Assembly (NCBI GenBank): GCA_037201605.1 | Contig: JBBCGM010000002.1 | Span: forward strand, 16,697-80,696 | Direction: 5' to 3' | Length of the DNA: 64,000 nucleotides | Source of the DNA: Candidatus Moraniibacteriota bacterium | GTDB taxonomy: Bacteria; Patescibacteriota; Minisyncoccia; Moranbacterales; UBA1568 | In this document: positions 1 through 64,000 of the stretch, one piece after another | How the letters are laid out: every line of letters starts with the position of its first letter | Position numbering within the stretch: position 1 is the stretch's first letter | Translations under genes and position numbers: made by a program | Notes under the pieces: model-generated | The model's database searches: none | Told to the model about the DNA's origin: nothing | The model's input: only the letters and a program-made list of their open reading frames with translations

Positions 1-152
1 TGAGAAGCCCGATAAAGATACGTATGGGTGAAAAGAATTTCATTTTCTTATCTTCTTCTTAAAAAAGTTTCTTTCATAATAAATATAACAGGAGAAATCA
101 CTTTTTGTTAGAGGAGAGTTTAGAAGATCTTATTTCCCAAGATAAAGAAAAT

Positions 153-182
153 GCGCCACCCAGGAATTTTCCTAGGTGGCGC
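153..182 (-). terminator. Intrinsic terminator hairpin downstream of the PEP-CTERM gene
   Basis: Inverted repeat GCGCCACCcAGG-aatttt-CCTaGGTGGCGC. On the minus strand it is followed by ATTTTCTTTAT. Confidence 0.5.
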
Positions 183-215
183 AAGATGTTGGCGTAGCCG
201 AGAAGGCCTTGCCGA

Positions 216-841
216 TTAAGCGGTGACAAGCAGCCGCTTGGAATGCCGCCGGCGCAGGGCGCCGCCGACAAGACCGAAGCCGGAGATCATCATCGCCCAG
301 GTCGCCGGTTCGGGAACCGGTGCAGACACAAGGGTGAATTGACCGTTGATATGCGCCCCCTCGCCCAGACCTTCGTCGACGCCGAAGAAGCCGGAGTTGA
401 AGATGCCATCTTCCAGATGAACATTCAGCAAGCCGCCGCCGCCAAAAGCGAGAGAAGCATTGCCGGAATTATTCCAGCTCACCACCCCCTGCTGGACGAT
501 GCCGATCAGGCTCTGGCCATAGGTGTTGCCCGGGACCGAGCCGCCGAACACCTCCGGCAACGTGAAATTGAACGTCGCGGTGATGGATTGAGGAAAGAGA
601 TCGTCCCAATCGACGGACGTCTCGAGCGTATAGAGCGTGAAGACGTTCCCCGAAAAGGACTGTCCTACGTCGAGAGTGAAGTTAAGCGGCACAAGGTCCG
701 CCACTTCGATCTCCAGCCCATTCGGGCTGTTATTGGCCGAGACCGTGGTGGTACCGCAAAAGTCGTTGCAGCCTGAGCTGTCGAAAAGGCCCCGAAGGCC
801 AGCGTGGACAGCACTAGAGCTTTGACGAATACATACTTCAT
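216..841 (-). CDS. PEP-CTERM domain secreted protein (one frameshift as assembled)
   Basis: The C-terminus VPEPATWAMMISGFGLVGGALRRR is a PEP motif, a TM helix and an Arg cluster. The signal peptide MKYVFVKALVLSTLAFGAFSTAQA (ATG at 841) sits in another frame, and the junction lies at a 4-nt run near 758-761. Local GC is very high (42/60 at 241-300). Confidence 0.75.
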
Positions 842-903
842 TACGTAATTCCCCCGTATTGTTAAGTTACATTGAGACACTATGCTACCTGCACAGCCAA
901 AAA

Positions 904-932
904 AGTGTAGCACAAAAATATTTCTTCGTCAA
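904..932 (-). promoter_or_regulatory. Sigma70-type promoter for the PEP-CTERM gene
   Basis: The minus strand reads TTGACG-17 nt-TACACT with TGc immediately upstream of the -10 box (extended -10), about 60 nt before ATG 841. Confidence 0.45.
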
Positions 933-995
933 TACAGTTTCTACAATTCAAAAAGGTTCTCTTTCCTCTTTCCTGATTCTGTCCAGAAAGAGTAA

Positions 996-1025
996 GAAAA
1001 AGAGGCTTATCTAAGCCTCCTTTTT
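996..1025 (-). terminator. Intrinsic terminator after the sortase gene
   Basis: GAGGCTTA-tc-TAAGCCTC stem flanked by an A-run and a T-run. It lies just downstream of the reconstructed sortase stop at 1040. Confidence 0.55.
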
Positions 1026-1039
1026 CAGAAATTTCCTTA

Positions 1040-1668
1040 TTATTCTTTATCCGCAAAGACCACGAGACGATCAGGATAGCTCTGAGAAGCTTCGTTCCAC
1101 GCCCTATACAAGTAATCAGGTTGAGATGAGACTTCCCGTCATTTGAAATAAACACGTCGGAAGCATCTGCCTCTGGATCATATTTCCGGCTTTCTCGAAC
1201 GATAAAAGTGCTGATTACTCCTTTCTCATCTTCGATAGAGAACGTGTCGTCTTTGCGCAGCGTATGTAAATTGTTAAACACGGTTTCTTCTCCGTTCTCC
1301 CATATTCCGCTGTGTCCTGTAATAACCGCGCTGCCACTCTCCCCGGGCCGGCTTCCGAGATTGAACCAGGCAACGTTGCCTAAGCCCTTTGGCGTATCCA
1401 TATCTCCGGAGGGAGTAAGACCCACCAATTCGACGGCGGCATCCACGTTAATTCCTGGGATTTTGAGTCGTCTTGGCGATCCAAAGCTTACTTCTTCTTG
1501 CACTATAACCGGAGGTACGATAGCCACCGTATCGTCATCGACAGATACTGCGTTTCTCTGGAACGAAATTTGGGGAACAAGATAAAAGAGGAAGATTGAA
1601 GAAAAAAGAAACGTCGTAATGACAACCCTCCATCCGGTTTGTCCAATTACTATTTTCAATATATTCAT
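1040..1668 (-). CDS. Sortase family transpeptidase (one frameshift; the 880..1668 ORF is a read-through artefact)
   Basis: N-terminal TM helix, His region AVITGHSG, and catalytic HLNLITC (TLxTC type). The expected tail AWNEASQSYPDRLVVFADKE* with the conserved Arg is in another frame after a G-run at 1102-1104, which places the stop at 1040-1042. Confidence 0.8.
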
Positions 1669-1712
1669 TTGTGAAGAGAAGAGCTAACCCGATCATCCTA
1701 CGTAGGCAGGGC

Positions 1713-2927
1713 TTAGGGCAAGAAAAGAGGAGTACTGAGCACTCTTTGAAAAAGAGTATTCCATGCGTTGCCGCTTCTTTGTTGAGGACCGACCCCTGCG
1801 TGAGGAAGTCCGGGGGTAACCGTCACCTTGGCAGTATCCGTATCCTTTACGTCCTCGCCATTGGCGGTACCTTTGGCAGTCACTGTATTCGTTTCCGTCG
1901 CCGACAGCATCTTCGTACAGGTATATTTCCAGGTTTCATCCGTATCCAGCCTCGAATCCCGGTCAATATCGCCCGAAATAAACTTTAACGGGCTGCATTT
2001 ATCATCTTTCACTGATACGTTTCTTATTGAATCATCTCCTTCGTTCTTCACTGCATAGGTGTAGGTGACCGAACCGAATCCCGAAAGAGCAGTGGGGGTC
2101 GCTTTTTTAGTCACTTCAATATCCTGGTCCTTGTCATTCTCACTGTCGTTATCACCTTCTTCTTCGGCCTCATCATCACCTTCATCCTCTTCCTCATCTT
2201 CAGGAGAGGAACATGTCGGCGCTGTGATGGTATCTACATCCGTTGAAATGGTTCCGCCAAATGCGAGGGCTCTGCCTGTCCAGGTTACAGTACTACCTAT
2301 GGTAATCCCCGAGGCATCGATATCAGTACCGACGAAGGTCGAGTTAGCGCCAAGCGTAGTAGCGCCGCCCGGAGTCCAAAACACATCGCAGGCGGAAGCT
2401 CCGCCGGTTAATACTACGGTGGAGTTAGCCGATGTGGTCAGCGCGCCAGTTATTCTAAAGATGTAGGTGCCGGTGCCGGTAAGGGTAATCGTCCCCGCTC
2501 CTCCAATACTCGCGGCACCGCTAATACAATATATTCCGGGTGAAAACTGGCCCACTCCGTCCGGAGTCGTCACGTTGGTAGCGAGATTAATCGCCCCCGG
2601 GGCATAGGAGAAATCACATGGCAATTGACTATTGAGGTCAGCCAATGCCGCAGCCTGATCTGTTCCTGCTCCGGAGTATTTCGTCGCAGGAGGACTGAAA
2701 GTACTCCCATTTACCGTAGGGGCCGTTGCTGGGCCGGTAGTATACCCCACATCCCCATTAATAGTTGTCCCCCCAACCGTATTCGTGTACGTACTGGAAA
2801 GAATGCCGAAACTGGCAGCCTGTCCAAGTTCTGGAGACGATGCTGCGCGCGTCGGTATTGGTCCGGCCAGACCAAAAATAATCGTAGCGACGAATACGAT
2901 GACCGAACCTCTATTAAGAATTTTCAT
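1713..2927 (-). CDS. Secreted DUF3494 (ice-binding-like) beta-helix protein with C-terminal LPHAG sortase-type motif
   Basis: Signal peptide, then AASFGILSSTYTNTVGGTTINGDVG, the hallmark N-terminus of the DUF3494 family. An acidic linker (EDEEEDEGDDEAEEEGDND) follows, then an Ig-like module (DIEVTKKATP...VTYTYAVKNEG), then PGLPHAG 24 aa from the end. The gene stops 45 nt upstream of the sortase start. Confidence 0.7.
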   Translation of the reverse strand: MKILNRGSVIVFVATIIFGLAGPIPTRAASSPELGQAASFGILSSTYTNTVGGTTINGDVGYTTGPATAPTVNGSTFSPPATKYSGAGTDQAAALADLNSQLPCDFSYAPGAINLATNVTTPDGVGQFSPGIYCISGAASIGGAGTITLTGTGTYIFRITGALTTSANSTVVLTGGASACDVFWTPGGATTLGANSTFVGTDIDASGITIGSTVTWTGRALAFGGTISTDVDTITAPTCSSPEDEEEDEGDDEAEEEGDNDSENDKDQDIEVTKKATPTALSGFGSVTYTYAVKNEGDDSIRNVSVKDDKCSPLKFISGDIDRDSRLDTDETWKYTCTKMLSATETNTVTAKGTANGEDVKDTDTAKVTVTPGLPHAGVGPQQRSGNAWNTLFQRVLSTPLFLP

Positions 2928-3200
2928 TATATATATTAATCAGTTGATAATGTGAGCCGATTTTTATTAATGCTAAACGTGCTCCACTACCCCTTTTGTT
3001 TGAAGGCTCTCTTCAAACCTATACGTCGGCTTACTTTTCTGTATAAGCCGGTCATTAATCGAAAATGATATGAATCCCCAGTTAGAACAAATCAAAGAAA
3101 ATACTGTAGAAGCGTATCGCGCTCTAAATCTACTCCTAATGAGCCAGAAGTCAATGATACTCCGGAAGAATCGATGGATCTCTCCTGTTATGGGTTACAG

Positions 3201-3230
3201 CAAAACAAGGGCTCCAGAGCCCTTGTTCTT
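3201..3230 (-). terminator. Terminator hairpin after the 108-aa membrane protein gene
   Basis: ACAAGGGCTC-ca-GAGCCCTTGT inverted repeat. On the minus strand it is followed by TTTTGCTG. Confidence 0.45.
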
Positions 3231-3247
3231 ATTTACAACCTCTTTTC

Positions 3248-3574
3248 TCATTTAGTCTCCACCTGTTCTTCCGAGGACTCTCCGGAAACAGAGCGGATGA
3301 GCGAAAAGAGGGTAATGCCGGATATCATAAAGAGTACGGCGATCAAAAAATCAGAGAACCTCAGAAAAAAGACGCCGTACTTGAGATCTGTAAGACCGAA
3401 GAGAAACACGATTTGCTTCAAAAAAAAGAGTGAGAAAATACCGGCCAGAATTTTGAGATAGCGATCCAAGCGCTTCTCGGCCCGCCAGATACTGTCCATG
3501 AGAAAGAGAAGGCCTCCGAGAGTGAGGATAACGGTCACGAGAGAGAGAAAGGGATCGAAAGAAATCATAGGCAA
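3248..3574 (-). CDS. Small integral membrane protein, function unknown
   Basis: 108-aa ORF with three hydrophobic helices and an acidic C-terminus. It sits 5 nt downstream of the preceding gene. Confidence 0.5.
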   Translation of the reverse strand: MPMISFDPFLSLVTVILTLGGLLFLMDSIWRAEKRLDRYLKILAGIFSLFFLKQIVFLFGLTDLKYGVFFLRFSDFLIAVLFMISGITLFSLIRSVSGESSEEQVETK

Positions 3575-3579
3575 GGAAT

Positions 3580-4713
3580 TTAGAGAAATGCTTGGAGATT
3601 CTTTTCGCTCACCATGCGAATCCGCTGGCGTAAAGTGAGGAAACGCACGAATTCGAAGTAGGAAAGGAGGATAAAGAGAAAAAGAATGAATACCAGGGTG
3701 ATATATATAGTAGTATAGTCGATACGCCCAATCGGTGAAATGCCCAAGACTCCCTCTCCGCGTATGGTAAATTCGGCAATACTTTCTGCCATCATATTCC
3801 TGGAAGGCACCCGTACAATGAGCCGGTATTTTCCTTCTGGAATTTCAGGATGGGTATAGAAGGTCTTTAGGTACCGCAGCTGGGTAGAAACGGCGACCGT
3901 TTCCTTCTGGCGTATGACTACCTCATTTGCTTCGTTGAGAATAAGGTATTCGACCTCGGTATCAATAATGCTCGCGGGATCGCCGAAATTGATAAGGCGG
4001 ATATCGGCCAGCACATCCTCTCCCGGTGGGATGACCAGAGAATTCCTGAGAACCTTAGCCCGGACGTCAAAAAGTGCTGGAGTGGCACTGTTCCCAAAAG
4101 TCTCCTGCCACTCCGGTACCGGAATAGGTGCCGCGTTGAGCACGGAAAAGACAAGAGTAGTTTCTGCGTGAATCTCTGCATGCTCCGGATATTCTGCACG
4201 GACGGAGAGGCTGAAGGTTCCATCGGGGAAAGGCTGTTGCAGCTGGACATGCCAATTGCCGTCGCCATCTGCCGTTACATTTGATCGGAGAGAGAAGTCA
4301 CCATACCGGAAAATCAAAATGATATCGGCATTTCGTATATTGGTGTGGCCCTCAAAAGCGAGGCGGGCGCTGGAAAAAGTAAATTTTCCATCTGCTTGGC
4401 TGAAAAGGATTCCAGAGGTATTCGAAGGCAGGACGGTGAGAGAAGGCAGGAACTCTTTTTCGACCGCCTTTTCGGATTCATCATCATCGTCATCGTTGTC
4501 ATCCCTTTCTTCAGTAACACTCGTAGGACCGACCGCTACCTGGCCGATTTGTGCCGTGACCATCACATCCTGGGCTTCTGCGAGGCGAAAAGAAAAAAGA
4601 GCGCCTCCTAGAGCCAGGAGTGCGATCGTGAGATAGGAAAACAGAACCATTGCATGCCGGCGGAGCTGTTTTTGGTGTAACGAAGTTTTTGCCATAGATC
4701 TCTTACGAATCAA
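3580..4713 (-). CDS. Membrane-anchored surface protein, function unknown
   Basis: N-terminal TM helix (FSYLTIALLALGGALF), an acidic linker (ERDDNDDDDDESE), a beta-rich ectodomain, and a C-terminal TM helix (IYITLVFILFLFILLSYF) with a basic tail. I recognise no family. Confidence 0.55.
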   Translation of the reverse strand: MIRKRSMAKTSLHQKQLRRHAMVLFSYLTIALLALGGALFSFRLAEAQDVMVTAQIGQVAVGPTSVTEERDDNDDDDDESEKAVEKEFLPSLTVLPSNTSGILFSQADGKFTFSSARLAFEGHTNIRNADIILIFRYGDFSLRSNVTADGDGNWHVQLQQPFPDGTFSLSVRAEYPEHAEIHAETTLVFSVLNAAPIPVPEWQETFGNSATPALFDVRAKVLRNSLVIPPGEDVLADIRLINFGDPASIIDTEVEYLILNEANEVVIRQKETVAVSTQLRYLKTFYTHPEIPEGKYRLIVRVPSRNMMAESIAEFTIRGEGVLGISPIGRIDYTTIYITLVFILFLFILLSYFEFVRFLTLRQRIRMVSEKNLQAFL

Positions 4714-4785
4714 CAGACTCGTTTTCCTACTCCCATAACCGTTGGGCGAGGGGATCCCGAATGTGCTATTCGTTCATATTGGGAA

Positions 4786-5570
4786 TCACTCGCCTGAAGC
4801 GCTCTCATTGCCCACGATGACCGCGAGATCCGCATTTTCAGGCGCAACCTCCCCTTCCGGAAGCTCCCCCGCCTTTCCTCCGATGCCTGAGCCAATTGGG
4901 CAGCCTGTTCTGACCTCTCTCCCCTCAAATCAACGACCAAAGTATCGCTATAATCATTCCGATGAGCGTTTTCTTTCGAGACCACGGCGAGTGTCGGAAG
5001 TTTTTGATTGATTTCAGCCTCAAGAGGGCCTGTCGCCTCCGTTTGGCGAGAACCGTTGAGAATGGTTACCCGGGTAATGGGAGAAGTTGGCGCACTTTCT
5101 GCTTGAGGCAAAGAAGTCTCGTCTTCCGCAGGAAGCTTGATAGAAACAACGTTGACCACCTTTTGCAGACTCGGGCGATAGAGAATGGCTACCCCTGCCT
5201 CACGGTAGATGAGTACCTGGTCTCCGTTCTCTGCTTTTTGAAAAAAGGGCTCCTCTGCGAGCTTCTCGCGATCCTTAACGGTCGCGAGCGTAGGCTCTTC
5301 TCCTTCCGGCAAGACCAGAAACTTTCCGATTTTCTCTACAATCTCGTTCGTCGTTTCTACATTTTTTACCTCTGAAGTCTCTTTGGATTGCAGATAGAAG
5401 TACGCGGCCGCTGCGCCGCTAACCAGTACGAGGAGAATCAAAATAAAAAAAACTCCTAGGACAAGTCGTTTCTTGAATGAGGATGATCCTTGAGGATGAA
5501 GACGTCTTGATCCTGAAAGCATACGTTTATGAAAAAATTTCTCTTTGATTATACTATACGGAAAGCCCAA
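4786..5570 (-). CDS. LytR_C domain membrane protein (one frameshift; the uninterrupted ORF is 4710..5570)
   Basis: N-terminal TM helix, then ITRVTILNGSRQTEATGPLEAEINQKLP...TLVVDLRG, which is typical of LytR/CpsA/Psr C-terminal domains. The canonical end GGKAGELPEGEVAPENADLAVIVGNESASGE* is readable in the neighbouring frame with its stop at 4786-4788. Confidence 0.7.
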
Positions 5571-5609
5571 GAGCGACTTCGCACTCCTAGCACTAGGCGC
5601 TAGACCTTG

Positions 5610-8600
5610 TTAGCGGATTTCCGAAACCTCTTCTTTCATCGCTTCTTCAACCACTCCCTCTTCGTTCGCCTGCGGAGCTACTACCTCCTCAAGTATGGCC
5701 TCTTCTTCCGGTTTCCTCCTTCTTTGAAACTTTTTCTTCCTCATATGAAACAGGTTCCTCGTCGGAGGAAAACGCATGGGCTTTCTTCACACTGAGAGCA
5801 ATCCAGCTGAACTGAAGCTCCTGGGAAGCCGGCTTGTTTAAGCGGATAGTGAAGCCTTTTTGGCTCTTATTCACAATGACGTAGCGGGTGTCGCTTTCAA
5901 AGTACGCATCCACAAAATACTCCTCGGCTCGGCGGGAATCCTTTTTGGTTTCTTCTTCTACCTTGCGTCATCCAAGAGGACGCTGCGATCATAAGAGAGG
6001 CTGGCCGAGATGACCGGCTGGAATTCATAAGGAGTTTCAAATTGAATGTCGACTTCTCTTTGGCCTTTGCCGATAAGAGCAAACCCCGCCGTATCCGCTG
6101 AAAAAGTCGGCGCCGAAGCAAATTCGACTGTCCCCCCGAATACCACTCCTTCCATAAAGGTGGCGAGCTTCGCAAAGACCGTTTCGCCCCGGAACTCGGC
6201 ATCACCTCCTACGATCATTCCTCCGTTTACCGAAAGTTTTCCGAGCACGTCGAGCGTCAGCGCCACTTGGGCGCTTTTGATTTTGAGCATGTTCCCGGCA
6301 GCCTCCAGGGCATTCCCCTCAGAAGAGGCCAGCGCCCCGGAGAGCTGCTGGTATTTCTCGCCCAGGTCGGAAATCTGATTGGTATAGATTTCCAATCCTT
6401 CGATCGAATCCGCTTTGATACTCTTGGCAAATATTTGGTCTGCAATAAGTGTCGGCGTAATGATGTCGCGTGAGGCGCTTATGCGGCCCGTATAGATTTC
6501 TGAACCTGTTTCTTTCTCATCCTTCATCTTTTTGAGAAATGCGAGCACTTTTTCCTGCTCACCCGAACCTGCCCCAAAACGGATGCTTGTCTGGTTGTTC
6601 GCAAGCCCCGTTGACGCGCTCTCCTGCTCTGCATCGACAGCCAGTCCCTCGTCATAGCGGTTCATAGCAACTTCAATCGTTTCCCCGCGGTAATCGCTCA
6701 GATTAACGAAGGTAAGCACGGTGGTACACAGGAGAGCTTTATGGTCCTCGGGATCCTCTCCTTCGCACACCGCCCAGTCAGCCGCATCAGAAAGAACGGT
6801 TCCCAAAGTCTGTCCTGATTGACTCGCCCGCATAGCGTATCCTGGGCGAGAAGAGGCTGTAAGCCGATCTCCGGCGTAGAACATGCCGTTTTCATTCGTT
6901 ACTTTGACCGGTACGCGTCCTACGAGAGCCACTGGGTAGGCGTTTTCCTGGCTCTGGCCCAACACGATACCAGGAGCGGTAGCTACCACCCCAAGCGCAT
7001 TCTCTTGGTACGCTTTCGTCGTCTTGAGAACGCCTGCGGGAGAAGCTCCGTCGAGCGCGACCACCTCTCCGGCCTGTAGAGGTTCCTGAGAGTAGTAATT
7101 TTCCGCCAAGTCGGCGCCGCCGGAAAGGCCGACTTCAAGACTTGTGCCGGTAATCGTGTCGGCGAGAAGCTCGCTTCGTATATCAAACAACTTGCTCTGA
7201 ATATAATCCATGGCTTGCCCGAGTCTGATGTCTTGCGTTTCGAGCCACGTATGCGCATCGGTACCAAAAATCATCGTGCGCGTAGTAATGTCGATAGAGC
7301 GAATGTCATTAGAGTCAGTGCCCGTCCATTCCACCCCGTTATCATCAAGCTGCTTCGCGTCAGCATGATACACGTCAGCTATGACATTCGGGCCGGCCTG
7401 ATGGTTGTAACAGGTAATGCCGCCGCCATCCGCTCCATCGCTGGTGCCGGCACAGAGCATGCGCGCCTCTCCCAGAGTAGAAAATTTGGAAACACCGACA
7501 GCCTTAACGATATTCGAGCTTCCGAAGAGTGCTTCAGGGTCGACTTTGAAGTCATCGTTGGAGCTGGGCGTCGTCGTAAAAGCGGGACTGACCGTAATGG
7601 TATTGGTCGTATTAGCAATAATGCGGCGTGTCTGCTTAATACCCGAACCGCTGTTAATCTTCACAATACTTCCCGTGAGCTCGTTTGCGAGCCAGCCCGG
7701 TGTTGAACTGTCCGTAATCACGGTCGAAGTATAGGAAACCGTGTCGGCGGCGCCGTTGTAGACCTTTCTGCCTAAGGTCGGACGGGCATCATTATAGAGG
7801 CGACGGGCCTGGATCTGGGTTAACTGGTCATTGGTTGTGGCGCCGCCCGCACTGATAGTGACATCGTCAATGGAACCATTCCAGAAAGAGTTAGCGGCAG
7901 CTGAAGCGCAAGCGGCCGCATTGCACGTAGCGCCAATGGCAAAGATTGCAGTAGCGCCGCCCGTTTCCAAACTGGCGGTGGTCGCGCCGACGGAGGTGCT
8001 CGCCACCTGCACTCCGTCAATCACCAAAGTCAGGTTACCCGCGGCATTGGTGCGCGTAGCAACCAAATGATGCCACTGGTTATCCAGATAAGTCTGGGTG
8101 CTCGTGGTGCTCACTTCCGGGAAAGTAGTGGCGTCGTCGTCAATACCAAACTGGATAGTACCGGAGGTATTCATAAAAACACGGTACCCGCCCACGTTTG
8201 CACCGGCGAAGGTATGGTCGACCAGGGTCTGAGCGGCAGCCGGGGCGCTGGCAGCGTGTTTAAACCACAGCTGTATACTGAAACCCGCCGTTCCTACCCG
8301 GTAGTCGGCATCGGTTTCACAGGTGCCGTCGGCAGCCTGGTCGTTGCAGAGATAGCCGTTGGTACCGTTGGGCGTGATGGCCAGTCCACGAACGCCGTTG
8401 CCCCCGAACGTTACGGTGCCCTTGGCCGAAAGGGAATTATTGCGGAACGAAGAGTCCGTGGCAGGAGCGGCTGTCTGACTGAACATGAAGGCTCCTTTGA
8501 TAGTGGCCGGCATGAAGGCGGTCTGCTCCGTAATATTATAAAACTTAGACCAGCCGGCCGTTCCCTTGTTCGGTGCCGTGCCCAAAGAAACGTTATCGTC

Positions 8601-11600
8601 AATTTCCGTCAGACCTTGGCTGGTACCGACATAGATGATATCAGAGTTATCTTCCGAAAGTGAGCCTCGCTCGATCACATCCAGAGCATCGGGAGTATTG
8701 GTAGCGATGGTAGGGGCGGCCTTCGAAAGGGCAGGTACCGTCGTCTCATCCCAGACCATTTCAGGGGTACCGTTAAGCCTTGTGGCCACGTTGGAATCGG
8801 TATCGATATTTTCCCAACGCTCGGCTTGGCCCAAAGTGGAGTTCAATCCGTAGAGTCTCCCCCGCCGCGTCAGAGATACCGCCTGATAATCGTTGTCCGT
8901 CTGGTCCGAATAATAAAGGATCTTGTTGGCTGAGAGATTGATATTAGCTAATCCGGAATCGGTGGCGACCGCCACCATCGTCACGCCGTTTACCGCATTC
9001 GTGGTAGTGCTCCCCCACATGACCGCGGCCGAGACGTCATTCACCGTTTTCCAGCCGGTATTGGCTCCTAGATCGAGGTTGGTGTTATTGTCGGTCCCAT
9101 AGGTCACTGCCGTATTACGGCTTCCGATACCCACGTTTCCCTGGCTCCGATCGGTATCGTCATAGTTGTACATGCGGTCATTGATAAAATCGATGGCATA
9201 GAGTCCGCCAGCGGCGCTCCCGTTCGCGCCCACGTAGACAACCCCGTTTAAAGCATAGACGCTGGACGGCTCATTGTTCGTGTCAACGCCTAGGGCGTAC
9301 CCAGAGGCATTCTGACTGAACTTCATCCACATATTGCCGTTGGTCGCGTCGAAAATATACAGAGCATTGGTCGTGACCACTAGAATCGCCTTACGGGGGA
9401 AAGAGTCTGAATAACAGCGATCCATACTGGAAATATTGCAGGGAGTGCTGGGGCTGTCATCGAGCGTTTCCGTAAACCAAGAAAGCTTGTCTGTCGTGGC
9501 CCAGTCGATCCAGCGGCCGCCATCATTATCGGTCGAGGTATCATACACAAAAACGTCTCTGATATTGGTAAGCGACTGGATCTGCCGTAAGCCTTTGGTA
9601 ATAACTTCGCCGTAAGTGGCTGAATTGCCGCGATTCGTCGCCGCCCCCACTTGCAGCAACCGCTCGGTAGTACCGGTGATTGTGGAAGTTCCGACACCGA
9701 CCCGCCCGTCGGCATCAACGATAAAGGGCGAGGTGTCGCCCGAAGTGTCGTCGATCCGCAGTCCGTTCCCCGTGCCGCGATTGTCAATGAGGAAAGCGTC
9801 CATCAGAGCAGCCGCATTGAGCTGTTCTACCTTGAAAGCAAAAGTGCTGTCAGATCCAGAGGAAGCGGGGTTGCTTACCACGATGCTGTCATCTGCTGAA
9901 GTGAGGGAGATGGTGGCGTTTGATCCGTCCGCATCTGACTCGTACGTGCCCTGCAGGTCGCTGCTCCCGCCGCCCGCGATCGTACACTCCGTCTGCGAAG
10001 CGTTATCTACGCAGGTCACTCCGGACCCCAGGAAAGCCAGCGTGGTGCGCGCGGTCAATCCCGTTACCTCGTCTTTGATGAGGCTGTATCCTCCTCCGCC
10101 GGAAAGCGCCGACCAGGCAGTGCCGTTATACGCAATGATCTGGTTGCCCGATGCGTCCCACGCAATATAGCCTTCGCCCGAAGTCGGATTCGAAGGAGAA
10201 GCCGAAGCTGCATTAGGCAGGCGCAGCCCCTGGTTCGCCGTGGTGCTATGCGTAATGAGGCCGAGGTCAACGTACGAGAGAGCCACAGCGGAAAGCGACT
10301 GGCCGCCTGCGAGGCTGATACCGCCATTGGCCGTGAGAACCCCCGCAAGTGTCAGCGCACCGGTCGAAGCCACGAAATCCGTCCCGGTATTACCGATATT
10401 CGTCAGGATGTTGCTTCCGGCATCCAGAGTACCTGAAAGCGTATGGGCTCCCACGGTATCGCTTGCCGCATCAAAGGTAATGCCGCCGTTTGCGGCCAGA
10501 GCAGAAGAAGCGGTAATGGCCGAAGCCCCGAGCGTACCCGTGAAGTTCGGTGAAGCCGAAAACACCAGGTTGGTGCTCGTCGTTCCGGTGGTACCGCTCG
10601 CGGCGTTTAGATAATTCAGCTGGGTACCGGTCGCCGTAACGGAAGTAGCCCCTACAGTGAAAGGACTGGGGAGCGTCACGGTGCCGGTAAACGTAGGCGA
10701 TTCCAGGAAGGCAAAGGTTTTCCTGGCTGCGCCGGTAGTGATGGTAGCGTAGTAAGCGTCCGAGAGAAATTCTACCGCGCCGGCTTCGGGAGCGCTCATG
10801 AGAGAGCCCGAGGTAAACTTGAGCGGAGCGGTGTTGGCGCTCGTGGTGCCGGCCGCAAGATGCAGGTAAGCAGTGGGGGCACTGAGGCCGATACCGACTT
10901 TTCCGCTGCCATCAACCACAAAAGGCGTCGTATCTCCCGAAACGTCATCGATCCGCAGGGCGAGATTATTGGTTCCGGTCGCGTAATGCTTTATGGAAAA
11001 AGAAGTATTGGCATTGGACGTACCGGTGTTGGAAAGAGTCAGAAGCGAACCCGTATTGGAAGCGCTGGATCCGGAAAGCGTGATTTCTTGGAGAGAGCCC
11101 GTAAAGGCGCTAGCTGAAGAAGCAAGCGTTAGGGCTTTTCCGGAAGTGAGGCCGTTTGCGGTCACTGAAACGCCCGTTTCTGCATCAATAGAATTGGCCG
11201 TTATATTGATCGCATTGGCGGCACTCGAAGAGGAAACGAGATCCACGGCAATGCCCGTCCCGGACTGCGTCACCTTAAGCGCCGTGCCGGTCCCGCCGGC
11301 GGCACCATAGGTCACTTCCAAGGCGTCCTGGCTGCCCGAAGCCGGATTGTAGCTTATGTTGGCTGCGTCCTGGGCGGTCGCTGTCGCGTCAATATCGATA
11401 AAGCCGTCGCTCACCAGGTTTTTGGCGTTGAGCGCCTGAGGGACGGCGCCGATGCGCTTGCGATTGCTAAAGGTTTCCCATGAGGTGGTCGCCGTATTGT
11501 AAATTTCTACCTGAAGGTAGTAGGTGTCCGCATTGAAATCGATAAGCGCATTGCCCGTGCCGCTGCCCAGAAGGATTGAGAAGAGGCCGCGGGATACGGC

Positions 11601-11861
11601 GACGGCGTTGCCGTTGGCAGCCGTATGCGTGCCGGTCCAGAGCAGATTGCCGCTACTCGCCGCATCATAGAGCTTGAAGCGCATGTCGTAGTTGCCGTCC
11701 GCTACCGCGTAGCCGTTCGTTGCGGTCAGCTTCCCCTGATAGTTGATGAGCTGTGCGACCGCCGCTCTTGCAGGCGTGCTCCCAATAGCCAAAATCCCCA
11801 GTATTAGGAAAATGGCGGCGAGGAACGTATTAAGGGTAAAGGGTCTTTTTGTGTGAGCCAC
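5610..11861 (-). CDS. Giant secreted surface protein (~2080 aa) with a LamG/ConA-like domain and a tail-fibre-like C-terminal module (two frameshifts near the 3' end)
   Basis: The main ORF 5958..11861 is 1967 aa with a signal/anchor sequence FLAAIFLILGILAIGSTPARA, followed by INYQGKLT...YDMRFKLYD...LLWTG. A LamG-like block reads FSIQLWFKH...NQWHHLVATR...LTLVIDG...FWNGSIDDVTIS. A C-terminal block reads DLAENYYS...GEVVAL...GVVATAPGIVLG...VALVGRVPVKV...GDRLTASS. The C-terminus continues in other frames (RKVEEE...YFVDAYFESDTRYVIVNKSQKGFTIRL...FSWIALSV, then an acidic tail ending EVSEIR* at 5610). Confidence 0.75.
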
Positions 11862-11897
11862 AGGAGTAGTGGTGCGTGTGTGTTTTTGGTTTTCCCG

Positions 11898-12329
11898 CTA
11901 GAAAGCGAGGTCTTGCTTCTGGAACATTTGAAACATCTCGGGGTTTGCGAGGCCGTTTTCTTGCTGCATGCTTTCTTGGAGCGAGTCTGATTCGGCTTCC
12001 AAATGCGCAATCTGGTGTGAAAGCCGGAGATAACCGATAAAAATGAGCACGAGAAGGCTTGCAATAACGATGAGGGCCGGAGACAGAAGACTGCGCTCCC
12101 TCGGCCGGTCAGAGGCTTGTGGGGCCCGGGATGCCTCTTCCAGAAGAGAAGTCCCGGGATTTTTTTCCTCTACGTATTCCGCCAGCCAATCCCGGGTGGT
12201 AAACCAGCGTTTATTGATCTTAACCGCCTTCAGCATTTTCTTGCGGGCTAAAAGCCCAAGATACTCCTGGCTGTAGGGGGAAAGCTTCGAGGCTTCCCAG
12301 AGGGAAAGATATTCTGTATCTGTATTCAT
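11898..12329 (-). CDS. HTH (excisionase/MerR-like) DNA-binding protein with a C-terminal TM helix
   Basis: The N-terminus YLSLWEASKLSPYSQEYLGLLARKKMLKAVKINKRWFTTRDWLAEYV matches the HTH_17-type pattern. A TM helix follows (LLSPALIVIASLLVLIFIGYL). The gene lies 36 nt upstream of the giant gene. Confidence 0.6.
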   Translation of the reverse strand: MNTDTEYLSLWEASKLSPYSQEYLGLLARKKMLKAVKINKRWFTTRDWLAEYVEEKNPGTSLLEEASRAPQASDRPRERSLLSPALIVIASLLVLIFIGYLRLSHQIAHLEAESDSLQESMQQENGLANPEMFQMFQKQDLAF

Positions 12330-12384
12330 ACCCCTTGTTATCTCTCTGAAACGGGTTCGGAGAGCGCCTTACTCGCCGATAAAA

Positions 12385-12413
12385 CAAAAAAACCGGGCAT
12401 TCACCCGGTTTTT
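12385..12413. terminator. Bidirectional intrinsic terminator / possible attenuator
   Basis: AAAAAAA-CCGGG-cattca-CCCGG-TTTTT. It lies between a predicted promoter and the HTH gene start. Confidence 0.5.
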
Positions 12414-12418
12414 GCGCG

Positions 12419-12481
12419 TATCGGATAGTATCCGATATCGACTTGTAGGCTTATTGTAGCACAAAAAAATGCTCTCTGCAA
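12419..12481 (-). promoter_or_regulatory. Promoter plus perfect 9-bp palindromic operator-like site
   Basis: The minus strand reads TTGCAG (12476-12481), a 17-nt spacer, then TACAAT (12453-12458) with an upstream TGc. The palindrome TATCGGATA-g-TATCCGATA occupies 12419-12437, just downstream of the predicted transcription start. Confidence 0.45.
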
Positions 12482-12488
12482 GGGGTAT

Positions 12489-13467
12489 TTAGGCATTTTT
12501 TCTGGCTTGCCGGATAATCCAGCGGTTGTACGTGCGGAAGAGATAGAAAAGGGCTACCAGTAGGATGAAAATGACCAGCAGCAGGTGCCAGGGAATAATC
12601 CAGACGGAGGCCTGCCGAGTCTCGGTTTTACTGTCAGGGAGCGCGACAACCGCTTGGGCTGTATAACGTCCAAAATGGAAATCCCGCCACTCATTTCTGA
12701 CGGAAGCCCAGAAACTTCCTGATTGCTCAGTTGCCTCACCCCATGTCACGTCAAAGCGGCGGATACTCTGCGGGAGCACATTTCCCCCGGTATTTTCTTT
12801 CAGGAGCGGGATTTCAGCCTTTTTGCTTCCGAACATGGACGTAATCTGGACAGCTCCGCCGGGACGAAAATGCACGTTCCCTTCATTGCGGAGGCGCAGT
12901 TCGAAGGGAACTGGCGTAGCGGCAAAAAAGCGCTGACTGCCTTTCGAATCAAAACTCTCGATTTTAACGCTTGACTGGATATCACCCGAAACAGTGAGGA
13001 GGACGAGGGAACCGGTTTTGGAGTCTACCGTCACCGACTGCGACGCATCGCTTGCCTGAGGGCTGAAAAAGACAACGGCATAGTGTCCTCCCGGCTCAGC
13101 GTCCTGAGGAATGCGTATCTCAAAAAGGATGTTCTGCCAATCCAAAGATTTGACGGTATAAGGCCCTGGTGCCAGGGTGATCCAAGAAGCGAGAGAGCGG
13201 GCCTGATCCTCAGCGCCTAGATCGACTACCTTTGGCTCGCCGCTTTCCCCTTCCTTCGCCCCGAAAGCGCTGAGAGAGGGCGTGACATTCACATCCGCAT
13301 CGGTTTCATTGTAAATGCGAATCATGCCGGAGAGCGTTTCTCCGGGATTGCCGCTAAATTCCTTGAGCGGCGGTGAAACGGTCAAAGCGCGTGCAGCCTC
13401 CGTTCCGACGGCCATGCTGAGCACAGAGAGAAGGAGAAAGACCGGAAAAAAACAGTGTTTTCTTCAT
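12489..13467 (-). CDS. Membrane-anchored cell-surface protein with DUF916/DUF3324-like architecture (frameshift inside the signal peptide)
   Basis: Removing one base from the 7-nt run at 13446-13452 restores the signal peptide MKKTLFFPVFLLLSVLSMAVGTEAARA. Two beta-sandwich-like halves follow, then a C-terminal TM helix WHLLLVIFILLVALFYLF and a basic tail. The family assignment rests on architecture only. Confidence 0.5.
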
Positions 13468-13473
13468 GGTTTT

Positions 13474-14582
13474 CTAGAATTTCCCGGTGGCAATGATCGT
13501 CAGCGTGTCGGAGTATGCGCCGGCAGGCGTCGCGCCCGCAACGGCTGAAACCAGAGAAACATCAAGTGAGCCGTTACTGACCGGGGCAGCGACAGAGGCT
13601 AACGTCTGAAAAGTAGTACTGATAGCCACGTCGGCCGTGCTGTCATGATCAAAGCTCTCGGCAATGGTCAGGCCGCTCGCGTTCTTTCCATAGGCGCCGA
13701 AATTGGCTGTGCCCGCTGAGACCGCCGTACTGGCCGCCGAAGCGAGTGTCGTACCGGTATCCGTACTGTAGAGTCCCGAAGTGGCGTTGGTATTTTGATC
13801 CCGCAGCTCGATGACCGCCCCATCATCGGCATTGGTGGAAAGGGTGAGGGTAATCGGGTCGCCGTTGCCCGGGGCGCTTCCGCTGCCGTTGGTGTCAGAG
13901 GTCGCATAGCGTAGCGCTCCGGAGGTGATAGTCCCGAAACCAACCGTGGTGGTATCGATAGCAAAGGAAAGCGTCGGATCAACGCGTCCAGAAACAGCTA
14001 CCTCATCATTTGTAATAATGTCCACAGCGATGTAGGCCGTATCAACGTCCGATGAGCCATTATTGGCCTTGACCGTAATGACTCCGGTGGTCGCGGCCGT
14101 CGGCGTTCCGAGTTTGCCGGTCGAGCCGTCAGAGACTTTGAACCCCGTAGAGAGTGCTGGCGCTCAGGTTATCGACGCTTTCGACATACAGCGTATCGTA
14201 GCTGCTTGCACCGGACCCTTGGGTACAGCGAGCGGTAAGCCCCGCTTGCACTGAGAGCCGTAGCCGAGTTGCGCAGGCCTGGGCGGTAGAAACGACGAGG
14301 TCCGTACCCGCCGTCCGGCACCACAGCCCGTCATCGCCATCTGGAAAAACAAGGATGATTTTATTCGTGTCTGCTCCTCCGGAAATGGCAGTCGCGGGCG
14401 TTACTTGAATTTCATGTGTGACTCCCGTAGTCAGGCTTTCCTTGTTGCGGCTCAGATAGTCAGCCACCGTGGTAAGGGTTGCGGCTTGGACGGCAGAAAA
14501 ATAAGAAAAGGGAAGGAAGCCAAAAAGGCTCAAAAAAAATGAGCACGAAAGAAACGGCTCGCCTCACAGGTTTTCGGCTCAT
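13474..14582 (-). CDS. Secreted beta-rich protein, paralogue family A (two frameshifts)
   Basis: The signal peptide MSRKPVRRAVSFVLIFF / LSLFGFLPFSYFSAVQA is split at an 8-nt run (14532-14539). A second shift lies near 14130-14160, joining ORFs 14129..14533 and 13474..14025. The protein ends AGAYSDTLTIIATGKF*. Confidence 0.55.
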
Positions 14583-14656
14583 ACCTTTTGTTTTATACAG
14601 AACGCAATTTTAGCATAACAGAGAAGGGGAAAATGTCTACCGCTTCTTCCGCGAAT

Positions 14657-15367
14657 CTAGTACTTTCCCGTTGCCACCCACCGTGACACGAGAGAGGTAT
14701 TCCCCTGCCTCGCTATCGGAAGCCACGTTGGCGATAAACGACATGGTGTAGTTGGTCTGGCTCGATGGACGGCTGACTGAGCAATACTGTCTCCGGGAGC
14801 AAATTTGAAGGAGTTAGGCGTATTATAGCCGCTGCTTGCCTGGCCGGCGCCACCCACCGGATCGACGCCGATACCCGGAGTGCCATTAGCGACCAGATTG
14901 AAGCCGAACTGTTCTGTCCCGGGAGCAGAGGTTCCTCCGCTTGTGAGAGGATTAATGCTGTTAGATTCAAAGGTGAGCGGATCTCCTGAGAAAGAGACGG
15001 TGTAGCCGCCCTGCGCCGTTGTCGCGACGTTAAAGCTCGCTGTCCCGTAACGAACCACGGATGGATTGAAAGCCCCCAGACTGACAACCGGTTGCGTGAT
15101 ATTGAAAATAATAACGCCATCGTCTCCGACCGTGCTCCAGAATCCGTCTGAGAGATTATAAGTGGTACTGGCCGATTGGCTGGTACCCATTTCTCCGCCG
15201 GTGTCGCCCAGCTCATAGGAGGTAGAGGATTCTTTGCTGCCGAAACTGCCGATGACGTCGGAAGTGATGCGGAAATTGGCCGTGCTCATCTCGGCGAGTA
15301 CGCTCCCCGGCCAAGAAAAGAGGGCTCCTAGGAGAAATGCGTACGGTAGGAACGTGAACTTTTTCAT
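14657..15367 (-). CDS. Secreted beta-rich protein, paralogue family A (two frameshifts near the 3' end)
   Basis: Signal peptide MKKFTFLPYAFLLGALFSWPGSVLA. The repeated S-x-N/S-Y-x-L pattern is present (STSYELGD...STTYNLSD). Read through two shifts, the C-terminus is SQTNYTMSFIANVASDSEAGEYLSRVTV/VATGKY*, parallel to the neighbouring gene's end. Confidence 0.55.
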   Translation of the reverse strand: MKKFTFLPYAFLLGALFSWPGSVLAEMSTANFRITSDVIGSFGSKESSTSYELGDTGGEMGTSQSASTTYNLSDGFWSTVGDDGVIIFNITQPVVSLGAFNPSVVRYGTASFNVATTAQGGYTVSFSGDPLTFESNSINPLTSGGTSAPGTEQFGFNLVANGTPGIGVDPVGGAGQASSGYNTPNSFKFAPGDSIAQSAVHRARPTTPCRLSPTWLPIARQGNTSLVSRWVATGKY

Positions 15368-15527
15368 CTTCAGTTTACGAGAGATACATACGAAGATTCT
15401 TTACGCCCAAAAGTGCGTTTATTGTATCATGATCTCCTATATCAACGTTTTGCACCTCTCAATTGCGGGATTCTCTGAGTTTAGTAGTATGGCCAGGCAG
15501 CAATGCCTGCCAATAAAGGAGTACGCC

Positions 15528-15695
15528 ATGACACTTTGTTCAGGGAATACCATTGATCCGTCGACCCCTCCGTCCCGGAAGCCCGGGGATACCTACGTGG
15601 AGGGACAGCTATTGCCCGAATTTCGCTGGTGCCCAGAGGAGGATGCCCTCAGCAGAAAGAGGAAGGTTCTGGATTTCCAGAATCTTCCGACATAA
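15528..15695 (+). CDS. Small protein (55 aa), paralogue of 16704..16901
   Basis: AAAGGAG ribosome-binding site 7 nt before the ATG. The protein MTLCSGNTIDPSTPPSRKPGDTY...PEEDALS...VLDFQ aligns with MVLCWRDDPEPRPNRDTPETI...SEEDAPPS...LLDNFEW. The two genes also share 5' and 3' flanking motifs. Confidence 0.45.
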   Translation: MTLCSGNTIDPSTPPSRKPGDTYVEGQLLPEFRWCPEEDALSRKRKVLDFQNLPT

Positions 15696-15729
15696 ATAGG
15701 CCCGTCCAGAAAAGAAAGAGGAAGACTCT

Positions 15730-16559
15730 TCACCTGGTGCGGGTCTTCTTCATTTCACCGAGAGAACACTTCTGAAAATGAATGCTCTCCGTGAAAAACT
15801 CTCGCGCAAGTATGTCTGTACTTTCGGTGAGATCAGTAACGTAAAAATCTCTGGAGGATTCGGTAGAGAGCCGCTCGGCAATTTCCGGGTGATGTGCAAG
15901 GTACGTTTTCAATTTCTCCGGAATGATTTCGTCTTGAGAAATGACGGAGATGCCCTCCCCTGCCAGTTTGCGAATTTCCTCTTTCAACACCGGGGTAGTG
16001 GGTACAGCCGAGGATAAGCGTATCAATGTCCTTTTGGAGAAGCGGCTGAAGATACTCTTCGAGAATAGGCCGAGACCACTTCAGAGCATTGTTTTCAATC
16101 AAAGGAACGAGTAGGGGTGCAGCCTCCTGAAACACCTCCGTGTCCGGCACAAGCTTTTGTACCCTCTTTTACGAACGTCTCTGAGTGAACGGTACTCGCA
16201 GTAGCCAGCACGCCGATTTTTTTATTCTTCGTCTGGCGCGCGGCTTCTTCGGCTGCGGGAATAAGCACTCCGAGCACTTTTCTTTCAGGAAATGCAACCG
16301 GCAAATACTCTTGCTGGATCTTGCGGAGCGCTTCGGCCGAGGCAGTATTGCAGGCAATGATAACGAGCTCGCACTCTTTTTTAAAGAGAAATTCAAGAGC
16401 CTCTAAAGTAAACTCGTATATTTTCTCCTGGGAGCGATTGCCATACGGAACGCGCGCCGTATCACCCAGATACACGTAATCATACTCAGGCAGCGCCGCT
16501 ATGAGGCTTTGGGTAACCACGAGTCCTCCGACGCCGGAATCAAAAATGCCTATCTTCAT
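15730..16559 (-). CDS. murI: Glutamate racemase (two frameshifts as assembled)
   Basis: MKIGIFDSGVGGL, IIACNTAS (first catalytic Cys) and LILGCTHYP (second catalytic Cys). The protein is spread over three consecutive frames: ORFs 16095..16559, 15833..16150 and 15730..16026. Confidence 0.85.
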
Positions 16560-16703
16560 TTCAGGAAATTAATACCCTTGCAGTATATCAGGCGTCTACT
16601 CACTGTGACGAATAGCAAAATAAGCCCTGTTTAAGCCTCATTTCTTGCCAAGGGTCTCAGAGTTTAGTAGGGTAGCCATAGCACCTATCAGAGGAGGAAA
16701 GTC

Positions 16704-16901
16704 ATGGTACTTTGCTGGAGAGACGATCCCGAACCGCGACCGAATCGTGACACGCCCGAAACCATTGAAGAGGTAAGGCGGCTCATGAGGAGGGGTCTGA
16801 AGAACTTTCTATCTGAGGAGGATGCTCCCCCATCTCCCGCAGATCAAAAAGCCGAAAATCAGGAGGCCTCAAGACGGCTTCTAGATAACTTTGAATGGTG
16901 A
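16704..16901 (+). CDS. Small protein (65 aa), paralogue of 15528..15695
   Basis: GAGGAGGA ribosome-binding site upstream of the ATG. See the paralogue entry for the alignment. The conserved upstream motif TCTCaGAGTTTAGTAG and the downstream hairpin are both present. Confidence 0.45.
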   Translation: MVLCWRDDPEPRPNRDTPETIEEVRRLMRRGLKNFLSEEDAPPSPADQKAENQEASRRLLDNFEW

Positions 16902-17034
16902 GCAAATCGAACTCCTGGATCTCAGGAAAAATAGACCTGCATAGAAGAAGATTCTTCACTCTGTGTGGGTCTTCTTCATATCTACAAACAAAAAGAGCTA
17001 AAAAGAAAAGCGGGTATTGGCATTCGCCTCACCG

Positions 17035-17262
17035 TTAATGTTTAACCTTATCAAACGCCCCTTGCCGCCATTCAAGAATATCTCCGGGTTGGCAGTCGAG
17101 GGCCTCGCAAATCGCTTCAAGTGTAGAGAAGCGGATGGCTTTAGCCTTACCGTTTTTTAAGATAGAAATATTAGCCATTGTTATACCTACTTTTTCCGTT
17201 AGTTCGGTAACGCTCATTTTTCTCTTTGCGAGCATCACGTCGAGATTTACAATAATGCCCAT
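17035..17262 (-). CDS. XRE-family (YozG-like) HTH transcriptional regulator
   Basis: IIVNLDVMLAKRKMSVTELTEKVGITMANISILKNGKAKAIRFSTLEAICEALDCQPGDILEW is the typical short Cro/C1-type regulator that pairs with DUF2975 genes. Confidence 0.85.
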   Translation of the reverse strand: MGIIVNLDVMLAKRKMSVTELTEKVGITMANISILKNGKAKAIRFSTLEAICEALDCQPGDILEWRQGAFDKVKH

Positions 17263-17264
17263 AA

Positions 17265-17780
17265 TTATACCGTTAGTTCATTTTCTGATTTTAACTCCAT
17301 GCCGCTTTGGAGCAGCTTTTGGAGCACGGCAGCAAAGACGGCAACCACCGTCGGAGAGCAGGCGAGGAGAAAACCGATGATGATAAGTCCCGGCGCGTCA
17401 TCGGCTTCGGCGATAAGAAATATGACCGGCATGCCGATAAGGTAGAGGCCGCTCATGGTAAGCGCACAGTACTTGATCGAGCGGAGCGCTTGGATTGATT
17501 GCTCCGAGAATGCCGTGTTTTTGTCTATATGAGTGAGCAGGCGAAACGCCTGAGAGAGCGCGAAGTAAAACGGTATGGCTGTCAGGTACAAACCAAAGAG
17601 GATAGCTTCCCGCAGAGGGGCAATAGCCGGCCATTCGATGGCTGCGCCGCTGGTAATCTTAGGAAGGGCAAAGATGCAAAGAGTGAGCACCACGATCCCG
17701 ATAAAGAAGATGACTCCTTTCAAAAACCATGTTCCTTGTTTCATATGTTTTGTAATTATGCTGTAACACGCAAACTTCAT
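17265..17780 (-). CDS. DUF2975 family membrane protein
   Basis: 171 aa with 4 TM helices, immediately upstream of the YozG-like regulator (2-nt gap). This is the standard DUF2975/XRE gene pair. Confidence 0.7.
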   Translation of the reverse strand: MKFACYSIITKHMKQGTWFLKGVIFFIGIVVLTLCIFALPKITSGAAIEWPAIAPLREAILFGLYLTAIPFYFALSQAFRLLTHIDKNTAFSEQSIQALRSIKYCALTMSGLYLIGMPVIFLIAEADDAPGLIIIGFLLACSPTVVAVFAAVLQKLLQSGMELKSENELTV

Positions 17781-18249
17781 GACGCACTAGATACATGTGC
17801 CGATTGCCTGTCTACAATATTTTCAAACACAACTGCGGCAGCGGCGATGACAAGAGAACCGAAGATGATGAGGACGCCCATGAAAATTCCACCTGCAGGA
17901 TCATCACTCCCATGGTTTAACATAATGAAAACTTCTTCTGCCACAACAAAACCCATAATGGCTAATGCACAATATTTTATAGTCCGCAGAGCTTTTACAG
18001 TATCTTGCGAGAATACCTTATTTTGTCCGGCATATCCCAACACCTTGAACGCCTGATAGAGTGCTATGAAAAAAGGAATAGACCCCTATGTAGGCAAGCG
18101 CGAGGAAAGGATCCTTGAAGTATATTTCAAAGTTCGTGGCATGTACGTTCACGCCCTCGATCTGAGGTTCCCCAAAGCAAGAGAAAAAGGGTGCCGAGAG
18201 CGATGAGTACAATGACCAACTGAAGGAATAGTACTGAGCTTCTTTTCAT
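17777..18249 (-). CDS. Second DUF2975-like membrane protein (two frameshifts)
   Basis: ATG at 18249 with a GGAG ribosome-binding site gives MKRSSVLFLQLVIVLIALGTLFLLLWG. The protein continues in the frames of ORFs 18018..18212 and 17777..18043 (TVKALRTIKYCALAIMGF parallels IQALRSIKYCALTMSGL in the neighbouring gene). Its stop overlaps the next gene's start. Confidence 0.55.
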
Positions 18250-18361
18250 AGGTAACTCCTATAATTTTTATATTCCCATCCTAATTTACTATTTATTGTT
18301 TGTCAATATATTATTATTGTTTTACAAAAATAGCAAATGAGATATGCCCCTGACGGAGATA

Positions 18362-18393
18362 TAAAAACGAGGCTTAGATAGGCCTCGTTTTTG
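18362..18393. terminator. Bidirectional intrinsic terminator
   Basis: AAAAA-ACGAGGC-ttagatag-GCCTCGT-TTTTT, downstream of the HIT gene. Confidence 0.55.
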
Positions 18394-18430
18394 TCTGATC
18401 CTTCTATTGGATTTCGAATCTGTTTAAAGA

Positions 18431-18868
18431 TTACCCCTTTTGTATAATCTTCTTGATTTCTTCGGATATAGACTGAACTTCTTGATCCGACATCAGAACC
18501 CGCTCATTATTATCGTGATCTAGATCACCCATACGAGTATCGGGAATTAAGTGACAATGAACGTGTTCAAGGCTTTTGGCTCCCCCTCTGCCTTCACGGA
18601 TCATAAAAGTAAAACTCTCATATCCTAATCCCCTGAGAACACTCGCTCCTTTATCCATAAGTTCCCAGACACTTTCTCGCTCGTATCTGCTCAATTCAAG
18701 AAAGGACTTCTTGTGACCTTTAGGTATCACAAGGAGATGATGTCTATGGTAGGGGGCAAGGGCATATGTTAGAAAAGCTTCTTCATTCTCAACAAATCTT
18801 CTCCCTTCAGAGTGACAAAAAGGACATTTTCCAGCCGGTAATGTTTCTAAATACTGAGTGTATCGCAT
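18431..18868 (-). CDS. HIT family nucleotide hydrolase/transferase
   Basis: Histidine triad LEHVHCHLIP (HxHxHxx) and an N-terminal CPFCH zinc-type motif. 145 aa. Confidence 0.75.
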   Translation of the reverse strand: MRYTQYLETLPAGKCPFCHSEGRRFVENEEAFLTYALAPYHRHHLLVIPKGHKKSFLELSRYERESVWELMDKGASVLRGLGYESFTFMIREGRGGAKSLEHVHCHLIPDTRMGDLDHDNNERVLMSDQEVQSISEEIKKIIQKG

Positions 18869-18876
18869 AAGGCAGA

Positions 18877-19209
18877 TCAGAATTCTAAAAACTTTCCTAA
18901 TCTCTTCTGAAGCAACTCTACAAGTTTTGGATCACCTCTCTGGTAGATATTCGGGATTTCCAAAACCTCGATGTTTTTACCCTCAATATCAAAATGGTTC
19001 CTCAGATACGTAAGATGCCCATCTTCTTTCTCAGACATGAGGAATACCCGGTCAGCCCAATTGAGGTGAGATTGTGTGATATGCGTAACAGACATCGGTA
19101 GAATACCAGCGCTTTTTGCTTCGTACTGAAGTGAGTCTTTGAATAGATCTTCTGCAGTGGGACTACGCATCATATTAGCACTGCAAACGAAGAGAAGTTT
19201 TTCTTTCAT
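18877..19209 (-). CDS. Low-molecular-weight phosphotyrosine phosphatase / ArsC-like protein
   Basis: The CX5R(S/T) P-loop LFVCSANMMRSPTAE sits near the N-terminus. The likely start is MKEKLLFV at 19209; the ORF extends to 19254. Confidence 0.7.
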   Translation of the reverse strand: MKEKLLFVCSANMMRSPTAEDLFKDSLQYEAKSAGILPMSVTHITQSHLNWADRVFLMSEKEDGHLTYLRNHFDIEGKNIEVLEIPNIYQRGDPKLVELLQKRLGKFLEF

Positions 19210-19340
19210 AAGAAAATTTAGGATTATCTCTAGTACATCAGACTTAGATCCCATCTTAAGAATGATAAAAAACTTCCCGCTGAATAAAATGGATAGCCTC
19301 TTCTTTATACTCTACCTATTGGACAAAGTGAGAACTTACT

Positions 19341-19727
19341 TTACCCTTCTACTTCAACCGTAAATCCGCCGTAAGACATTCGCTTCATATCAAAAGGCAT
19401 CACCATATCTTTATATTCTTCCGCCTTCTTACCCATCTCTTCCATCACTTTAGCGTTCACCTCGTCTCGATGCTCTTTGGAGTTAAAGACTATAAATGAG
19501 AACCAAACTGTCTCATCACTTGTTGCTCCAGCCATATCAGTAAATGCACGCGCTTTTTCGCCGCCCATTTCCTGGGGCACAAGGTCATCCCCACGGCATT
19601 CGTAGTATTCAAGGGCGCCACACTTCATCCATGTATCACGACCTTCCTCTGCCATTTTCTTGTACGCTTCAGTTTTGTCTTCTGGAACTACAAGGACAAA
19701 TCCGTCAACATATTTTCCTGTGCTCAT
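19341..19727 (-). CDS. DUF1428 (YbaA-like) protein
   Basis: KYVDGFVLVVPEDKTEAYKKMAEE...VWFSFIVFNSKEHRDEVNAKVM...MPFDMKRMSYGGF is collinear with my recollection of E. coli YbaA. Confidence 0.8.
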   Translation of the reverse strand: MSTGKYVDGFVLVVPEDKTEAYKKMAEEGRDTWMKCGALEYYECRGDDLVPQEMGGEKARAFTDMAGATSDETVWFSFIVFNSKEHRDEVNAKVMEEMGKKAEEYKDMVMPFDMKRMSYGGFTVEVEG

Positions 19728-19754
19728 ATGCTTAACGCTAGAAATTACTTTTCC

Positions 19755-19782
19755 AGTATATCAGGCCCTATGCGGGGTACAA
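19755..19782 (-). promoter_or_regulatory. Promoter of the DUF1428 gene
   Basis: The minus strand reads TTGTAC-16 nt-TATACT preceded by TGa (extended -10). The string CCTGATATACTG recurs upstream of murI at about 16580-16592. Confidence 0.4.
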
Positions 19783-19847
19783 AAAAGAGGCTCAATTAAG
19801 CCCCTACTTTAGCTGCTCCACCTGTTGGATGAAGTTCAAACCTTTCC

Positions 19848-20717
19848 TTACAAAAAAAGTTCTCTTGATTTTCGACGGTAAGCGTCTAACCATTCAGCAG
19901 TACCTACCTGATCGGGATAAGCACGAGGAATAATCTTCAACTTTTTTCTGCTCAGCTATAAAAAAATCCTTCAAATTCATACTTTCTTCCCCTGTTGAAG
20001 CATATACTAAAGTATCATCTATTTTTTCTGGACCAGCTCCTATGAAAAGAAATGCGGGCGTTTCATTGGCGCCTGGATCTAAAGCATTTTCTCTTTGTAA
20101 GGTGCCAAAAAAAGTTCGGGCAGTTCTCTCTAGTTGCGGAAGACTTGAGAGAGAAATTACTCGTTTCCATGTTTTTCCTTTAGCTACTCGAACCAGATTA
20201 TCAACTTCACTATGTGTATATTCTCCAGTACCTACTGATAAATATTTTTTCAGATGGTATACCTGCTTCTATTAATCTTTTTCTCCATTCAAAATGTCCT
20301 TCCCACAATCCTCCCCCAAAACCTCGAAATACGTCTTTACCAAATTTCTTGCCTTTGATTTGCTCGCTTCTTATGAGTGTTTTTTGTGGAAATAAATCTC
20401 CGTTAAGTGCCACATAGGGGAATATCGAGCTTATCCACCAATTCCTTTGCTTTCAGGAATACCCACTCGTCTTGAATTTTTGGAAGAGCATGAACATGTA
20501 AAGCATCGATAGATTTGTGCTCTCCTTTTAAAAGAGTTTCTACATCTTGAGAGATACCCTTAGCTCTTTCTAATGCAGCGAGAAACAACCCTTCTCTTTC
20601 TTTGTCACTCAGACGCTCAGAAGGATCTTTTTCTGCAGGATAATTTTTCGGTATCTCAAAATTCATACAATTTGTTATCTGATGATTATTTTCAGTATAC
20701 CCAGGTTCAAACTCCAA
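19848..20717 (-). pseudogene. ~289-codon gene of unknown function broken by at least 4 frameshifts
   Basis: A continuous protein-like reading is possible only by hopping frames: ...KELVDKLDIP/YVALNGDLFPQKTLIRSEQIKGKKFGKDVFRGFGGGLWEGHFEW.../...SVGTGEYTHSEVDNLVRVAKGKTWKRV...ANETPAFLFIGAGPEKIDD.../KIIPRAYPDQVGTAEWLDAYRRKSRELFL*. The stop at 19848 lies just before a terminator hairpin (19779-19800). Confidence 0.4.
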
Positions 20718-20844
20718 CGGCGTGTACCAAAAACGAGGCTCTGTTAAGCCTCGTTTTGACTGCTCCGAGGACTGGATGCTATCCGGACCTGCTTGCTAAG
20801 CAGAGATGCCCGGCCGGCCCAGGTATGAAAGATCTTTAGTTATT

Positions 20845-21252
20845 TTACACCTCGGATAACGGGGACACCCCCCAGAATTCCCCATATCTTCCCATCCTCT
20901 GTACCATTCGCTCATCAGGATGACGTGGGCAACGGGGATCATTCTTGTGCACCTCTTCGTATCGGATAGCAGCTTGTTCCTCTTCTTTCTTCCTTTTACG
21001 TTCCGAAATTTTATCCATCAAACCATAAGAATAGAATGTACTGAAGACGCCAGAGGCAAAACTCGCAATACTTACAGTATTCTGGAGATCATCATCCACT
21101 CCACCGTGGTGAGAGCAAGCACCTTGCTTTCCTATAGAAGGAGAATGCCATCCATCCTCACATACCACGGGGCCGACCAAAGATTGACCCAGAGAGTTAA
21201 GTCCGAAAAATGCGACTACTCCCAGAATTAAGGCAGCAACCTCTTTGCTCAT
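20845..21252 (-). CDS. DUF3761-like membrane-anchored protein with a partial C-terminal zinc-ribbon remnant
   Basis: N-terminal TM helix, then DGWHSPSIGKQGACSHHGGV (DUF3761 signature), a second TM helix, and a tail CPRHPDERMVQRMGRYGEFWG. The tail resembles a topoisomerase-type C4 finger but lacks the second Cys pair. Confidence 0.55.
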   Translation of the reverse strand: MSKEVAALILGVVAFFGLNSLGQSLVGPVVCEDGWHSPSIGKQGACSHHGGVDDDLQNTVSIASFASGVFSTFYSYGLMDKISERKRKKEEEQAAIRYEEVHKNDPRCPRHPDERMVQRMGRYGEFWGVSPLSEV

Positions 21253-21258
21253 ACTAAT

Positions 21259-21396
21259 CTACTGAACTTCTTCAAAATACTTCTCGAGTGCTAGTTCGGC
21301 CAAACCAAAAAGATTGTCCCTCACTTCTTCAATTTGCTTATCGGCAAGAACATTACTATGTGGGATTAGCTCCCGACACTTTTCAATGGAAAGCAT
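21259..21396 (-). CDS. Possible 45-aa protein (below the ORF-track cutoff)
   Basis: ATG-initiated reading MLSIEKCRELIPHSNVLADKQIEEVRDNLFGLAELALEKYFEEVQ*, packed tightly between two minus-strand genes. Confidence 0.3.
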   Translation of the reverse strand: MLSIEKCRELIPHSNVLADKQIEEVRDNLFGLAELALEKYFEEVQ

Positions 21397-21399
21397 AGA

Positions 21400-21636
21400 T
21401 TACGGCTTCTCATTTTTTTTAGACCACTCCCCGAACCCAACAGTCTCATCAAAGCCTAATTCGAGTTTCAAACGCCTTAGATCCTCTAGCTGCTGCTCAG
21501 AATACTTTTCTGGCTTCAAAAGAGAATGAAGATACTCTAAAATAATCCAGATTTTTGCACCCTCTTTATTAAGATCCCCATCTCGAAGCCCTTTTTCTAT
21601 TTCTGCTATCTGATTTTGAATTAGAGTCTTATCCAT
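21400..21636 (-). CDS. Hypothetical 78-aa protein
   Basis: ATG ORF in an AT-rich island context. I recognise no family. Confidence 0.4.
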   Translation of the reverse strand: MDKTLIQNQIAEIEKGLRDGDLNKEGAKIWIILEYLHSLLKPEKYSEQQLEDLRRLKLELGFDETVGFGEWSKKNEKP

Positions 21637-21687
21637 AAGTTTCTCTTGAAATAACCCTCTTTTTATATTACACTGGAATCAAAGGTT

Positions 21688-21739
21688 CCACCCCGCCAAT
21701 AAGAGCCCTCGGGCTCTTCCGAAAGGATAGGCGGGGTGG
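21688..21739. other. Nested (hairpin-within-hairpin) GC-rich structure
   Basis: Outer 10-bp stem CCACCCCGCC / GGCGGGGTGG enclosing an inner stem AGAGCCC-tcg-GGGCTCT. On the plus strand it is followed by tcaTTTTTTT. Confidence 0.5.
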
Positions 21740-21833
21740 TCATTTTTTTAGGGAAATTTTCCATAATCAATAATAAATTGTATTGCCCAAGGCAAATACG
21801 GAAAAGTCACTTTTTACCATACCTCTTATTGCC

Positions 21834-22482
21834 TCATAAGGCCTTGTCTCCCCTCTTTCTTTCTTTACGAACATCGCCCCAACCACAGTAGTCTGCGATT
21901 TGGCAATTTATATCCATTTTTGTCTGATGGAAACAAACAAAAAACGGCTTATTGAATTCTTTCAAATACCTCTTAAGGCTTTTGAGAATATAATCATGTT
22001 TTTTGTTTGTAAACAGTGTACCTAAAACAACAACGATTTTTTCAATCCCATCATTGTTCTTATGTCTGCTAAAAATATATTGAAGTAAAATTTGCAGAAT
22101 CTTATCGTAAAACTTCTCCTCATTACGGATAGTTTTCAAAGAAAACTTCCCGTCTTTTCTAACAATCTCCCGTTTTATGTAAAGAGATGGATTAGCCTTG
22201 TTCTTCTCAGCAAGAATCGAATCCACTTCAAAATCATCTAGTCTTCCAAGTGCATCAAAGACCCAGTCTCTTGTCTCTTGCATATCTTCCGTAGCGTGAA
22301 GATAGTAATCTTTTTTATCGTTTTTCCAGGCATCGTATTTCAGTTCATAAGACTTTTTTAATAACTCCTCACGAGATTTCAAAGGTTCAGTAGTGCTTAT
22401 CGCAGTCAAGGAAAAATACTTCGTTCCCTTAGGAGAGAAATCAAAATTTCCTGATTCATCAATAAAAATGTAGAGTTTCCAT
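21834..22482 (-). CDS. DUF3800 family protein (frameshift right after the start codon)
   Basis: An N-terminal KLYIFIDESGNFDF (DESG motif) is readable one frame off the ATG at 22480-22482. A C-terminal NCQIADYCGW matches the conserved Q-x-AD motif of DUF3800. Confidence 0.6.
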
Positions 22483-22670
22483 GATCTTCTATCCTATATA
22501 CAATCAGGCTTCAAACTAGTTTATTTCCAGGCCCTGTTTTTCAATTTTTCTCCTACCTGAATAAAAGAGTCGGGAGGACTGAGTGCTATCCGAACCTCCT
22601 TTAAGAGTCCCGCTTCCTTCAGACTAATTTCGCGGTAAGCTTCCCCTCCTCTTCATTATTCCAATCAACT

Positions 22671-23255
22671 TCAATATAACGAGTAAATTTTTCCCCCAGA
22701 TTCCTGAAAAATAGTTATTTCTAAAGTTGTTTTCCCAGGCTTCAAAGACTGGAAATGATCGACTCCTCCCGATTTTCGAGTAATAATCTTTGCAAAGCCC
22801 TTTTCCTCTATAAGAGCATAGGCATTCCTAAAATCAATAACATCAAGATAGGCTGTTTGAGATGGTAATATGTCTCTACTTTCACAATTCAAGTGAGTCC
22901 ATCTTAACGGAACTGCTAAAAAGTTAGATCTTCTTTTTCCATTGTCAATAACTTGAGTCACCTCAACCTGGACATCCTTTGCAATCTGATTACCAACATT
23001 TTTTATCGGAAGCCTCCAGTAGAGGCTAGATTGGGAATACAATTCTAGCTTTAGAGTCTTTAAGTTAGGCTTAATCCATAAGAAAGGCTTTATATACTTT
23101 CCTATCCCTCCTGCGATCAGTAATGAAGTAAAAGAGGCTACAAGAATTGCCCAAAATGCAAGGTCAGAAAATAAAGGTCTGGGTGTAGACTTCCAACTCT
23201 CTGAATTTCTTGCAATTTGTTCTAGAAGTGGAAGAAGTTGAGGGTCCATATCCAT
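22671..23255 (-). CDS. Single-pass membrane protein with a beta-rich C-terminal domain; downstream partner of the OLD-like nuclease
   Basis: 194 aa with a TM helix AFWAILVASFTSLLIAGGIG followed by a ~130-aa beta-rich region. It starts 6 nt after the stop of 23262..25268. I recognise no family. Confidence 0.55.
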   Translation of the reverse strand: MDMDPQLLPLLEQIARNSESWKSTPRPLFSDLAFWAILVASFTSLLIAGGIGKYIKPFLWIKPNLKTLKLELYSQSSLYWRLPIKNVGNQIAKDVQVEVTQVIDNGKRRSNFLAVPLRWTHLNCESRDILPSQTAYLDVIDFRNAYALIEEKGFAKIITRKSGGVDHFQSLKPGKTTLEITIFQESGGKIYSLY

Positions 23256-23261
23256 TACATC

Positions 23262-25268
23262 TCATATCTCTCTTAAGAGTATCCTCTTGAACCAGTCTTG
23301 CAAATAATCGGGAATATCGTCTAAAGCTAGAGTTTCGATTAATTGTAGAGCATTATCAATCTTATTCTCTCTTAAGGAAGGAAATAATTTCTCTAGTGAT
23401 CCTGACCGAAGAATCATAATACTCTCTTCTTGAGCAAGCTCAGTCAAAACTGATGCTAATTCGTTGCTTAAAACAGGGTGTTCAATTTCAGTAGCCCTCT
23501 CCTCTCTTATATATTCAATGAGTCCAGAGAATCTTGAATAGAACTCTTCTTTCTCCAATTCGCCATAGTTAGCAATTAGATCAACCAGAGATTGAGCATC
23601 TTTGGATGGAGAAGTACATAGAATACGTCGTAATTTGCTAGACGAGAAAGAGATGAGACTCTCGATCTCTTCATTTAGAGCAACCAGACGTTTTTTAAGT
23701 CCAGGATTTTTTATTAAGGTGTTACTTGCTCCCTTTAATTCTTTAAGAAGATCAAAATCACCGATAATAAAATTCTCAATCTTCCAACCATTCAGAAATT
23801 CTCTAAATTTCCCTAAAGTTCCTTTTCCACCAGCCTCTAAAATCTCCACTTCTTCACATTCTCCTCCACTATCCTTAATCTTTTTAAGAATCTCGGTATA
23901 TACGATCAGATCAGAAGTACCTTCTACCAAGATGACTTTCTTAGCAAAAAATGCCTTCTCACTATTCGTTGTACTAATAAATCTAATCAAATCTTTTATT
24001 TCGCTATCTCGATTCAAGTTCGCAGGTATTACTTCACTAATACCAGTGCTGTAATTCATTGATACACGATATACATCTGCCAAACTCCTTAAACTCACCA
24101 TCTTTGGTGAATGCGTACTCAGTATAAATTGAAGCTCATATTTTTCAGCTAGATCATAGATAAGATCCAGGATTAACTGCTGCCATTGGGTGTGAAGATG
24201 AAGTTCTGGCTCATCAATAATCACAATTCCTCCTCGTATTCCTCTTAGTACTAACTTAGAAATCAAATTTAAAAATTCAATCTCTCCAGAACTCAATTTT
24301 GCATTGGTACCATTTAATCTTTTGAAGTCAATTATGTAACTTTCACAGTGTGGAATTTGATCGTCTTTTGTAATGTTAACTTCAATTTTTAAATACTCTC
24401 TTAGAAATTCTTTAAAATTATTTAAGATTTCTGTGTTATTTTCTGAGAATAAGAACGCGATTCTTACAGGTATTGATCCAATATCATTGCTTTGGAAATC
24501 TCTATTCTGGTTATGCTCATTACCTGAAGAACTATCAGTTTTAACCTCGCTTAAATTCACCAGAAATCTTTCTTGAAAACCCGTTAAGAGTCTATGCGGA
24601 GAAACGTACACTAGAAGAGGACTAGCATCTATCTCTTTAACAACTAGAGATAGTTGATAAAGGAGTCTTGTATAACGGAGTAGCCTCACCAGCTTTGCAA
24701 ATTCTATATTCTGTTGCTCCGAAAGAGTGGGTTCGGGCTGTAGTTCACATCGATCTACAGGAAAAATCTTAAATATTGCCCGCTTAGACAAATATTGAGA
24801 GAGATCTGGTATTTCTGAAGTTTCGTGAATAATTCTCCTGAGGTCATCACTCTTTTCAACTTGCTCCTCTAGCTTTCTTAGAACAACTTCTTTTTCTCCT
24901 ACTAATAATTCTGCCAACTTTATATCAGAATCATTCAAAGTAAATTCCACCTCCAGGCTCGATTCTTCAGTTTCATGTAATGAATGCTTATCTAGAATAT
25001 TCTTTAATACATTTGATTGCTCTGTACTAATAGTTTCCAGCACGTAAGCAGCTAAAGACATATTGTCTGGCGTATTTCGCTGTCTGTTATACTCTATTCT
25101 CCCTTGATGAAATATAAATAAATTTAAAGCACCTTGAAGAGCTTCAAAGAGGTTGGTTTTACCTCCGCCATTGTGACCAATGAAGATATGGACGCCCTCT
25201 CTAAAATCAATCTTCTGAGAAGGATAGTAACTCTTAACGTTATTTAAAGTTATCGAATTTAACCTCAT
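23262..25268 (-). CDS. OLD-family nuclease: ABC-type ATPase fused to a Toprim domain
   Basis: Walker A GHNGGGKTN, ABC signature LSSGE, Walker B IVIIDEPELHLH and H-loop STHSP. The Toprim domain shows VILVEGTSD (Glu), EAGGKG and IIGDFD (DxD). 668 aa and very AT-rich (12/60 GC at 24361-24420). Confidence 0.8.
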   Translation of the reverse strand: MRLNSITLNNVKSYYPSQKIDFREGVHIFIGHNGGGKTNLFEALQGALNLFIFHQGRIEYNRQRNTPDNMSLAAYVLETISTEQSNVLKNILDKHSLHETEESSLEVEFTLNDSDIKLAELLVGEKEVVLRKLEEQVEKSDDLRRIIHETSEIPDLSQYLSKRAIFKIFPVDRCELQPEPTLSEQQNIEFAKLVRLLRYTRLLYQLSLVVKEIDASPLLVYVSPHRLLTGFQERFLVNLSEVKTDSSSGNEHNQNRDFQSNDIGSIPVRIAFLFSENNTEILNNFKEFLREYLKIEVNITKDDQIPHCESYIIDFKRLNGTNAKLSSGEIEFLNLISKLVLRGIRGGIVIIDEPELHLHTQWQQLILDLIYDLAEKYELQFILSTHSPKMVSLRSLADVYRVSMNYSTGISEVIPANLNRDSEIKDLIRFISTTNSEKAFFAKKVILVEGTSDLIVYTEILKKIKDSGGECEEVEILEAGGKGTLGKFREFLNGWKIENFIIGDFDLLKELKGASNTLIKNPGLKKRLVALNEEIESLISFSSSKLRRILCTSPSKDAQSLVDLIANYGELEKEEFYSRFSGLIEYIREERATEIEHPVLSNELASVLTELAQEESIMILRSGSLEKLFPSLRENKIDNALQLIETLALDDIPDYLQDWFKRILLREI

Positions 25269-25313
25269 AAGTTAGCTCACACTTTTTCAGATATTCTTAA
25301 TCTAATTCTACTC

Positions 25314-25853
25314 CTAAATCACCGACCTATCTATTAGGGGATAGTTGATGACAAGGAGCATCTTTTCGCACTCAGGGCAGGAGACGTCCATGAGATCATG
25401 ATAGTGGTCTATATCGCCATCCCCTGCTTTTCCCTTCCAACCACATATCGGGCATTCCAAGAGCATATCCCTACTGAAATCGGCATATTCAATGATGGGG
25501 GCAGGATGGTGCATGGCATCTTCCAGGGTGGCCCGGGTAACGTGTTGCTGCCGGCCCTTACGTTCCTCCGACAAGACTTGAGCAGCCTGGTCCGCTTCCT
25601 TATCCCATGTTTTGCGTTCCAGGGCCGCCAATTTGAGGCCCAAGACCATTGCCTGTGTCATTGAGGGGGCTGATTTGAGCTCCACTTTGAGAGTTTTGCG
25701 TTCCAAGGCCGCCAATTTCAGGCCCACCAAGAGGGCTGCTCCCGCCGATTCCGCTGCCTGGCCCTCCTTCTGGAGCTCCTGATACGCCGCGAAATCCTCG
25801 GGCGACAGCTTCTGAGACCAGTCCTTGTCTTTGTTGATTTGAGAGTTCTTCAT
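25314..25853 (-). CDS. Coiled-coil repeat protein with a C-terminal CxxC...CxxC zinc ribbon
   Basis: Two 28-aa repeats (GLKLAALERKT...), then CPICGWKGKAGDGDIDHYHDLMDVSCPEC. It lies 45 nt upstream of the OLD-like gene. The N-terminus may extend to 25971 in another frame. Confidence 0.5.
   Translation of the reverse strand: MKNSQINKDKDWSQKLSPEDFAAYQELQKEGQAAESAGAALLVGLKLAALERKTLKVELKSAPSMTQAMVLGLKLAALERKTWDKEADQAAQVLSEERKGRQQHVTRATLEDAMHHPAPIIEYADFSRDMLLECPICGWKGKAGDGDIDHYHDLMDVSCPECEKMLLVINYPLIDRSVI
25609..25736 (-). repeat. 84-bp-period tandem duplication inside the zinc-ribbon gene
   Basis: GTTTTGCGTTCCAgGGCCGCCAATTTgAGGCCCA at 25609 is repeated as GTTTTGCGTTCCAaGGCCGCCAATTTcAGGCCCA at 25693. 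Confidence 0.7.
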
Positions 25854-26175
25854 ATATTTCTTTGTTACTGATTAAGGCTGCCTTTTGCTTATCGACCCAA
25901 AACAAAAAACGGCTGAGAGATTTGATCCAGAACTTCTGAATGAAATCTCCCAACCGCTTGAGGTTAGTCATCTATCGCATCCGGTGCCCAGCAGATTTCC
26001 CTGGTTACCTTCTCAATGAAGAGAGCTGACAGATGTTCTGCGATTCGCTCCGCAGAAAAGCTTTTTATTCAAACAACTACACTAGTATAATAGCATAAAT
26101 TTCTTTACCTGTCTAGTAGGAGTAAGGGGAGGATTCTGGTGGATTCCTATGGATATCGTCTAGTGCTTTGAATGA

Positions 26176-26424
26176 TCAGCCTTTCCGTAAAAATGTGAGG
26201 GTGTTTTCAATATTGGCTTTGGCTGCTTCAGCATACATCTCCCCCCTATTTTTGAGGTAGTAATCGTAAATATCCTTATAGCCAGCCTCTTTGGCTATTC
26301 GATTCAAATCATTATTCAGTGCCTCGAAAGCCACGTACACGTTCTTATTCCCTTTTGTATACGCATATTTACTCCAAAGAGAGACTACTATAAATGTGAC
26401 TACAATGGCTCCTATAGTGCTCAT
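26176..26424 (-). CDS. Small membrane-anchored protein, unknown function
   Basis: 82 aa with an N-terminal TM helix IGAIVVTFIVVSLW. Confidence 0.4.
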   Translation of the reverse strand: MSTIGAIVVTFIVVSLWSKYAYTKGNKNVYVAFEALNNDLNRIAKEAGYKDIYDYYLKNRGEMYAEAAKANIENTLTFLRKG

Positions 26425-26458
26425 AGAAAAAGTTTAAAGATTTAAACGAATCTTTTAA

Positions 26459-26797
26459 TCAAGATTTTTTTCTGAAACCTATCTCCAGAAAAGCTTCTTG
26501 ACTGGCCAATTTCAAGTTCTCTTTCATAGCTTCGTCATCAGCAATAAAGCTGTCGAGATGAGCCTCAACGAACTTAAGCATATCTAACTGTTCCCTGTTT
26601 CCCTTTTCTTCTGCATACTTTTTCCATAAATCAAAAGCATACCTTATGACTGGTTTCGGATAGGGCAATAAGGACTCGGGGTAAAGCAGCATAGGATACT
26701 TTAAAACTCCATCCGTGCCTACTTCCTCGATAGTTTTTCCAAAGGCATGACAAACCTTTTCGACCAACACGTAATTAATTTCCTCATTTTTTTCCAT
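26459..26797 (-). CDS. Hypothetical protein (likely start MEKNEEINY at 26797)
   Basis: The ORF 26459..26884 has a GC-rich, structured upstream extension that is probably non-coding. I recognise no family. Confidence 0.4.
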   Translation of the reverse strand: MEKNEEINYVLVEKVCHAFGKTIEEVGTDGVLKYPMLLYPESLLPYPKPVIRYAFDLWKKYAEEKGNREQLDMLKFVEAHLDSFIADDEAMKENLKLASQEAFLEIGFRKKS

Positions 26798-27014
26798 AAT
26801 CCATAATTTTACGAATACAAAAAGCCCACCGCCAGGCGACGCCCTTTCGGGCATCCGCACCCCTTTCGAGATGCGACCGATCAAGGTGAACCTAGACGAT
26901 GGGTTCGCTATCCTTGATCGGCTTTCCGAGCCATGCCTCCGGATTCCTCCGAGGGTTTAGGCCCCTAAATTGTGCCGTCATTATTGCGCACTTTTCCGAG
27001 GGAGGCAAACACTC

Positions 27015-27042
27015 TTGACACCACTGGCGGGAGGAGTAAAAT
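27015..27042 (+). promoter_or_regulatory. Strong sigma70-type promoter
   Basis: TTGACA (27015-27020), a 16-nt spacer, then TAAAAT (27037-27042). Confidence 0.5.
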
Positions 27043-27079
27043 AGAAGCAAATATCGTTCCCACGGGAGATCCCCGGAGA

Positions 27080-27116
27080 CCGTCTACAAACTCTTGTTTT
27101 GTGGGCGGTTTTTTTA
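27080..27116 (+). terminator. Intrinsic terminator about 35 nt downstream of the predicted start; defines a candidate ~65-nt sRNA or leader
   Basis: An 11-bp stem CCGUCUACAAA / UUUGUGGGCGG (two G-U pairs) followed by T7. Confidence 0.5.
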
Positions 27117-27134
27117 TTTCCAAAAAGTCAGGTC

Positions 27135-27323
27135 ATGCTCTCCGAGGATGCCGTCGCCAAATTCCAGAAGCTCTACCGGAAACATTTCGGCCGAGAGATA
27201 AGCCCGGAAGAGGCCCGCGAGAAGGGAGCACAGCTTCTCAGATTCATGGAGCTGATGCGGGCTCCCTTGAAAGAAGAAGAATTCCAGGAACTCCAAGAAC
27301 GCGTTGCCCGGAATATTCAGTAA
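27135..27323 (+). CDS. Small hypothetical protein (62 aa) of the island's integration/replication module
   Basis: MLSEDAVAKFQKLYRKHFGREISPEEAREKGAQLLRFMELM... The upstream part of ORF 27099..27323 overlaps the terminator, so the ATG at 27135 is preferred. Confidence 0.45.
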   Translation: MLSEDAVAKFQKLYRKHFGREISPEEAREKGAQLLRFMELMRAPLKEEEFQELQERVARNIQ

Positions 27324-27334
27324 GAATCAAACAT

Positions 27335-27619
27335 ATGAAATCCGTCGAGAGAAGATTCCGCGAGGTCAAGGAAAAGCAACCCCTTTGGAGCTCCTATCTC
27401 TGCTTCTGCGAGGCCGTTCGGGACGCCGGATTTGAGAAGCAGCCAATAAGCCGTTGGCTCAATAAGCTGGTGGAGAAGGATGACTATGCGGGATCAAAGA
27501 GGGCTGTTCTGGCATTCCTGGCCGCACTTTCAAAACCGCTGAGGGCGACCGAAATGAGCCTTTTCCGGCCCCAGGAGGCGCGGAAATATCCAAGCGGACT
27601 CCTCCCTCCGAAATCTTAA
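27335..27619 (+). CDS. Hypothetical protein (94 aa)
   Basis: ATG at 27335, in frame with ORF 26972..27619 and 11 nt after the previous stop. I recognise no family. Confidence 0.4.
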   Translation: MKSVERRFREVKEKQPLWSSYLCFCEAVRDAGFEKQPISRWLNKLVEKDDYAGSKRAVLAFLAALSKPLRATEMSLFRPQEARKYPSGLLPPKS

Positions 27620-27633
27620 CTACTTCCCCCTGA

Positions 27634-28086
27634 ATGCCTATGAGTATGCGAAGCTTATCCCAAGTTTCCCAAGGCCGTCTGTCCCAATTGAAGGCAGCCA
27701 CGGAACGAGTAAACGCCAACACTCAGCTAATGGAAAATCTCGGCGTTAGGCCTGTTGGCTACAATGTTGTCCTGGCACGCCTGTCGGGAAAGGCCACTCA
27801 TGCCCTTTTCATGAGCCAGCTCCTCTATTGGCACGGAAAGGGCCGGGACAAGGAATGGTTCTACAAGACACAAAAAGACTTCGAGGAGGAAACCGGGCTA
27901 AATCGATCCGAACAGGATAGAGCCATCGAGTTTTGGAAGGGACTCGGGGTTCTAAAAGTAAAAAGAAAGGGGATTCCCCAGAAACGCCATTTCCAGGTAG
28001 ACGTCCGGAAATTGACTGCGTTAGCTTTGAAGGTAAATGCGAAATGGAGCACCGAAAATGCAGATTCAACCGTCCCAAACTGCTAG
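27634..28086 (+). CDS. Hypothetical DNA-binding (winged-helix-like) protein, possible replication/initiator function
   Basis: 150 aa. The region ALFMSQLLYWHGKGRDKEWFYKTQKDFEEETGLNRSEQDRAIEFWKGLGVLKVKRKG resembles DnaD/replisome-organiser-type wHTH proteins. It is followed immediately by iteron-like repeats. The functional call is inference. Confidence 0.35.
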   Translation: MPMSMRSLSQVSQGRLSQLKAATERVNANTQLMENLGVRPVGYNVVLARLSGKATHALFMSQLLYWHGKGRDKEWFYKTQKDFEEETGLNRSEQDRAIEFWKGLGVLKVKRKGIPQKRHFQVDVRKLTALALKVNAKWSTENADSTVPNC

Positions 28087-28087
28087 A

Positions 28088-28129
28088 TCCAGCAAACTAT
28101 TACAGAAACTACTAAACAGAGACTACTCC
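28088..28129 (+). repeat. Three iteron-like direct repeats
   Basis: cagcAAACTATTACAG / AAACTACTAAACAG / AGACTACTCCAG in tandem. Confidence 0.45.
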
Positions 28130-28228
28130 AGAAATTTTCTCTTTCAGAGAAGAGGGAAAATAAAAAAATTGATCTCTGGAGCTCTCACTTTCACTGTCAT
28201 TCAAAGAAAAATGTTGTATAATACCAGT

Positions 28229-28317
28229 GTTGACCCAACCATTCCATTACGCACGGATTTTATTGTCCCCAGAAAGGGGCGGTTCTGCCGACAAGCATCC
28301 GTGCAAGTTGGGTCAAC
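28229..28317 (+). promoter_or_regulatory. 89-bp nested inverted repeat between a TATAAT box and the recombinase start
   Basis: GTTGACCCAAC (28229-28239) pairs with GTTGGGTCAAC (28307-28317). Inside it, GCACGGAT pairs with ATCCGTGC. Innermost is CCCC-agaaa-GGGG. A TATAAT box precedes the repeat at 28216-28221. Confidence 0.55.
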
Positions 28318-28347
28318 CAGGACCGTCCCTTTTTGTTTTGAAACTCT

Positions 28348-29922
28348 ATGAAAAGAAGCCCCGAGAAAATTAAATATTTCCTCTACGCCCGGAGGTCCTC
28401 TGAGGGCGAGGATCGGCAGATGGCCTCGATTGATTCCCAGATCGTCGAATTGACCAAGTTGGCCCAAGAGAACGGTTTAGAGATCTCGGGCATCTTCAAA
28501 GAATCCAAATCGGCTAAGGCGCCGGGACGCGAAGTCTTTTCGGAGATGATGCAGCGCATCGAGAAAGGAGAGGCTGACGGCATTATCTGTTGGAAACTGA
28601 ATCGCCTGGCACGAAATCCGATTGACGGAGGGAAAATCAGTTGGATGCTCCAGCAAGGCATCGTCAAACACATCTTCACCCATGGGCGGAGCTACTATCC
28701 CAGTGACAATGTAATCGTGATGGCCGTTGAGCTCGGTATGGCCAACCAATTCATCCGGGACCTCAGCACGGACACGAAGAGAGGACTCCTCTCAAAAGCT
28801 GAACGCGGCTGGTATCCGGCCTTTTCCACGATCGGCTACATAGACAATCCCATGCGCCGGAAGGGGGAGAAAGATATTGTTCCTGATCCTGCGCGTTTTC
28901 CTTTGGTACGAAAAATGTTCGACCTCATGCTCACCGGAACGTACACTACCCCGATGATTCTCGAAATTGCTACACGCGAATGGGGACTCCGGATGAAAAA
29001 CGGGAAGCCGATGGCGCGAAGCACCGCCTATCGAATCCTTGCCGATCCTTTTTATTACGGAGAGTTCGAGTACCCCAAGGACAGCGGGAATTGGTATCGA
29101 GGAAAGCACGAGCCGATGATCACGCGCGACGAGTACGATCGTATCCAACGTTTGCTCGGCAGAAAAGGCAGCCCTCGAGTTCGGACCCACATGTTCACGT
29201 TCACAGGCATGATTCGCTGCGGTGAGTGCGGATGCCTAATCACCGCCGAGAAAAAGACGAAGTATCAAAAGAACGGGAACATTCATTCCTATACTTACTA
29301 TCGGTGCACAAAGCAAAGAGTCCCCTGCTCTCAGAAAACTCTTCGGAGTGGGGTTCTGAGAGAACAGATCCTCGGAGAATTGGATCGGATTACCATTCCT
29401 CCTGAATTCAAGGAATGGGCGATGGAAATCCTGGAGGCGCAAAGCAAGGAAAGCTCCTCGGGCAAAAAGACTATTACTGCTACTCAGCAAAAGAGTTACG
29501 AGGCCTGTCTCAATGAACTCGATGGACTCATCAGCATGCGAGCTCGTGGGGAGATTGATCAAGAAACTTTTCTTCGGAAGAAACTTGAACTGGAGAAAGA
29601 AAAAAGTAGGTTAGCCGAAATTCTCAAAGAAGGAGACGCGGTTACGGGAGACTGGCTGGAGAGAGCGGAGCGGCTTTTCGGTTTTTCCGAACTCGCCAAG
29701 TATCGTTTTGAGACCAGCACCCGTCAGGAGAAGAGGGAGGTTCTAGCCTTTCTCGGCTCGAACCTCACCCTCAAGGACCGAAAATTGCTTATTCAAAGGA
29801 AAAATGAGCTGTTACTTATCGAACAACTCGCTAAAGAGGAGAGATTGATCCGGGAACCGTTAGAACCTCTTGATTTACCTTTAGATAAAGCAAAACCGGG
29901 CAGAATATGCCCAGAGTCCTAG
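28348..29922 (+). CDS. Large serine recombinase (integrase type)
   Basis: Resolvase-type N-terminus YARRSSEGEDRQMASIDSQ with the catalytic Ser, and ICWKLNRLARN. A recombinase domain follows, then the zinc ribbon CGECGCLITAEKKTKYQKNGNIHSYTYYRCTK and a C-terminal coiled coil. 524 aa. Confidence 0.9.
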   Translation: MKRSPEKIKYFLYARRSSEGEDRQMASIDSQIVELTKLAQENGLEISGIFKESKSAKAPGREVFSEMMQRIEKGEADGIICWKLNRLARNPIDGGKISWMLQQGIVKHIFTHGRSYYPSDNVIVMAVELGMANQFIRDLSTDTKRGLLSKAERGWYPAFSTIGYIDNPMRRKGEKDIVPDPARFPLVRKMFDLMLTGTYTTPMILEIATREWGLRMKNGKPMARSTAYRILADPFYYGEFEYPKDSGNWYRGKHEPMITRDEYDRIQRLLGRKGSPRVRTHMFTFTGMIRCGECGCLITAEKKTKYQKNGNIHSYTYYRCTKQRVPCSQKTLRSGVLREQILGELDRITIPPEFKEWAMEILEAQSKESSSGKKTITATQQKSYEACLNELDGLISMRARGEIDQETFLRKKLELEKEKSRLAEILKEGDAVTGDWLERAERLFGFSELAKYRFETSTRQEKREVLAFLGSNLTLKDRKLLIQRKNELLLIEQLAKEERLIREPLEPLDLPLDKAKPGRICPES

Positions 29923-29926
29923 AATG

Positions 29927-29998
29927 CTCCGGCGGTAGGATTCGAACCTACGACCAAGTGGTTAACAGCCACCTGCTCTACCACTGAGCTACGCCGGA
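29927..29998 (-). tRNA. tRNA-Asn (anticodon GTT)
   Basis: Hand-folded cloverleaf: acceptor stem TCCGGCG/CGCCGGA, D stem GCTC/GAGC, anticodon stem GGTGG/CCACT with loop CTGTTAA, T stem GTAGG/CCTAC with loop TTCGAAT. CCA is not encoded. Confidence 0.9.
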
Positions 29999-30065
29999 AT
30001 GGTATGAGTTGTAAAAATTGCCTTTTCAGGCAACGGGGACATTCTAGTCCAAACCCAAGAGGAAA

Positions 30066-30563
30066 TCAAGCCTCGGATCCTAGCAGTTCAAGCGCTGCCA
30101 GGCCGTAGCGCTTCATGGACGGATGGATATCCGGATGGGCGATAAGCTCGTCTTTGGTAAGCCAAATACAGCCGCCACTCTTTTCCTCCCCTTCCGGTTC
30201 GATAATCTCATCCTTCTCCGCCTTACCCGCATACACGAGGCTCAGATGCCGGTGCGTATCACTTACCGCATGGATGTTCATGAAAAGCGGCCGAGAAAGC
30301 TCTTGGTAGGCAGCACTTGCGCCTCTGGTCTCCTCAAAAACCGGCACTTCATCAGCCTGATAGAGGACAATATCCAAACCCGTTTCTTCCTTCACCTCGC
30401 GGAGAGCCGCTTGTTCCGGCAATTCATTGAGCTCGATATGGCCGCCGGGTACCAGCCACAGCTTGTGCTTGTCGTGGAAGCGGAACAGGACTTTGTCTCG
30501 ATAGACTACGAAAACGTCTGCGGTGTAGTCAATCTCATTGGGAGCCGTATGAATGTGGGGCAT
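30066..30563 (-). CDS. Nudix hydrolase
   Basis: Nudix box GGHIELNELPEQAALREVKEETGLDI (GX5EX7REUXEEXGU). Confidence 0.85.
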   Translation of the reverse strand: MPHIHTAPNEIDYTADVFVVYRDKVLFRFHDKHKLWLVPGGHIELNELPEQAALREVKEETGLDIVLYQADEVPVFEETRGASAAYQELSRPLFMNIHAVSDTHRHLSLVYAGKAEKDEIIEPEGEEKSGGCIWLTKDELIAHPDIHPSMKRYGLAALELLGSEA

Positions 30564-30601
30564 AGAGCGAAAAAGCCGCGTGGGCGGCTTTTGTTTTCGG
30601 C

Positions 30602-32011
30602 TTAGTAATCCCGAAGCTTGCGAAGGCTTTCATGCTCGCGGATCTTCTCGAGCGCTTTGGCTTCGATCTGACGAATACGCTCGCGCGTTACGCCGAATTC
30701 TTGGCCCACTTCTTCGAGGGTGTGGGTTACACCGTCTTCGAGTCCGAAGCGGATTTTGAGAATCTTCTGTTCGCGCGGAGTCAGAGTATCGAGGATATCG
30801 GTAATGTGCGAGCGGAGAAGCTTGCGCGAAGCCGACTGGTTAGGCATAACCGTTTCCGTATCTTCAATGAAATCGCCAAGTACGCTGTCGTCATCGCTAT
30901 CCCCTACCGACGTCTCGAGCGAAACGGTTTCCTGAGAAATTTTCTGGATGTGGCGGATTTTCTCGACTTCCATGTTCATTTCGGCGGCGATTTCCTCGGC
31001 CAGAGGTTCACGGCCCAACTCCTGCACAAGGCGACGCGTGACTTGGGCATACTTGTTGATCGTCTCGACCATGTGCACCGGAATGCGGATGGTGCGCGAC
31101 TGGTCTGCAAGCGCACGCGTGATGGCCTGGCGGATCCACCAGGTAGCGTAGGTCGAGAACTTGAAACCCTTGCGATAGTCGAACTTCTCCACAGCGCGGA
31201 ACAGGCCGATATTGCCTTCTTGGATCAGGTCGAGGAGTGAAAGATTGTGCGAGCGGCCTACGTACTTTTTGGCGATAGAAACAACGAGACGCAGGTTGGC
31301 TTCGGTCAGGCGCTGCTTGGCCATGGGGTCGCCCTTTTCAATCAGCTTGGCAAGGCGCACTTCTTCTTCGCCGGAGAGGAGCGCCACGCGGCCGATTTCC
31401 TTAAGATACATCTGTACCAAATCGGAAGTATTGTCCCCGCCTTCCATTTCTTCCCGTTTGCTCTTTTTGGTCGTAGTCTTCTTGCCCTTAGTCTCCTTAC
31501 CAAATTCCTCGCCGACGCGATCGGTCTCAATTTTGAGCATCTCATCAGAACCGACAATACGGATGCCGGCCGTCTCGAGTTCGCTGTAGAGGCTTTCAAG
31601 ATCAGAGAGGTCCTGTTCGACATCCGGCAGGATGTGAATGATCTCATCTTCCGTGACAAAGCCGCGCTGCTTGCCTCGTATCAAGAGTTCATGCAGGGCA
31701 GTATCTCGATCTTCCGCTTTGCGCTTGGATGACCGGTGAGCTGGCTTCTTTTTAGGCCTCTTTAAAGCCTTTTTTTGACTTTTCTTGGCTGCTTTTTTCG
31801 GGCTTTTTTTGGCCGGTTTACGGACTGTCTTTTTGACAGTTTTACGGACTGATTTCTTTTGAACCGCTTTTTTTACCGGCTTGCGGACGGCTTTCTTGGC
31901 CTTTTTCGGGGCGCTTTTCTTTTTCGTGGTACGCTTTGCTACCGGCTTCTTGCGGGCCGATTTCGCCTTTACGGCAGGCTTTTTGCGGATTGGCTTTTTT
32001 TTGGATGCCAT
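30602..32011 (-). CDS. rpoD: Primary RNA polymerase sigma factor with a ~100-aa Lys/Ala/Pro-rich N-terminal tail
   Basis: Region 2 ([13 protein letters not shown]), region 3 and region 4 ([24 protein letters not shown]) are present. The N-terminus is [44 protein letters not shown]... The likely start is MASKKK at 32011. Confidence 0.9.
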
Positions 32012-32095
32012 AGAGAGAGGGGCTAAAGACAAATGATACGAAAACGATTTTGAATACCCCATCCTAGCAGGTTTTCCCGCTCCTGGGAAGCGGGG

Positions 32096-33895
32096 CTAAG
32101 CGGCCTTGGAGGTCTTGGAAAATTCGGCGAGTAGGCGGCGCTCTTCGTCCCGATCGCCGCGCTCTTTGGCCGCCCGAATGTCTCGTTCCAAATCATGGAG
32201 ACGCTCAGTATGAGAAAGCTCTCTGGCAAGGCCTTCCAGATACCCCGAGGTAAGCTCGGCTAGTTTGGCGGATTTGGATTCTTCGGGAAGTGCTGCGATT
32301 TCGGGATTCTCCCATGCGTGGAACATGAGACGGGTCACCTCCCCTTTCACATCAGCGCTCTCGATGAGGGAAAGCGGATCATGGCCGTCACTTTGTACGA
32401 GAAAGAAAAAGAGCGGATGGCTGGAGAGGTAATCGCGAGTTTGTTCGTCAGCCGAGGAAAGAACCTGCTCTCTCACAGCGCGGTCGGCGTACATACTTGA
32501 AATGACCTCTTCGCGCAAACGCTCTGCGCGGCTGGAGGCGAGGGGGGCGCTATTGAGCACCGTCTGAGGAACGGCGGTTCCGAGCTGAGCGGGCTTGGAC
32601 TGGCTATTCACCAGGGCAAGGATGGTTTTCTCATCCACTCCGATTTTTTCAGCCAAGCGCTTGGTCCAATGGGAACGCTCGATCGGATTGGCCGTTACCG
32701 CAAGAAGTGTTGCGTATTCTTCGGTGATAGCCCGTTTGCCAGCGGCCGTGCGAGTATCGTGCTGCTTGAGGAGCTCTTCCAGAAAATATTGGAGGGCGGG
32801 CACTGCACCGCTTACAGCCTGCTTGAGCGCCTCAGGGTTTTCGGCACCCATGTCGGCCGCGTCCTTGCCGGAAGGCAGCGCCACAATGTTTACAGCAAGC
32901 TCACGGCCGAGCGCCAGAAGCGCGCTTTTGCGCGCCGCCGCCTGTCCCGCCCCGTCCATATCGAAAAAGAGTGAAACAGTTTTGCCGTAGCGCTTCATAA
33001 GCGTGAGCTGCTCGTCAGTGAGCGCAGTGCCGGAAACCGCTACCGTATTGGCAATACCTGCCTGATGCATGGCAATCACGTCCATATTGCCCTCCACGAC
33101 CACGGTGGCCCCAGCCTGCTTGAGAGCCTGCTTGGCCTGGAACAGTCCGTACAGGGCGCGGCTCTTGTGGTAGAGCGCTGTCTCCGGAGTATTAATGTAT
33201 TTGGCCTGAGACTCGTCAGCACCCGGAGCAAGGCGGGCGGAAAAGCCTACGGCTCGTCCGAAAATATCAAAAATGGGGAACATGACGCGGGAACGAAAAC
33301 GGTCGTAGACGCTCGTCCCTCCTTCTTTTTTCAAAGCCATGCCTGCAGCTTCCATCTCTGGGCCCGTATACCCCTTGGCTGCGAGAAAAGAAGCGAGGTG
33401 TTCCCAGCCATCGGGAGCAAAGCCGAGGCGGAAGGTGCGGATGCTGTCCTCCGACAGTCCGCGTTTTTTAAGATACGGCAGAATCTTGGTGCGGCCTGGG
33501 CCCTCCCAGAGCTGTTTCTCGTAAAAACGTAAGGAAAGATCAAGAATCTGCTCCAAACGTTCTTTTTCATCACGCTTAGCGCCCTCGGCTTCTGCGCCGC
33601 GATACTGCGGCAGCTCGACGCCGGCGCGTTCCGCTAAAAGGACCAGCGCCTCGCGAAAACTGAGCCCATCCATCTCCATAACAAAGGCAAAAATATCCCC
33701 TCCCCGATTGCAGCCGAAGCAGTGCCACATGTTGCGCTCCTCATTCACCATGAAAGAGGGCGTGCGTTCCTGGTGAAAGGGGCAGTTGGCCTTGTAATGA
33801 GCGCCTGATTTTTCGAGCTTCAAATAGCCACCGATCACGTCCACGACGTTCAGGCGGCTCTTAATCTCTTCGGGGGCGTTTTGGGAGAAAGGCAT
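32096..33895 (-). CDS. dnaG: DNA primase
   Basis: CHC2 zinc finger CPFHQERTPSFMVNEERNMWHCFGC and a Toprim domain (VVVEGNMDVIA, FFDMDGAGQ). 599 aa. Confidence 0.9.
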   Translation of the reverse strand: MPFSQNAPEEIKSRLNVVDVIGGYLKLEKSGAHYKANCPFHQERTPSFMVNEERNMWHCFGCNRGGDIFAFVMEMDGLSFREALVLLAERAGVELPQYRGAEAEGAKRDEKERLEQILDLSLRFYEKQLWEGPGRTKILPYLKKRGLSEDSIRTFRLGFAPDGWEHLASFLAAKGYTGPEMEAAGMALKKEGGTSVYDRFRSRVMFPIFDIFGRAVGFSARLAPGADESQAKYINTPETALYHKSRALYGLFQAKQALKQAGATVVVEGNMDVIAMHQAGIANTVAVSGTALTDEQLTLMKRYGKTVSLFFDMDGAGQAAARKSALLALGRELAVNIVALPSGKDAADMGAENPEALKQAVSGAVPALQYFLEELLKQHDTRTAAGKRAITEEYATLLAVTANPIERSHWTKRLAEKIGVDEKTILALVNSQSKPAQLGTAVPQTVLNSAPLASSRAERLREEVISSMYADRAVREQVLSSADEQTRDYLSSHPLFFFLVQSDGHDPLSLIESADVKGEVTRLMFHAWENPEIAALPEESKSAKLAELTSGYLEGLARELSHTERLHDLERDIRAAKERGDRDEERRLLAEFSKTSKAA

Positions 33896-33986
33896 ACGCG
33901 TGGATTCAGACTACCGGAAAGGCCGAAAGAAGCAAAGCCGGCCCAAGGGTATGCCCGGAGCCGGCCAGAAAAAGGCTTTATAAGGG

Positions 33987-34586
33987 CTATTTTTCGACTC
34001 CGAAGACAACGACGAGGGGCGTGGTGGCAGTTTCCTTGTTGGCGGCATCGGCGGGCTTGGCAGAAACCCCTTCATAGCTCTTGGCGAGAGTGGCCACCAA
34101 TGCCTGAGCCTCTTTTTCCTTGCCGCTCGCATAGTAGACCGTCTTGCCGGTGAAATCCCCGGTCGAGCTGGCGGTCGAGACTTTCGTGTATCCGGCTTGC
34201 TTCAAGACCTCTGCGACTTTGGCGGCTGTGCCGGCAGGCGCGCCGCCGTTCAAAATGGTAATAGCAAGTGTCTGTGAGGCGGTAAGGTCGGCAGAGGAAG
34301 GCAGGGCGGGTGCCGGTGCAACAGATTCGTCCACAAGGCTTTCCGTTACGAGCGGCTCTTCGATTGTGACATCCTGCAGACCCTCAATCGAAAGGGCCGA
34401 GCTCTGCACCTGCGAGTGTTGCCAGACGCGGTATGCTCCCCAACCGATACCAGCGAGAGAACCAAGTACGATCAGGAAGAGCAAGACAAAGATACCTTTT
34501 CCAAAAAGCGCCTCCCGATTCTTCGGGCGCGCGGCACCTGCGGGCAGAAGCGTTTCCGTTTCTGGTCCAACGCCATTTGGCTCCAT
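33987..34586 (-). CDS. LytR_C domain membrane protein (paralogue type of 4786..5570)
   Basis: N-terminal TM helix, then LAITILNGGAPAGTAAKVAEVLKQAGYTKV...GKTVYYASGKEKEAQALVATL. Confidence 0.7.
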   Translation of the reverse strand: MEPNGVGPETETLLPAGAARPKNREALFGKGIFVLLFLIVLGSLAGIGWGAYRVWQHSQVQSSALSIEGLQDVTIEEPLVTESLVDESVAPAPALPSSADLTASQTLAITILNGGAPAGTAAKVAEVLKQAGYTKVSTASSTGDFTGKTVYYASGKEKEAQALVATLAKSYEGVSAKPADAANKETATTPLVVVFGVEK

Positions 34587-34597
34587 ATCTTTTTCTC

Positions 34598-35149
34598 TTA
34601 GTTTTTAAATTTTTTCCAGGCAAAGCCGACTAGCAAGACCAGCGCCAGTCCGAGAATAATCACGTGAAGCACATCGGACATAAGGCCCCAGTACCAGACG
34701 GAACCGATGATAAGCGAGAGTACCCCTCCAAATGAGGCTGCGGAAGCCAGAACATTCGGGATCTTCAGAAACGCTCCGGCCGCAAGCAGGGCAACGCCCA
34801 AAATCGAAAAGACTACGAAGACATTGCGCTCATGAGGCTTACGAGCTTCTTCGAACTGTGCATTGCAGACAGCGGTCGTATCGCAGTACCCGCCCGAAAG
34901 AAGGCTGGGGTCGGGATTCCACTGTCCACTGGCTGCCGTACAGGCATCGGGACTCGTAGCAGCTGCAGCCTTGCCATTCTCGACCGGGCAGAAGTCCATG
35001 TACTGCGGAGCCGGATACCACAGATTGACCACGTAGACGAAGAAGAGGTTGAGCACGATGGCAATCCCGAGAATGAAAGCCCAAGAAACGAGCGGCGAAG
35101 GTTTGGAGAGGGTTTCCATAGGAGAAAAATGTTTTCTCCAGTATAGCAT
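34598..35149 (-). CDS. Integral membrane protein with a Cys-rich extracellular loop, unknown function
   Basis: Four predicted TM helices and a loop with 4 Cys (DFCPV...DACTA...GYCDTTAVC). The likely start is METLSK at 35119. Confidence 0.5.
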   Translation of the reverse strand: MLYWRKHFSPMETLSKPSPLVSWAFILGIAIVLNLFFVYVVNLWYPAPQYMDFCPVENGKAAAATSPDACTAASGQWNPDPSLLSGGYCDTTAVCNAQFEEARKPHERNVFVVFSILGVALLAAGAFLKIPNVLASAASFGGVLSLIIGSVWYWGLMSDVLHVIILGLALVLLVGFAWKKFKN

Positions 35150-35167
35150 GCGGCAGCCGACTGCAAC

Positions 35168-36333
35168 CTATTTCCTGATAGCGCGCGCCACTGCCGGTAC
35201 TACGGCTTTGTCAAAGACATCGGGGACGATGCGTTCCGCACGGGGTTCTTTCACGAGAGCAGCGAGATTCTTGGCAGCGCGGATAAGCATGTCGTCGGTA
35301 ATGCGCTCAACGCGATGGTCGAGAGCTCCGCGAAAAATACCGGGGAATCCAAGGGCATTGTTGACCTGGTTCGGGAAGTCGGAACGGCCCGTTGCAATGA
35401 CGCGCGCGCCGCCTGCCTTGGCTTCGTCTGGGAGGATTTCGGGATCGGGGTTGGCAAGCGCAAAGATGATCGGATCAGGTGCCATAGAGGCCACGTGCTT
35501 GCGACTGAGCAAATTGCCCCGGGAAACACCGATGAAAACATCGGCTCCGACAAGCGCCTCCTCGAGACTCCCCTCTTTGCCTTCGGGATTGGTGAGTGTG
35601 GCCAGTTCTTGTTTGGAGGATGAGAGATCCTTGCGGCCCTTGGCAATAATGCCGACACTATCGGTCACCAGAATGCGCGTAATGCCAAATTGAACGAGCA
35701 GTTTGGCGATGGCCTGACCGGCAGCGCCCGCGCCGCTAATGACAACCATCGCACGAGCCGGTTTCTTCTTAGTGACTTTGAAGGCATTGATGAGACCGGC
35801 AAGTACCACCATGGCTGTTCCGTGCTGGTCATCATGAAAAACGGGAATGGAGAGCGCCTCTTGGAGTGCCGCTTCGATAGTAAAGCAGCGAGGGGCGGCG
35901 ATGTCTTCGAGATTAATGCCGCCAAAGGTCGGGGCAATATGCTTAAGAGTTTCGACGATCTCTTTTTCATCCTGGGTATTGAGAAGAATCGGCACGGCAT
36001 CGATATCGGCAAGCGCTTTGAAGAGCATGGCTTTGCCTTCCATGACCGGATAGGCTCCTTCCGGCCCGATATTACCGAGACCCAGCACGGCTGAACCGTC
36101 AGAAACGACGGCCACGCTGTTGCCGCGCATGGTATAGTGACCGGTTTCACTTGGTTTTTGGGCAAGAAAGCTCGACACGGCACCCACGCCGGGCGTATAG
36201 AACAGCTTGAGATTGGCGCGCGTCAGACGCTCTTTGGGAGTAACGGAAATCTTCCTTCCAGCTTGCGATGAATAAGCAGGGCCTCGCGCGCGAGGCCCTG
36301 TGCCTGAGCGGGTTTTTTGGCTTTTCTCTGCAT
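35168..36333 (-). CDS. NAD(P)-dependent malic enzyme, short form (one frameshift near the 5' end)
   Basis: VAVVSDGSAVLGLGNIGPEGAYPVMEGKAMLFK and a Rossmann motif VISGAGAAGQAIAKLL. The true N-terminus MQRKAKKPAQAQGLAREALLIHRKLEG (ATG 36333) is one frame off. Restoring GGAAAG from GGAAG near 36252 gives GKISVTPKE. Confidence 0.85.
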
Positions 36334-36335
36334 GG

Positions 36336-36692
36336 CTATTTCTTCTTTTTGTCGAGCTTATCCAAGCGCAGGAGTTTGACACCAAAGTAGACGACAGCAG
36401 CCAAAATGGCAAAGTCGATAAGCACGGAAACGAAATCGCCCCACATGACCGCGGCGCTCCCTACTTCTACTTTGGCATCCTTGAGGTTCTGAGCCCGGCC
36501 CATAAGCAATCCGACCAGCGGATTGACGATATCGGTCACGAGAGCGGTCACCACTTTGGACACCGCGCCGCCCAAGATGAAACCGACCGCGAGGCCGACG
36601 ACTCCCTGCTCGCGAATGAAATCAAGAAAACCGAGGATGTGATTACGCACGATGTTTTTTGGCATACCCTTTTTACCCGTCGACTCTAGCAC
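36336..36692 (-). CDS. mscL: Large-conductance mechanosensitive channel
   Basis: FLDFIREQGVVGLAVGFILGGAVSKVVTALVTDIVNPLVG, a second TM helix, and a KKKK tail. Confidence 0.9.
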   Translation of the reverse strand: MLESTGKKGMPKNIVRNHILGFLDFIREQGVVGLAVGFILGGAVSKVVTALVTDIVNPLVGLLMGRAQNLKDAKVEVGSAAVMWGDFVSVLIDFAILAAVVYFGVKLLRLDKLDKKKK

Positions 36693-36714
36693 AGGCCGAA
36701 GACGAGCGTCTAGC

Positions 36715-37284
36715 TTAGGCAGTACGAGCCTGCTTCAGGGCATTGCCCCACCAGGTAAGATCCTGGAAAGCGTTCTCGAATTTGCCGGCAAGCTCTTCGT
36801 TTACGGGTGTACCGTCTTCGTTAAACGCCTGCCAGACCCACGGGATGTAGACCGCGTCGCGGATAGAGGCCATATGAAGCTCGACGGCGACTTGGCGCAG
36901 CTGTTCAACGGCACGAGCGCCTCCCATTTCCGCTCCGTAGCCGACAAACATGACCGGCTTGCGGTGCCATTCGGAATAGAGATGGTCGAGCGCGTTCTTG
37001 AGAATCGCGGGGTAGCCGTGGTTATATTCGGTCGTGACGATAATAAAGGCATCGGCTTCTTTGACCTTCTGCGACCAAGTGCTCACTGCCGGGTCGGCAT
37101 ACTGCTCTTTGGCCTGCGAAGGAGTCGGGCTTCCGATCTCGTAGGGAATAGCAAGCGTCCGCAGGTCGAGAAACTCGACTTCCCACTCAGGCTGCTTCTC
37201 AGCGAGAGAAGCCGTGAATTTGGCGGGCTTTTCCCCGAAGGTCTCATCCCGATGCGTCCCCCAGATGACTTTGACTTTCAACAT
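36715..37284 (-). CDS. NAD(P)H-dependent FMN reductase family oxidoreductase
   Basis: Flavodoxin-like pattern KVKVIWGTHR...ADAFIIVTTEYNHGYPAILKNALDHL. Confidence 0.75.
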   Translation of the reverse strand: MLKVKVIWGTHRDETFGEKPAKFTASLAEKQPEWEVEFLDLRTLAIPYEIGSPTPSQAKEQYADPAVSTWSQKVKEADAFIIVTTEYNHGYPAILKNALDHLYSEWHRKPVMFVGYGAEMGGARAVEQLRQVAVELHMASIRDAVYIPWVWQAFNEDGTPVNEELAGKFENAFQDLTWWGNALKQARTA

Positions 37285-37370
37285 AATAGTGTGATTGAGT
37301 AAATTACCCTCTGAGTATACTCCCTATGCTTTACATTGTAAAGTATCTATTCCCATGCTAGGCTATTCCT

Positions 37371-37709
37371 ATGCCAAAAACTTCCTCCCCCGCCAAACAC
37401 ACGGACTGCCCGCTCACCAAGGTGACCGATATTCTCGGTGACCAGTATTCGCTCCGCATCGTGCGGGACTTGCTTAGCGGTCCCAAGCGCTTTACCGAGC
37501 TCCAGCACTCCCTTACGGGCATCAGCACGCGCACCCTTACCCTCAAGCTCCAGAAGCTCGAGTGCGCCCGCCTAATCAAACGCAAAGCCTACAGCGAAAA
37601 GCCGCCGCGCGTCGAATATACACTTACCTCGGAAGGTAAGGGCCTCTCAAGCGTCGTGAACGCCATGATGCGCTACGGGGAGAAGTACCTCTCTTCCGAA
37701 AAATCTTGA
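37371..37709 (+). CDS. HxlR-family winged-helix transcriptional regulator
   Basis: CPLTKVTDILGDQYSLRIVRDLLSGPKRFTELQHSLTGISTRTLTLKLQKLECARLIKRKAY...PPRVEYTLT. It is divergent from the FMN reductase gene, a common pairing. Confidence 0.85.
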   Translation: MPKTSSPAKHTDCPLTKVTDILGDQYSLRIVRDLLSGPKRFTELQHSLTGISTRTLTLKLQKLECARLIKRKAYSEKPPRVEYTLTSEGKGLSSVVNAMMRYGEKYLSSEKS

Positions 37710-37763
37710 GCCTTTATAGCGTAAATGGGTATACAGTAGAGATATAATCCCTAGCCGCTCATT

Positions 37764-38663
37764 ATGGAAAAAATCTTTGAATTTGAACCATACCTCGGAA
37801 AAAAAGAATCCCCAGAATCTCTCGATCAAATCGAGAAAGATCTTCTTCAATTTCGGGAAGAGATCAAAGATCCGAACACTCTTTTTTCCTACGAGGAGGT
37901 AGAAAGCTTGAGAAGCCGCCTTTTCGATAATGGCAATTTCTTTAAGAGTAATAAGGAAAGACTCTTTCTAATGAGTGATTTTCTTGAAGAGCTTGAGTCG
38001 CTCGTTATTCATGAAATCATCAATAGAGAATACATCGAGGAATTGACTGGATACATAGAACACCGCTCTATGAAGCGTTCATCGAAAAGAGGGGGTCTTC
38101 CATTTATCGTTTTGGAGATTGGAGCAGGAAATGGACGTTTAGCTCATTTCATGCAAAAACAATTAACTCAAAATAACGAGAGTGTCCGTTACCTAGCTAC
38201 AGACAAAAGCTTTTCTGCATCACCCTATGGCAATGTTGAGATATTGGAAGCATCTCAAGCCCTCGAAAAATATCATCCCGATCTGGTGATTTGCTCTTGG
38301 ATGCCCCTTTATACCGACTTGTCTCCTCTCTTCAGAAAAACCGAAAGTGTACAGGAATATTTGCTCATCGGCCCGGAAGAGTTGATGGGGACGGCAGATA
38401 CTTGGGGGAAAAGTGCAGATAAGGCATACGAAGAGATGCTTCTTGAAAAAGGAAAGGATTCCAAATCCTCAAAATTCGTAGAGAGAATAGAGGAACTCAA
38501 ACGAGAGGGTACAAAGCTCGAAAATGATGGTTTCGAACTAGAATTTTTGGAGAGTCTTGGCGTGTATCAGGTAAATCGAACTGACCTGACTATGCCTTCA
38601 CAAGATTACGTGTCTCGGACAGCCTCCTTCAAACGTATACATTCTCAAGAAAAATCTCTCTGA
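37764..38663 (+). CDS. Putative class I SAM-dependent methyltransferase-like protein
   Basis: Glycine-rich motif I VLEIGAGNGRLAHFM, followed by an acidic residue after beta-2 (YLATDKS). The gene lies in a lower-GC segment. Confidence 0.4.
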   Translation: MEKIFEFEPYLGKKESPESLDQIEKDLLQFREEIKDPNTLFSYEEVESLRSRLFDNGNFFKSNKERLFLMSDFLEELESLVIHEIINREYIEELTGYIEHRSMKRSSKRGGLPFIVLEIGAGNGRLAHFMQKQLTQNNESVRYLATDKSFSASPYGNVEILEASQALEKYHPDLVICSWMPLYTDLSPLFRKTESVQEYLLIGPEELMGTADTWGKSADKAYEEMLLEKGKDSKSSKFVERIEELKREGTKLENDGFELEFLESLGVYQVNRTDLTMPSQDYVSRTASFKRIHSQEKSL

Positions 38664-38781
38664 GAAAAACTAATTCAAAGCAAAAGCGAGCCCATCTGGG
38701 CTCGCTTTCACTTTAGCGGAAGGAGTGGGATCAAGTGGGAACAAAAAATTTATACCTAAAACCTTCCTATCTACCCTACTA

Positions 38782-40005
38782 TTATTTAGGAGCACTTCGA
38801 GAGAAACAGACCCCTAACCCAGCTCGCTTGTTTGCAGGTTGATAGCTATCAACGCGCAAACCTTTCTCACTCCAACCCTCAATATTGATAAGATCTCCAT
38901 GGAAACTATGAGAATTGGTCCAAGTAGAGACATCTTCCCTTCCGGAAGATTCTAAGCCTTTTTCTCCACTTGCCTGTTCCACCAAGACTAGTCGGTAAAG
39001 TGTTTCTGTGTACCTCTCTCGAAAAATTTGGTTGACCGCCAAATCTGCAAGCTCATAATCTGCTTCTACTTCGCCCATAACGACCCTCAGACGGTCTTTT
39101 TTGTTGAGAGAACGGGAGATGAGATTCTCTTTTCTTTCCTCGAATTCCCTGATCGCCACCTCATATTCTTCCGGGACAGCCTCTCCACGAAAAACGTTGT
39201 TGCGGAGGTAATCTATAATTACCTCTGTCTGCTCTAAATAATTTTTTCCCAGAGATTTTTCAAGAGGATTATCCTCTGTAAATCTCCAGGCTGTGCGAGG
39301 TGTTTCTTGACTCTGAGGCTTCGCGTATTCATACCACTCGGGCTGATCAACATTTACATTACTTTTTTTCCTACTTTCGACTGCATCTTGATTGAGAAAA
39401 AGTTCTGGCTCAGGGACTCTACTCATCCAACTTTTATGAGTTCTCGCGAGCTTAGACCTAAATGTTTCGTTCCCCGTAAGCTTTCTAAGTTCGCTAGCTG
39501 TTAATTTTGTGCCGTTGGCTAGCTTGTCAGTATAAAGAATGAGACGCTGACCCAATTCCTTGGCCCGCAGAAGCTCTTCCCGCAAAAAAGGTATCGGCGG
39601 TATGGTTTCAGGATAGTCTCCGAGAGTTTCATGGATTTGTCTCGGACCGCAAAAAAGTCTGCCCATTATCCGTTCTGCTTCTTCGAAACTTACTTCGGTA
39701 AGCTCTGGATAGGTTTTTTGCTTAAGCCTCTCGGCTTGTTTTTGAAAAGAAGCAGCTTCACTCCTCTTTTTTTCTTCCATTTGGCGCCATTGGATTTGCT
39801 TTATTTTTGACTCCTCTAATTCTTCTCCCGAGAGTAAAAATTCAGTCATTTCTTCTGTGTCCGCTCTGTTTTCATAATCATCTGCTTCTTTTTCGAGCTT
39901 TTCTGCTTGAGCAAAGAGAGCCGCGATCTCCTGATCGGGCGTTGTCGTCATTTCTTTTTTGGAAACTGGCAAGCTCGGTCCGTCTTCAAATCCCATAGAA
40001 TTCAT
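38782..40005 (-). CDS. Hypothetical 407-aa protein
   Basis: A long intact ATG ORF in a lower-GC segment with an acidic, coiled-coil N-terminal third. I recognise no family. Confidence 0.45.
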   Translation of the reverse strand: MNSMGFEDGPSLPVSKKEMTTTPDQEIAALFAQAEKLEKEADDYENRADTEEMTEFLLSGEELEESKIKQIQWRQMEEKKRSEAASFQKQAERLKQKTYPELTEVSFEEAERIMGRLFCGPRQIHETLGDYPETIPPIPFLREELLRAKELGQRLILYTDKLANGTKLTASELRKLTGNETFRSKLARTHKSWMSRVPEPELFLNQDAVESRKKSNVNVDQPEWYEYAKPQSQETPRTAWRFTEDNPLEKSLGKNYLEQTEVIIDYLRNNVFRGEAVPEEYEVAIREFEERKENLISRSLNKKDRLRVVMGEVEADYELADLAVNQIFRERYTETLYRLVLVEQASGEKGLESSGREDVSTWTNSHSFHGDLINIEGWSEKGLRVDSYQPANKRAGLGVCFSRSAPK

Positions 40006-40041
40006 CCATCTTTATAAGATGTTTATAGTTTAACATATTAC

Positions 40042-40064
40042 AAAAACCGCCTTTCGGCGGCTTT
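40042..40064 (-). terminator. Terminator hairpin downstream of tRNA-Ser
   Basis: The minus strand reads CCGCC-gaaa-GGCGG followed by TTTTTG. Confidence 0.45.
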
Positions 40065-40074
40065 AAATAAGGTG

Positions 40075-40158
40075 CGGAAGGAGTGGGATTCGAACCCACG
40101 AGTCCTTGCGGACGCACGCTTTCCAAGCGTGTGCCTTAAACCACTCGGCCATCCTTCC
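40075..40158 (-). tRNA. tRNA-Ser (anticodon GGA)
   Basis: Acceptor stem GGAAGGA/TCCTTCC, anticodon stem CACGC/GCGTG with loop TTGGAAA, long variable arm GTCC-gcaa-GGAC, T stem GTGGG/CCCAC with loop TTCGAAT. Confidence 0.9.
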
Positions 40159-40182
40159 AGAAATTGCAAAGCACCGAGGAGT

Positions 40183-41607
40183 CTAGCGTACTTCGCGGAT
40201 CCCGACAAGACGCATGGTTTCCTCGTCGGGCGTGCGGCCGGAGAAAACGGCTACCTGGTCACCTGGGTTCAGCTTGCCCTCTTTCTTGGCCTGCGCAATC
40301 AGGTGCGTGGCAAAGTGATCATAGTCACGCTTGCCCTCGAAGAGGTAGGGCTCGGCGCCCCACACCAGTGCCAGTTCCTGATAGGTCGCCCGGCTGTCGG
40401 TCGCCACAAGAAGCGGCGCTTCGGGACGGAAATGCGAGAGGAGGCGGGCCGTGAAGCCGCTCATCGAGAGAATGATGGTCGCTTTGGCCCGGAAGCTCTT
40501 GGCAAGCTCATAGAGGCTGCGGATGAGCACCGCGTAATCGCCGGAGAGATCCAGGGGGAGTGTCGTCGTCACGTCATCAAAAGGTGAGGTCTCGGTCTTC
40601 TCGATAATCTCGGCCATCATGCGTATGGTTTCGACCGGATACTTGCCCATGGCGGACTCCTCGGAAAGCATGACGGCATCCGTATGGTCTATGACGGCAT
40701 TCGAAACATCAGAGACCTCGGCGCGCGTGGGACGCGGATTTTCGGTCATGGACTTCATCATCTGAGTCGCAACGATCACTGGCTTGGCGGCCCGAAGCGA
40801 GGCTTGGATAATCCTTTTCTGTAAAACGGCTATCTCGCTCTCCGGCATCTCGATACCTAAGTCGCCGCGGGCCACCATAATGGCATCTGAAACCCTGATG
40901 ATCCCGTCGAGATTTTCCAGCGCGAGCTTGCGTTCGATTTTGGAGACGATTTTGGGGAGCGGAGTATCGGTGCCCAACTGCTCGCGCATGGCCGTCTGTA
41001 CGGTTTTGACGTCTACTGCGCTACCCACAAATGACAATCCCACGTAATCCACACCCTCTTCGAGTACAAAGGCGAGATCTGAGCGGTCTTTTTCGGAAAG
41101 GATGTCGAGTTCGAGATGCGTGTCTGGCAGAATGACGCCTTTGCGCGGCTTCAACACGCCGGCATTTTTGGCGACCGCCTCTGCGACACTCCCCTCTTTT
41201 CCAGTCACCTGAAACTCAAGCGTCCCATCTTCAATGAGAATACTGTCGCCCTCTTTGACGTTTTCAATGCTGCCCGGGAGATCGAGATACACGAGTCCTT
41301 TCGCCGCAGTATCGTCTCGCTTCGCAATATCGGAAAAATGCACCGTGTCGCCGGCCGAGAGCTTTTGTTCGGCAGCCATCTCGGTGCGGATACGCGGACC
41401 CTGCAGATCGGCGAGAATCGCGATCGGGACCCCGAGTTCTTCGGAGAGTTCGCGGATGCGCGCGATGATAGTAGCGTGCCAGGCATGCTCGCCGTGCGAA
41501 AAATTGAGGCGCGCCACATTCATGCCCGCGTCAATCATCTGGCGGAGGGTTTCTTTGCTTTCGGAAGCCGGACCGATGGTCGCGACGATTTTGGTTTTCT
41601 TGGACAC
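40183..41607 (-). CDS. pyk: Pyruvate kinase
   Basis: KTKIVATIGPAS, MNVARLNFSHG, ILADLQGPRIR, MVARGDLGIEMP. I prefer the GTG start at 41607 (475 aa). The 97-aa upstream extension of ORF 40183..41901 overlaps the next gene and is not PK-like. Confidence 0.9.
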   Translation of the reverse strand: MSKKTKIVATIGPASESKETLRQMIDAGMNVARLNFSHGEHAWHATIIARIRELSEELGVPIAILADLQGPRIRTEMAAEQKLSAGDTVHFSDIAKRDDTAAKGLVYLDLPGSIENVKEGDSILIEDGTLEFQVTGKEGSVAEAVAKNAGVLKPRKGVILPDTHLELDILSEKDRSDLAFVLEEGVDYVGLSFVGSAVDVKTVQTAMREQLGTDTPLPKIVSKIERKLALENLDGIIRVSDAIMVARGDLGIEMPESEIAVLQKRIIQASLRAAKPVIVATQMMKSMTENPRPTRAEVSDVSNAVIDHTDAVMLSEESAMGKYPVETIRMMAEIIEKTETSPFDDVTTTLPLDLSGDYAVLIRSLYELAKSFRAKATIILSMSGFTARLLSHFRPEAPLLVATDSRATYQELALVWGAEPYLFEGKRDYDHFATHLIAQAKKEGKLNPGDQVAVFSGRTPDEETMRLVGIREVR

Positions 41608-41723
41608 AAGTTTTTGGTTTTGTCTGTTTTTCTCAGTATAGCCGAGGAGTGGCGTTTGGGGAAAAGAAAACAGCCGATCTTCCAAAGAAAATCGGCTGTA
41701 AGGTCCGCGTTGCGGAAAAGGAA

Positions 41724-42347
41724 TCAGTCGGGGTTGCCCCAGATCTCGCGATTGGGAGCGGGGGTGTTGCCGGTAGGCCGGAAAGAGCCGCTCCAGTTTT
41801 CCTGGGTGCGTTCTTCGCAGCTGCGATGAGCCGTCTGCTTGTCGCCGCTCACGTAGTTTCCGCCGACGTAGACATCGGCTTCCATTGTTGTCTTGCACCA
41901 CGAGGCCGGCGTCGAGGTCATGATCCTCTGGATCGTGTCATTGCGCCGCTTCTCGCAGCGCGAGGTATCGCTTTGCAGATTGTTATCCCTCCATCCGGAG
42001 TTGAAATTGCTATTGGAGGAGTAGAAGCTGCTGCCGTACGAACGCCTGCCATTGATGAGACGGTTGATTGCATTGCCGGCCACATTGACGCCGGCATTGG
42101 CGACGGTGCCGACAATCTGATTGGTCAGACGGTCGCTTTCTGCGCCCCGCTTGTCGGCACGGGCTTGTGCCATGCAGCGATTGAAGGTGTCATTGCCGAC
42201 TGCCTCAGCAACCACGGCATCTCCGGCCGTATAGGCCGGACGCGAGGATGTCTCTTGCTGAGGGCCCCAGCGCTCGGCTGCGGACGCCGGAGCGGCCGCA
42301 AGCGAGAAGATGGAGGCGAGCACGGTGAAACGGGTGAAAACGGACAT
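41724..42347 (-). CDS. Secreted hypothetical protein
   Basis: Signal peptide MSVFTRFTVLASIFSLAAAPASA, four Cys residues and a Gly/Asn/Ser-rich composition. I recognise no family. Confidence 0.55.
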   Translation of the reverse strand: MSVFTRFTVLASIFSLAAAPASAAERWGPQQETSSRPAYTAGDAVVAEAVGNDTFNRCMAQARADKRGAESDRLTNQIVGTVANAGVNVAGNAINRLINGRRSYGSSFYSSNSNFNSGWRDNNLQSDTSRCEKRRNDTIQRIMTSTPASWCKTTMEADVYVGGNYVSGDKQTAHRSCEERTQENWSGSFRPTGNTPAPNREIWGNPD

Positions 42348-42533
42348 ATCAGTCTCCTTTCAGATTCCTAGGGTATTCAGTTGACAAAAAACTTTAACAT
42401 TACATTATACACCTAAAAGAGATAAAAGTCAAGTATAGGAAAGGTTGAAGCGTAAATTTTTCCCTTATATAAGCCAAAACCCCCGTATTCCGGGGATTTA
42501 GGGAAACGAGGAAAAGGCTTATTTGAGGCCTTT

Positions 42534-42869
42534 TTAGAGATTAAGCTTCTGAAGAACCGTTTGAGCTCCCGGCACTTCCCAGGCCTCGCCAGAGAGGGTC
42601 TTGATGAGCGCGTAAATGTCCACCAGAGCAACCATGATGAAGGCTGCCCAGCCGAAGAGCGGGATCCAGAAGAAAAACGAACCAATAAAGAAAACGATGG
42701 CGAGCACCAGGCCCTGGCGGGCGTGGAACTGGGCGAAGGGGCTGTCGGTTTTGAGAAGAAGCGGAATAAGGAACAAGAGGCCGAGGTAAGAAAGGGCCGC
42801 GACAAGACGGTTCTTCTCAATATCAGTCTTCTCGAAAACATGGTGCACTTTGGGAGTTTCTGGGGTCAT
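42534..42869 (-). CDS. DUF4870-like small membrane protein
   Basis: Three TM helices with AALSYLGLLFLIPLL...FAQFHARQGL, the pattern typical of that family. Confidence 0.5.
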   Translation of the reverse strand: MTPETPKVHHVFEKTDIEKNRLVAALSYLGLLFLIPLLLKTDSPFAQFHARQGLVLAIVFFIGSFFFWIPLFGWAAFIMVALVDIYALIKTLSGEAWEVPGAQTVLQKLNL

Positions 42870-42878
42870 AGTTTCAGA

Positions 42879-43310
42879 TTAATTTTCTGGTTCTAAAATA
42901 GCGTTTTCCTCCAATTCACGCCAGATGTCAGCCGGCACCGGATCACGCTCCGGACTGACGCCAGGATAGCGCCAGGCGCTGATGATGCGCTTCTCACGCT
43001 CGCCGGGCATGCCCTTCTTCGCCTTTTCCCGATACATGACCCAGATTTCCTGCTTCCAGGTCTCCTTCCCCTGCTCTTTTTTGGTGGAAGAGGGCTGCAT
43101 GACTGCGACCGTACGCGGTGCGATACCTTTTTCCTCGCGGCGCGGGCGGCGCACGATGCCCTTCACCTTCTGCTCGGAGAGACGGTACTGCTGCATTTTG
43201 TACCGGGCGTGCTCGGTAAAGAAAAATTCGCCGGACTGGCGCGCAGCAGACGCTTGGTTTTCTTGGAAGCGTTTGCGGGCCAGAGCAGCGAATTCTTGGT
43301 AGGTAGGCAT
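42879..43310 (-). CDS. Hypothetical protein (weak DUF4258-like pattern)
   Basis: FTEHARYKMQQYRLSEQKVKGIVRRP...EIWVMYRE...RIISAWRY loosely matches the H-A-x-x-R-M ... V-V-Y ... I-I-T-x-Y layout. Confidence 0.3.
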   Translation of the reverse strand: MPTYQEFAALARKRFQENQASAARQSGEFFFTEHARYKMQQYRLSEQKVKGIVRRPRREEKGIAPRTVAVMQPSSTKKEQGKETWKQEIWVMYREKAKKGMPGEREKRIISAWRYPGVSPERDPVPADIWRELEENAILEPEN

Positions 43311-43312
43311 TG

Positions 43313-44224
43313 CTAGCGGGTGACGGTTTCTGAAGTAGCGCCCTGTTCCATTTCGCGCAAGCGGGCGATGCGCTCCTGGATAGGGGGATGGGTGGAAAAC
43401 AAATTGGCGAAAGCCTGCCCCTTGAGAGGATTGGCGATATAGAGATGGGCCGTGGCGCGATTGGCTACCTCGAGCGGTTCCGTATCGCGAGAGATTTTTT
43501 CAAGCGCGCGCGCCAAGCCCTCCGGGTAACGGGTGAGGAGTGCCCCCGAAGCATCGGCCAGGTATTCGCGGCGGCGTGAGACGGCCAGCTGGATCAGGAG
43601 CGCCGCGAGAGGCGCGAGCACGGAAAGGACGAGGCCTGCGATGAAAAAGATGGCTTGGCCGCTGTTGTTTTCGTTGTCGCGGCCTCCGAAAAGAGCCATG
43701 TTGCGGAACCAGTCCGCAAGAAGCGCCACGAAGCCGGCGAGTACCACCACGATCGTCGAAACGAGGGTATCGCGATTGCCGATATGTGAAAGCTCGTGGC
43801 TGATGACCCCCTCAAGCTCACTCCGATCGAGGGCAGTCATAATGCCGGTAGTAAGGCAGATAACGCCGTGCTCGGGATCGCGGCCGGTAGCAAAGGCATT
43901 GAGCGCCGAGTCATGGGTCACGTAGATTTTCGGCATCGGGATACCGGCGGTAATGGCGAGATTTTCTACCAGACGATAGATCTCCGGATTGTCGTTAAAG
44001 AGGAGCGGCTTGGCATTGCTCATTTTGAGCACCAGCTTGTCGCTCCACCAGTACGAAACAAAGCTCGTACCGACCGAGAAGAACACAGCGATATAGAGGA
44101 TAGCCCGGTTGCCCAAGGCGCCGGCAAACACGTACCCCACGCCAATAACGAGCACGAGGAAAATACTGATGTAGACCCATGTCAGAAAGCGATTCTTTTC
44201 TTGGGAGTGGTAGAGACTGGCCAT
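43313..44224 (-). CDS. htpX: M48 family zinc metalloprotease HtpX
   Basis: HELSHIGNRD (HExxH), four TM helices, and the C-terminal FSTHPPIQERI motif. Confidence 0.9.
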   Translation of the reverse strand: MASLYHSQEKNRFLTWVYISIFLVLVIGVGYVFAGALGNRAILYIAVFFSVGTSFVSYWWSDKLVLKMSNAKPLLFNDNPEIYRLVENLAITAGIPMPKIYVTHDSALNAFATGRDPEHGVICLTTGIMTALDRSELEGVISHELSHIGNRDTLVSTIVVVLAGFVALLADWFRNMALFGGRDNENNSGQAIFFIAGLVLSVLAPLAALLIQLAVSRRREYLADASGALLTRYPEGLARALEKISRDTEPLEVANRATAHLYIANPLKGQAFANLFSTHPPIQERIARLREMEQGATSETVTR

Positions 44225-44263
44225 AGGAGAGAAAAGATCAGGAATACTCTGTACCGAGGGTGC

Positions 44264-44830
44264 CTAGAAAGACACAGTGACGTTTTCGCGCTCAGAACCG
44301 GCGGCCTGGAAAAAGTCACCCTGCTTGAAACCAAAGAGGCCCGCAATGATGCTCGAAGGAAAGGTGTCAATCTTGGTATTGAGTTCCATCACGGTGGTGT
44401 TGTAGAAGCGGCGAGCGGCCTGGATTTTGTTCTCGGTGTCGGAAAGCTCGCGCTGGAGTTCCAGGAAATTCTGATTGGCCTTGAGATCAGGGTAGTTCTC
44501 AGCAACCGCAAAAAGGCTTTTGAGCGTCTCAGAGAGGGCGTTTTCGGCTACGGCATGATCGCTTGCCGTGCCGGCCTGCATCGCCTGGGTGCGGGCCTGA
44601 GTCACTTTTTCGAGCAGATCCTTTTCGTGCGCGGCATATCCTTTCACGGTATTGATCAGATTGGGAATGAGATCGTAGCGGCGCTTGAGCTGGACATCAA
44701 TATCGCTCCAGGCTTCCTGGGTGCGTACCCGGCTCCTGACGAGCGAGTTATAAAGAAAGATAACCCCGAATACCGCGACAGCCGCAATAATGAGGAGAAT
44801 AACGCTGGTACTCATAGTTTTTTGGTTCAA
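44264..44830 (-). CDS. lemA: LemA family protein
   Basis: N-terminal TM helix, then YNSLVRSRVRTQEAWSDIDVQLKRRYDLIPNLINTVKGYAAHEKDLLEKV. Confidence 0.9.
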   Translation of the reverse strand: MNQKTMSTSVILLIIAAVAVFGVIFLYNSLVRSRVRTQEAWSDIDVQLKRRYDLIPNLINTVKGYAAHEKDLLEKVTQARTQAMQAGTASDHAVAENALSETLKSLFAVAENYPDLKANQNFLELQRELSDTENKIQAARRFYNTTVMELNTKIDTFPSSIIAGLFGFKQGDFFQAAGSERENVTVSF

Positions 44831-44922
44831 AAATAAAGCTTGGTAGGAAGAGCATAGCAGAAAATCGCCTGTTTTTCCAGAGAGACAACAGCTAAAATTA
44901 TGCTATACTTTACGAAAAGCCT

Positions 44923-45363
44923 ATGGAAAAATTCTACGCTTCCCTGGTCTTCCTCATTCCGATTGCGGTCGGCCTCTCAGCGCAGCTGATCAAATTCCTC
45001 ATTTTTACCGTCCGCCACGGCTGGCACCCCGGGTATATCTTTACCCACGGGCACATGCCGAGCGCCCACACCGCTTTCGCCATCTCGCTTCTTACTTCGA
45101 TCGGCTATTTCCAAGGCATCGCATCGGGCGCCTTTGCAGTAGCGGTAGCCCTTGCCTTTGTTATCGTCGACGACGCGGTGCGTATCCGTATGATCTTGGG
45201 CGACCAGGGCCGGTACCTAAACATGCTCATCGAACAGCTCAATGTCGACAAGAAGGCCTACCCTCGCCTCAAAGAGCGGGTCGGGCACCGTACCAATGAA
45301 GTGCTCGCCGGAGCTTTGTTCGGCTTTCTCATGAGCCTCTTGCTCATCTGGGTAACGCGCTAA
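44923..45363 (+). CDS. Divergent PAP2 family (acid phosphatase/vanadium-haloperoxidase-related) membrane protein
   Basis: SAQLIKFLIF...GHMPSAHTAFAISL...VIVDDAVRIR...GHRTNEVLAGALFG. Confidence 0.8.
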   Translation: MEKFYASLVFLIPIAVGLSAQLIKFLIFTVRHGWHPGYIFTHGHMPSAHTAFAISLLTSIGYFQGIASGAFAVAVALAFVIVDDAVRIRMILGDQGRYLNMLIEQLNVDKKAYPRLKERVGHRTNEVLAGALFGFLMSLLLIWVTR

Positions 45364-45438
45364 GTAAAATTTTTCAGAATAATAAAGACCGCCCAGAGCA
45401 CACTACATGCTCAGGGCGGTTTCAGTCTATGGGCAGCA

Positions 45439-46080
45439 TCAGCGGCCGCCAGAAAGAACGATTCTCCCTTCGGTTTTCCGAAAAGAAGCAAAACGCGACC
45501 ACTCGAAATTCCACGGGTCGGTACGTCGGGGCGATGCGATCTCTCGGTGTCCCAAAACGTAGGAAATGGCAGGGTACCGAGAGGTTAGATCACGGAGCAG
45601 CATCGCAAGCGATGCATATTGGGCTTCGGTGTAACTGTCATCATAACCGTTCACCAGCTCGATACCGAGCGACACCTCATTGACCAGTCTGCGGCCATCG
45701 GGCAAACGGCTGACGCCGGCATGATAGGCTACGTTGCTTTCCGCTACCAGCCGATAGATACGGCCATCGCGGGCGATAAGGTAATGCGGGCTCACTCCTT
45801 GTTTTTTGAGCATCCCTAGGATGCTTTCCACATCGTAACGGTCGCCAGGACCCTTATGGTAGCAGGAGTGAATGATGATCGAATCGATGTTGCGGCCAGC
45901 GCTCCTGCGAAATCCGACGCTCACGAGCCTCTCCGTGATGAGGGGCGACGCTTCCGGAGCAAGAGGAAGGGACGAGGTTTCCGCAGCAGAAGGAAGTGTG
46001 GGAGGCGTGAAGGCGCAGAAGGCAACAAGCGCGAGCTTCCCCTGCCAGGAGAAGCGCCGATTGGAAGCGTTACCGCTCAT
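45439..46080 (-). CDS. N-acetylmuramoyl-L-alanine amidase (Amidase_2/PGRP fold)
   Basis: IDSIIIHS...SPHYLIARDGRIYRLV...VAYHAGVS...NEVSLGIELVN...YTEAQYASLAMLLRDL...VLGHREIA. Confidence 0.85.
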   Translation of the reverse strand: MSGNASNRRFSWQGKLALVAFCAFTPPTLPSAAETSSLPLAPEASPLITERLVSVGFRRSAGRNIDSIIIHSCYHKGPGDRYDVESILGMLKKQGVSPHYLIARDGRIYRLVAESNVAYHAGVSRLPDGRRLVNEVSLGIELVNGYDDSYTEAQYASLAMLLRDLTSRYPAISYVLGHREIASPRRTDPWNFEWSRFASFRKTEGRIVLSGGR

Positions 46081-46146
46081 GGCATTTCTCCTTTGTTTGA
46101 GATTTTCGAGGAATAAGGTGTTAAAGAGCGAGGCTCTACCGACAGA

Positions 46147-47406
46147 TTATTCCGCCCGTCCGATTTGGGCAAGCTCCTCTTCGATGGCCTGGTGCTCATT
46201 CCAAGGCTCGCGATGATCGGCGTAGGCGATACTGGTTTCGGCTCCCTTGCCGGTAAAGAGTACGATATCGCCGCGCTCAGCCATTTCCAGCGCCTTATGG
46301 ATAGCGGCCCGGCGATCGAAAATGCGGAAATAATCGCGATCTTTTTTCGTCGTCATTCCCTGTTCGACTTCATCCAAGATGCGCTCCGGGTTTTCCGTGT
46401 AGGGATCTTCATTGGTGAGAATAACCGTGTCAGCCTTTTCGGACGCAATGGAAGCGAGGATGGGCCGCTTGCCACGGTCGCGATCACCGCACGAACCGAA
46501 AACGTGAATGATCATGGTACCGGGGATTTTGAGCGGCAAAACAGAGGCGTAGAGTTTGCGAAAGGCATCGGGCGTAACCGCGTAATCAATAACGAGATCA
46601 AGGCCTCGGTTATTGGGCACAAGCTCCATGCGGCCCGGGATACCGGAGATCGCGCCAAGCGCCTTTGCAGCGGCCGCCTCGTCAAGACCGAGGAGGCGGG
46701 CTGCGCCCAATGCCGCGAGCGCATTCTCGACATTAAAAAGACCAGGGAGACGGAGCTCGATTCGTTCTTCTCCTAGGCGGAACTCCGTCTTGCCGAAATC
46801 AAGCTGGATATCCTTGGCCACGAGATCGGCAGTCGCGTCCTTAGTACTGTAGAAAAGCTTCGTGCCATGTGTAGCGCGGACAAAGCAGTCGCGGTGATCG
46901 CTATCGGCATTAATGACAGCCGCCTTTGCCTTGCGGAAGAGGCGGGCTTTGGCTCGGCAGTAGTTTTCCATGCTCTTGTGGTAATCCAAATGCTCGCGCG
47001 TGAGATTGGTGAGAGCGGCTACGGCGATCGGGATACCGAGCGTGCGGTGCTGGTCGAGTGCATGCGAAGAGACCTCAAGGACGACATGCGTGACACCCTC
47101 GCGGTGCGCTTCTTTCAGAAAGCGGTTGAGTTTGAGAGGCGAAAGCGTCGTGAATTTGGAAGTGTTGATATGCTCACCGCTTGGGAGAGCAAACTTAATG
47201 GTCGAGGCGAGGGCGGCCTTTTTGCCGGAAGCCAGGAGGATTTGATAGATCATCTCGCTGGTCGTCGTCTTGCCGTTCGTACCGGTGACGCCCACGATCG
47301 TCAGGCCGCGTCCGGGAAATCCGAAAGAGGCAGCGGTAACGAAAGCAACGCCTCGGTGGTAGACGTTTTTGAGTGGTTGCGGAATGAGTTTTTTGAGAAG
47401 AGACAT
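46147..47406 (-). CDS. Mur ligase family protein (MurE-like, lacking the N-terminal domain)
   Basis: P-loop VGVTGTNGKTTTSEM, VLEVSSHALDQHR, LTNLTREHLDYH, and a C-terminal domain FGSCGDRDRGKRP. Confidence 0.8.
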   Translation of the reverse strand: MSLLKKLIPQPLKNVYHRGVAFVTAASFGFPGRGLTIVGVTGTNGKTTTSEMIYQILLASGKKAALASTIKFALPSGEHINTSKFTTLSPLKLNRFLKEAHREGVTHVVLEVSSHALDQHRTLGIPIAVAALTNLTREHLDYHKSMENYCRAKARLFRKAKAAVINADSDHRDCFVRATHGTKLFYSTKDATADLVAKDIQLDFGKTEFRLGEERIELRLPGLFNVENALAALGAARLLGLDEAAAAKALGAISGIPGRMELVPNNRGLDLVIDYAVTPDAFRKLYASVLPLKIPGTMIIHVFGSCGDRDRGKRPILASIASEKADTVILTNEDPYTENPERILDEVEQGMTTKKDRDYFRIFDRRAAIHKALEMAERGDIVLFTGKGAETSIAYADHREPWNEHQAIEEELAQIGRAE

Positions 47407-47415
47407 GGGGCTATT

Positions 47416-48357
47416 CTAGCGCACCCAGCGGTTGAGAGTGCGAAGCAAACGATAAAGCGCGTAGCGGAAAGGGTCAAGGACAATATCAAAAGTACCGGGG
47501 AAAATGGTGGCCGGGGTCTGGGGCGCGAAACCGCGCTTGAAGCGCGTAATACCCGCCCAGCCGGATCGGGTCTCTCCATCTTCGGCAATACCGCCCCAGT
47601 CGTAGCGGGTCATCCCGCGCCGCTTGGCCTCTTGGATCACCTCCCAATGCATGCGATACGGGGCCATGAGGGAGCGCTGTTCTTCACGCGTTCCGCCATG
47701 GAGATATGTGGCAGTACTACCGGAAAAACAGATGAGGCTCGCGGCAAGCGCCTGGCCCTGGTACTCAGCGAAAAAGAGTTCCGCCTGATCGCCGAAAGCA
47801 TCGAGAATGGTTTGGTAGTGTTCCTGAGGGTAGGTGCGCAGTCCTTTCAGGCCGGCAGTTGAACGAATAAGTTTGAAGAACAGTTCTACGTCTTTGGAGT
47901 CGCGCGAACGGCGCACCTCGATGCCATTCTTCTCGGCCAGGCGGATATTGTAACGGGTTTTCGACTTCATTTGGGAAAGAAGGAGCTCTTCGCTTGGCGA
48001 TATGTCCATGACAAGCGTCTGGACCGGTTGCACATTTTCCGGTGCCCGACGAAAATGCCGAGTGGCTACCTGAGCAAGGTGCGTACATTCGGCTTCCGTA
48101 ATAGGCTCGACCCGTACGAAAAAAGCTCCCGTCTGAATACCCAGTTTTTGAATATCCGGCCAAGCGAGGTCGTTCGTAACGTGCGGGCCGCGCGGAAAGT
48201 AGAGGGACTTTCCGACAAGAGGAAGCCGTTCCACGAACGCATTGCCCATGAATCCTCTTTCGGAAAAAGAAAAAGTCTTGCGCCCCAAAGCTGCTTGGAC
48301 ACGGACCCAGGCGTCCGTCTGTAAAAGATCTGGTTGTGCTACAGAGGAGAGACTCAT
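47416..48357 (-). CDS. FemAB-family peptidoglycan interpeptide-bridge aminoacyltransferase
   Basis: LQTDAWVRVQ..., FFAEYQGQALAASLICFSGSTATYLHGGT, APYRMHWEVIQEAKRRGMTRYDWGGI. Confidence 0.8.
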   Translation of the reverse strand: MSLSSVAQPDLLQTDAWVRVQAALGRKTFSFSERGFMGNAFVERLPLVGKSLYFPRGPHVTNDLAWPDIQKLGIQTGAFFVRVEPITEAECTHLAQVATRHFRRAPENVQPVQTLVMDISPSEELLLSQMKSKTRYNIRLAEKNGIEVRRSRDSKDVELFFKLIRSTAGLKGLRTYPQEHYQTILDAFGDQAELFFAEYQGQALAASLICFSGSTATYLHGGTREEQRSLMAPYRMHWEVIQEAKRRGMTRYDWGGIAEDGETRSGWAGITRFKRGFAPQTPATIFPGTFDIVLDPFRYALYRLLRTLNRWVR

Positions 48358-48929
48358 CGTTCTTTGCCCAAATTCTTGAGTGCTTGGCGGATACGGGCGC
48401 CGATGTCCGTGACATCTTTTGGCAGTTGTTTGAGCGCGTCTCGTGCCTGCGTAACCGAATACCCAAGCGCTGTCAGTGCATCCAAGGCATCGGCATCGCC
48501 TAAAGCGCTCTCTTCGCTCGAGAACTGCACGGCCTCGACTTTATTCTGAAGCTCAAGGATTACCCGCTCGGCCGTCTTCTTGCCGACACCGGAGACGCGC
48601 GTCAGGATGCTGGCATCCTGATTGGTAATCGCTACTTTGATAGTTTTGGGATCGGCGATCGAGAGGATGGAAAGGGCCACTTTCGGCCCGATACCTGAAA
48701 TGGAGATAAGGAGCTCGAACATGTGCAGCTCGTCTTCATCCAGGAAGCCATAGAGCAACAACGCATCCTCGCGTACGTGCGTATGGATAAAAAGAGTGGC
48801 TGTCTCAAGCCCTGCCAGGCGCCCCAGAGCATAGGTGGTAACGAATACATGGTAACCCACCCCCTGGACATCGAGGATAATGGCTGAGCCGCGTACAGAA
48901 GCTACGGAACCGGAAAGTCGTGCGATCAT
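48354..48929 (-). CDS. ruvA: Holliday junction DNA helicase subunit RuvA
   Basis: MIARLSGSV...VQGVGYHVFV...LYGFLDEDELHMFELLISISGIGPKVALSILS...VSGVGKKTAERVILEL. Intact. Confidence 0.9.
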   Translation of the reverse strand: MIARLSGSVASVRGSAIILDVQGVGYHVFVTTYALGRLAGLETATLFIHTHVREDALLLYGFLDEDELHMFELLISISGIGPKVALSILSIADPKTIKVAITNQDASILTRVSGVGKKTAERVILELQNKVEAVQFSSEESALGDADALDALTALGYSVTQARDALKQLPKDVTDIGARIRQALKNLGKER

Positions 48930-49052
48930 AGAAAATGAGTTCTTTGGCATTTTAGCACGAGATAGAAGGACCCTTGCCAAAGAGCTCGAAGCGTGCTAAA
49001 AAAAGATGGTCTCAGTTTCCCTTTGATTTTTGAATTTTCATCTCCGGTTACT

Positions 49053-49322
49053 ATGCCCATCAAGACATCAGCCAAGAAATACATGCGCCAGTCAGCCCGC
49101 CGCGCCCAGACGAACAAGATCGTCAAGGGTGTCGTCAAAAGCGCGGTCCGCAAGACCAAAGAAGCGGCACAGGCCGGCAACAAGAGCGAGGCTCAGGAAT
49201 GGTTCCAGAAGGCTCAGAAGTCGCTCGACAAAGCCGTCTCCAAGAACATCATGAAAAAGAATACGGCAGCCCGCAAAAAATCCCGCCTCTCGGCCATGGT
49301 GAAAGCAGCAGCCAGCAAATAA
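49053..49322 (+). CDS. rpsT: 30S ribosomal protein S20
   Basis: MPIKTSAKKYMRQSARRAQTNKIVKGVVKSAVRK... 89 aa and basic. Confidence 0.9.
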   Translation: MPIKTSAKKYMRQSARRAQTNKIVKGVVKSAVRKTKEAAQAGNKSEAQEWFQKAQKSLDKAVSKNIMKKNTAARKKSRLSAMVKAAASK

Positions 49323-49343
49323 AGGCATCCTTCCCAAAAGAAA

Positions 49344-49372
49344 AACTCCTCGCAAATGAGGAGTTTTTTTTA
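49344..49372. terminator. Bidirectional terminator between rpsT and holA
   Basis: AACTCCTC-gcaaat-GAGGAGTT followed by T8, with an A-run upstream. Confidence 0.65.
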
Positions 49373-49383
49373 TTTTTCAGATT

Positions 49384-50321
49384 CTAGAGTTTCCAAACAA
49401 AAAGGTCGAGGGCCGCGTATTCGTCGAGGGCTCCGCGCTTCAGATCGCGATCGTAGCGCGAGAGGAGCTTCAGACCCTGACGGGTCCGTTCCAAAGGAAA
49501 AGCGCTGATGATTTTGAGATTCTTGACTGCCACAAATGGAGCAATTCTCAGTTTACTGGCGATACGGGCTGGATCCTGTACCTTCCCATCATACAGCTCG
49601 CGAATGCTAAGCAGCTGACGCAGCTGCCAGGCAAGCAACCCGAATACAGGCAGTGCACTCTTTTTGAGACGGGCTGACTCGCGCAGTAAGGCACTCGCTT
49701 CAGGTCGCCTACCGGCAGCCAAAGCATCAAGCCCCAAGAAGATGCGATCGGTCTCCTCTGGGGCCACCAAAAGATCTATGTCTGCCACTTCTAAAGTTCG
49801 GCCGGCTCCAAAAAGAGCCAGTTTTTCAAGCTCGGAAAAAAAACGGGCCGGGTTGCTTCCAACGCGTTCCACCAAATGCCTTTTGGCGGAGAGACTCATG
49901 CTCGCGCCTTGATCCCCCTGCTTAAGACGAGCATCAATGCGCTTCTCGAGATCGGCCTGGGTCGGCAGCGTAATCTGGCGCGCCTGGTTTTGGCAGCAAG
50001 TGCCTTGAAGAGGCGCTCGTTTTTTTTAGGTTCGGCGGGCTCCAAAAAGAGGATGTCTGCATCGGTTTCCTGAGCTTCCAGGAAAGCGATGAGCGGCTCA
50101 CGGGCCGGGAGCGGAAGTGAGAAGGGCGAAATGACAACAAGCAGGCGGGCTTGGGAGAATAAGTCCGGGGCAGCTGCCGCTAAAAAGTCTTGAGGCGTAT
50201 CCTCTTCAAGATGAAAGCGGGTTACCCCGCCCTCCGGCTGAGCAGCCCGAAACGCTTCCTCGAGAGAGCGTCCGGCTTCCAGCACCAGAAAGCGATTTGG
50301 TCCGTAGAGAAATTGCATCAT
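49384..50321 (-). CDS. holA: DNA polymerase III delta subunit (one frameshift)
   Basis: MMQFLYGPNRFLV..., followed by ...ITLPTQADLEKRIDARL...LSAKRHLVERVGSNPARFFSELEKLALF, split between ORFs 49896..50351 and 49384..49899 near an A4 run. The family call rests on weak pattern similarity. Confidence 0.6.
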
Positions 50322-50398
50322 ATTCCCAGTGTAACATCGGCGGGCCGCCAAACAAAAAGCCCCCTAAAGGGGGCTCTTGGGAGCAAGCAGCTCTCTAC

Positions 50399-51556
50399 TT
50401 ACTGTGCTATCGGGGCTGGCTGAGTACCCATCGCTTGCTCGGTCCAGCGTAGGCCCTGGCCGGGCTCGAGCACTTCGACCCAGATCTGACCGGGTACGAA
50501 ATTAACTTCGTTACCGCTTTCATCAAAGAAGAAAAGTTTGCTTGCGATATCGCCCTTGTCTTTCTTCCACGTACCGCGTGTCTCCTTGCCGTTCATGTAG
50601 TAGTAGGTATCACCTGAATCAGAGTGATCGTACCAAGGATCACCCAGCTGCACGTTGTTGTACTGGCCCTCAATTTGTTCGGACTGAGCCATCATGACGA
50701 CGATATTCTTGGGCGAGACACGCTCCTGAGTATTGCGGTCCGTATCGGCTACCCCGCCCCAGATGCGATCGTAGGAGTTCTTCTCGCGATTGTAGTCATA
50801 CTCGGCGGCAAAAGGACCGGCATACGCAACGCGCAAACGTCCGCCAGCAGGACGCTGATCAAGGGCTGCTTCCGGAGCATGCTTGTAGCCGACAAATTTG
50901 TTTTCCATCCGATACTGGAAGTCGTTCTGCGCGCAGGTCAAGAGATCGGCAGGGCGCGCATAGCCCGAATCCACGCCGCGCGCGATGCCATCCTTGCGGA
51001 AACAGGGATTGACGGTGCAGGCATTGGCGGACTTACCGGCATCGCCATTGCAGTTGATGTTTTCAATTTCACCACGATCCAGAATGCCCTTAGCCAAGCC
51101 TACCGGGTCAGACTCGGAGTGCGATTCAGAACGGCCCCAGGAAACAAAGATGGCATCCAGGCCCTTGGCAAGTTGGATAAAATCGTGCCGGGCGCTTCGC
51201 ATTGAACCGACTTCCGGCGGCGTATTGCAGACATACAGAGCCATCAGGCGGGTAACCGAAGCGGTGATAACAGGCATTTCGATCACCATATCGGCCTGAG
51301 AGAAACCGGCGGCCGGACGCGCGGTGACATCGCCAGGCTGCATAACGGCGAGCGGTCGGCGATTCCAGTTATCACAGGCAATGCCGGAAATAGGGCTCAC
51401 CGGCCCTTCATTGACCGGGCCAGTCTGGACCGGAAGCTTGGAATTATCGATAGCGATCTGTCCGCGCTTTTCAGTCTTGCCGAAGAAAAACCACGCACCA
51501 GCACCTACAATGACCAGCGCGAGGATACCAAGAATCACTTTGTACTTTTTTTGCAT
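50399..51556 (-). CDS. DUF3048 domain-containing membrane-anchored protein
   Basis: N-terminal TM helix, then RRPLAVMQPGDVTARPAAGFSQADMVIEMPV...MALYV, typical of the DUF3048 (YerB-like) family. Confidence 0.7.
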   Translation of the reverse strand: MQKKYKVILGILALVIVGAGAWFFFGKTEKRGQIAIDNSKLPVQTGPVNEGPVSPISGIACDNWNRRPLAVMQPGDVTARPAAGFSQADMVIEMPVITASVTRLMALYVCNTPPEVGSMRSARHDFIQLAKGLDAIFVSWGRSESHSESDPVGLAKGILDRGEIENINCNGDAGKSANACTVNPCFRKDGIARGVDSGYARPADLLTCAQNDFQYRMENKFVGYKHAPEAALDQRPAGGRLRVAYAGPFAAEYDYNREKNSYDRIWGGVADTDRNTQERVSPKNIVVMMAQSEQIEGQYNNVQLGDPWYDHSDSGDTYYYMNGKETRGTWKKDKGDIASKLFFFDESGNEVNFVPGQIWVEVLEPGQGLRWTEQAMGTQPAPIAQ

Positions 51557-51560
51557 ACGA

Positions 51561-52412
51561 TTACTTTTGGCAGACGGGGCAGAAATAGACGCTCCGCTGT
51601 CCCATTTTTTTACGCTTCAGTATTGTACCACATTTCTTGCACGGCAGACCCTCGCGCCGATAGACATGCAGCGTCTTCTGAAATGTACCGGCGAGTCCGT
51701 CGGTATCGCGAAAATCGCCATCACTCGTCCCTCGCAATTTGACGGCCTGGCGCAGCACTCTGCGCAGACTCGCATAGAGCTTCTGCCATTCGGCACGTGA
51801 AAGCGAGTCAGTCAGGCGATCCGGTAAAATGCCTGCCAGAAACAGCCCTTCGCTTCGGTAGATATTGCCGATACCAGAAACGATGTGCTGCTCAAGAAGG
51901 AGTGGAGCAATGAGTCGATGGCCGCGCTTCTCGAAAAGTGCGCGGAATTTCTCTGCAGTAAGAGCGGGTGAAAGAGCATCAATACCCAAACTGGCAATGC
52001 TCGGGAGGGCCTCCACCACATCCGTCGGCAGAGCGCGCAGCCACCCGAACTTACGCATGTCGGAAAACTCGGCCGTCGTGCCGTCCGCAAAGGCCAGAAT
52101 ATGATGGATGTAGCCGTTCATGCGGTCTTCCGTAAAGGCTAGCTGCTTACGGTTCTTCTTTGTCTTGATGAGGAAGTGTCCGGTCATCTTGAGATGCGCC
52201 ACGATCGATCGTCCGTTGTCCAAATCAATGACCACGTGCTTGCCCAAACGACGCACTCCCTTCACGCGTGCGCCCTGCACTTCTTCAGAAAATGCCTTGA
52301 AACTCGGGTAGATTTTCTTCTGCCAATCGCTCCATACGCTTGCAATGCGCTTGCCGCTAATTTTCTTATCTAGTTGACTAACAACCGTTTGGACTTCAGG
52401 AAGTTCGGGCAT
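51561..52412 (-). CDS. mutM: Formamidopyrimidine-DNA glycosylase
   Basis: MPELPEV N-terminus, H2TH region, and C-terminal zinc finger CKKCGTILKRKKMGQRSVYFCPVCQ. Confidence 0.9.
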   Translation of the reverse strand: MPELPEVQTVVSQLDKKISGKRIASVWSDWQKKIYPSFKAFSEEVQGARVKGVRRLGKHVVIDLDNGRSIVAHLKMTGHFLIKTKKNRKQLAFTEDRMNGYIHHILAFADGTTAEFSDMRKFGWLRALPTDVVEALPSIASLGIDALSPALTAEKFRALFEKRGHRLIAPLLLEQHIVSGIGNIYRSEGLFLAGILPDRLTDSLSRAEWQKLYASLRRVLRQAVKLRGTSDGDFRDTDGLAGTFQKTLHVYRREGLPCKKCGTILKRKKMGQRSVYFCPVCQK

Positions 52413-52517
52413 AGGTCACAAAGAGAGTTCGATTCTTTCAGCTCAGTATAAACTATTGACAAAATATAAAAAATATGATTCTATAAATAATACCAGCAAC
52501 TTCTACAGGAGGTTTCG

Positions 52518-52919
52518 TTGCTTGTACAGCACATTACCCTCACCATACAATACGAGAAGCAAACCTTCCGTGCAGACCAACACGATCTTTCTGATGCCAT
52601 CAAGATAGCTGTTGAGAAACGCTCCTCCCGCCTGGCATTCGGAGGCCGAACGCACTGCGGGATGTCAAACATCGTTCTGGAACCCGAGGCGAAGCTGGTC
52701 AGCGGACATGGGATCGATCCTATCCCGCCGGCCCTTGAAAGTCTCCTAGAGTGTTTTCCTCTTGAGGAAGGCTTCCAGGCCCTCGATGTCTTCGCAGACG
52801 GCAGAGACGTGTTTATCGGCACCAGGGCGCACGGCATCGCGCTGCGGTGGGACGGAGACGACGTCCAGATTTATGGGACCGGAAAAGATTTGGAAAATGC
52901 GGGCTCAAGACCTCTGTAA
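52518..52919 (+). CDS. Hypothetical protein (TTG start)
   Basis: AGGAGG ribosome-binding site 5 nt upstream of the TTG, with a TTGACA-containing promoter-like AT-rich tract at about 52455-52485. I recognise no family. Confidence 0.4.
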   Translation: MLVQHITLTIQYEKQTFRADQHDLSDAIKIAVEKRSSRLAFGGRTHCGMSNIVLEPEAKLVSGHGIDPIPPALESLLECFPLEEGFQALDVFADGRDVFIGTRAHGIALRWDGDDVQIYGTGKDLENAGSRPL

Positions 52920-52958
52920 TTAGCAAAGCTAATACAAGTCTCGGGCTCTTTTTTATGC

Positions 52959-53420
52959 CTATTTCTTCAGAGAAAGGGTGGGGCGTGAGGGGTTTTTATC
53001 TCCCGCATTCGAAGCTTTCGCTTCGTCTCCATTCGGACTGTGAGACTTTTCCGAAGAACCATAATTGCTGGCTATCTGGCCATGGTCTTGCATTGATTTT
53101 GCAGAATCAATGATCTGGCGATGCACACGGTCGTTTTCCATTTCCCCCAGGGATATATTTTTTGAATCGATAATCGAACGCACAAGCTGCGATTCCTTAA
53201 GAAGCGTATCGGCGATCTCTTCATGCCCCAAAGAGAATGCGTACTCGCTCTGAGCCTGGAGTTGGACGAGGGCTTGTTCGAGAATCATCCGCTGAACGGG
53301 TGTTGTGAAAAGCTGCTGTTCGTCTTCTTCATACTGGCTCATCCACTGTTTGGCCAATTTCTCAATGACCCGATGCTCCATACCAACCACTACGCGAGGC
53401 ACGTCAGAAAATTTTCCCAT
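52959..53420 (-). CDS. Hypothetical protein
   Basis: 153-aa ORF that overlaps the upstream ORF by 31 nt. The two may be one gene split at a C5 run (about 53413-53417). Confidence 0.4.
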   Translation of the reverse strand: MGKFSDVPRVVVGMEHRVIEKLAKQWMSQYEEDEQQLFTTPVQRMILEQALVQLQAQSEYAFSLGHEEIADTLLKESQLVRSIIDSKNISLGEMENDRVHRQIIDSAKSMQDHGQIASNYGSSEKSHSPNGDEAKASNAGDKNPSRPTLSLKK

Positions 53421-54007
53421 AAAGCGGGGGTTGTTCTTGAGTGGAAGTACTTAATGGTAGCCAGATGACCCTCTCTGATTTCCTTTTTGATGCGACCAAA
53501 TTTTTTCTCGAGAGCGTTACCGCTAAAGGTGACATCAATCATGAGGCCCATAACGTTTTGGGGAATACGCCCATCGTCCCCGAACTCTGCCATGATGTCG
53601 ATTCCATTCACAAAATCATCATATTCGGCGGTTTTGATAGCGCGAGCCTGAGGAAACCATCCATACTTACTGATGCCTCGATAAATCAGTCCTTCTGCCA
53701 CGGAGGCTTTCATATGAACTATTTCCTGTTCTTCGGTTTCTTGAAGTCTGAATTTTTTCTTCAAGTCCTTGACCCTCATCATGTCAGCCTCGACTTCGGC
53801 GTCAGGATAAATACCCCCTCCTTGAGCACTCTGTCGAAAAGCATCCATATCGATAGCCTCGCGTTTAAAAATATCCTGGGTTCTCGTGTGAGCTTTCTCT
53901 ATAGCAGGAGAGAGTTTTTCCGCGCGACCCTGATCGCGCTCTACGTTACGGAGTATGGAATCTTCAAAAGACATATGGTTATTGATACTGATTAAATCTC
54001 TCCCCAA
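53390..54007 (-). CDS. Hypothetical protein
   Basis: 205-aa ORF whose start overlaps the polA stop region. I recognise no family. Confidence 0.4.
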   Translation of the reverse strand: MGRDLISINNHMSFEDSILRNVERDQGRAEKLSPAIEKAHTRTQDIFKREAIDMDAFRQSAQGGGIYPDAEVEADMMRVKDLKKKFRLQETEEQEIVHMKASVAEGLIYRGISKYGWFPQARAIKTAEYDDFVNGIDIMAEFGDDGRIPQNVMGLMIDVTFSGNALEKKFGRIKKEIREGHLATIKYFHSRTTPALWENFLTCLA

Positions 54008-56601
54008 TTCTTACCAATGGAAGCCTCTACCACTATCGGAACCGAAAGCGGATAAACTTCCTCCATTACGCGCTTGAGCTTTTGCGCAAAGACCGGCGCC
54101 AGATCTGTTTTTATTTCAAAAATAATTTCATCGTGCACCTGGAGTAGCTGGTACACTTCCCCCTCTTTGTATTCTTTCGCGAGCTGATCGGATGCAAGCA
54201 TGGCAAGTTTGACAATATCGGCCTCCAGTCCCTGAATCGGCATGTTAACGGCGATGCGCTCGCCGGCGCGTTCCACCTGTATGTTGCTACTCTGAATCTC
54301 AGGTATGAGACGACGGCGGCCTAGTTCGGTTTCCTGATAGCCCTGTTGTTTCGTCTCGCGGATGATCCGATCAATGTAGCGCTTGACGCCTTTGAATTTC
54401 CCGAAGTAGAGGTCGATGAATTCCTTCGCCTCTTTTTGATTGATGCCGGCTGCCTGTGAGAGGCCGAATGCTCCCATGCCGTACATGAGGCCGAAGTTAA
54501 AGACCTTGGCCTTGCGGCGCATATCGCTCGTGACGGCCTCCGGTTCCACTTTGAATACGACGCTTGCGGTCGTCTGATGTACATCCTCACCCTTGCGAAA
54601 GGCTTCTGCGAGGGCTTTGTCGCCTGACAGATGCGTCATGATACGCAGCTCCATCTGAGAGTAATCCGCTCCTACCAGCACGTAGCCAGGGCTTGCTTCG
54701 AAGGCGCTCCGCACCACTTCGCCCCACTTGCCGCGGATCGGAATATTCTGGAGATTCGGATCAAGGGAAGAGAGGCGGCCGGTCGCGGCGACTGTTTGGC
54801 TATAGGTCGTGTGGAGACGCGACTCTTTATCAGTCAGGAGTGGGAGAGCATCGAGATAGGTGGATTTCAGCTTGAAGAGTTCTCGGTATTCTTCGATTTT
54901 CTTGGCGACGGGGTATTCGGAGAGTTTTTGCAGTTCGCTCGAGGCCGTCGAATAGCCGCTTTTGGTACGCTTGATACCCTCCGTCGGCAGATGTAAGTCT
55001 TCAAATAAAATGACAGCGAGCTGCTTGGTTGAATTGATATTGAATTCGCGGCCGGCGATGCTATAGAGCTCTTGGGCGATGGCATCAAGCGTTTCGGCCA
55101 TGGCATCCGACATATCGCTAAACGTTTTTTTGTTGAGCAGTATGCCGCGGCGCTCCATGCCGAAGAGCACGGGAATGAGCGGCAGCTCAATATCGCGGAA
55201 AATGGTAGCGACCGTTTTCTCGCCTCCCTGCTCTTTAGAAACATCTTCAAGAAGCGCTGCGAGCTTCTGCCAACAAACAAACACACGGCTTCCCGGCGCT
55301 TCTTCGTCAACCTGCAGCTGCTCACACAGTCCCTCAAGCGTCTTCTCGCCTCCCGTCTGCACCAGGTAGGACGCAAGAGACGCATCAAACAGGATGCCAG
55401 TAAGACCTACGCCTTCGGCGGCCAAAAGATGCATGGCTCTTTTGGCGTCAAAGAAAACTTTCGTGCGCTCGGCATTTTCAAACCAGGGCGCCAGCGCTTT
55501 TTTTATTTCTTCGCTCCAAGGAATGCGATAGCTTTCACCAGGCATGGTGCACAGTTCAACGGCTTCAATCGAGTTGCCAAAAAGCGATTCGCCGGCCGGA
55601 GCCACAAAACAGGCTACCGGCTCATTGCTACTGAGTAACTTGAGAGAAAGCGCTTCTTTAACAGAGCTTATCTGTATCGCTTTCTTTTTCTTGGGCGCCT
55701 TGCGCGTTTTGCTTTTGGATGGCTCTTCCGCTATCGAGCCCGGCAAGCGCTTGAGGAGACTGTAGAATTCATACTGGCGCAAGAAGGGCTTCGGCGACGT
55801 TACGATCGTAGTCGTCGAGTTTGGCGGCGTCGAGCGAAAGGGTTACGGACACGTCGCACTTGATGGTCCCTAAATCGCGAGAAAGAAAGGCTTGGTCCTT
55901 GTCACGCTCCAGACGCTCGCGCAGTTTCGCCGGCACTTCGTCGAGGTGCCCATAAATGCCCTCCAAATTCCCAAAGCGCGCGATCAAATCCGTCGCGGTC
56001 TTGGGACCGACGCCCGTTACTCCTGGGATGTTGTCCGAGCTGTCGCCGGCAAGTCCTTTGTATTCCACCAGCTGCTTCGGAGTGAAACCGTATTTTTCTT
56101 CCACACCCGCTTCGTCATAAAGAACAGTGTCTTTAATGCCGCGGCGCATGGTAAATACCTTCGTGTGCGGGTTAACGAGCTGGAGCGTATCCGAGTCCCC
56201 TGTCACGATAATCGTTTCCACATCCAAACCTTCAGCCTGCTTGGCAAGCGTCCCCACGCAGTCATCGGCCTCAAAACCTTCTTTTTCGTAAATGGGAATA
56301 CCAAAAGCACTCACCAGTTCTTTCACGAGAGGGATCTGGCATAGAGATCATCCGGTGCCGCCACACGATGCGCCTTATAGTCCTCGTACATTTCGTCGCG
56401 GAACGTGCCGCCGGCCAAATCAAAGGTGGCAGCTACGTATTCGGGGTTTGAATTTCTCCAATACTGAGAGGAGGGTGAGTGCAAAACCATAGACCGCATG
56501 CACGGTAACGCCCTCCTTAGTCGTAAGCGGCGGCAGACCATGATAGGCCCGGTGAATGATGGCATTGCCATCCAGGAGGAGTAATTTTGGCTTATGCTTC
56601 A
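53992..56601 (-). CDS. polA: DNA polymerase I (three frameshifts as assembled)
   Basis: 5'-3' exonuclease region: LLLLDGNAIIHRAYHGL, FDLAGGTFRDEMYEDYKAHR, GFEADD. Polymerase domain: RLHTTYSQTVAATGRLSSLDPNLQNIP, DYSQMELRIM, KVFNFGLMYGM, QVHDEIIFE. The protein is spread over ORFs 56420..57094 (3' part), 56323..56571, 55769..56326 and 53992..55782. Confidence 0.9.
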
Positions 56602-57040
56602 TATTTTCCAGTATACTCTCTATCTTTTGACTTCGATGTAGCGCTCTCAGTACGATGTCTATACGCTTATCAGGCAACAGGCCATCAATGCGCTCCGGCC
56701 ACTCCAGAAGCACCAAACCTTCTGGATCGGTCGCCCACTCGGTAAAGCCCAGGTTTTCAAAATCCTTCGCTCCTACACGATAGGCGTCGGCATGATACAG
56801 GCGCTTGATGCCGGTCGGCGTCGGCGCATCCAGCTCGTAGAGCTTCATGATCGTAAACGTGGGACTCACAAATGGCGGCTTGGCCCCGAAACCCTCGAGC
56901 ACCCCTTGAATAAGGGTCGTTTTGCCCGCGCCTAAGTCGCCCCAAAAAGCTACCAGCCCAGGGTGAAAAGAGGAGGCGAGGCTCTGCCCGAAATCCCTAG
57001 TCTCTTCGGTTGTGTGGCTAGTGAATGTTTGCGTCTGCAT
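56602..57040 (-). CDS. tsaE: tRNA t6A biosynthesis ATPase TsaE (no stop codon before the polA ATG in this assembly)
   Basis: GDLGAGKTTLIQGVL, SPTFTIMKLYE, LYHADAYRV, LLEWPERI. The reading frame runs directly into MKHKPKLLLLDG of polA. Confidence 0.8.
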
Positions 57041-57138
57041 ATCCTTATTGTAGTGGAACTGCTCAGTCCGCGCGAGACGGCGTTTCATTGACACTCCTCT
57101 GGCGCTTTGGTACTTTGGACTATTCTATCAAGATTTCC

Positions 57139-58286
57139 ATGTCCCTTTCTTCCGGCCAACAATTCACGGAACTGCTCAAAAAAGCCACGCGGCCGGTTAT
57201 TCTCCTTCCCGCCTATCCATCAACCGATGCCCTGGCTACTGCCTTTGCCCTCGCCCATTTTCTCGAAGAGCAAAACAAGGAGCCGCTGGTCGCGGGTGAA
57301 ACGCTCCTCGAAGATCAGGCCCGTCTCGCTTTTCTTACCCCGCCGAAAGACCTAAAAAAGGCGCTCTCGGGCGTCCGGGATTTCGTGCTCGCCTTCAATA
57401 CCACCCGAAACGATATCGTGAGCGTCCGCACCGAACGCGACACGGAAGAATTCCGCATCCTGCTGACCCCCGAGCACGGGACCATCGACCCGCGCGATTT
57501 TTCGTTCATGCCGGCGCGCTTTACGTTTGATCTAGCTATCGTGATCGGTACTCCTGACAAAGAACACTTGGGAGGCATTTATGATCACAATCCGGATATT
57601 TTTTACGAGATGCCGATCATAAATATCGACCATGAAACGCAAAACGAGCTCTTCGGCCAACTGAATCTGGTTGATGTCAAAGCCTCGGCTGCGCGGAAAT
57701 CCTCGGGGAGCTCTTGCTGGAGCAATCCAAAAGCGGCCTAAGCGAAACGGTGGGCGAAGCGCTCCTGACCGGCATCATCGCCGCGACGGAAAGCTTTCAG
57801 AAAAAAAACACTACTCCGAAAGGGCTACGCGTCGCTTCCCAACTCATGCAGGCCGGGGCCGACCAGCAGAAAATCATCCGCGCCCTCTATAAAACACAAC
57901 CGCTCCATCTGCTCAAGCTTTGGGGCCGAGCCATGGCTCAAGTGAAATGGAACGAGGAACTGAAGCTCGTGTGGTCGCCCGTCACTCTCGAAGATTTGGT
58001 ACAGGCACGCGCCTCTTACGAAGATCTGCCGCTCGTCCTAGAAAAGATGCGCGCCAACTATGCCGCCGGCCAGCTGTTCGTAATTCTGACTCCGGAAGAC
58101 CAGACGGGTATCCAGGGACTCGCCAAGGCTGCCACTCCGGAACTTCTGGCAACTCTTGTTCCCCTCTTTCCGGAAAGCCGGCTGCTCGGGGACACGCTTC
58201 ATTTCCGTTTATCGGCACAAAGCCTCGATGCGGCTGAGGAAATGCTCTTCGAAAAACTGCTCCCAAGAAAGAAAACTGCCTCGTAG
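57139..58286 (+). CDS. DHH-family phosphoesterase (NrnA-like; one frameshift)
   Basis: DALATAFALAHFL, IVIGTPD, INIDHE, then after the shift near 57700 GEALLTGIIAATESFQ (the DHHA1 linker-type motif). Divergent from tsaE. Confidence 0.6.
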
Positions 58287-58316
58287 CAGTTTTTTTCTTA
58301 CTCCTCCTGAGCTACA

Positions 58317-60098
58317 ATGGGAGAAAAGATTCTTATGGTCAAAGTCGTCAAGCGCGCCAACGCGAATACGCAGAAACAAACGGAGGAAAAAGAAGAGACG
58401 CTCCTGCATACTCTGGAACAGACTTCCAAAGAGCAGCTGGCTCTGCGCGCCGCCCAAAGCGCAAGCCTTCCGTATATTGATCTCTCTATTTTCCCTGTGG
58501 AGGAAGAGGTGACCGAACTCTTCCCGCGCGAGCAAGTCGAAAAGCTCAGAGTCGCCCTCTTCCAGAAGGAACGCGGGGTGGCTCGCTTCGGATTCATTGA
58601 TCCGGAGAGTACTGAAAGCCAAGCGGCCGTTGAAGCCTTTATCCAAGAGCATCAGCTAACCGCTAAGCGCTATGTTATCTCTGAAAATTCGCTCACCAAG
58701 ATCCTTGAGCTCTACGACCGCAAACCCTTCCTCGAGCGCCTGGATACCCTGGCTATCAATCTCTCTGGCGAAGACCTCGTGCGCTTTGAAAAGGACTTCG
58801 GAGAACTCCTGGCACTTAAAGAGGGAAGTGCGGTCGGTACGTCGCGTATCATCGAAATCATCTTGGCCGGAGCCGGCAAGCTCGGCGCCAGCGACGTTCA
58901 TATTGAACCGGAAGAGGCGGAGCGCGCCTGCGCTATCGCATCGACGGCCTCTTGGAAGATATGGGGCATCTGTCCGGAGAGGTGTATCACCTCGTTCTTT
59001 CACGAATCAAGATGCTCGGCAAGATGAAGCTTAACGTCCGCGATCGGGCTCAAGACGGCCACTTTTTTATTATGAACGGTGAAACGCGCATTGATATCCG
59101 CGTGAGCCTCATCCCCTCCAACCACGGCGAGACCATCAACATGCGCCTCCTCAATAGCGCCACGGCAAGCGTTCCCGTAGAAAGCCTCGGTCTGCGCGGC
59201 AGCGCCTATGAAGAAATACAGCGGCAAATCGAAAAGCCGAACGGCATGATCGTCAATACGGGACCGACGGGAAGCGGTAAAACGGACGACGCTCTACAGC
59301 CTGCTGCGCTCTATAAACACGCCGGAAAAAAAGATCATCACGGTTGAGGATCCGATAGAATATGCGCTTCCTGGCGTGGTACAGACCGAAGTGTCTTCGG
59401 AAGAAGGCTACTCCTTTGCCGATGCGCTGCGGGCCATCGTGCGCCAAGATCCTGATATCATCCTCGTCGGCGAGATCCGCGATCACGAGACGGCGGAGAC
59501 GGCGGTCAATGCCGCCCTCAACCGGACACCTCGTCTTCAGCACCCCTCCACACAAACGATGCGCCCCGCTTCTATCACCCGTCTGGGCGAATTGGGCATA
59601 AATGGCAATTGATTGCGAGCGCGGTGAATGTCTTCATCGGCCAGCGCCTGGTACGAACGCTCTGCACCGAATGCCGAGAAAGCTACGAGCCGGCCAGTGA
59701 AACGGTTGAGATTATCGAAAAACTCCTCGCCGGCATTCCAAAGAAAGCGGGTGTGGCCGTTCCGAAAGAAATTCCTCTCCTCTACCGAGCACGAGGATGT
59801 GAGGAGTGCCACTTCAGCGGCTACCGAGGGCGCATCGGCATCTTTGAAGTCTTTTCGGTCCGCGACAGCGTGGTAGACCAGATCGAGTCTGGGGCATCAG
59901 AACATGCTATCCGTATGGCCGCCCGCAAAGGACGGCATGCTCACCATGAATCAAGACGGCGTGCTCAAAGTAGTTGAGGGACTGACGACATTCCAGGAAG
60001 TATGGGAACAGACCGATCATGACGAAGACATCGAAGCTCTCTACCGAAGCATCCTCAACGAAGAGCGCGGTCCGACACCGGAAAAACCAACCGTCTAA
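58317..60098 (+). CDS. pilB: Type IV pilus / type II secretion assembly ATPase (GspE/PilB family; about 7 frameshifts)
   Basis: ASDVHIEPEE, RLRYRIDGLL, Walker A GPTGSGKT, TVEDPIEY, Walker B DPDIILVGEIRD, the His box TGHLVFSTLHTN reconstructed across C-run indels, and the zinc motif CTEC...CEEC. The fragments are ORFs 58317, 58952, 59376, 59362, 59609 and 59904. Confidence 0.85.
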
Positions 60099-60104
60099 AA
60101 CAAA

Positions 60105-60137
60105 ACACCCGAAGCTTAAAGCTTCGGGTGTTTTTTT
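60105..60137 (+). terminator. Intrinsic terminator after pilB
   Basis: ACACCCGAAGC-ttaaa-GCTTCGGGTGT followed by T7. Confidence 0.7.
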
Positions 60138-60505
60138 GGCCAAGGGCCAACGCTTAAACTGCAGACAAAACCCTCGGACATAGGAGCCCGAGGAAAAGGA
60201 ACGGGGTCGAGGTATAGCGCAGCCGAAACCACCCTACCCGAATCTGGACCACTGTTCCCAAGATTCAGGACAAAAGATAGAAATCCCGAACTTGTCTACA
60301 GATGAAGCGCAAGCAAATTTTCAAAACCTTGACAGTCGATACTAGCATGCTTCTGATTTTTTGTCAAGTGTGTGCTCAAAAGGGCTCAGAAAAGGCTTTA
60401 TTCCGAGATTTTTTCAAATAGTACTTCCTAGGAAATATTCTTGGATTTTTGGGCAAAAAGTGGTAAAATACGTCCGAGGAAAGCCCCTGTTAAGCCAAAA
60501 TTCCT

Positions 60506-61524
60506 ATGATCAGCACCGGCGACGAGCAGCAAAATGAGGAGCGTTCGCTCGATAATACCCTCAGACCCCAAAGCTTTGCTGATTACGTAGGGCAGGAAAA
60601 GACGAAGCGCCACCTCGATATCTTTATCCAGGCAGCTAAGAAGCGCGGCGAAACGATTGAGCACGTTCTGCTCTACGGGCCGGCGGGACTGGGGAAGACG
60701 ACGCTTGCCAATATTATCGCCCACGAGATGGGTGTCAGTATCAAAGTCACTTCAGGTCCAGCTATTGAGAAGGTAGGAGACCTGGGCTCTATCCTCACTA
60801 ATCTCGAAGACGGCGATGTCCTTTTTATCGACGAAATTCATCGCCTCAACAAACTGATTGAGGAAGTCTTGTATCCTGCCATGGAGGATTATAAGCTCGA
60901 CATTATCATCGGCAAGGGCCCGGCGGCCCGTACCATCCAGCTGGATCTGCCACGCCTTTACCCTCATTGGCGCCACCACGCGCTTGGGATCGCTCTCCAA
61001 TCCGCTCCGCAATCGCTTCGGATCAACTCATCGTCTCGAATTCTACGCACCGGAAGAAATCGAGCACATTGTCAAACGCTCGGCAGCGCTTCTCGGCATC
61101 GGCTTAGAAACAGAAGGGGGCCAAAAAGATCGCGGCTGCCAGCCGTCAGACGCCGCGCGTTGCAAACCGCATCCTCAAGCGAGTGCGCGACTACGCCGAA
61201 ATCGAGAATGCCAAAACCATTACGGCCAAGCTTGCGGATGAGGCGCTGCGTCTCTACGAGATTGATGCCTTAGGGCTAGAGCCAACCGATCGCCATATGC
61301 TCGAAGCGCTCATCCGCAAATTCAAAGGCGGGCCCGCCGGCATTCAATCCCTTGCCGCGGTCACTGGCGAAGAAATCCAGACGATTGAGGATGTCTATGA
61401 GCCGCACTTGATACAGATCGGTTTCTTGGAACGCACGCCTCGCGGACGTGTCGCCACCAAGGCTGCCTACCAGCACCTCGGGATCGAATGGCCGGCCGAG
61501 CGGGAAGAAGGAAAGCTGCTCTAA
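60506..61524 (+). CDS. ruvB: Holliday junction branch-migration ATPase RuvB (two frameshifts)
   Basis: [13 protein letters not shown], Walker [12 protein letters not shown], Walker [11 protein letters not shown], then FTLIGATTR and [18 protein letters not shown] after shifts at a CC pair (60955-60956) and a G5 run (61116-61120). Confidence 0.9.
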
Positions 61525-61533
61525 CCAAAAGCT

Positions 61534-62031
61534 ATGCGCATACTGGGTATCGATCCGGGCACGGCTACGGTCGGCTGGGGCGTGATTGAAACTGAGGGGG
61601 AGAGTCCCGAAGGTTGTTTCTTTTGGCCACTTGAGCACCTCCAAAAGCCTCCCGCTTTCTCTCAGGCTCTTGGAAATCGCACGCGATCTGCGGGCGCTCA
61701 TCGAAAAATACATTCCCCGAGGAAGCGGCCGTCGAAGAACTTTTCTTTTTTAATAATCAAAAAACAGCCATGGCGGTCGGCCAGGCGCGCGGTGTCATCC
61801 TCCTTGAGCTCGCGTCACGCAACCTGCCGATCGGCGAATACACGCCGCTCGAGGTCAAGCAGGCCTTGACGAACTACGGGCCGGGCCGATAAAGTGCAGG
61901 TTCAACAGATGGTCAAAACCATGCTCCGCCTGAAAAACGTGCCTCAGCCCGATGATGCCGCCGACGCGCTGGCTATCGCGCTCTGCCACGCTAGCAGGCG
62001 GCGTATGGATAATATACGCAACTCGCGCTAA
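61534..62031 (+). CDS. ruvC: Crossover junction endodeoxyribonuclease RuvC (at least 2 frameshifts)
   Basis: [26 protein letters not shown]...[16 protein letters not shown], and [15 protein letters not shown], in three different frames. Confidence 0.85.
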
Positions 62032-62048
62032 GCTTGAGACATCTCTTC

Positions 62049-62711
62049 ATGTTTTATCACCCTTGGATCAACTATCTCGTGATGCACGGCGTGCCGCTTC
62101 AAACGGTAGCGCTCCTTTTGATGATCCCTATTGTGGCGACCCTGGTGGGCTATTTTCCGTCAGGTCGTGGGTATCAAGGCGTTCGGGATCTACACCCCCC
62201 TCTATTATCACTTTTGCTTTCTCTCGCCTTCGATCCCAACGGACTTAAATACGGCATCGTCATTTTCGTCTCCATTATTCTGGTGGGCATGCTGTCGCGC
62301 TATCTGCTCAAGCACCTGCGCCTGCTCTACCTGCCGCGCGTAGCACTCACCATTACCATCGTGACGCTGGCTATTCTCGGTATTCTCCTTATCGGCGGGG
62401 TCACGCGCCGCACCCGGACTCGCCTCGGTCTCTATTTTCCCCGCTCCTTATCATGATCACGCTCGCTGAAAAATTCGTAGCTACACAGATTGAGAAAGGC
62501 AGCCGCACCGCATTTATTCTGGCAGCTGAGACGCTGCTTATTTCGCTCGTCGGCTACTTCCTCATTACCTGGGACACCTTCATCATCTTCTTGCTCCGCC
62601 ATCCATGGATCATCCTCTTTAACGATCCTCATCAATATCGCTCTCGGAAAGTGGACGGGCCTGCGGCTCAATGAATACTTCCGCTTCCGCAAAATCCTCT
62701 CCCAATCTTAG
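62049..62711 (+). CDS. 7TM membrane protein of the '7TM_transglut'-type family that partners with ATP-grasp ligases (at least 3 frameshifts)
   Basis: Multi-TM readings: LLLMIPIVATLVGYF/RQVVGIKAFGIYTPL/...LKYGIVIFVSIILVGMLSRYLL...ITLAEKFVATQIEKG...LLISLVGYF.../LINIALGKWTGLRLNEYFRFRKIL*. It lies directly upstream of the ATP-grasp gene. Confidence 0.55.
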
Positions 62712-62733
62712 TCCCGCTCCCCTTTTGCCCGCT

Positions 62734-64000
62734 ATGTTTACATTCCTCAAAAAAAGTCGGGGACTCTTGGGCATGAACGCACGCAATTTGCGCTACAATC
62801 AGGCCCTACAACCGCACATCTGCGATGCGGCTTGCTGACAAACAAGCTGCTTTGCAAACGTGTCCTGAAGAAAGCGGGTCTCTCCGTACCGCCGCTTCTC
62901 GCGCGCATCCGCTCTCCAGGAAGAATTGGAGAAATTCGACTGGGGAGAGCCTGCCCTCGAGCTTCGCCTTAAAGCCAAATCACGGATTTGGAGGCGCCGG
63001 CATTGTGGTGGTCTATGGCCGCAAAAAAGGGCGGGTTGATGCCTGGGTTAAGGCGATGGAAAACTCGTTACTCGGGATGATCTGAAAAATCATATCCAGA
63101 ACATTCTGGACGGCTCCTTTTCGCTTTCCAATATTGCGGACACCGCATTTTTCGAAGAGCGCCTTCGGCTACACAAATTCTTCAAGCCTTATACGTACAA
63201 AGGCATCCCTGATATCCGCGTGATCGTTTTCAATTCCGTGCCCGTCATGGCCATGCTGCGCCTGCCGACCAAAAACTCCGAGGGCAAAGCCAATCTCCAA
63301 CAGGGCGCCATCGGCGTCGGAATCGATCTCGCGCGAGGCACCACTACGAGTGCTATTTTTGGAAAAAGCCACCTGATCGAATACGTGCCAGATACTCGTC
63401 TTCTCCTTTCGGGTCTCAAGATCCCCCACTGGAAAGAAGTGTTGCAGCTCGCCGTGGAAGCCCAGCAAATCTCAGGACTCGGATTCCTCGGCGCCGATAT
63501 CGCCATTGATCGGGAGCGCGGACCCGTCATCATTGAGCTCAATGCCCGGCCCGGACTTTCCATCCAACTCGCGAACGTTTCCGGACTCAAAGAGCGCCTA
63601 GAGCGCGTGCGGGGCCTGAAGATCAAAACGGTAGAACGCGGCATGCGCGTTGGCATGAACCTCTTTGGAGGCGAGATCGAGGAAGAAATTGAGGGCTTGT
63701 CAGGAAAGAAGCTCATCGGCTCGGTAGAAAAAGTGACCTTCATAGGCAAAGACGGGAAAGAGATCGAGGTAGAAGCCAAGATTGATACGGGCGCAGACTC
63801 GACCGCTATTGACCGAGAACTCGCTTTTCAACTCGGCTTCGAGGAAACCGTCCGCGAATTCGAACGGCGCATTGAGGGGAAAAAAAAATCTGGTCACCGA
63901 ACTCGACAAAGAGGAGCGCGGGAAGCTTTTTGCCGGCATTCCAGACCTTGCCAGCACGCTTCCGGTAAAATCTGCCAACGGGGTTTCCTATCGTCCCACC
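62734..64000 (+). CDS. ATP-grasp (alpha-L-glutamate-ligase-like / sugar-transfer-associated type) fused to a retropepsin-like 'ATP-dependent zinc protease' (DUF785-type) domain; partial at the window end, at least 4 frameshifts
   Basis: N-terminus LLGMNARNLRY; FALKPNHGFGGAGIVVV; IPDIRVIVFNSVPVMAMLRLPT..SEGKANLQQGAIGVGIDL; GFLGADIAIDRERGPVIIELNARPGL. The C-terminal domain reads GSVEKVTFIGKDGKEIEVEAKIDTGADSTAID (DTGA). The last shift is at an A9 run (63880-63888). Confidence 0.7.

Follow-up and report, generated by a model that had tools for sequence, protein, structure and literature searches.

Organization of the tRNA-Asn region

The window, a stretch of 64,000 nucleotides, belongs to a CPR bacterium recorded at NCBI as Candidatus Moraniibacteriota, and its rpoD shares 65-85% identity with those of Moranbacteria MAGs. 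The following features were identified at the tRNA-Asn locus and to its left.

17035-17262, 17265-17780, and 17777-18043, minus strand: XRE (HTH_26), DUF2975, and a DUF2975 fragment (Pfam)
18369-18396: hairpin GAGGCTTAGATAGGCCTC with T-run, directly left of the candidate attL
18397-18430, plus strand: candidate attL, core GATCC(T) and P' arm TCTATTGGAT-TTCGAATCTGTTTAAAGATTACCCC, left end of the island
18431-18868, minus strand: HIT hydrolase (Pfam; also PADLOC ThsC, 1.7e-7)
18877-19254, minus strand: LMW-PTP-like protein (Pfam)
19341-19727, minus strand: DUF1428 protein (Pfam)
20403-22409, minus strand: cargo ORFs of 191, 78, 135, and 104 aa (ORF list; Pfam)
22671-23255, minus strand: OLD partner, 194 aa
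23262-25268, minus strand: OLD-family ATPase-TOPRIM nuclease, 668 aa (Pfam AAA_15, AAA_21, OLD-like_TOPRIM; PADLOC Old, 8e-29)
25314-25853, 26176-26424, and 26459-26884, minus strand: cargo ORFs of 179, 82, and 141 aa (ORF list)
26885-27098: divergent intergenic region between core module (rightward) and cargo (leftward)
27099-27323, plus strand: conserved small protein of the core module, about 62-74 aa
27335-27619, plus strand: conserved small protein of the core module, 94 aa
27634-28086, plus strand: 150-aa protein with replication-initiator-O-like N-terminal (DNA-binding) domain (phrog_9773, 3.6e-28)
28194-28317, plus strand: promoter-like CTGTCA-17-TATAAT and perfect 11-nt inverted repeat GTTGACCCAAC, upstream of the recombinase gene
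28348-29922, plus strand: large serine recombinase (LSR), 524 aa (Pfam PF00239/PF07508/PF13408; phrog_95 integrase)
29887-29914, minus strand: hairpin CTGGGCA-TATTC-TGCCCGG with T-run, predicted terminator from the element (terminator scan)
29926-29931: attR core GCTCCG (tRNA positions 74-69), presumed crossover region, right end of the island
29926-29998, minus strand: tRNA-Asn(GTT), intact, the integration target (ARAGORN)

An earlier note on this DNA had proposed an integrative island driven by a 524-aa serine recombinase at tRNA-Asn(GTT). Both genes were confirmed, by Pfam domains and by ARAGORN, respectively, and their adjacency holds, except that the stop codon of the LSR gene ends 3 nt, and not 4 nt, short of the tRNA 3' end. 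Core genes were said to flank the island, and on the right side rpoD/dnaG/NUDIX were indeed found. Among the accessory genes named there, HIT, DUF1428, and OLD were recovered by Pfam, and OLD also by PADLOC; for LMW-PTP the N-terminal P-loop was matched with 25 bits but nothing beyond it; and instead of two XRE/DUF2975 pairs, one XRE, one full DUF2975, and one fragment were detected, a second XRE not being found. The assignment of the 191-aa ORF to DUF3800 gave no Pfam match at E<=0.01, that of the 135-aa ORF to DUF3761 stayed at 19 bits, under the cut-off of 29, and no iteron array was found. The small replication-like module is borne out by the Rep-O-like domain.

The AT-rich, mosaic composition was reproduced by GC and tetranucleotide profiles. 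The GC content is 0.30-0.45 at about 17.7-26.5 kb and 0.50-0.59 in the flanks. The tetranucleotide deviation at 17.5-26.5 kb gave z values of 4-10.8, the maximum of the window being located at the OLD cassette (z 10.8), whereas the LSR module at 27-30 kb is host-like (z 0.5-2.3), and therefore the mosaic composition across the island is real. The XRE/DUF2975 stretch is host-like until about 17.7 kb.

The intergenic region at the head of the core module carries promoter-like sites on both strands, TTGACA-16-TAAAAT at 27015-27042 on the plus strand (11/12) and a second site at 27008-26980 on the minus strand. By tblastn, homologs of the first small protein were detected at 21 LSR loci, and those of the 94-aa protein, which gave no Pfam or PHROG match, at 12 LSR loci; both are also present in the LSR-less remnant L181. 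The 150-aa protein covers positions 5-112 of the 288-position profile of phrog_9773, and is thus short relative to the profile; no homolog was found in other LSR loci, where relatives carry at this position a 730-aa Toprim_2 protein and a 178-221-aa protein. The arms of the inverted repeat upstream of the LSR gene are located at 28229-28239 and 28307-28317, and the repeat and the promoter-like site may, as judged from their sequence, be functional.

Within the cargo, the three ORFs between 25314 and 26884 gave no Pfam, PHROG, or PADLOC match, and the 179-aa ORF contains an internal 84-nt repeat. OLD and its 194-aa partner (22671-25268) form a putative anti-phage cassette, and the cargo may be at least partly defensive in role. 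A homolog of the partner (39%) adjoins tRNA-Asn in the low-GC genome L179, and the DUF1428 protein is 81% identical in amino acids to the product of a gene near tRNA-Asn in the same genome. The cargo probably originated from lower-GC relatives.

The LSR and its family

The LSR looks intact and consists of Resolvase, Recombinase, and Zn_ribbon_recom domains (Pfam), and matched phrog_95 integrase with 9.5e-63. In PDB, matches were obtained with A118 integrase (4KIS, E 2e-7) and the TP901-1 catalytic domain. The region of the catalytic Ser17 is present and every invariant column is kept in an alignment of 37 sequences. A 2-nt deletion near 29894/29895, evident on comparison with L082 and with the family consensus DKxKLxxxYAQSPxLLRR, shifts the reading frame of the C-terminal tail.

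With 5460 database hits at E<1e-20, the LSR belongs to a big, undescribed family. A total of 97 loci encoding homologous LSRs were compared, 89 of which were informative for tRNA adjacency. A convergent tRNA gene lies at or overlaps the LSR stop in 50 of these 89, representing 13 anticodon types, and the LSR ORF usually extends 10-61 nt into the antisense tRNA. The targets include tRNAs for Asn, His, Trp, and Ser, with tRNA-Asn at 26 homologous LSR loci, and the family seems to use the universal tRNA T-arm as a landing pad. The core module is conserved and the cargo is variable (RM systems, OLD, and others), and tandem arrays of family members are present in L105, L126, L143, and L150. The arrangement rpoD-tRNA-Asn-LSR recurs in many lineages. 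The family is near-absent from IMG/VR (four weak loci), and a search for a circular contig found none.

Among relatives at similar distance (rpoD 84-85%), L179 and L181 carry no LSR at tRNA-Asn, L181 keeping remnants. Other relatives (L086, L093, and L123) carry an LSR at tRNA-Asn with different cargo. The presence is thus sporadic, as would be expected of a mobile element. The proposal that an LSR-driven island brought foreign AT-rich cargo to tRNA-Asn of a CPR bacterium is supported, and comparative data strengthen it.

Both ends of the island

The right end was located by comparison of related elements. Those of L172 (at tRNA-Ser) and L174 (at tRNA-Trp) are 97.4% identical over 5.7 kb and their homology stops 4 nt inside the tRNA, while between L103 and L105 the element homology stops 6 nt inside (tRNA position 6). 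The element/host junction is within the final 4-7 nt of the tRNA, where the Asn core is GCTCCG, and the tRNA acceptor/T-arm would form the B' half-site. The tRNA-Asn(GTT) of the window is 100% identical to that of L082. Directly downstream of the tRNA, within the final LSR codons, lies the hairpin at 29887-29914. Among 46 family loci, the hairpin at this position has a mean MFE of -12.9 kcal/mol versus -4.8 in control windows, and falls under the 5th percentile in 65%, even though stem sequences differ. The tRNA terminator would thereby be supplied by the element end, inside the final codons of its own LSR gene.

At several family loci, an attL consisting of the tRNA-specific core and TTMGAAC was located 4.2-11.1 kb upstream of the tRNA; one search gave six hits versus 0.46 expected, and another six hits versus one on the control strand. 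These attL sites repeat the 5-7 nt core of the tRNA-side junction. TTMGAAC is 14 nt from the core at attL, and the same motif stands 9 nt away in the tRNA T-loop. Junctions joined to a tRNA place the motif 21 nt from a conserved TCC anchor, and junctions lacking a tRNA place it 26 nt away; counted from an upstream motif, the values are 83 and 88 nt, respectively. A 5-bp offset is typical of attP versus attB in serine integrases.

The candidate attL of the window aligns with those of L114, L119, L111, L100, and L128, including the tail CTGTTTAA..TTACCCC, and differs from the family attL by one core substitution (GATCC) and a spacer shorter by 4 nt (10 versus 14 nt). Its 13-mer TTMGAAYCTGTTT is unique in the window and did not appear in any of 100 shuffles, and the site coincides with the compositional boundary. 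A plain search by similarity for a repeat of the tRNA 3' end gave no significant match. Separately, L111 carries an exact 16-nt copy of its tRNA 3' end, unexplained, 175 nt outside its attL.

The hairpin at 18369-18396 is presumed to be the displaced original trailer/terminator of tRNA-Asn (the B arm). It is 24/26 identical to a terminator located 10 nt past tRNA-Asn in the LSR-less L181/L182 and is missing from the other 180 loci, and other attL sites share the order hairpin, T-run, and core. Against L181, the opposite orientation gives the somewhat better match (24/26 versus 23/28), and the L181 hairpin could itself be element-derived.

The island had been drawn from 16990 to 29998. The attL-type site moves its left boundary to about 18397, so that XRE/DUF2975 (17035-18043) would fall outside the att-bounded element and their membership is doubtful. 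A DUF2975 homolog is present 7 kb upstream of the LSR gene in L141.

Proposed origin and integration of the island

Because of the matching attL at 18397-18430, the island is interpreted as a single 11.5-kb element (about 18397-29930), integrated by its own LSR at the extreme 3' end of tRNA-Asn(GTT) in a Moraniibacteriota chromosome, with a probability of about 0.78. It consists of a composition-matched core on the LSR strand (two small conserved proteins, the Rep-O-like protein, and LSR) and an AT-rich cargo on the opposite strand (the OLD cassette, HIT, PTP-like, DUF1428, and unknowns). In the proposed mechanism, LSR would pair attP of the circular element with attB, the right half-site of which would be the tRNA acceptor/T-arm. 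The two sites would have a short common core (GCTCCG for Asn), inside which a 2-bp staggered cut and strand exchange would take place. The zinc-ribbon domain may read TTCGAAC in the tRNA T-loop, at 9 nt from the core, and its attP counterpart TTMGAAC at 14 nt, giving the 5-bp offset that separates attP from attB half-sites. Integration would leave the tRNA intact, replace its trailer by the element end with the hairpin in the final LSR codons, and shift the original trailer/terminator to attL (18369-18430) at the opposite end of the element. The copy in the window is probably no longer mobile, given the frameshifted LSR tail, the weakened hairpin, the 4-nt deletion and core substitution in attL, and the truncated Rep.

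The mosaic composition had been read in the earlier note as tandem accretion of two elements, a ~3-kb int/rep module and an older AT-rich cargo block. The latter would then be an unrelated island with a lost integrase, next to which the LSR/Rep element inserted at tRNA-Asn, and the cargo would not be that of the LSR element. Such an origin would account for a host-like LSR module next to strongly deviant DNA at 17.7-26.5 kb, and agrees with the tandem arrays of the family, with the two cargo genes having homologs near tRNA-Asn in LSR-less L179, and with the break in the contig of L082, the closest relative, just left of the core module. The border between core module and cargo, however, carries no att-like motif (TTCGAA occurs only once in 13-29.9 kb, and neither TTCGAA nor GTTMGAAC is present at 18.5-29.8 kb), and the sole attL-type site is located past the cargo, one attL/attR pair bracketing both LSR module and cargo. 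Relatives with mapped attL (L111, L114, and L119) hold AT-rich cargo within the unit, L111 combining it with a host-like LSR module, and since newcomers enter next to the tRNA, amelioration would be expected to have advanced further, not less far, in an older block. Accretion is considered unlikely.

The host-like module could also belong to a domesticated LSR, inherited vertically beside tRNA-Asn (e.g., for the capture or inversion of cargo in its vicinity), with the AT-rich DNA as a variable hotspot filled otherwise. LSR identity follows host dnaG identity across loci, and LSR and NUDIX are about equally divergent (about 80% nt) between the window and L082, both of which would also fit long vertical residence, as would the recurrent gene order beside rpoD. 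This origin is improbable in view of the 97% identical elements at tRNA-Ser and tRNA-Trp, the 13 tRNA types and tandem copies of the family, the attP-type geometry of attL sites, and equally related genomes without LSR (L179) or with remnants only (L181). A prophage or phage satellite integrated at the tRNA, as might be suggested by the PHROG integrase family of the LSR, the Rep-O-like domain, and one distant homolog (42% identity) on an IMG/VR contig, is very improbable: no capsid, tail, terminase, or lysis match was obtained among ORFs scanned against Pfam or PHROGs, the LSR family is hardly represented in IMG/VR, its identity to LSRs of GenBank phages is at most 28%, and the element is only 11.5 kb.

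Comparison with known systems

The proposed LSR-integrated element shares with phage-type LSRs (A118/LI Int, phiC31, Bxb1, TP901-1, and SPbeta SprA) the order of resolvase catalytic domain, recombinase domain, and zinc ribbon, short att sites with a small common core, and a distal motif 5 bp farther out in the attP-type than in the attB-type arm, an offset that matches the half-site geometry reportedly found for attP and attB of A118 integrase (Rutherford et al. 2013 NAR). Besides its low identity to the phage enzymes, the family differs in the LSR ORF running into the antisense tRNA, in the P arm that would also serve as tRNA terminator, and in its CPR hosts. SCCmec is inserted by the LSRs CcrAB at the 3' end of rlmH without inactivation of the gene; its accessory cargo is variable, and tandem composites occur. 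Common to both is LSR-driven insertion at the very 3' end of a conserved housekeeping gene, but SCCmec differs in the protein-coding target, two recombinase genes, and Firmicutes hosts, and none of the searches performed showed close sequence similarity.

Integration by serine recombinases at tRNA gene 3' ends is rare according to the literature, the examples being phiRSM Int of a Ralstonia filamentous phage, at the 3' 13 bp of tRNA-Ser, and the Mycobacterium AICE enzymes, at tRNA-Leu (PMC3218068, PMC4471427). Both resemble the window element in this respect, but as described, phiRSM Int belongs to the small resolvase/invertase type and is not an LSR, and the AICE group uses one tRNA in one genus, compared with at least 13 tRNA types for the window family. 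Islander/TIGER-type islands with tyrosine integrases (Williams 2002) are similar in the integrase gene adjoining an intact tRNA, foreign AT-rich cargo, sporadic occurrence, tandem arrays, and preserved tRNA function. Their integrase family is unrelated to the LSR, the window island has, opposite the tRNA, no duplicated tRNA 3' segment of at least about 16 nt, only the 5-7 nt core being common, and the crossover in the window family would be located at the acceptor end and not at the anticodon loop or T-loop.

The recombinase gene and its domains

The tRNA-side end of the island is occupied by two adjoining features:

28348-29922, forward strand, large serine recombinase (LSR) of 524 aa with Resolvase, Recombinase and Zn_ribbon_recom domains
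29926-29998, reverse strand, tRNA-Asn(GTT), predicted by ARAGORN

The stop codon of the LSR ends 3 nt short of the 3' end of tRNA-Asn, which is intact and has the integrase gene adjoining it, as in the definition of Islander-type islands. A resolvase-type catalytic domain is present at residues 11-154 (PF00239, 2.2e-19), and its R15-x-S17 region is conserved in alignment with 36 homologs, while the C-terminal part carries the recombinase domain (PF07508, 6.5e-9) and the zinc beta-ribbon (PF13408, 2.5e-8) and aligns to the A118 integrase C-terminal domain structures in PDB (4KIS/6DNW). A weak match to a SHOCT-like helix was detected by Pfam scan at residues 390-412. In serine integrases, directionality is controlled by a coiled-coil motif that interrupts the zinc ribbon domain. 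Such enzymes catalyse attP x attB integration and, together with an RDF, excision; no candidate for an RDF was identified.

The NCBI gene model of the LSR (500 aa) starts at Met25 and drops the conserved catalytic-serine segment KIKYFLYARRSSEGEDRQ (window 28348-28419). The start at 28348, upstream of the deposited model, is supported by all LSR homologs, and an exact-protein look-up of the 524-aa LSR gave no match because the deposited model begins at Met25.

Left end and extent of the island

The pattern TTMGAAYCTGTTT occurs only once in the window, at 18413-18425 (0/100 shuffles), and includes the only TTCGAA site between 13 and 29.9 kb. This site aligns with the attL sites of related elements, sharing the tail CTGTTTAA..TTACCCC with L114 (an LSR-encoding locus), and is located at a compositional boundary. 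Directly on its left lies a hairpin with T-run (18369-18396), which is identical at 24/26 positions to the terminator following tRNA-Asn after a 10-nt spacer in the LSR-less relative L181/L182, and which is absent from all the other 180 loci; joining 18396 to the tRNA would restore the L181/L182 arrangement with the same 10-nt spacer. Based on the unique att-type motif, the alignment with the family attL sites, the compositional edge and the L181-like hairpin, the island should therefore cover about 18397-29930 (11.5 kb). The earlier note had drawn it at 16990-29998, and this extent is corrected by the attL-type site at 18397, leaving XRE/DUF2975 (17035-18043) outside the att-bounded island. 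The observation in that note is real and its main interpretation, an LSR-driven island at tRNA-Asn, is upheld, although several details besides the boundaries had to be corrected.

The window attL departs from the family in having the core GATCC instead of GCTCC and a spacer of 10 nt instead of 14. No copy of the tRNA 3' end with 5 or fewer mismatches in 18 nt was found in the window, where only the 5-nt core GATCC/GCTCC is common to both ends, and the best score of a Smith-Waterman scan of the window for such a copy stayed below the shuffled null. The displaced direct repeat of the tRNA 3' end, by which the distal end of Islander-type islands is recognized, is thus absent from the window. Left of 18397, a search for remains of an earlier LSR or core module gave nothing above noise at E<=1.

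Between cargo genes, terminator-like palindromes of related sequence (AAAAACGAGGCT...GCCTCGTTTT) occur three times, at 18363-18391, 19781-19809 and 20729-20757; the match to the L181 terminator of tRNA-Asn described above is with the first of them.

Composition, core module and cargo

The GC content is 0.30-0.45 over about 17.7-26.5 kb against 0.50-0.59 in the flanks, and the tetranucleotide z is 4-10.8 for 17.5-26.5 kb, compared with a background maximum of 2.7 in windows outside 17.5-26.5 kb and the 37.5-40.2 kb block. The LSR module at 27-30 kb is host-like (z 0.5-2.3). The second deviant block (37500-40011, GC 0.43, z 4-5) adjoins tRNA-Ser(GGA) at 40074-40158 on the reverse strand. Its 302-aa and 409-aa ORFs gave no Pfam match and no integrase, so that the 409-aa ORF beside tRNA-Ser, considered as a second integrase, was rejected. 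A homolog with 31% identity to the 302-aa ORF sits next to tRNA-Ser in L093 (an LSR-encoding locus), so that this ORF is possibly a host gene of low GC that has been conserved.

Among the domain labels of the earlier note, OLD, HIT, DUF1428, XRE, DUF2975, the P-loop of LMW-PTP and a Rep-O-like domain were recovered, whereas DUF3800 had no match and DUF3761 was sub-threshold. Only one XRE gene was found where two had been listed, and in place of iterons merely short two-copy repeats were present.

A conserved module lies upstream of the LSR in four loci with the dnaG-rpoD-tRNA-Asn context (L086, L093, L111 and L123). It encodes two small proteins, a Toprim_2 protein of 730 aa and a further protein of 178-221 aa; past this module, the opposite strand carries unrelated cargo, for example restriction-modification systems and a PLD-SNF2 protein. 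Of the window proteins, just the two small ones (27099-27323 and 27335-27619) recur in other LSR loci, none of the cargo being shared, and a 150-aa Rep-O-like N-terminal domain stands in place of the primase. No relaxase, coupling protein or T4SS domain was detected by Pfam in the island ORFs scanned.

The most deviant segment of the window is the OLD ATPase-TOPRIM nuclease with its 194-aa partner. The OLD protein fuses an ABC-type ATPase to a TOPRIM nuclease (AAA_15, AAA_21, OLD-like_TOPRIM; PADLOC Old 8e-29), the fusion that characterizes stand-alone class 1-like OLD defence. The UvrD-like helicase GajB is absent, the neighbouring 194-aa and 179-aa proteins being without Pfam or PADLOC match, and the cassette is therefore not Gabija (OLD class 2). 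DUF1428 (19341-19727) is 81% aa and 84% nt identical to L179:15522-15923, located 4.3 kb from tRNA-Asn on a low-GC (0.43) Moranbacteria contig without LSR, of which NUDIX and dnaG are only 57% identical to the window. The DUF1428 identity hints at an origin of the cargo from lower-GC relatives, and may reflect a gene passed from one CPR lineage to another at this locus.

The LSR family and its tRNA targets

A total of 5460 database relatives of the LSR were detected at E<1e-20, the best 120 of these 5460 being 54-83% identical. Characterized serine integrases are only distantly related (A118 Int in PDB, E 2e-7), and identity to GenBank phage sequences is at most 28%. In IMG/VR, a scan with the single LSR protein gave no relatives, and one with the LSR alignment gave four weak loci.

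The comparison set included 97 loci encoding LSR homologs, of which 89 had enough sequence after the gene. In 50 of the 89, a convergent tRNA abuts or overlaps the LSR stop by its 3' end, and in most of these tRNA-adjacent loci the LSR ORF extends 10-61 nt into the antisense tRNA. The 50 tRNAs are mainly Asn (26), His (7), Ser (5) and Trp (4), with fewer loci at Thr, Gln, Arg, Met, Ala and Tyr. Distant members of the family (45-54% identity) are without tRNA after the LSR (L125, L136, L137, L139/L142, L146, L147, L151, L153, L154, L163, L164, L166, L175 and L176); here the LSR ORF runs on across an attP-type arm encoding a conserved ...VRTW(I) tail. These members may be unintegrated (plasmid- or phage-like) forms; terminal repeats were absent from their attP-like contigs, none of which was circular.

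Junction with the tRNA and att-site geometry

The position of the junction is given by two pairs of loci. The elements of L172, at tRNA-Ser(CGA), and L174, at tRNA-Trp(CCA), are 97.4% identical over 5.7 kb, with homology stopping 4 nt inside the tRNA, and L103, at tRNA-Asn, is 89% identical up to tRNA position 6 to the tandem array L105, in which the element adjoins a second one. Both pairs place the junction at the tRNA acceptor end, the tRNA itself being left untouched.

Two other crossover positions were considered. A crossover in the T-loop with a 16-nt tRNA-end repeat, as suggested by L111, was rejected as a general rule, because L172/L174 and L103/L105 place the junction at tRNA positions <=4-6 and because the canonical attL of L111 sits 175 nt further in. 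The copy in question (L111:1196-1211) matches tRNA-Asn positions 3-18 exactly, lies 175 nt outside the attL of the 10.2-kb island of L111, and may be a relic of an earlier event. A crossover in the anticodon loop was suggested by L086/L088, where only the 3' tRNA half lies beside the LSR, and by several contigs breaking at tRNA positions 30-39. It was ruled out, since the "missing" 5' half is present on the far side of a group I intron (Rfam RF00028, 78.8 bits in L086/L088), at a distance of about 390 nt; the partial tRNAs beside some LSRs, once read as attP sites, are tRNA-Asn genes split by such introns. Group I introns of 193-583 nt split tRNA-Asn(GTT) at the anticodon loop in several CPR relatives (L086:3116-3573, L088, L113, L116, L124, L165 and L179:10655-11282), and the L179 insert contains an HNH endonuclease ORF. 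The window tRNA-Asn is without intron.

In junctions without tRNA, the distance of the motif TTMGAAC to a conserved anchor is greater by exactly 5 bp than that of TTCGAAC in the T-loop at tRNA-joined junctions (26 nt against 21 nt from the anchor; 88 nt against 83 nt from an upstream motif). An offset of 5 bp reportedly distinguishes attP from attB half-sites of serine integrases, and the offset observed here suggests that the zinc-ribbon domain may read the tRNA T-loop motif. A search for attP-type arms upstream of the LSRs gave six matches against 0.46 expected, at 5.0-9.6 kb from the LSR start. When each locus's own tRNA core was demanded in front of the motif, attL sites were identified in L100, L111, L114, L119, L158 and L172 (six matches against one on the control strand), with implied element sizes of 4.2-11.1 kb from attL to the tRNA 3' end. 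The attL of tRNA-Asn elements is arranged in the order hairpin with T-run, core GCTCC(G), 14 nt and GTTMGAACCTGTTT, and inside the tRNA the core GCTCC(G) is followed by 9 nt and TTCGAAC. The common core of the family is 5-7 nt long, and the attP/attB-type half-site geometry of serine integrases is found at the family level. Another TTMGAACC motif precedes the core by about 70 nt; considered as a P arm, it was too distant, and is explained by conserved (R/G)(L/F)EP codons.

A putative terminator inside the integrase gene

Directly after the tRNA, on the tRNA strand, a hairpin with T-run is supplied by the element (29914-29887). For 46 non-redundant loci, per-sequence folding gave a mean MFE of -12.9 kcal/mol for this hairpin against -4.8 in control windows from the antisense strand of the respective LSR genes, and in 65% of the 46 loci the hairpin was below the 5th percentile of the controls. 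This comparison with in-locus controls replaced RNAalifold, which gave no consensus on the tRNA-trailer hairpins because loop lengths shift the register. Stem sequences vary among the loci, with the pairing kept. The conservation of the hairpin indicates that the tRNA trailer is replaced by the element's own terminator, antisense within the C-terminal codons, for which the LSR consensus is DKxKLxxxYAQSPxLLRR.

A proposed mode of integration

These patterns can be joined in one reading, to which we assign a probability of about 0.45. The very large LSR family, apparently CPR-centred, would use the universal T-arm of tRNA as attB half-site, the invariant T-loop motif TTCGAAC being read by the zinc-ribbon domain, and the short core at the acceptor end would decide which tRNA serves as the target. 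Small changes would then let the family hop between tRNA species, 97% identical elements being already present at tRNA-Ser and tRNA-Trp. On insertion, the tRNA trailer would be swapped for the element's terminator, antisense within the last integrase codons. Such elements would be a principal means by which defence genes turn over in the reduced CPR genomes, and their recombinases would be natural integrases with a predictable and ubiquitous target.

Three other explanations of the island were weighed. Tandem accretion, in which the LSR element and the AT-rich cargo are separate insertions, had been proposed in the earlier note, and is disfavoured because one att pair encloses both cargo and LSR and an internal att-like site is absent. 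A domesticated resident recombinase would agree with the correlated identities of LSR and host, which point to long association or to transfer among relatives; this explanation is also disfavoured, since near-identical elements sit at different tRNAs, tandem arrays occur and attP-type arms exist. A prophage is unlikely, as Pfam scans of most island ORFs and PHROGs scans of some of them gave no structural, packaging or lysis match. A mobile element inserted by its LSR at the tRNA acceptor end is thus preferred.

CPR/Patescibacteria genomes are tiny, and to our knowledge few of their mobile elements have been precisely mapped. Literature searches gave no description of the present family, nor of tRNA-targeting LSRs in CPR. 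Integration of serine recombinases into tRNA genes has been called rare, the cited examples being phiRSM, whose small serine recombinase integrates it at the 3' end of tRNA-Ser, and the Mycobacterium AICE group at tRNA-Leu (PMC3218068, PMC4471427); these were also the only precedents found. If the family model holds, a defined route of gene flow into CPR genomes is given, in particular for anti-phage systems (OLD here, restriction-modification in relatives). A serine integrase would then have its own solution to the problem of tyrosine integrases, how to insert at a tRNA and keep it unbroken: the cut would be at the acceptor end, the T-arm would be the recognition surface, and the element would bring its own terminator. 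Many natural integrases with an attB predictable from the tRNA sequence would also become available, to the benefit of integrase engineering and of genetic work on uncultured lineages. What is of wider interest is this family-level logic of integration, inferred from sequence patterns; the practical result for the window is the corrected att-bounded island (about 18397-29930), which appears to be decaying in place.

State of the element and its relatives

The closest relative, L082, was taken as reference (79% nt identity to the window across LSR, tRNA and NUDIX). Compared with L082 and the family consensus, the window LSR has a 2-nt deletion at about 29894/29895, by which the last ~10 codons are put out of frame, the YAQSP tail is lost and the hairpin becomes weaker (-11.3 against -20.9 kcal/mol). 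The attL carries one core substitution and a spacer 4 nt shorter, and the Rep-like protein spans only the N-terminal third of its profile. The lesions in LSR tail, attL and Rep together suggest that the element is decaying in place. An assembly error in the LSR tail is possible, because the neighbouring murI (glutamate racemase; 15730-16559, reverse strand) is split over three frames (16095-16559, 15833-16150 and 15730-16026), reflecting either a pseudogene or assembly indel errors.

The window was matched to a part of the 346-kb contig JBBCBH010011046.1 (GCA_037975565.1). The host is named Candidatus Moraniibacteriota by NCBI and its rpoD is 65-85% identical to Moranbacteria MAGs, and the CPR attribution is therefore sound. 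The LSR occurs with other cargo in L086, L093 and L123 at similar distance. In the relatives with rpoD identity of 84-85%, L179 lacks the LSR, its intron-containing tRNA-Asn being followed by a terminator, and L181 has only the small core-module genes, the LSR being absent. A clean empty site in a close relative (>90% ANI) was not found.

In L181:11037-13815 (and L182), homologs of the two small core-module proteins, DUF5659 and a 493-aa protein adjoin tRNA-Asn, within the same synteny as in the window (PK-tRNA-Ser-malic-dnaG-rpoD-NUDIX-tRNA-Asn) and without LSR or replication gene; this remnant looks like a decayed element. Synteny near the locus is scrambled among Moraniibacteriota (window 880-2939 and 4710-11897 compared with L181, L086, L123 and L179). 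Sortase and ice-binding-like genes are located 8 kb from tRNA-Asn in L181 and 27 kb in the window, and a giant protein of 1979 aa is encoded beyond dnaG in L086, L123 and L179.
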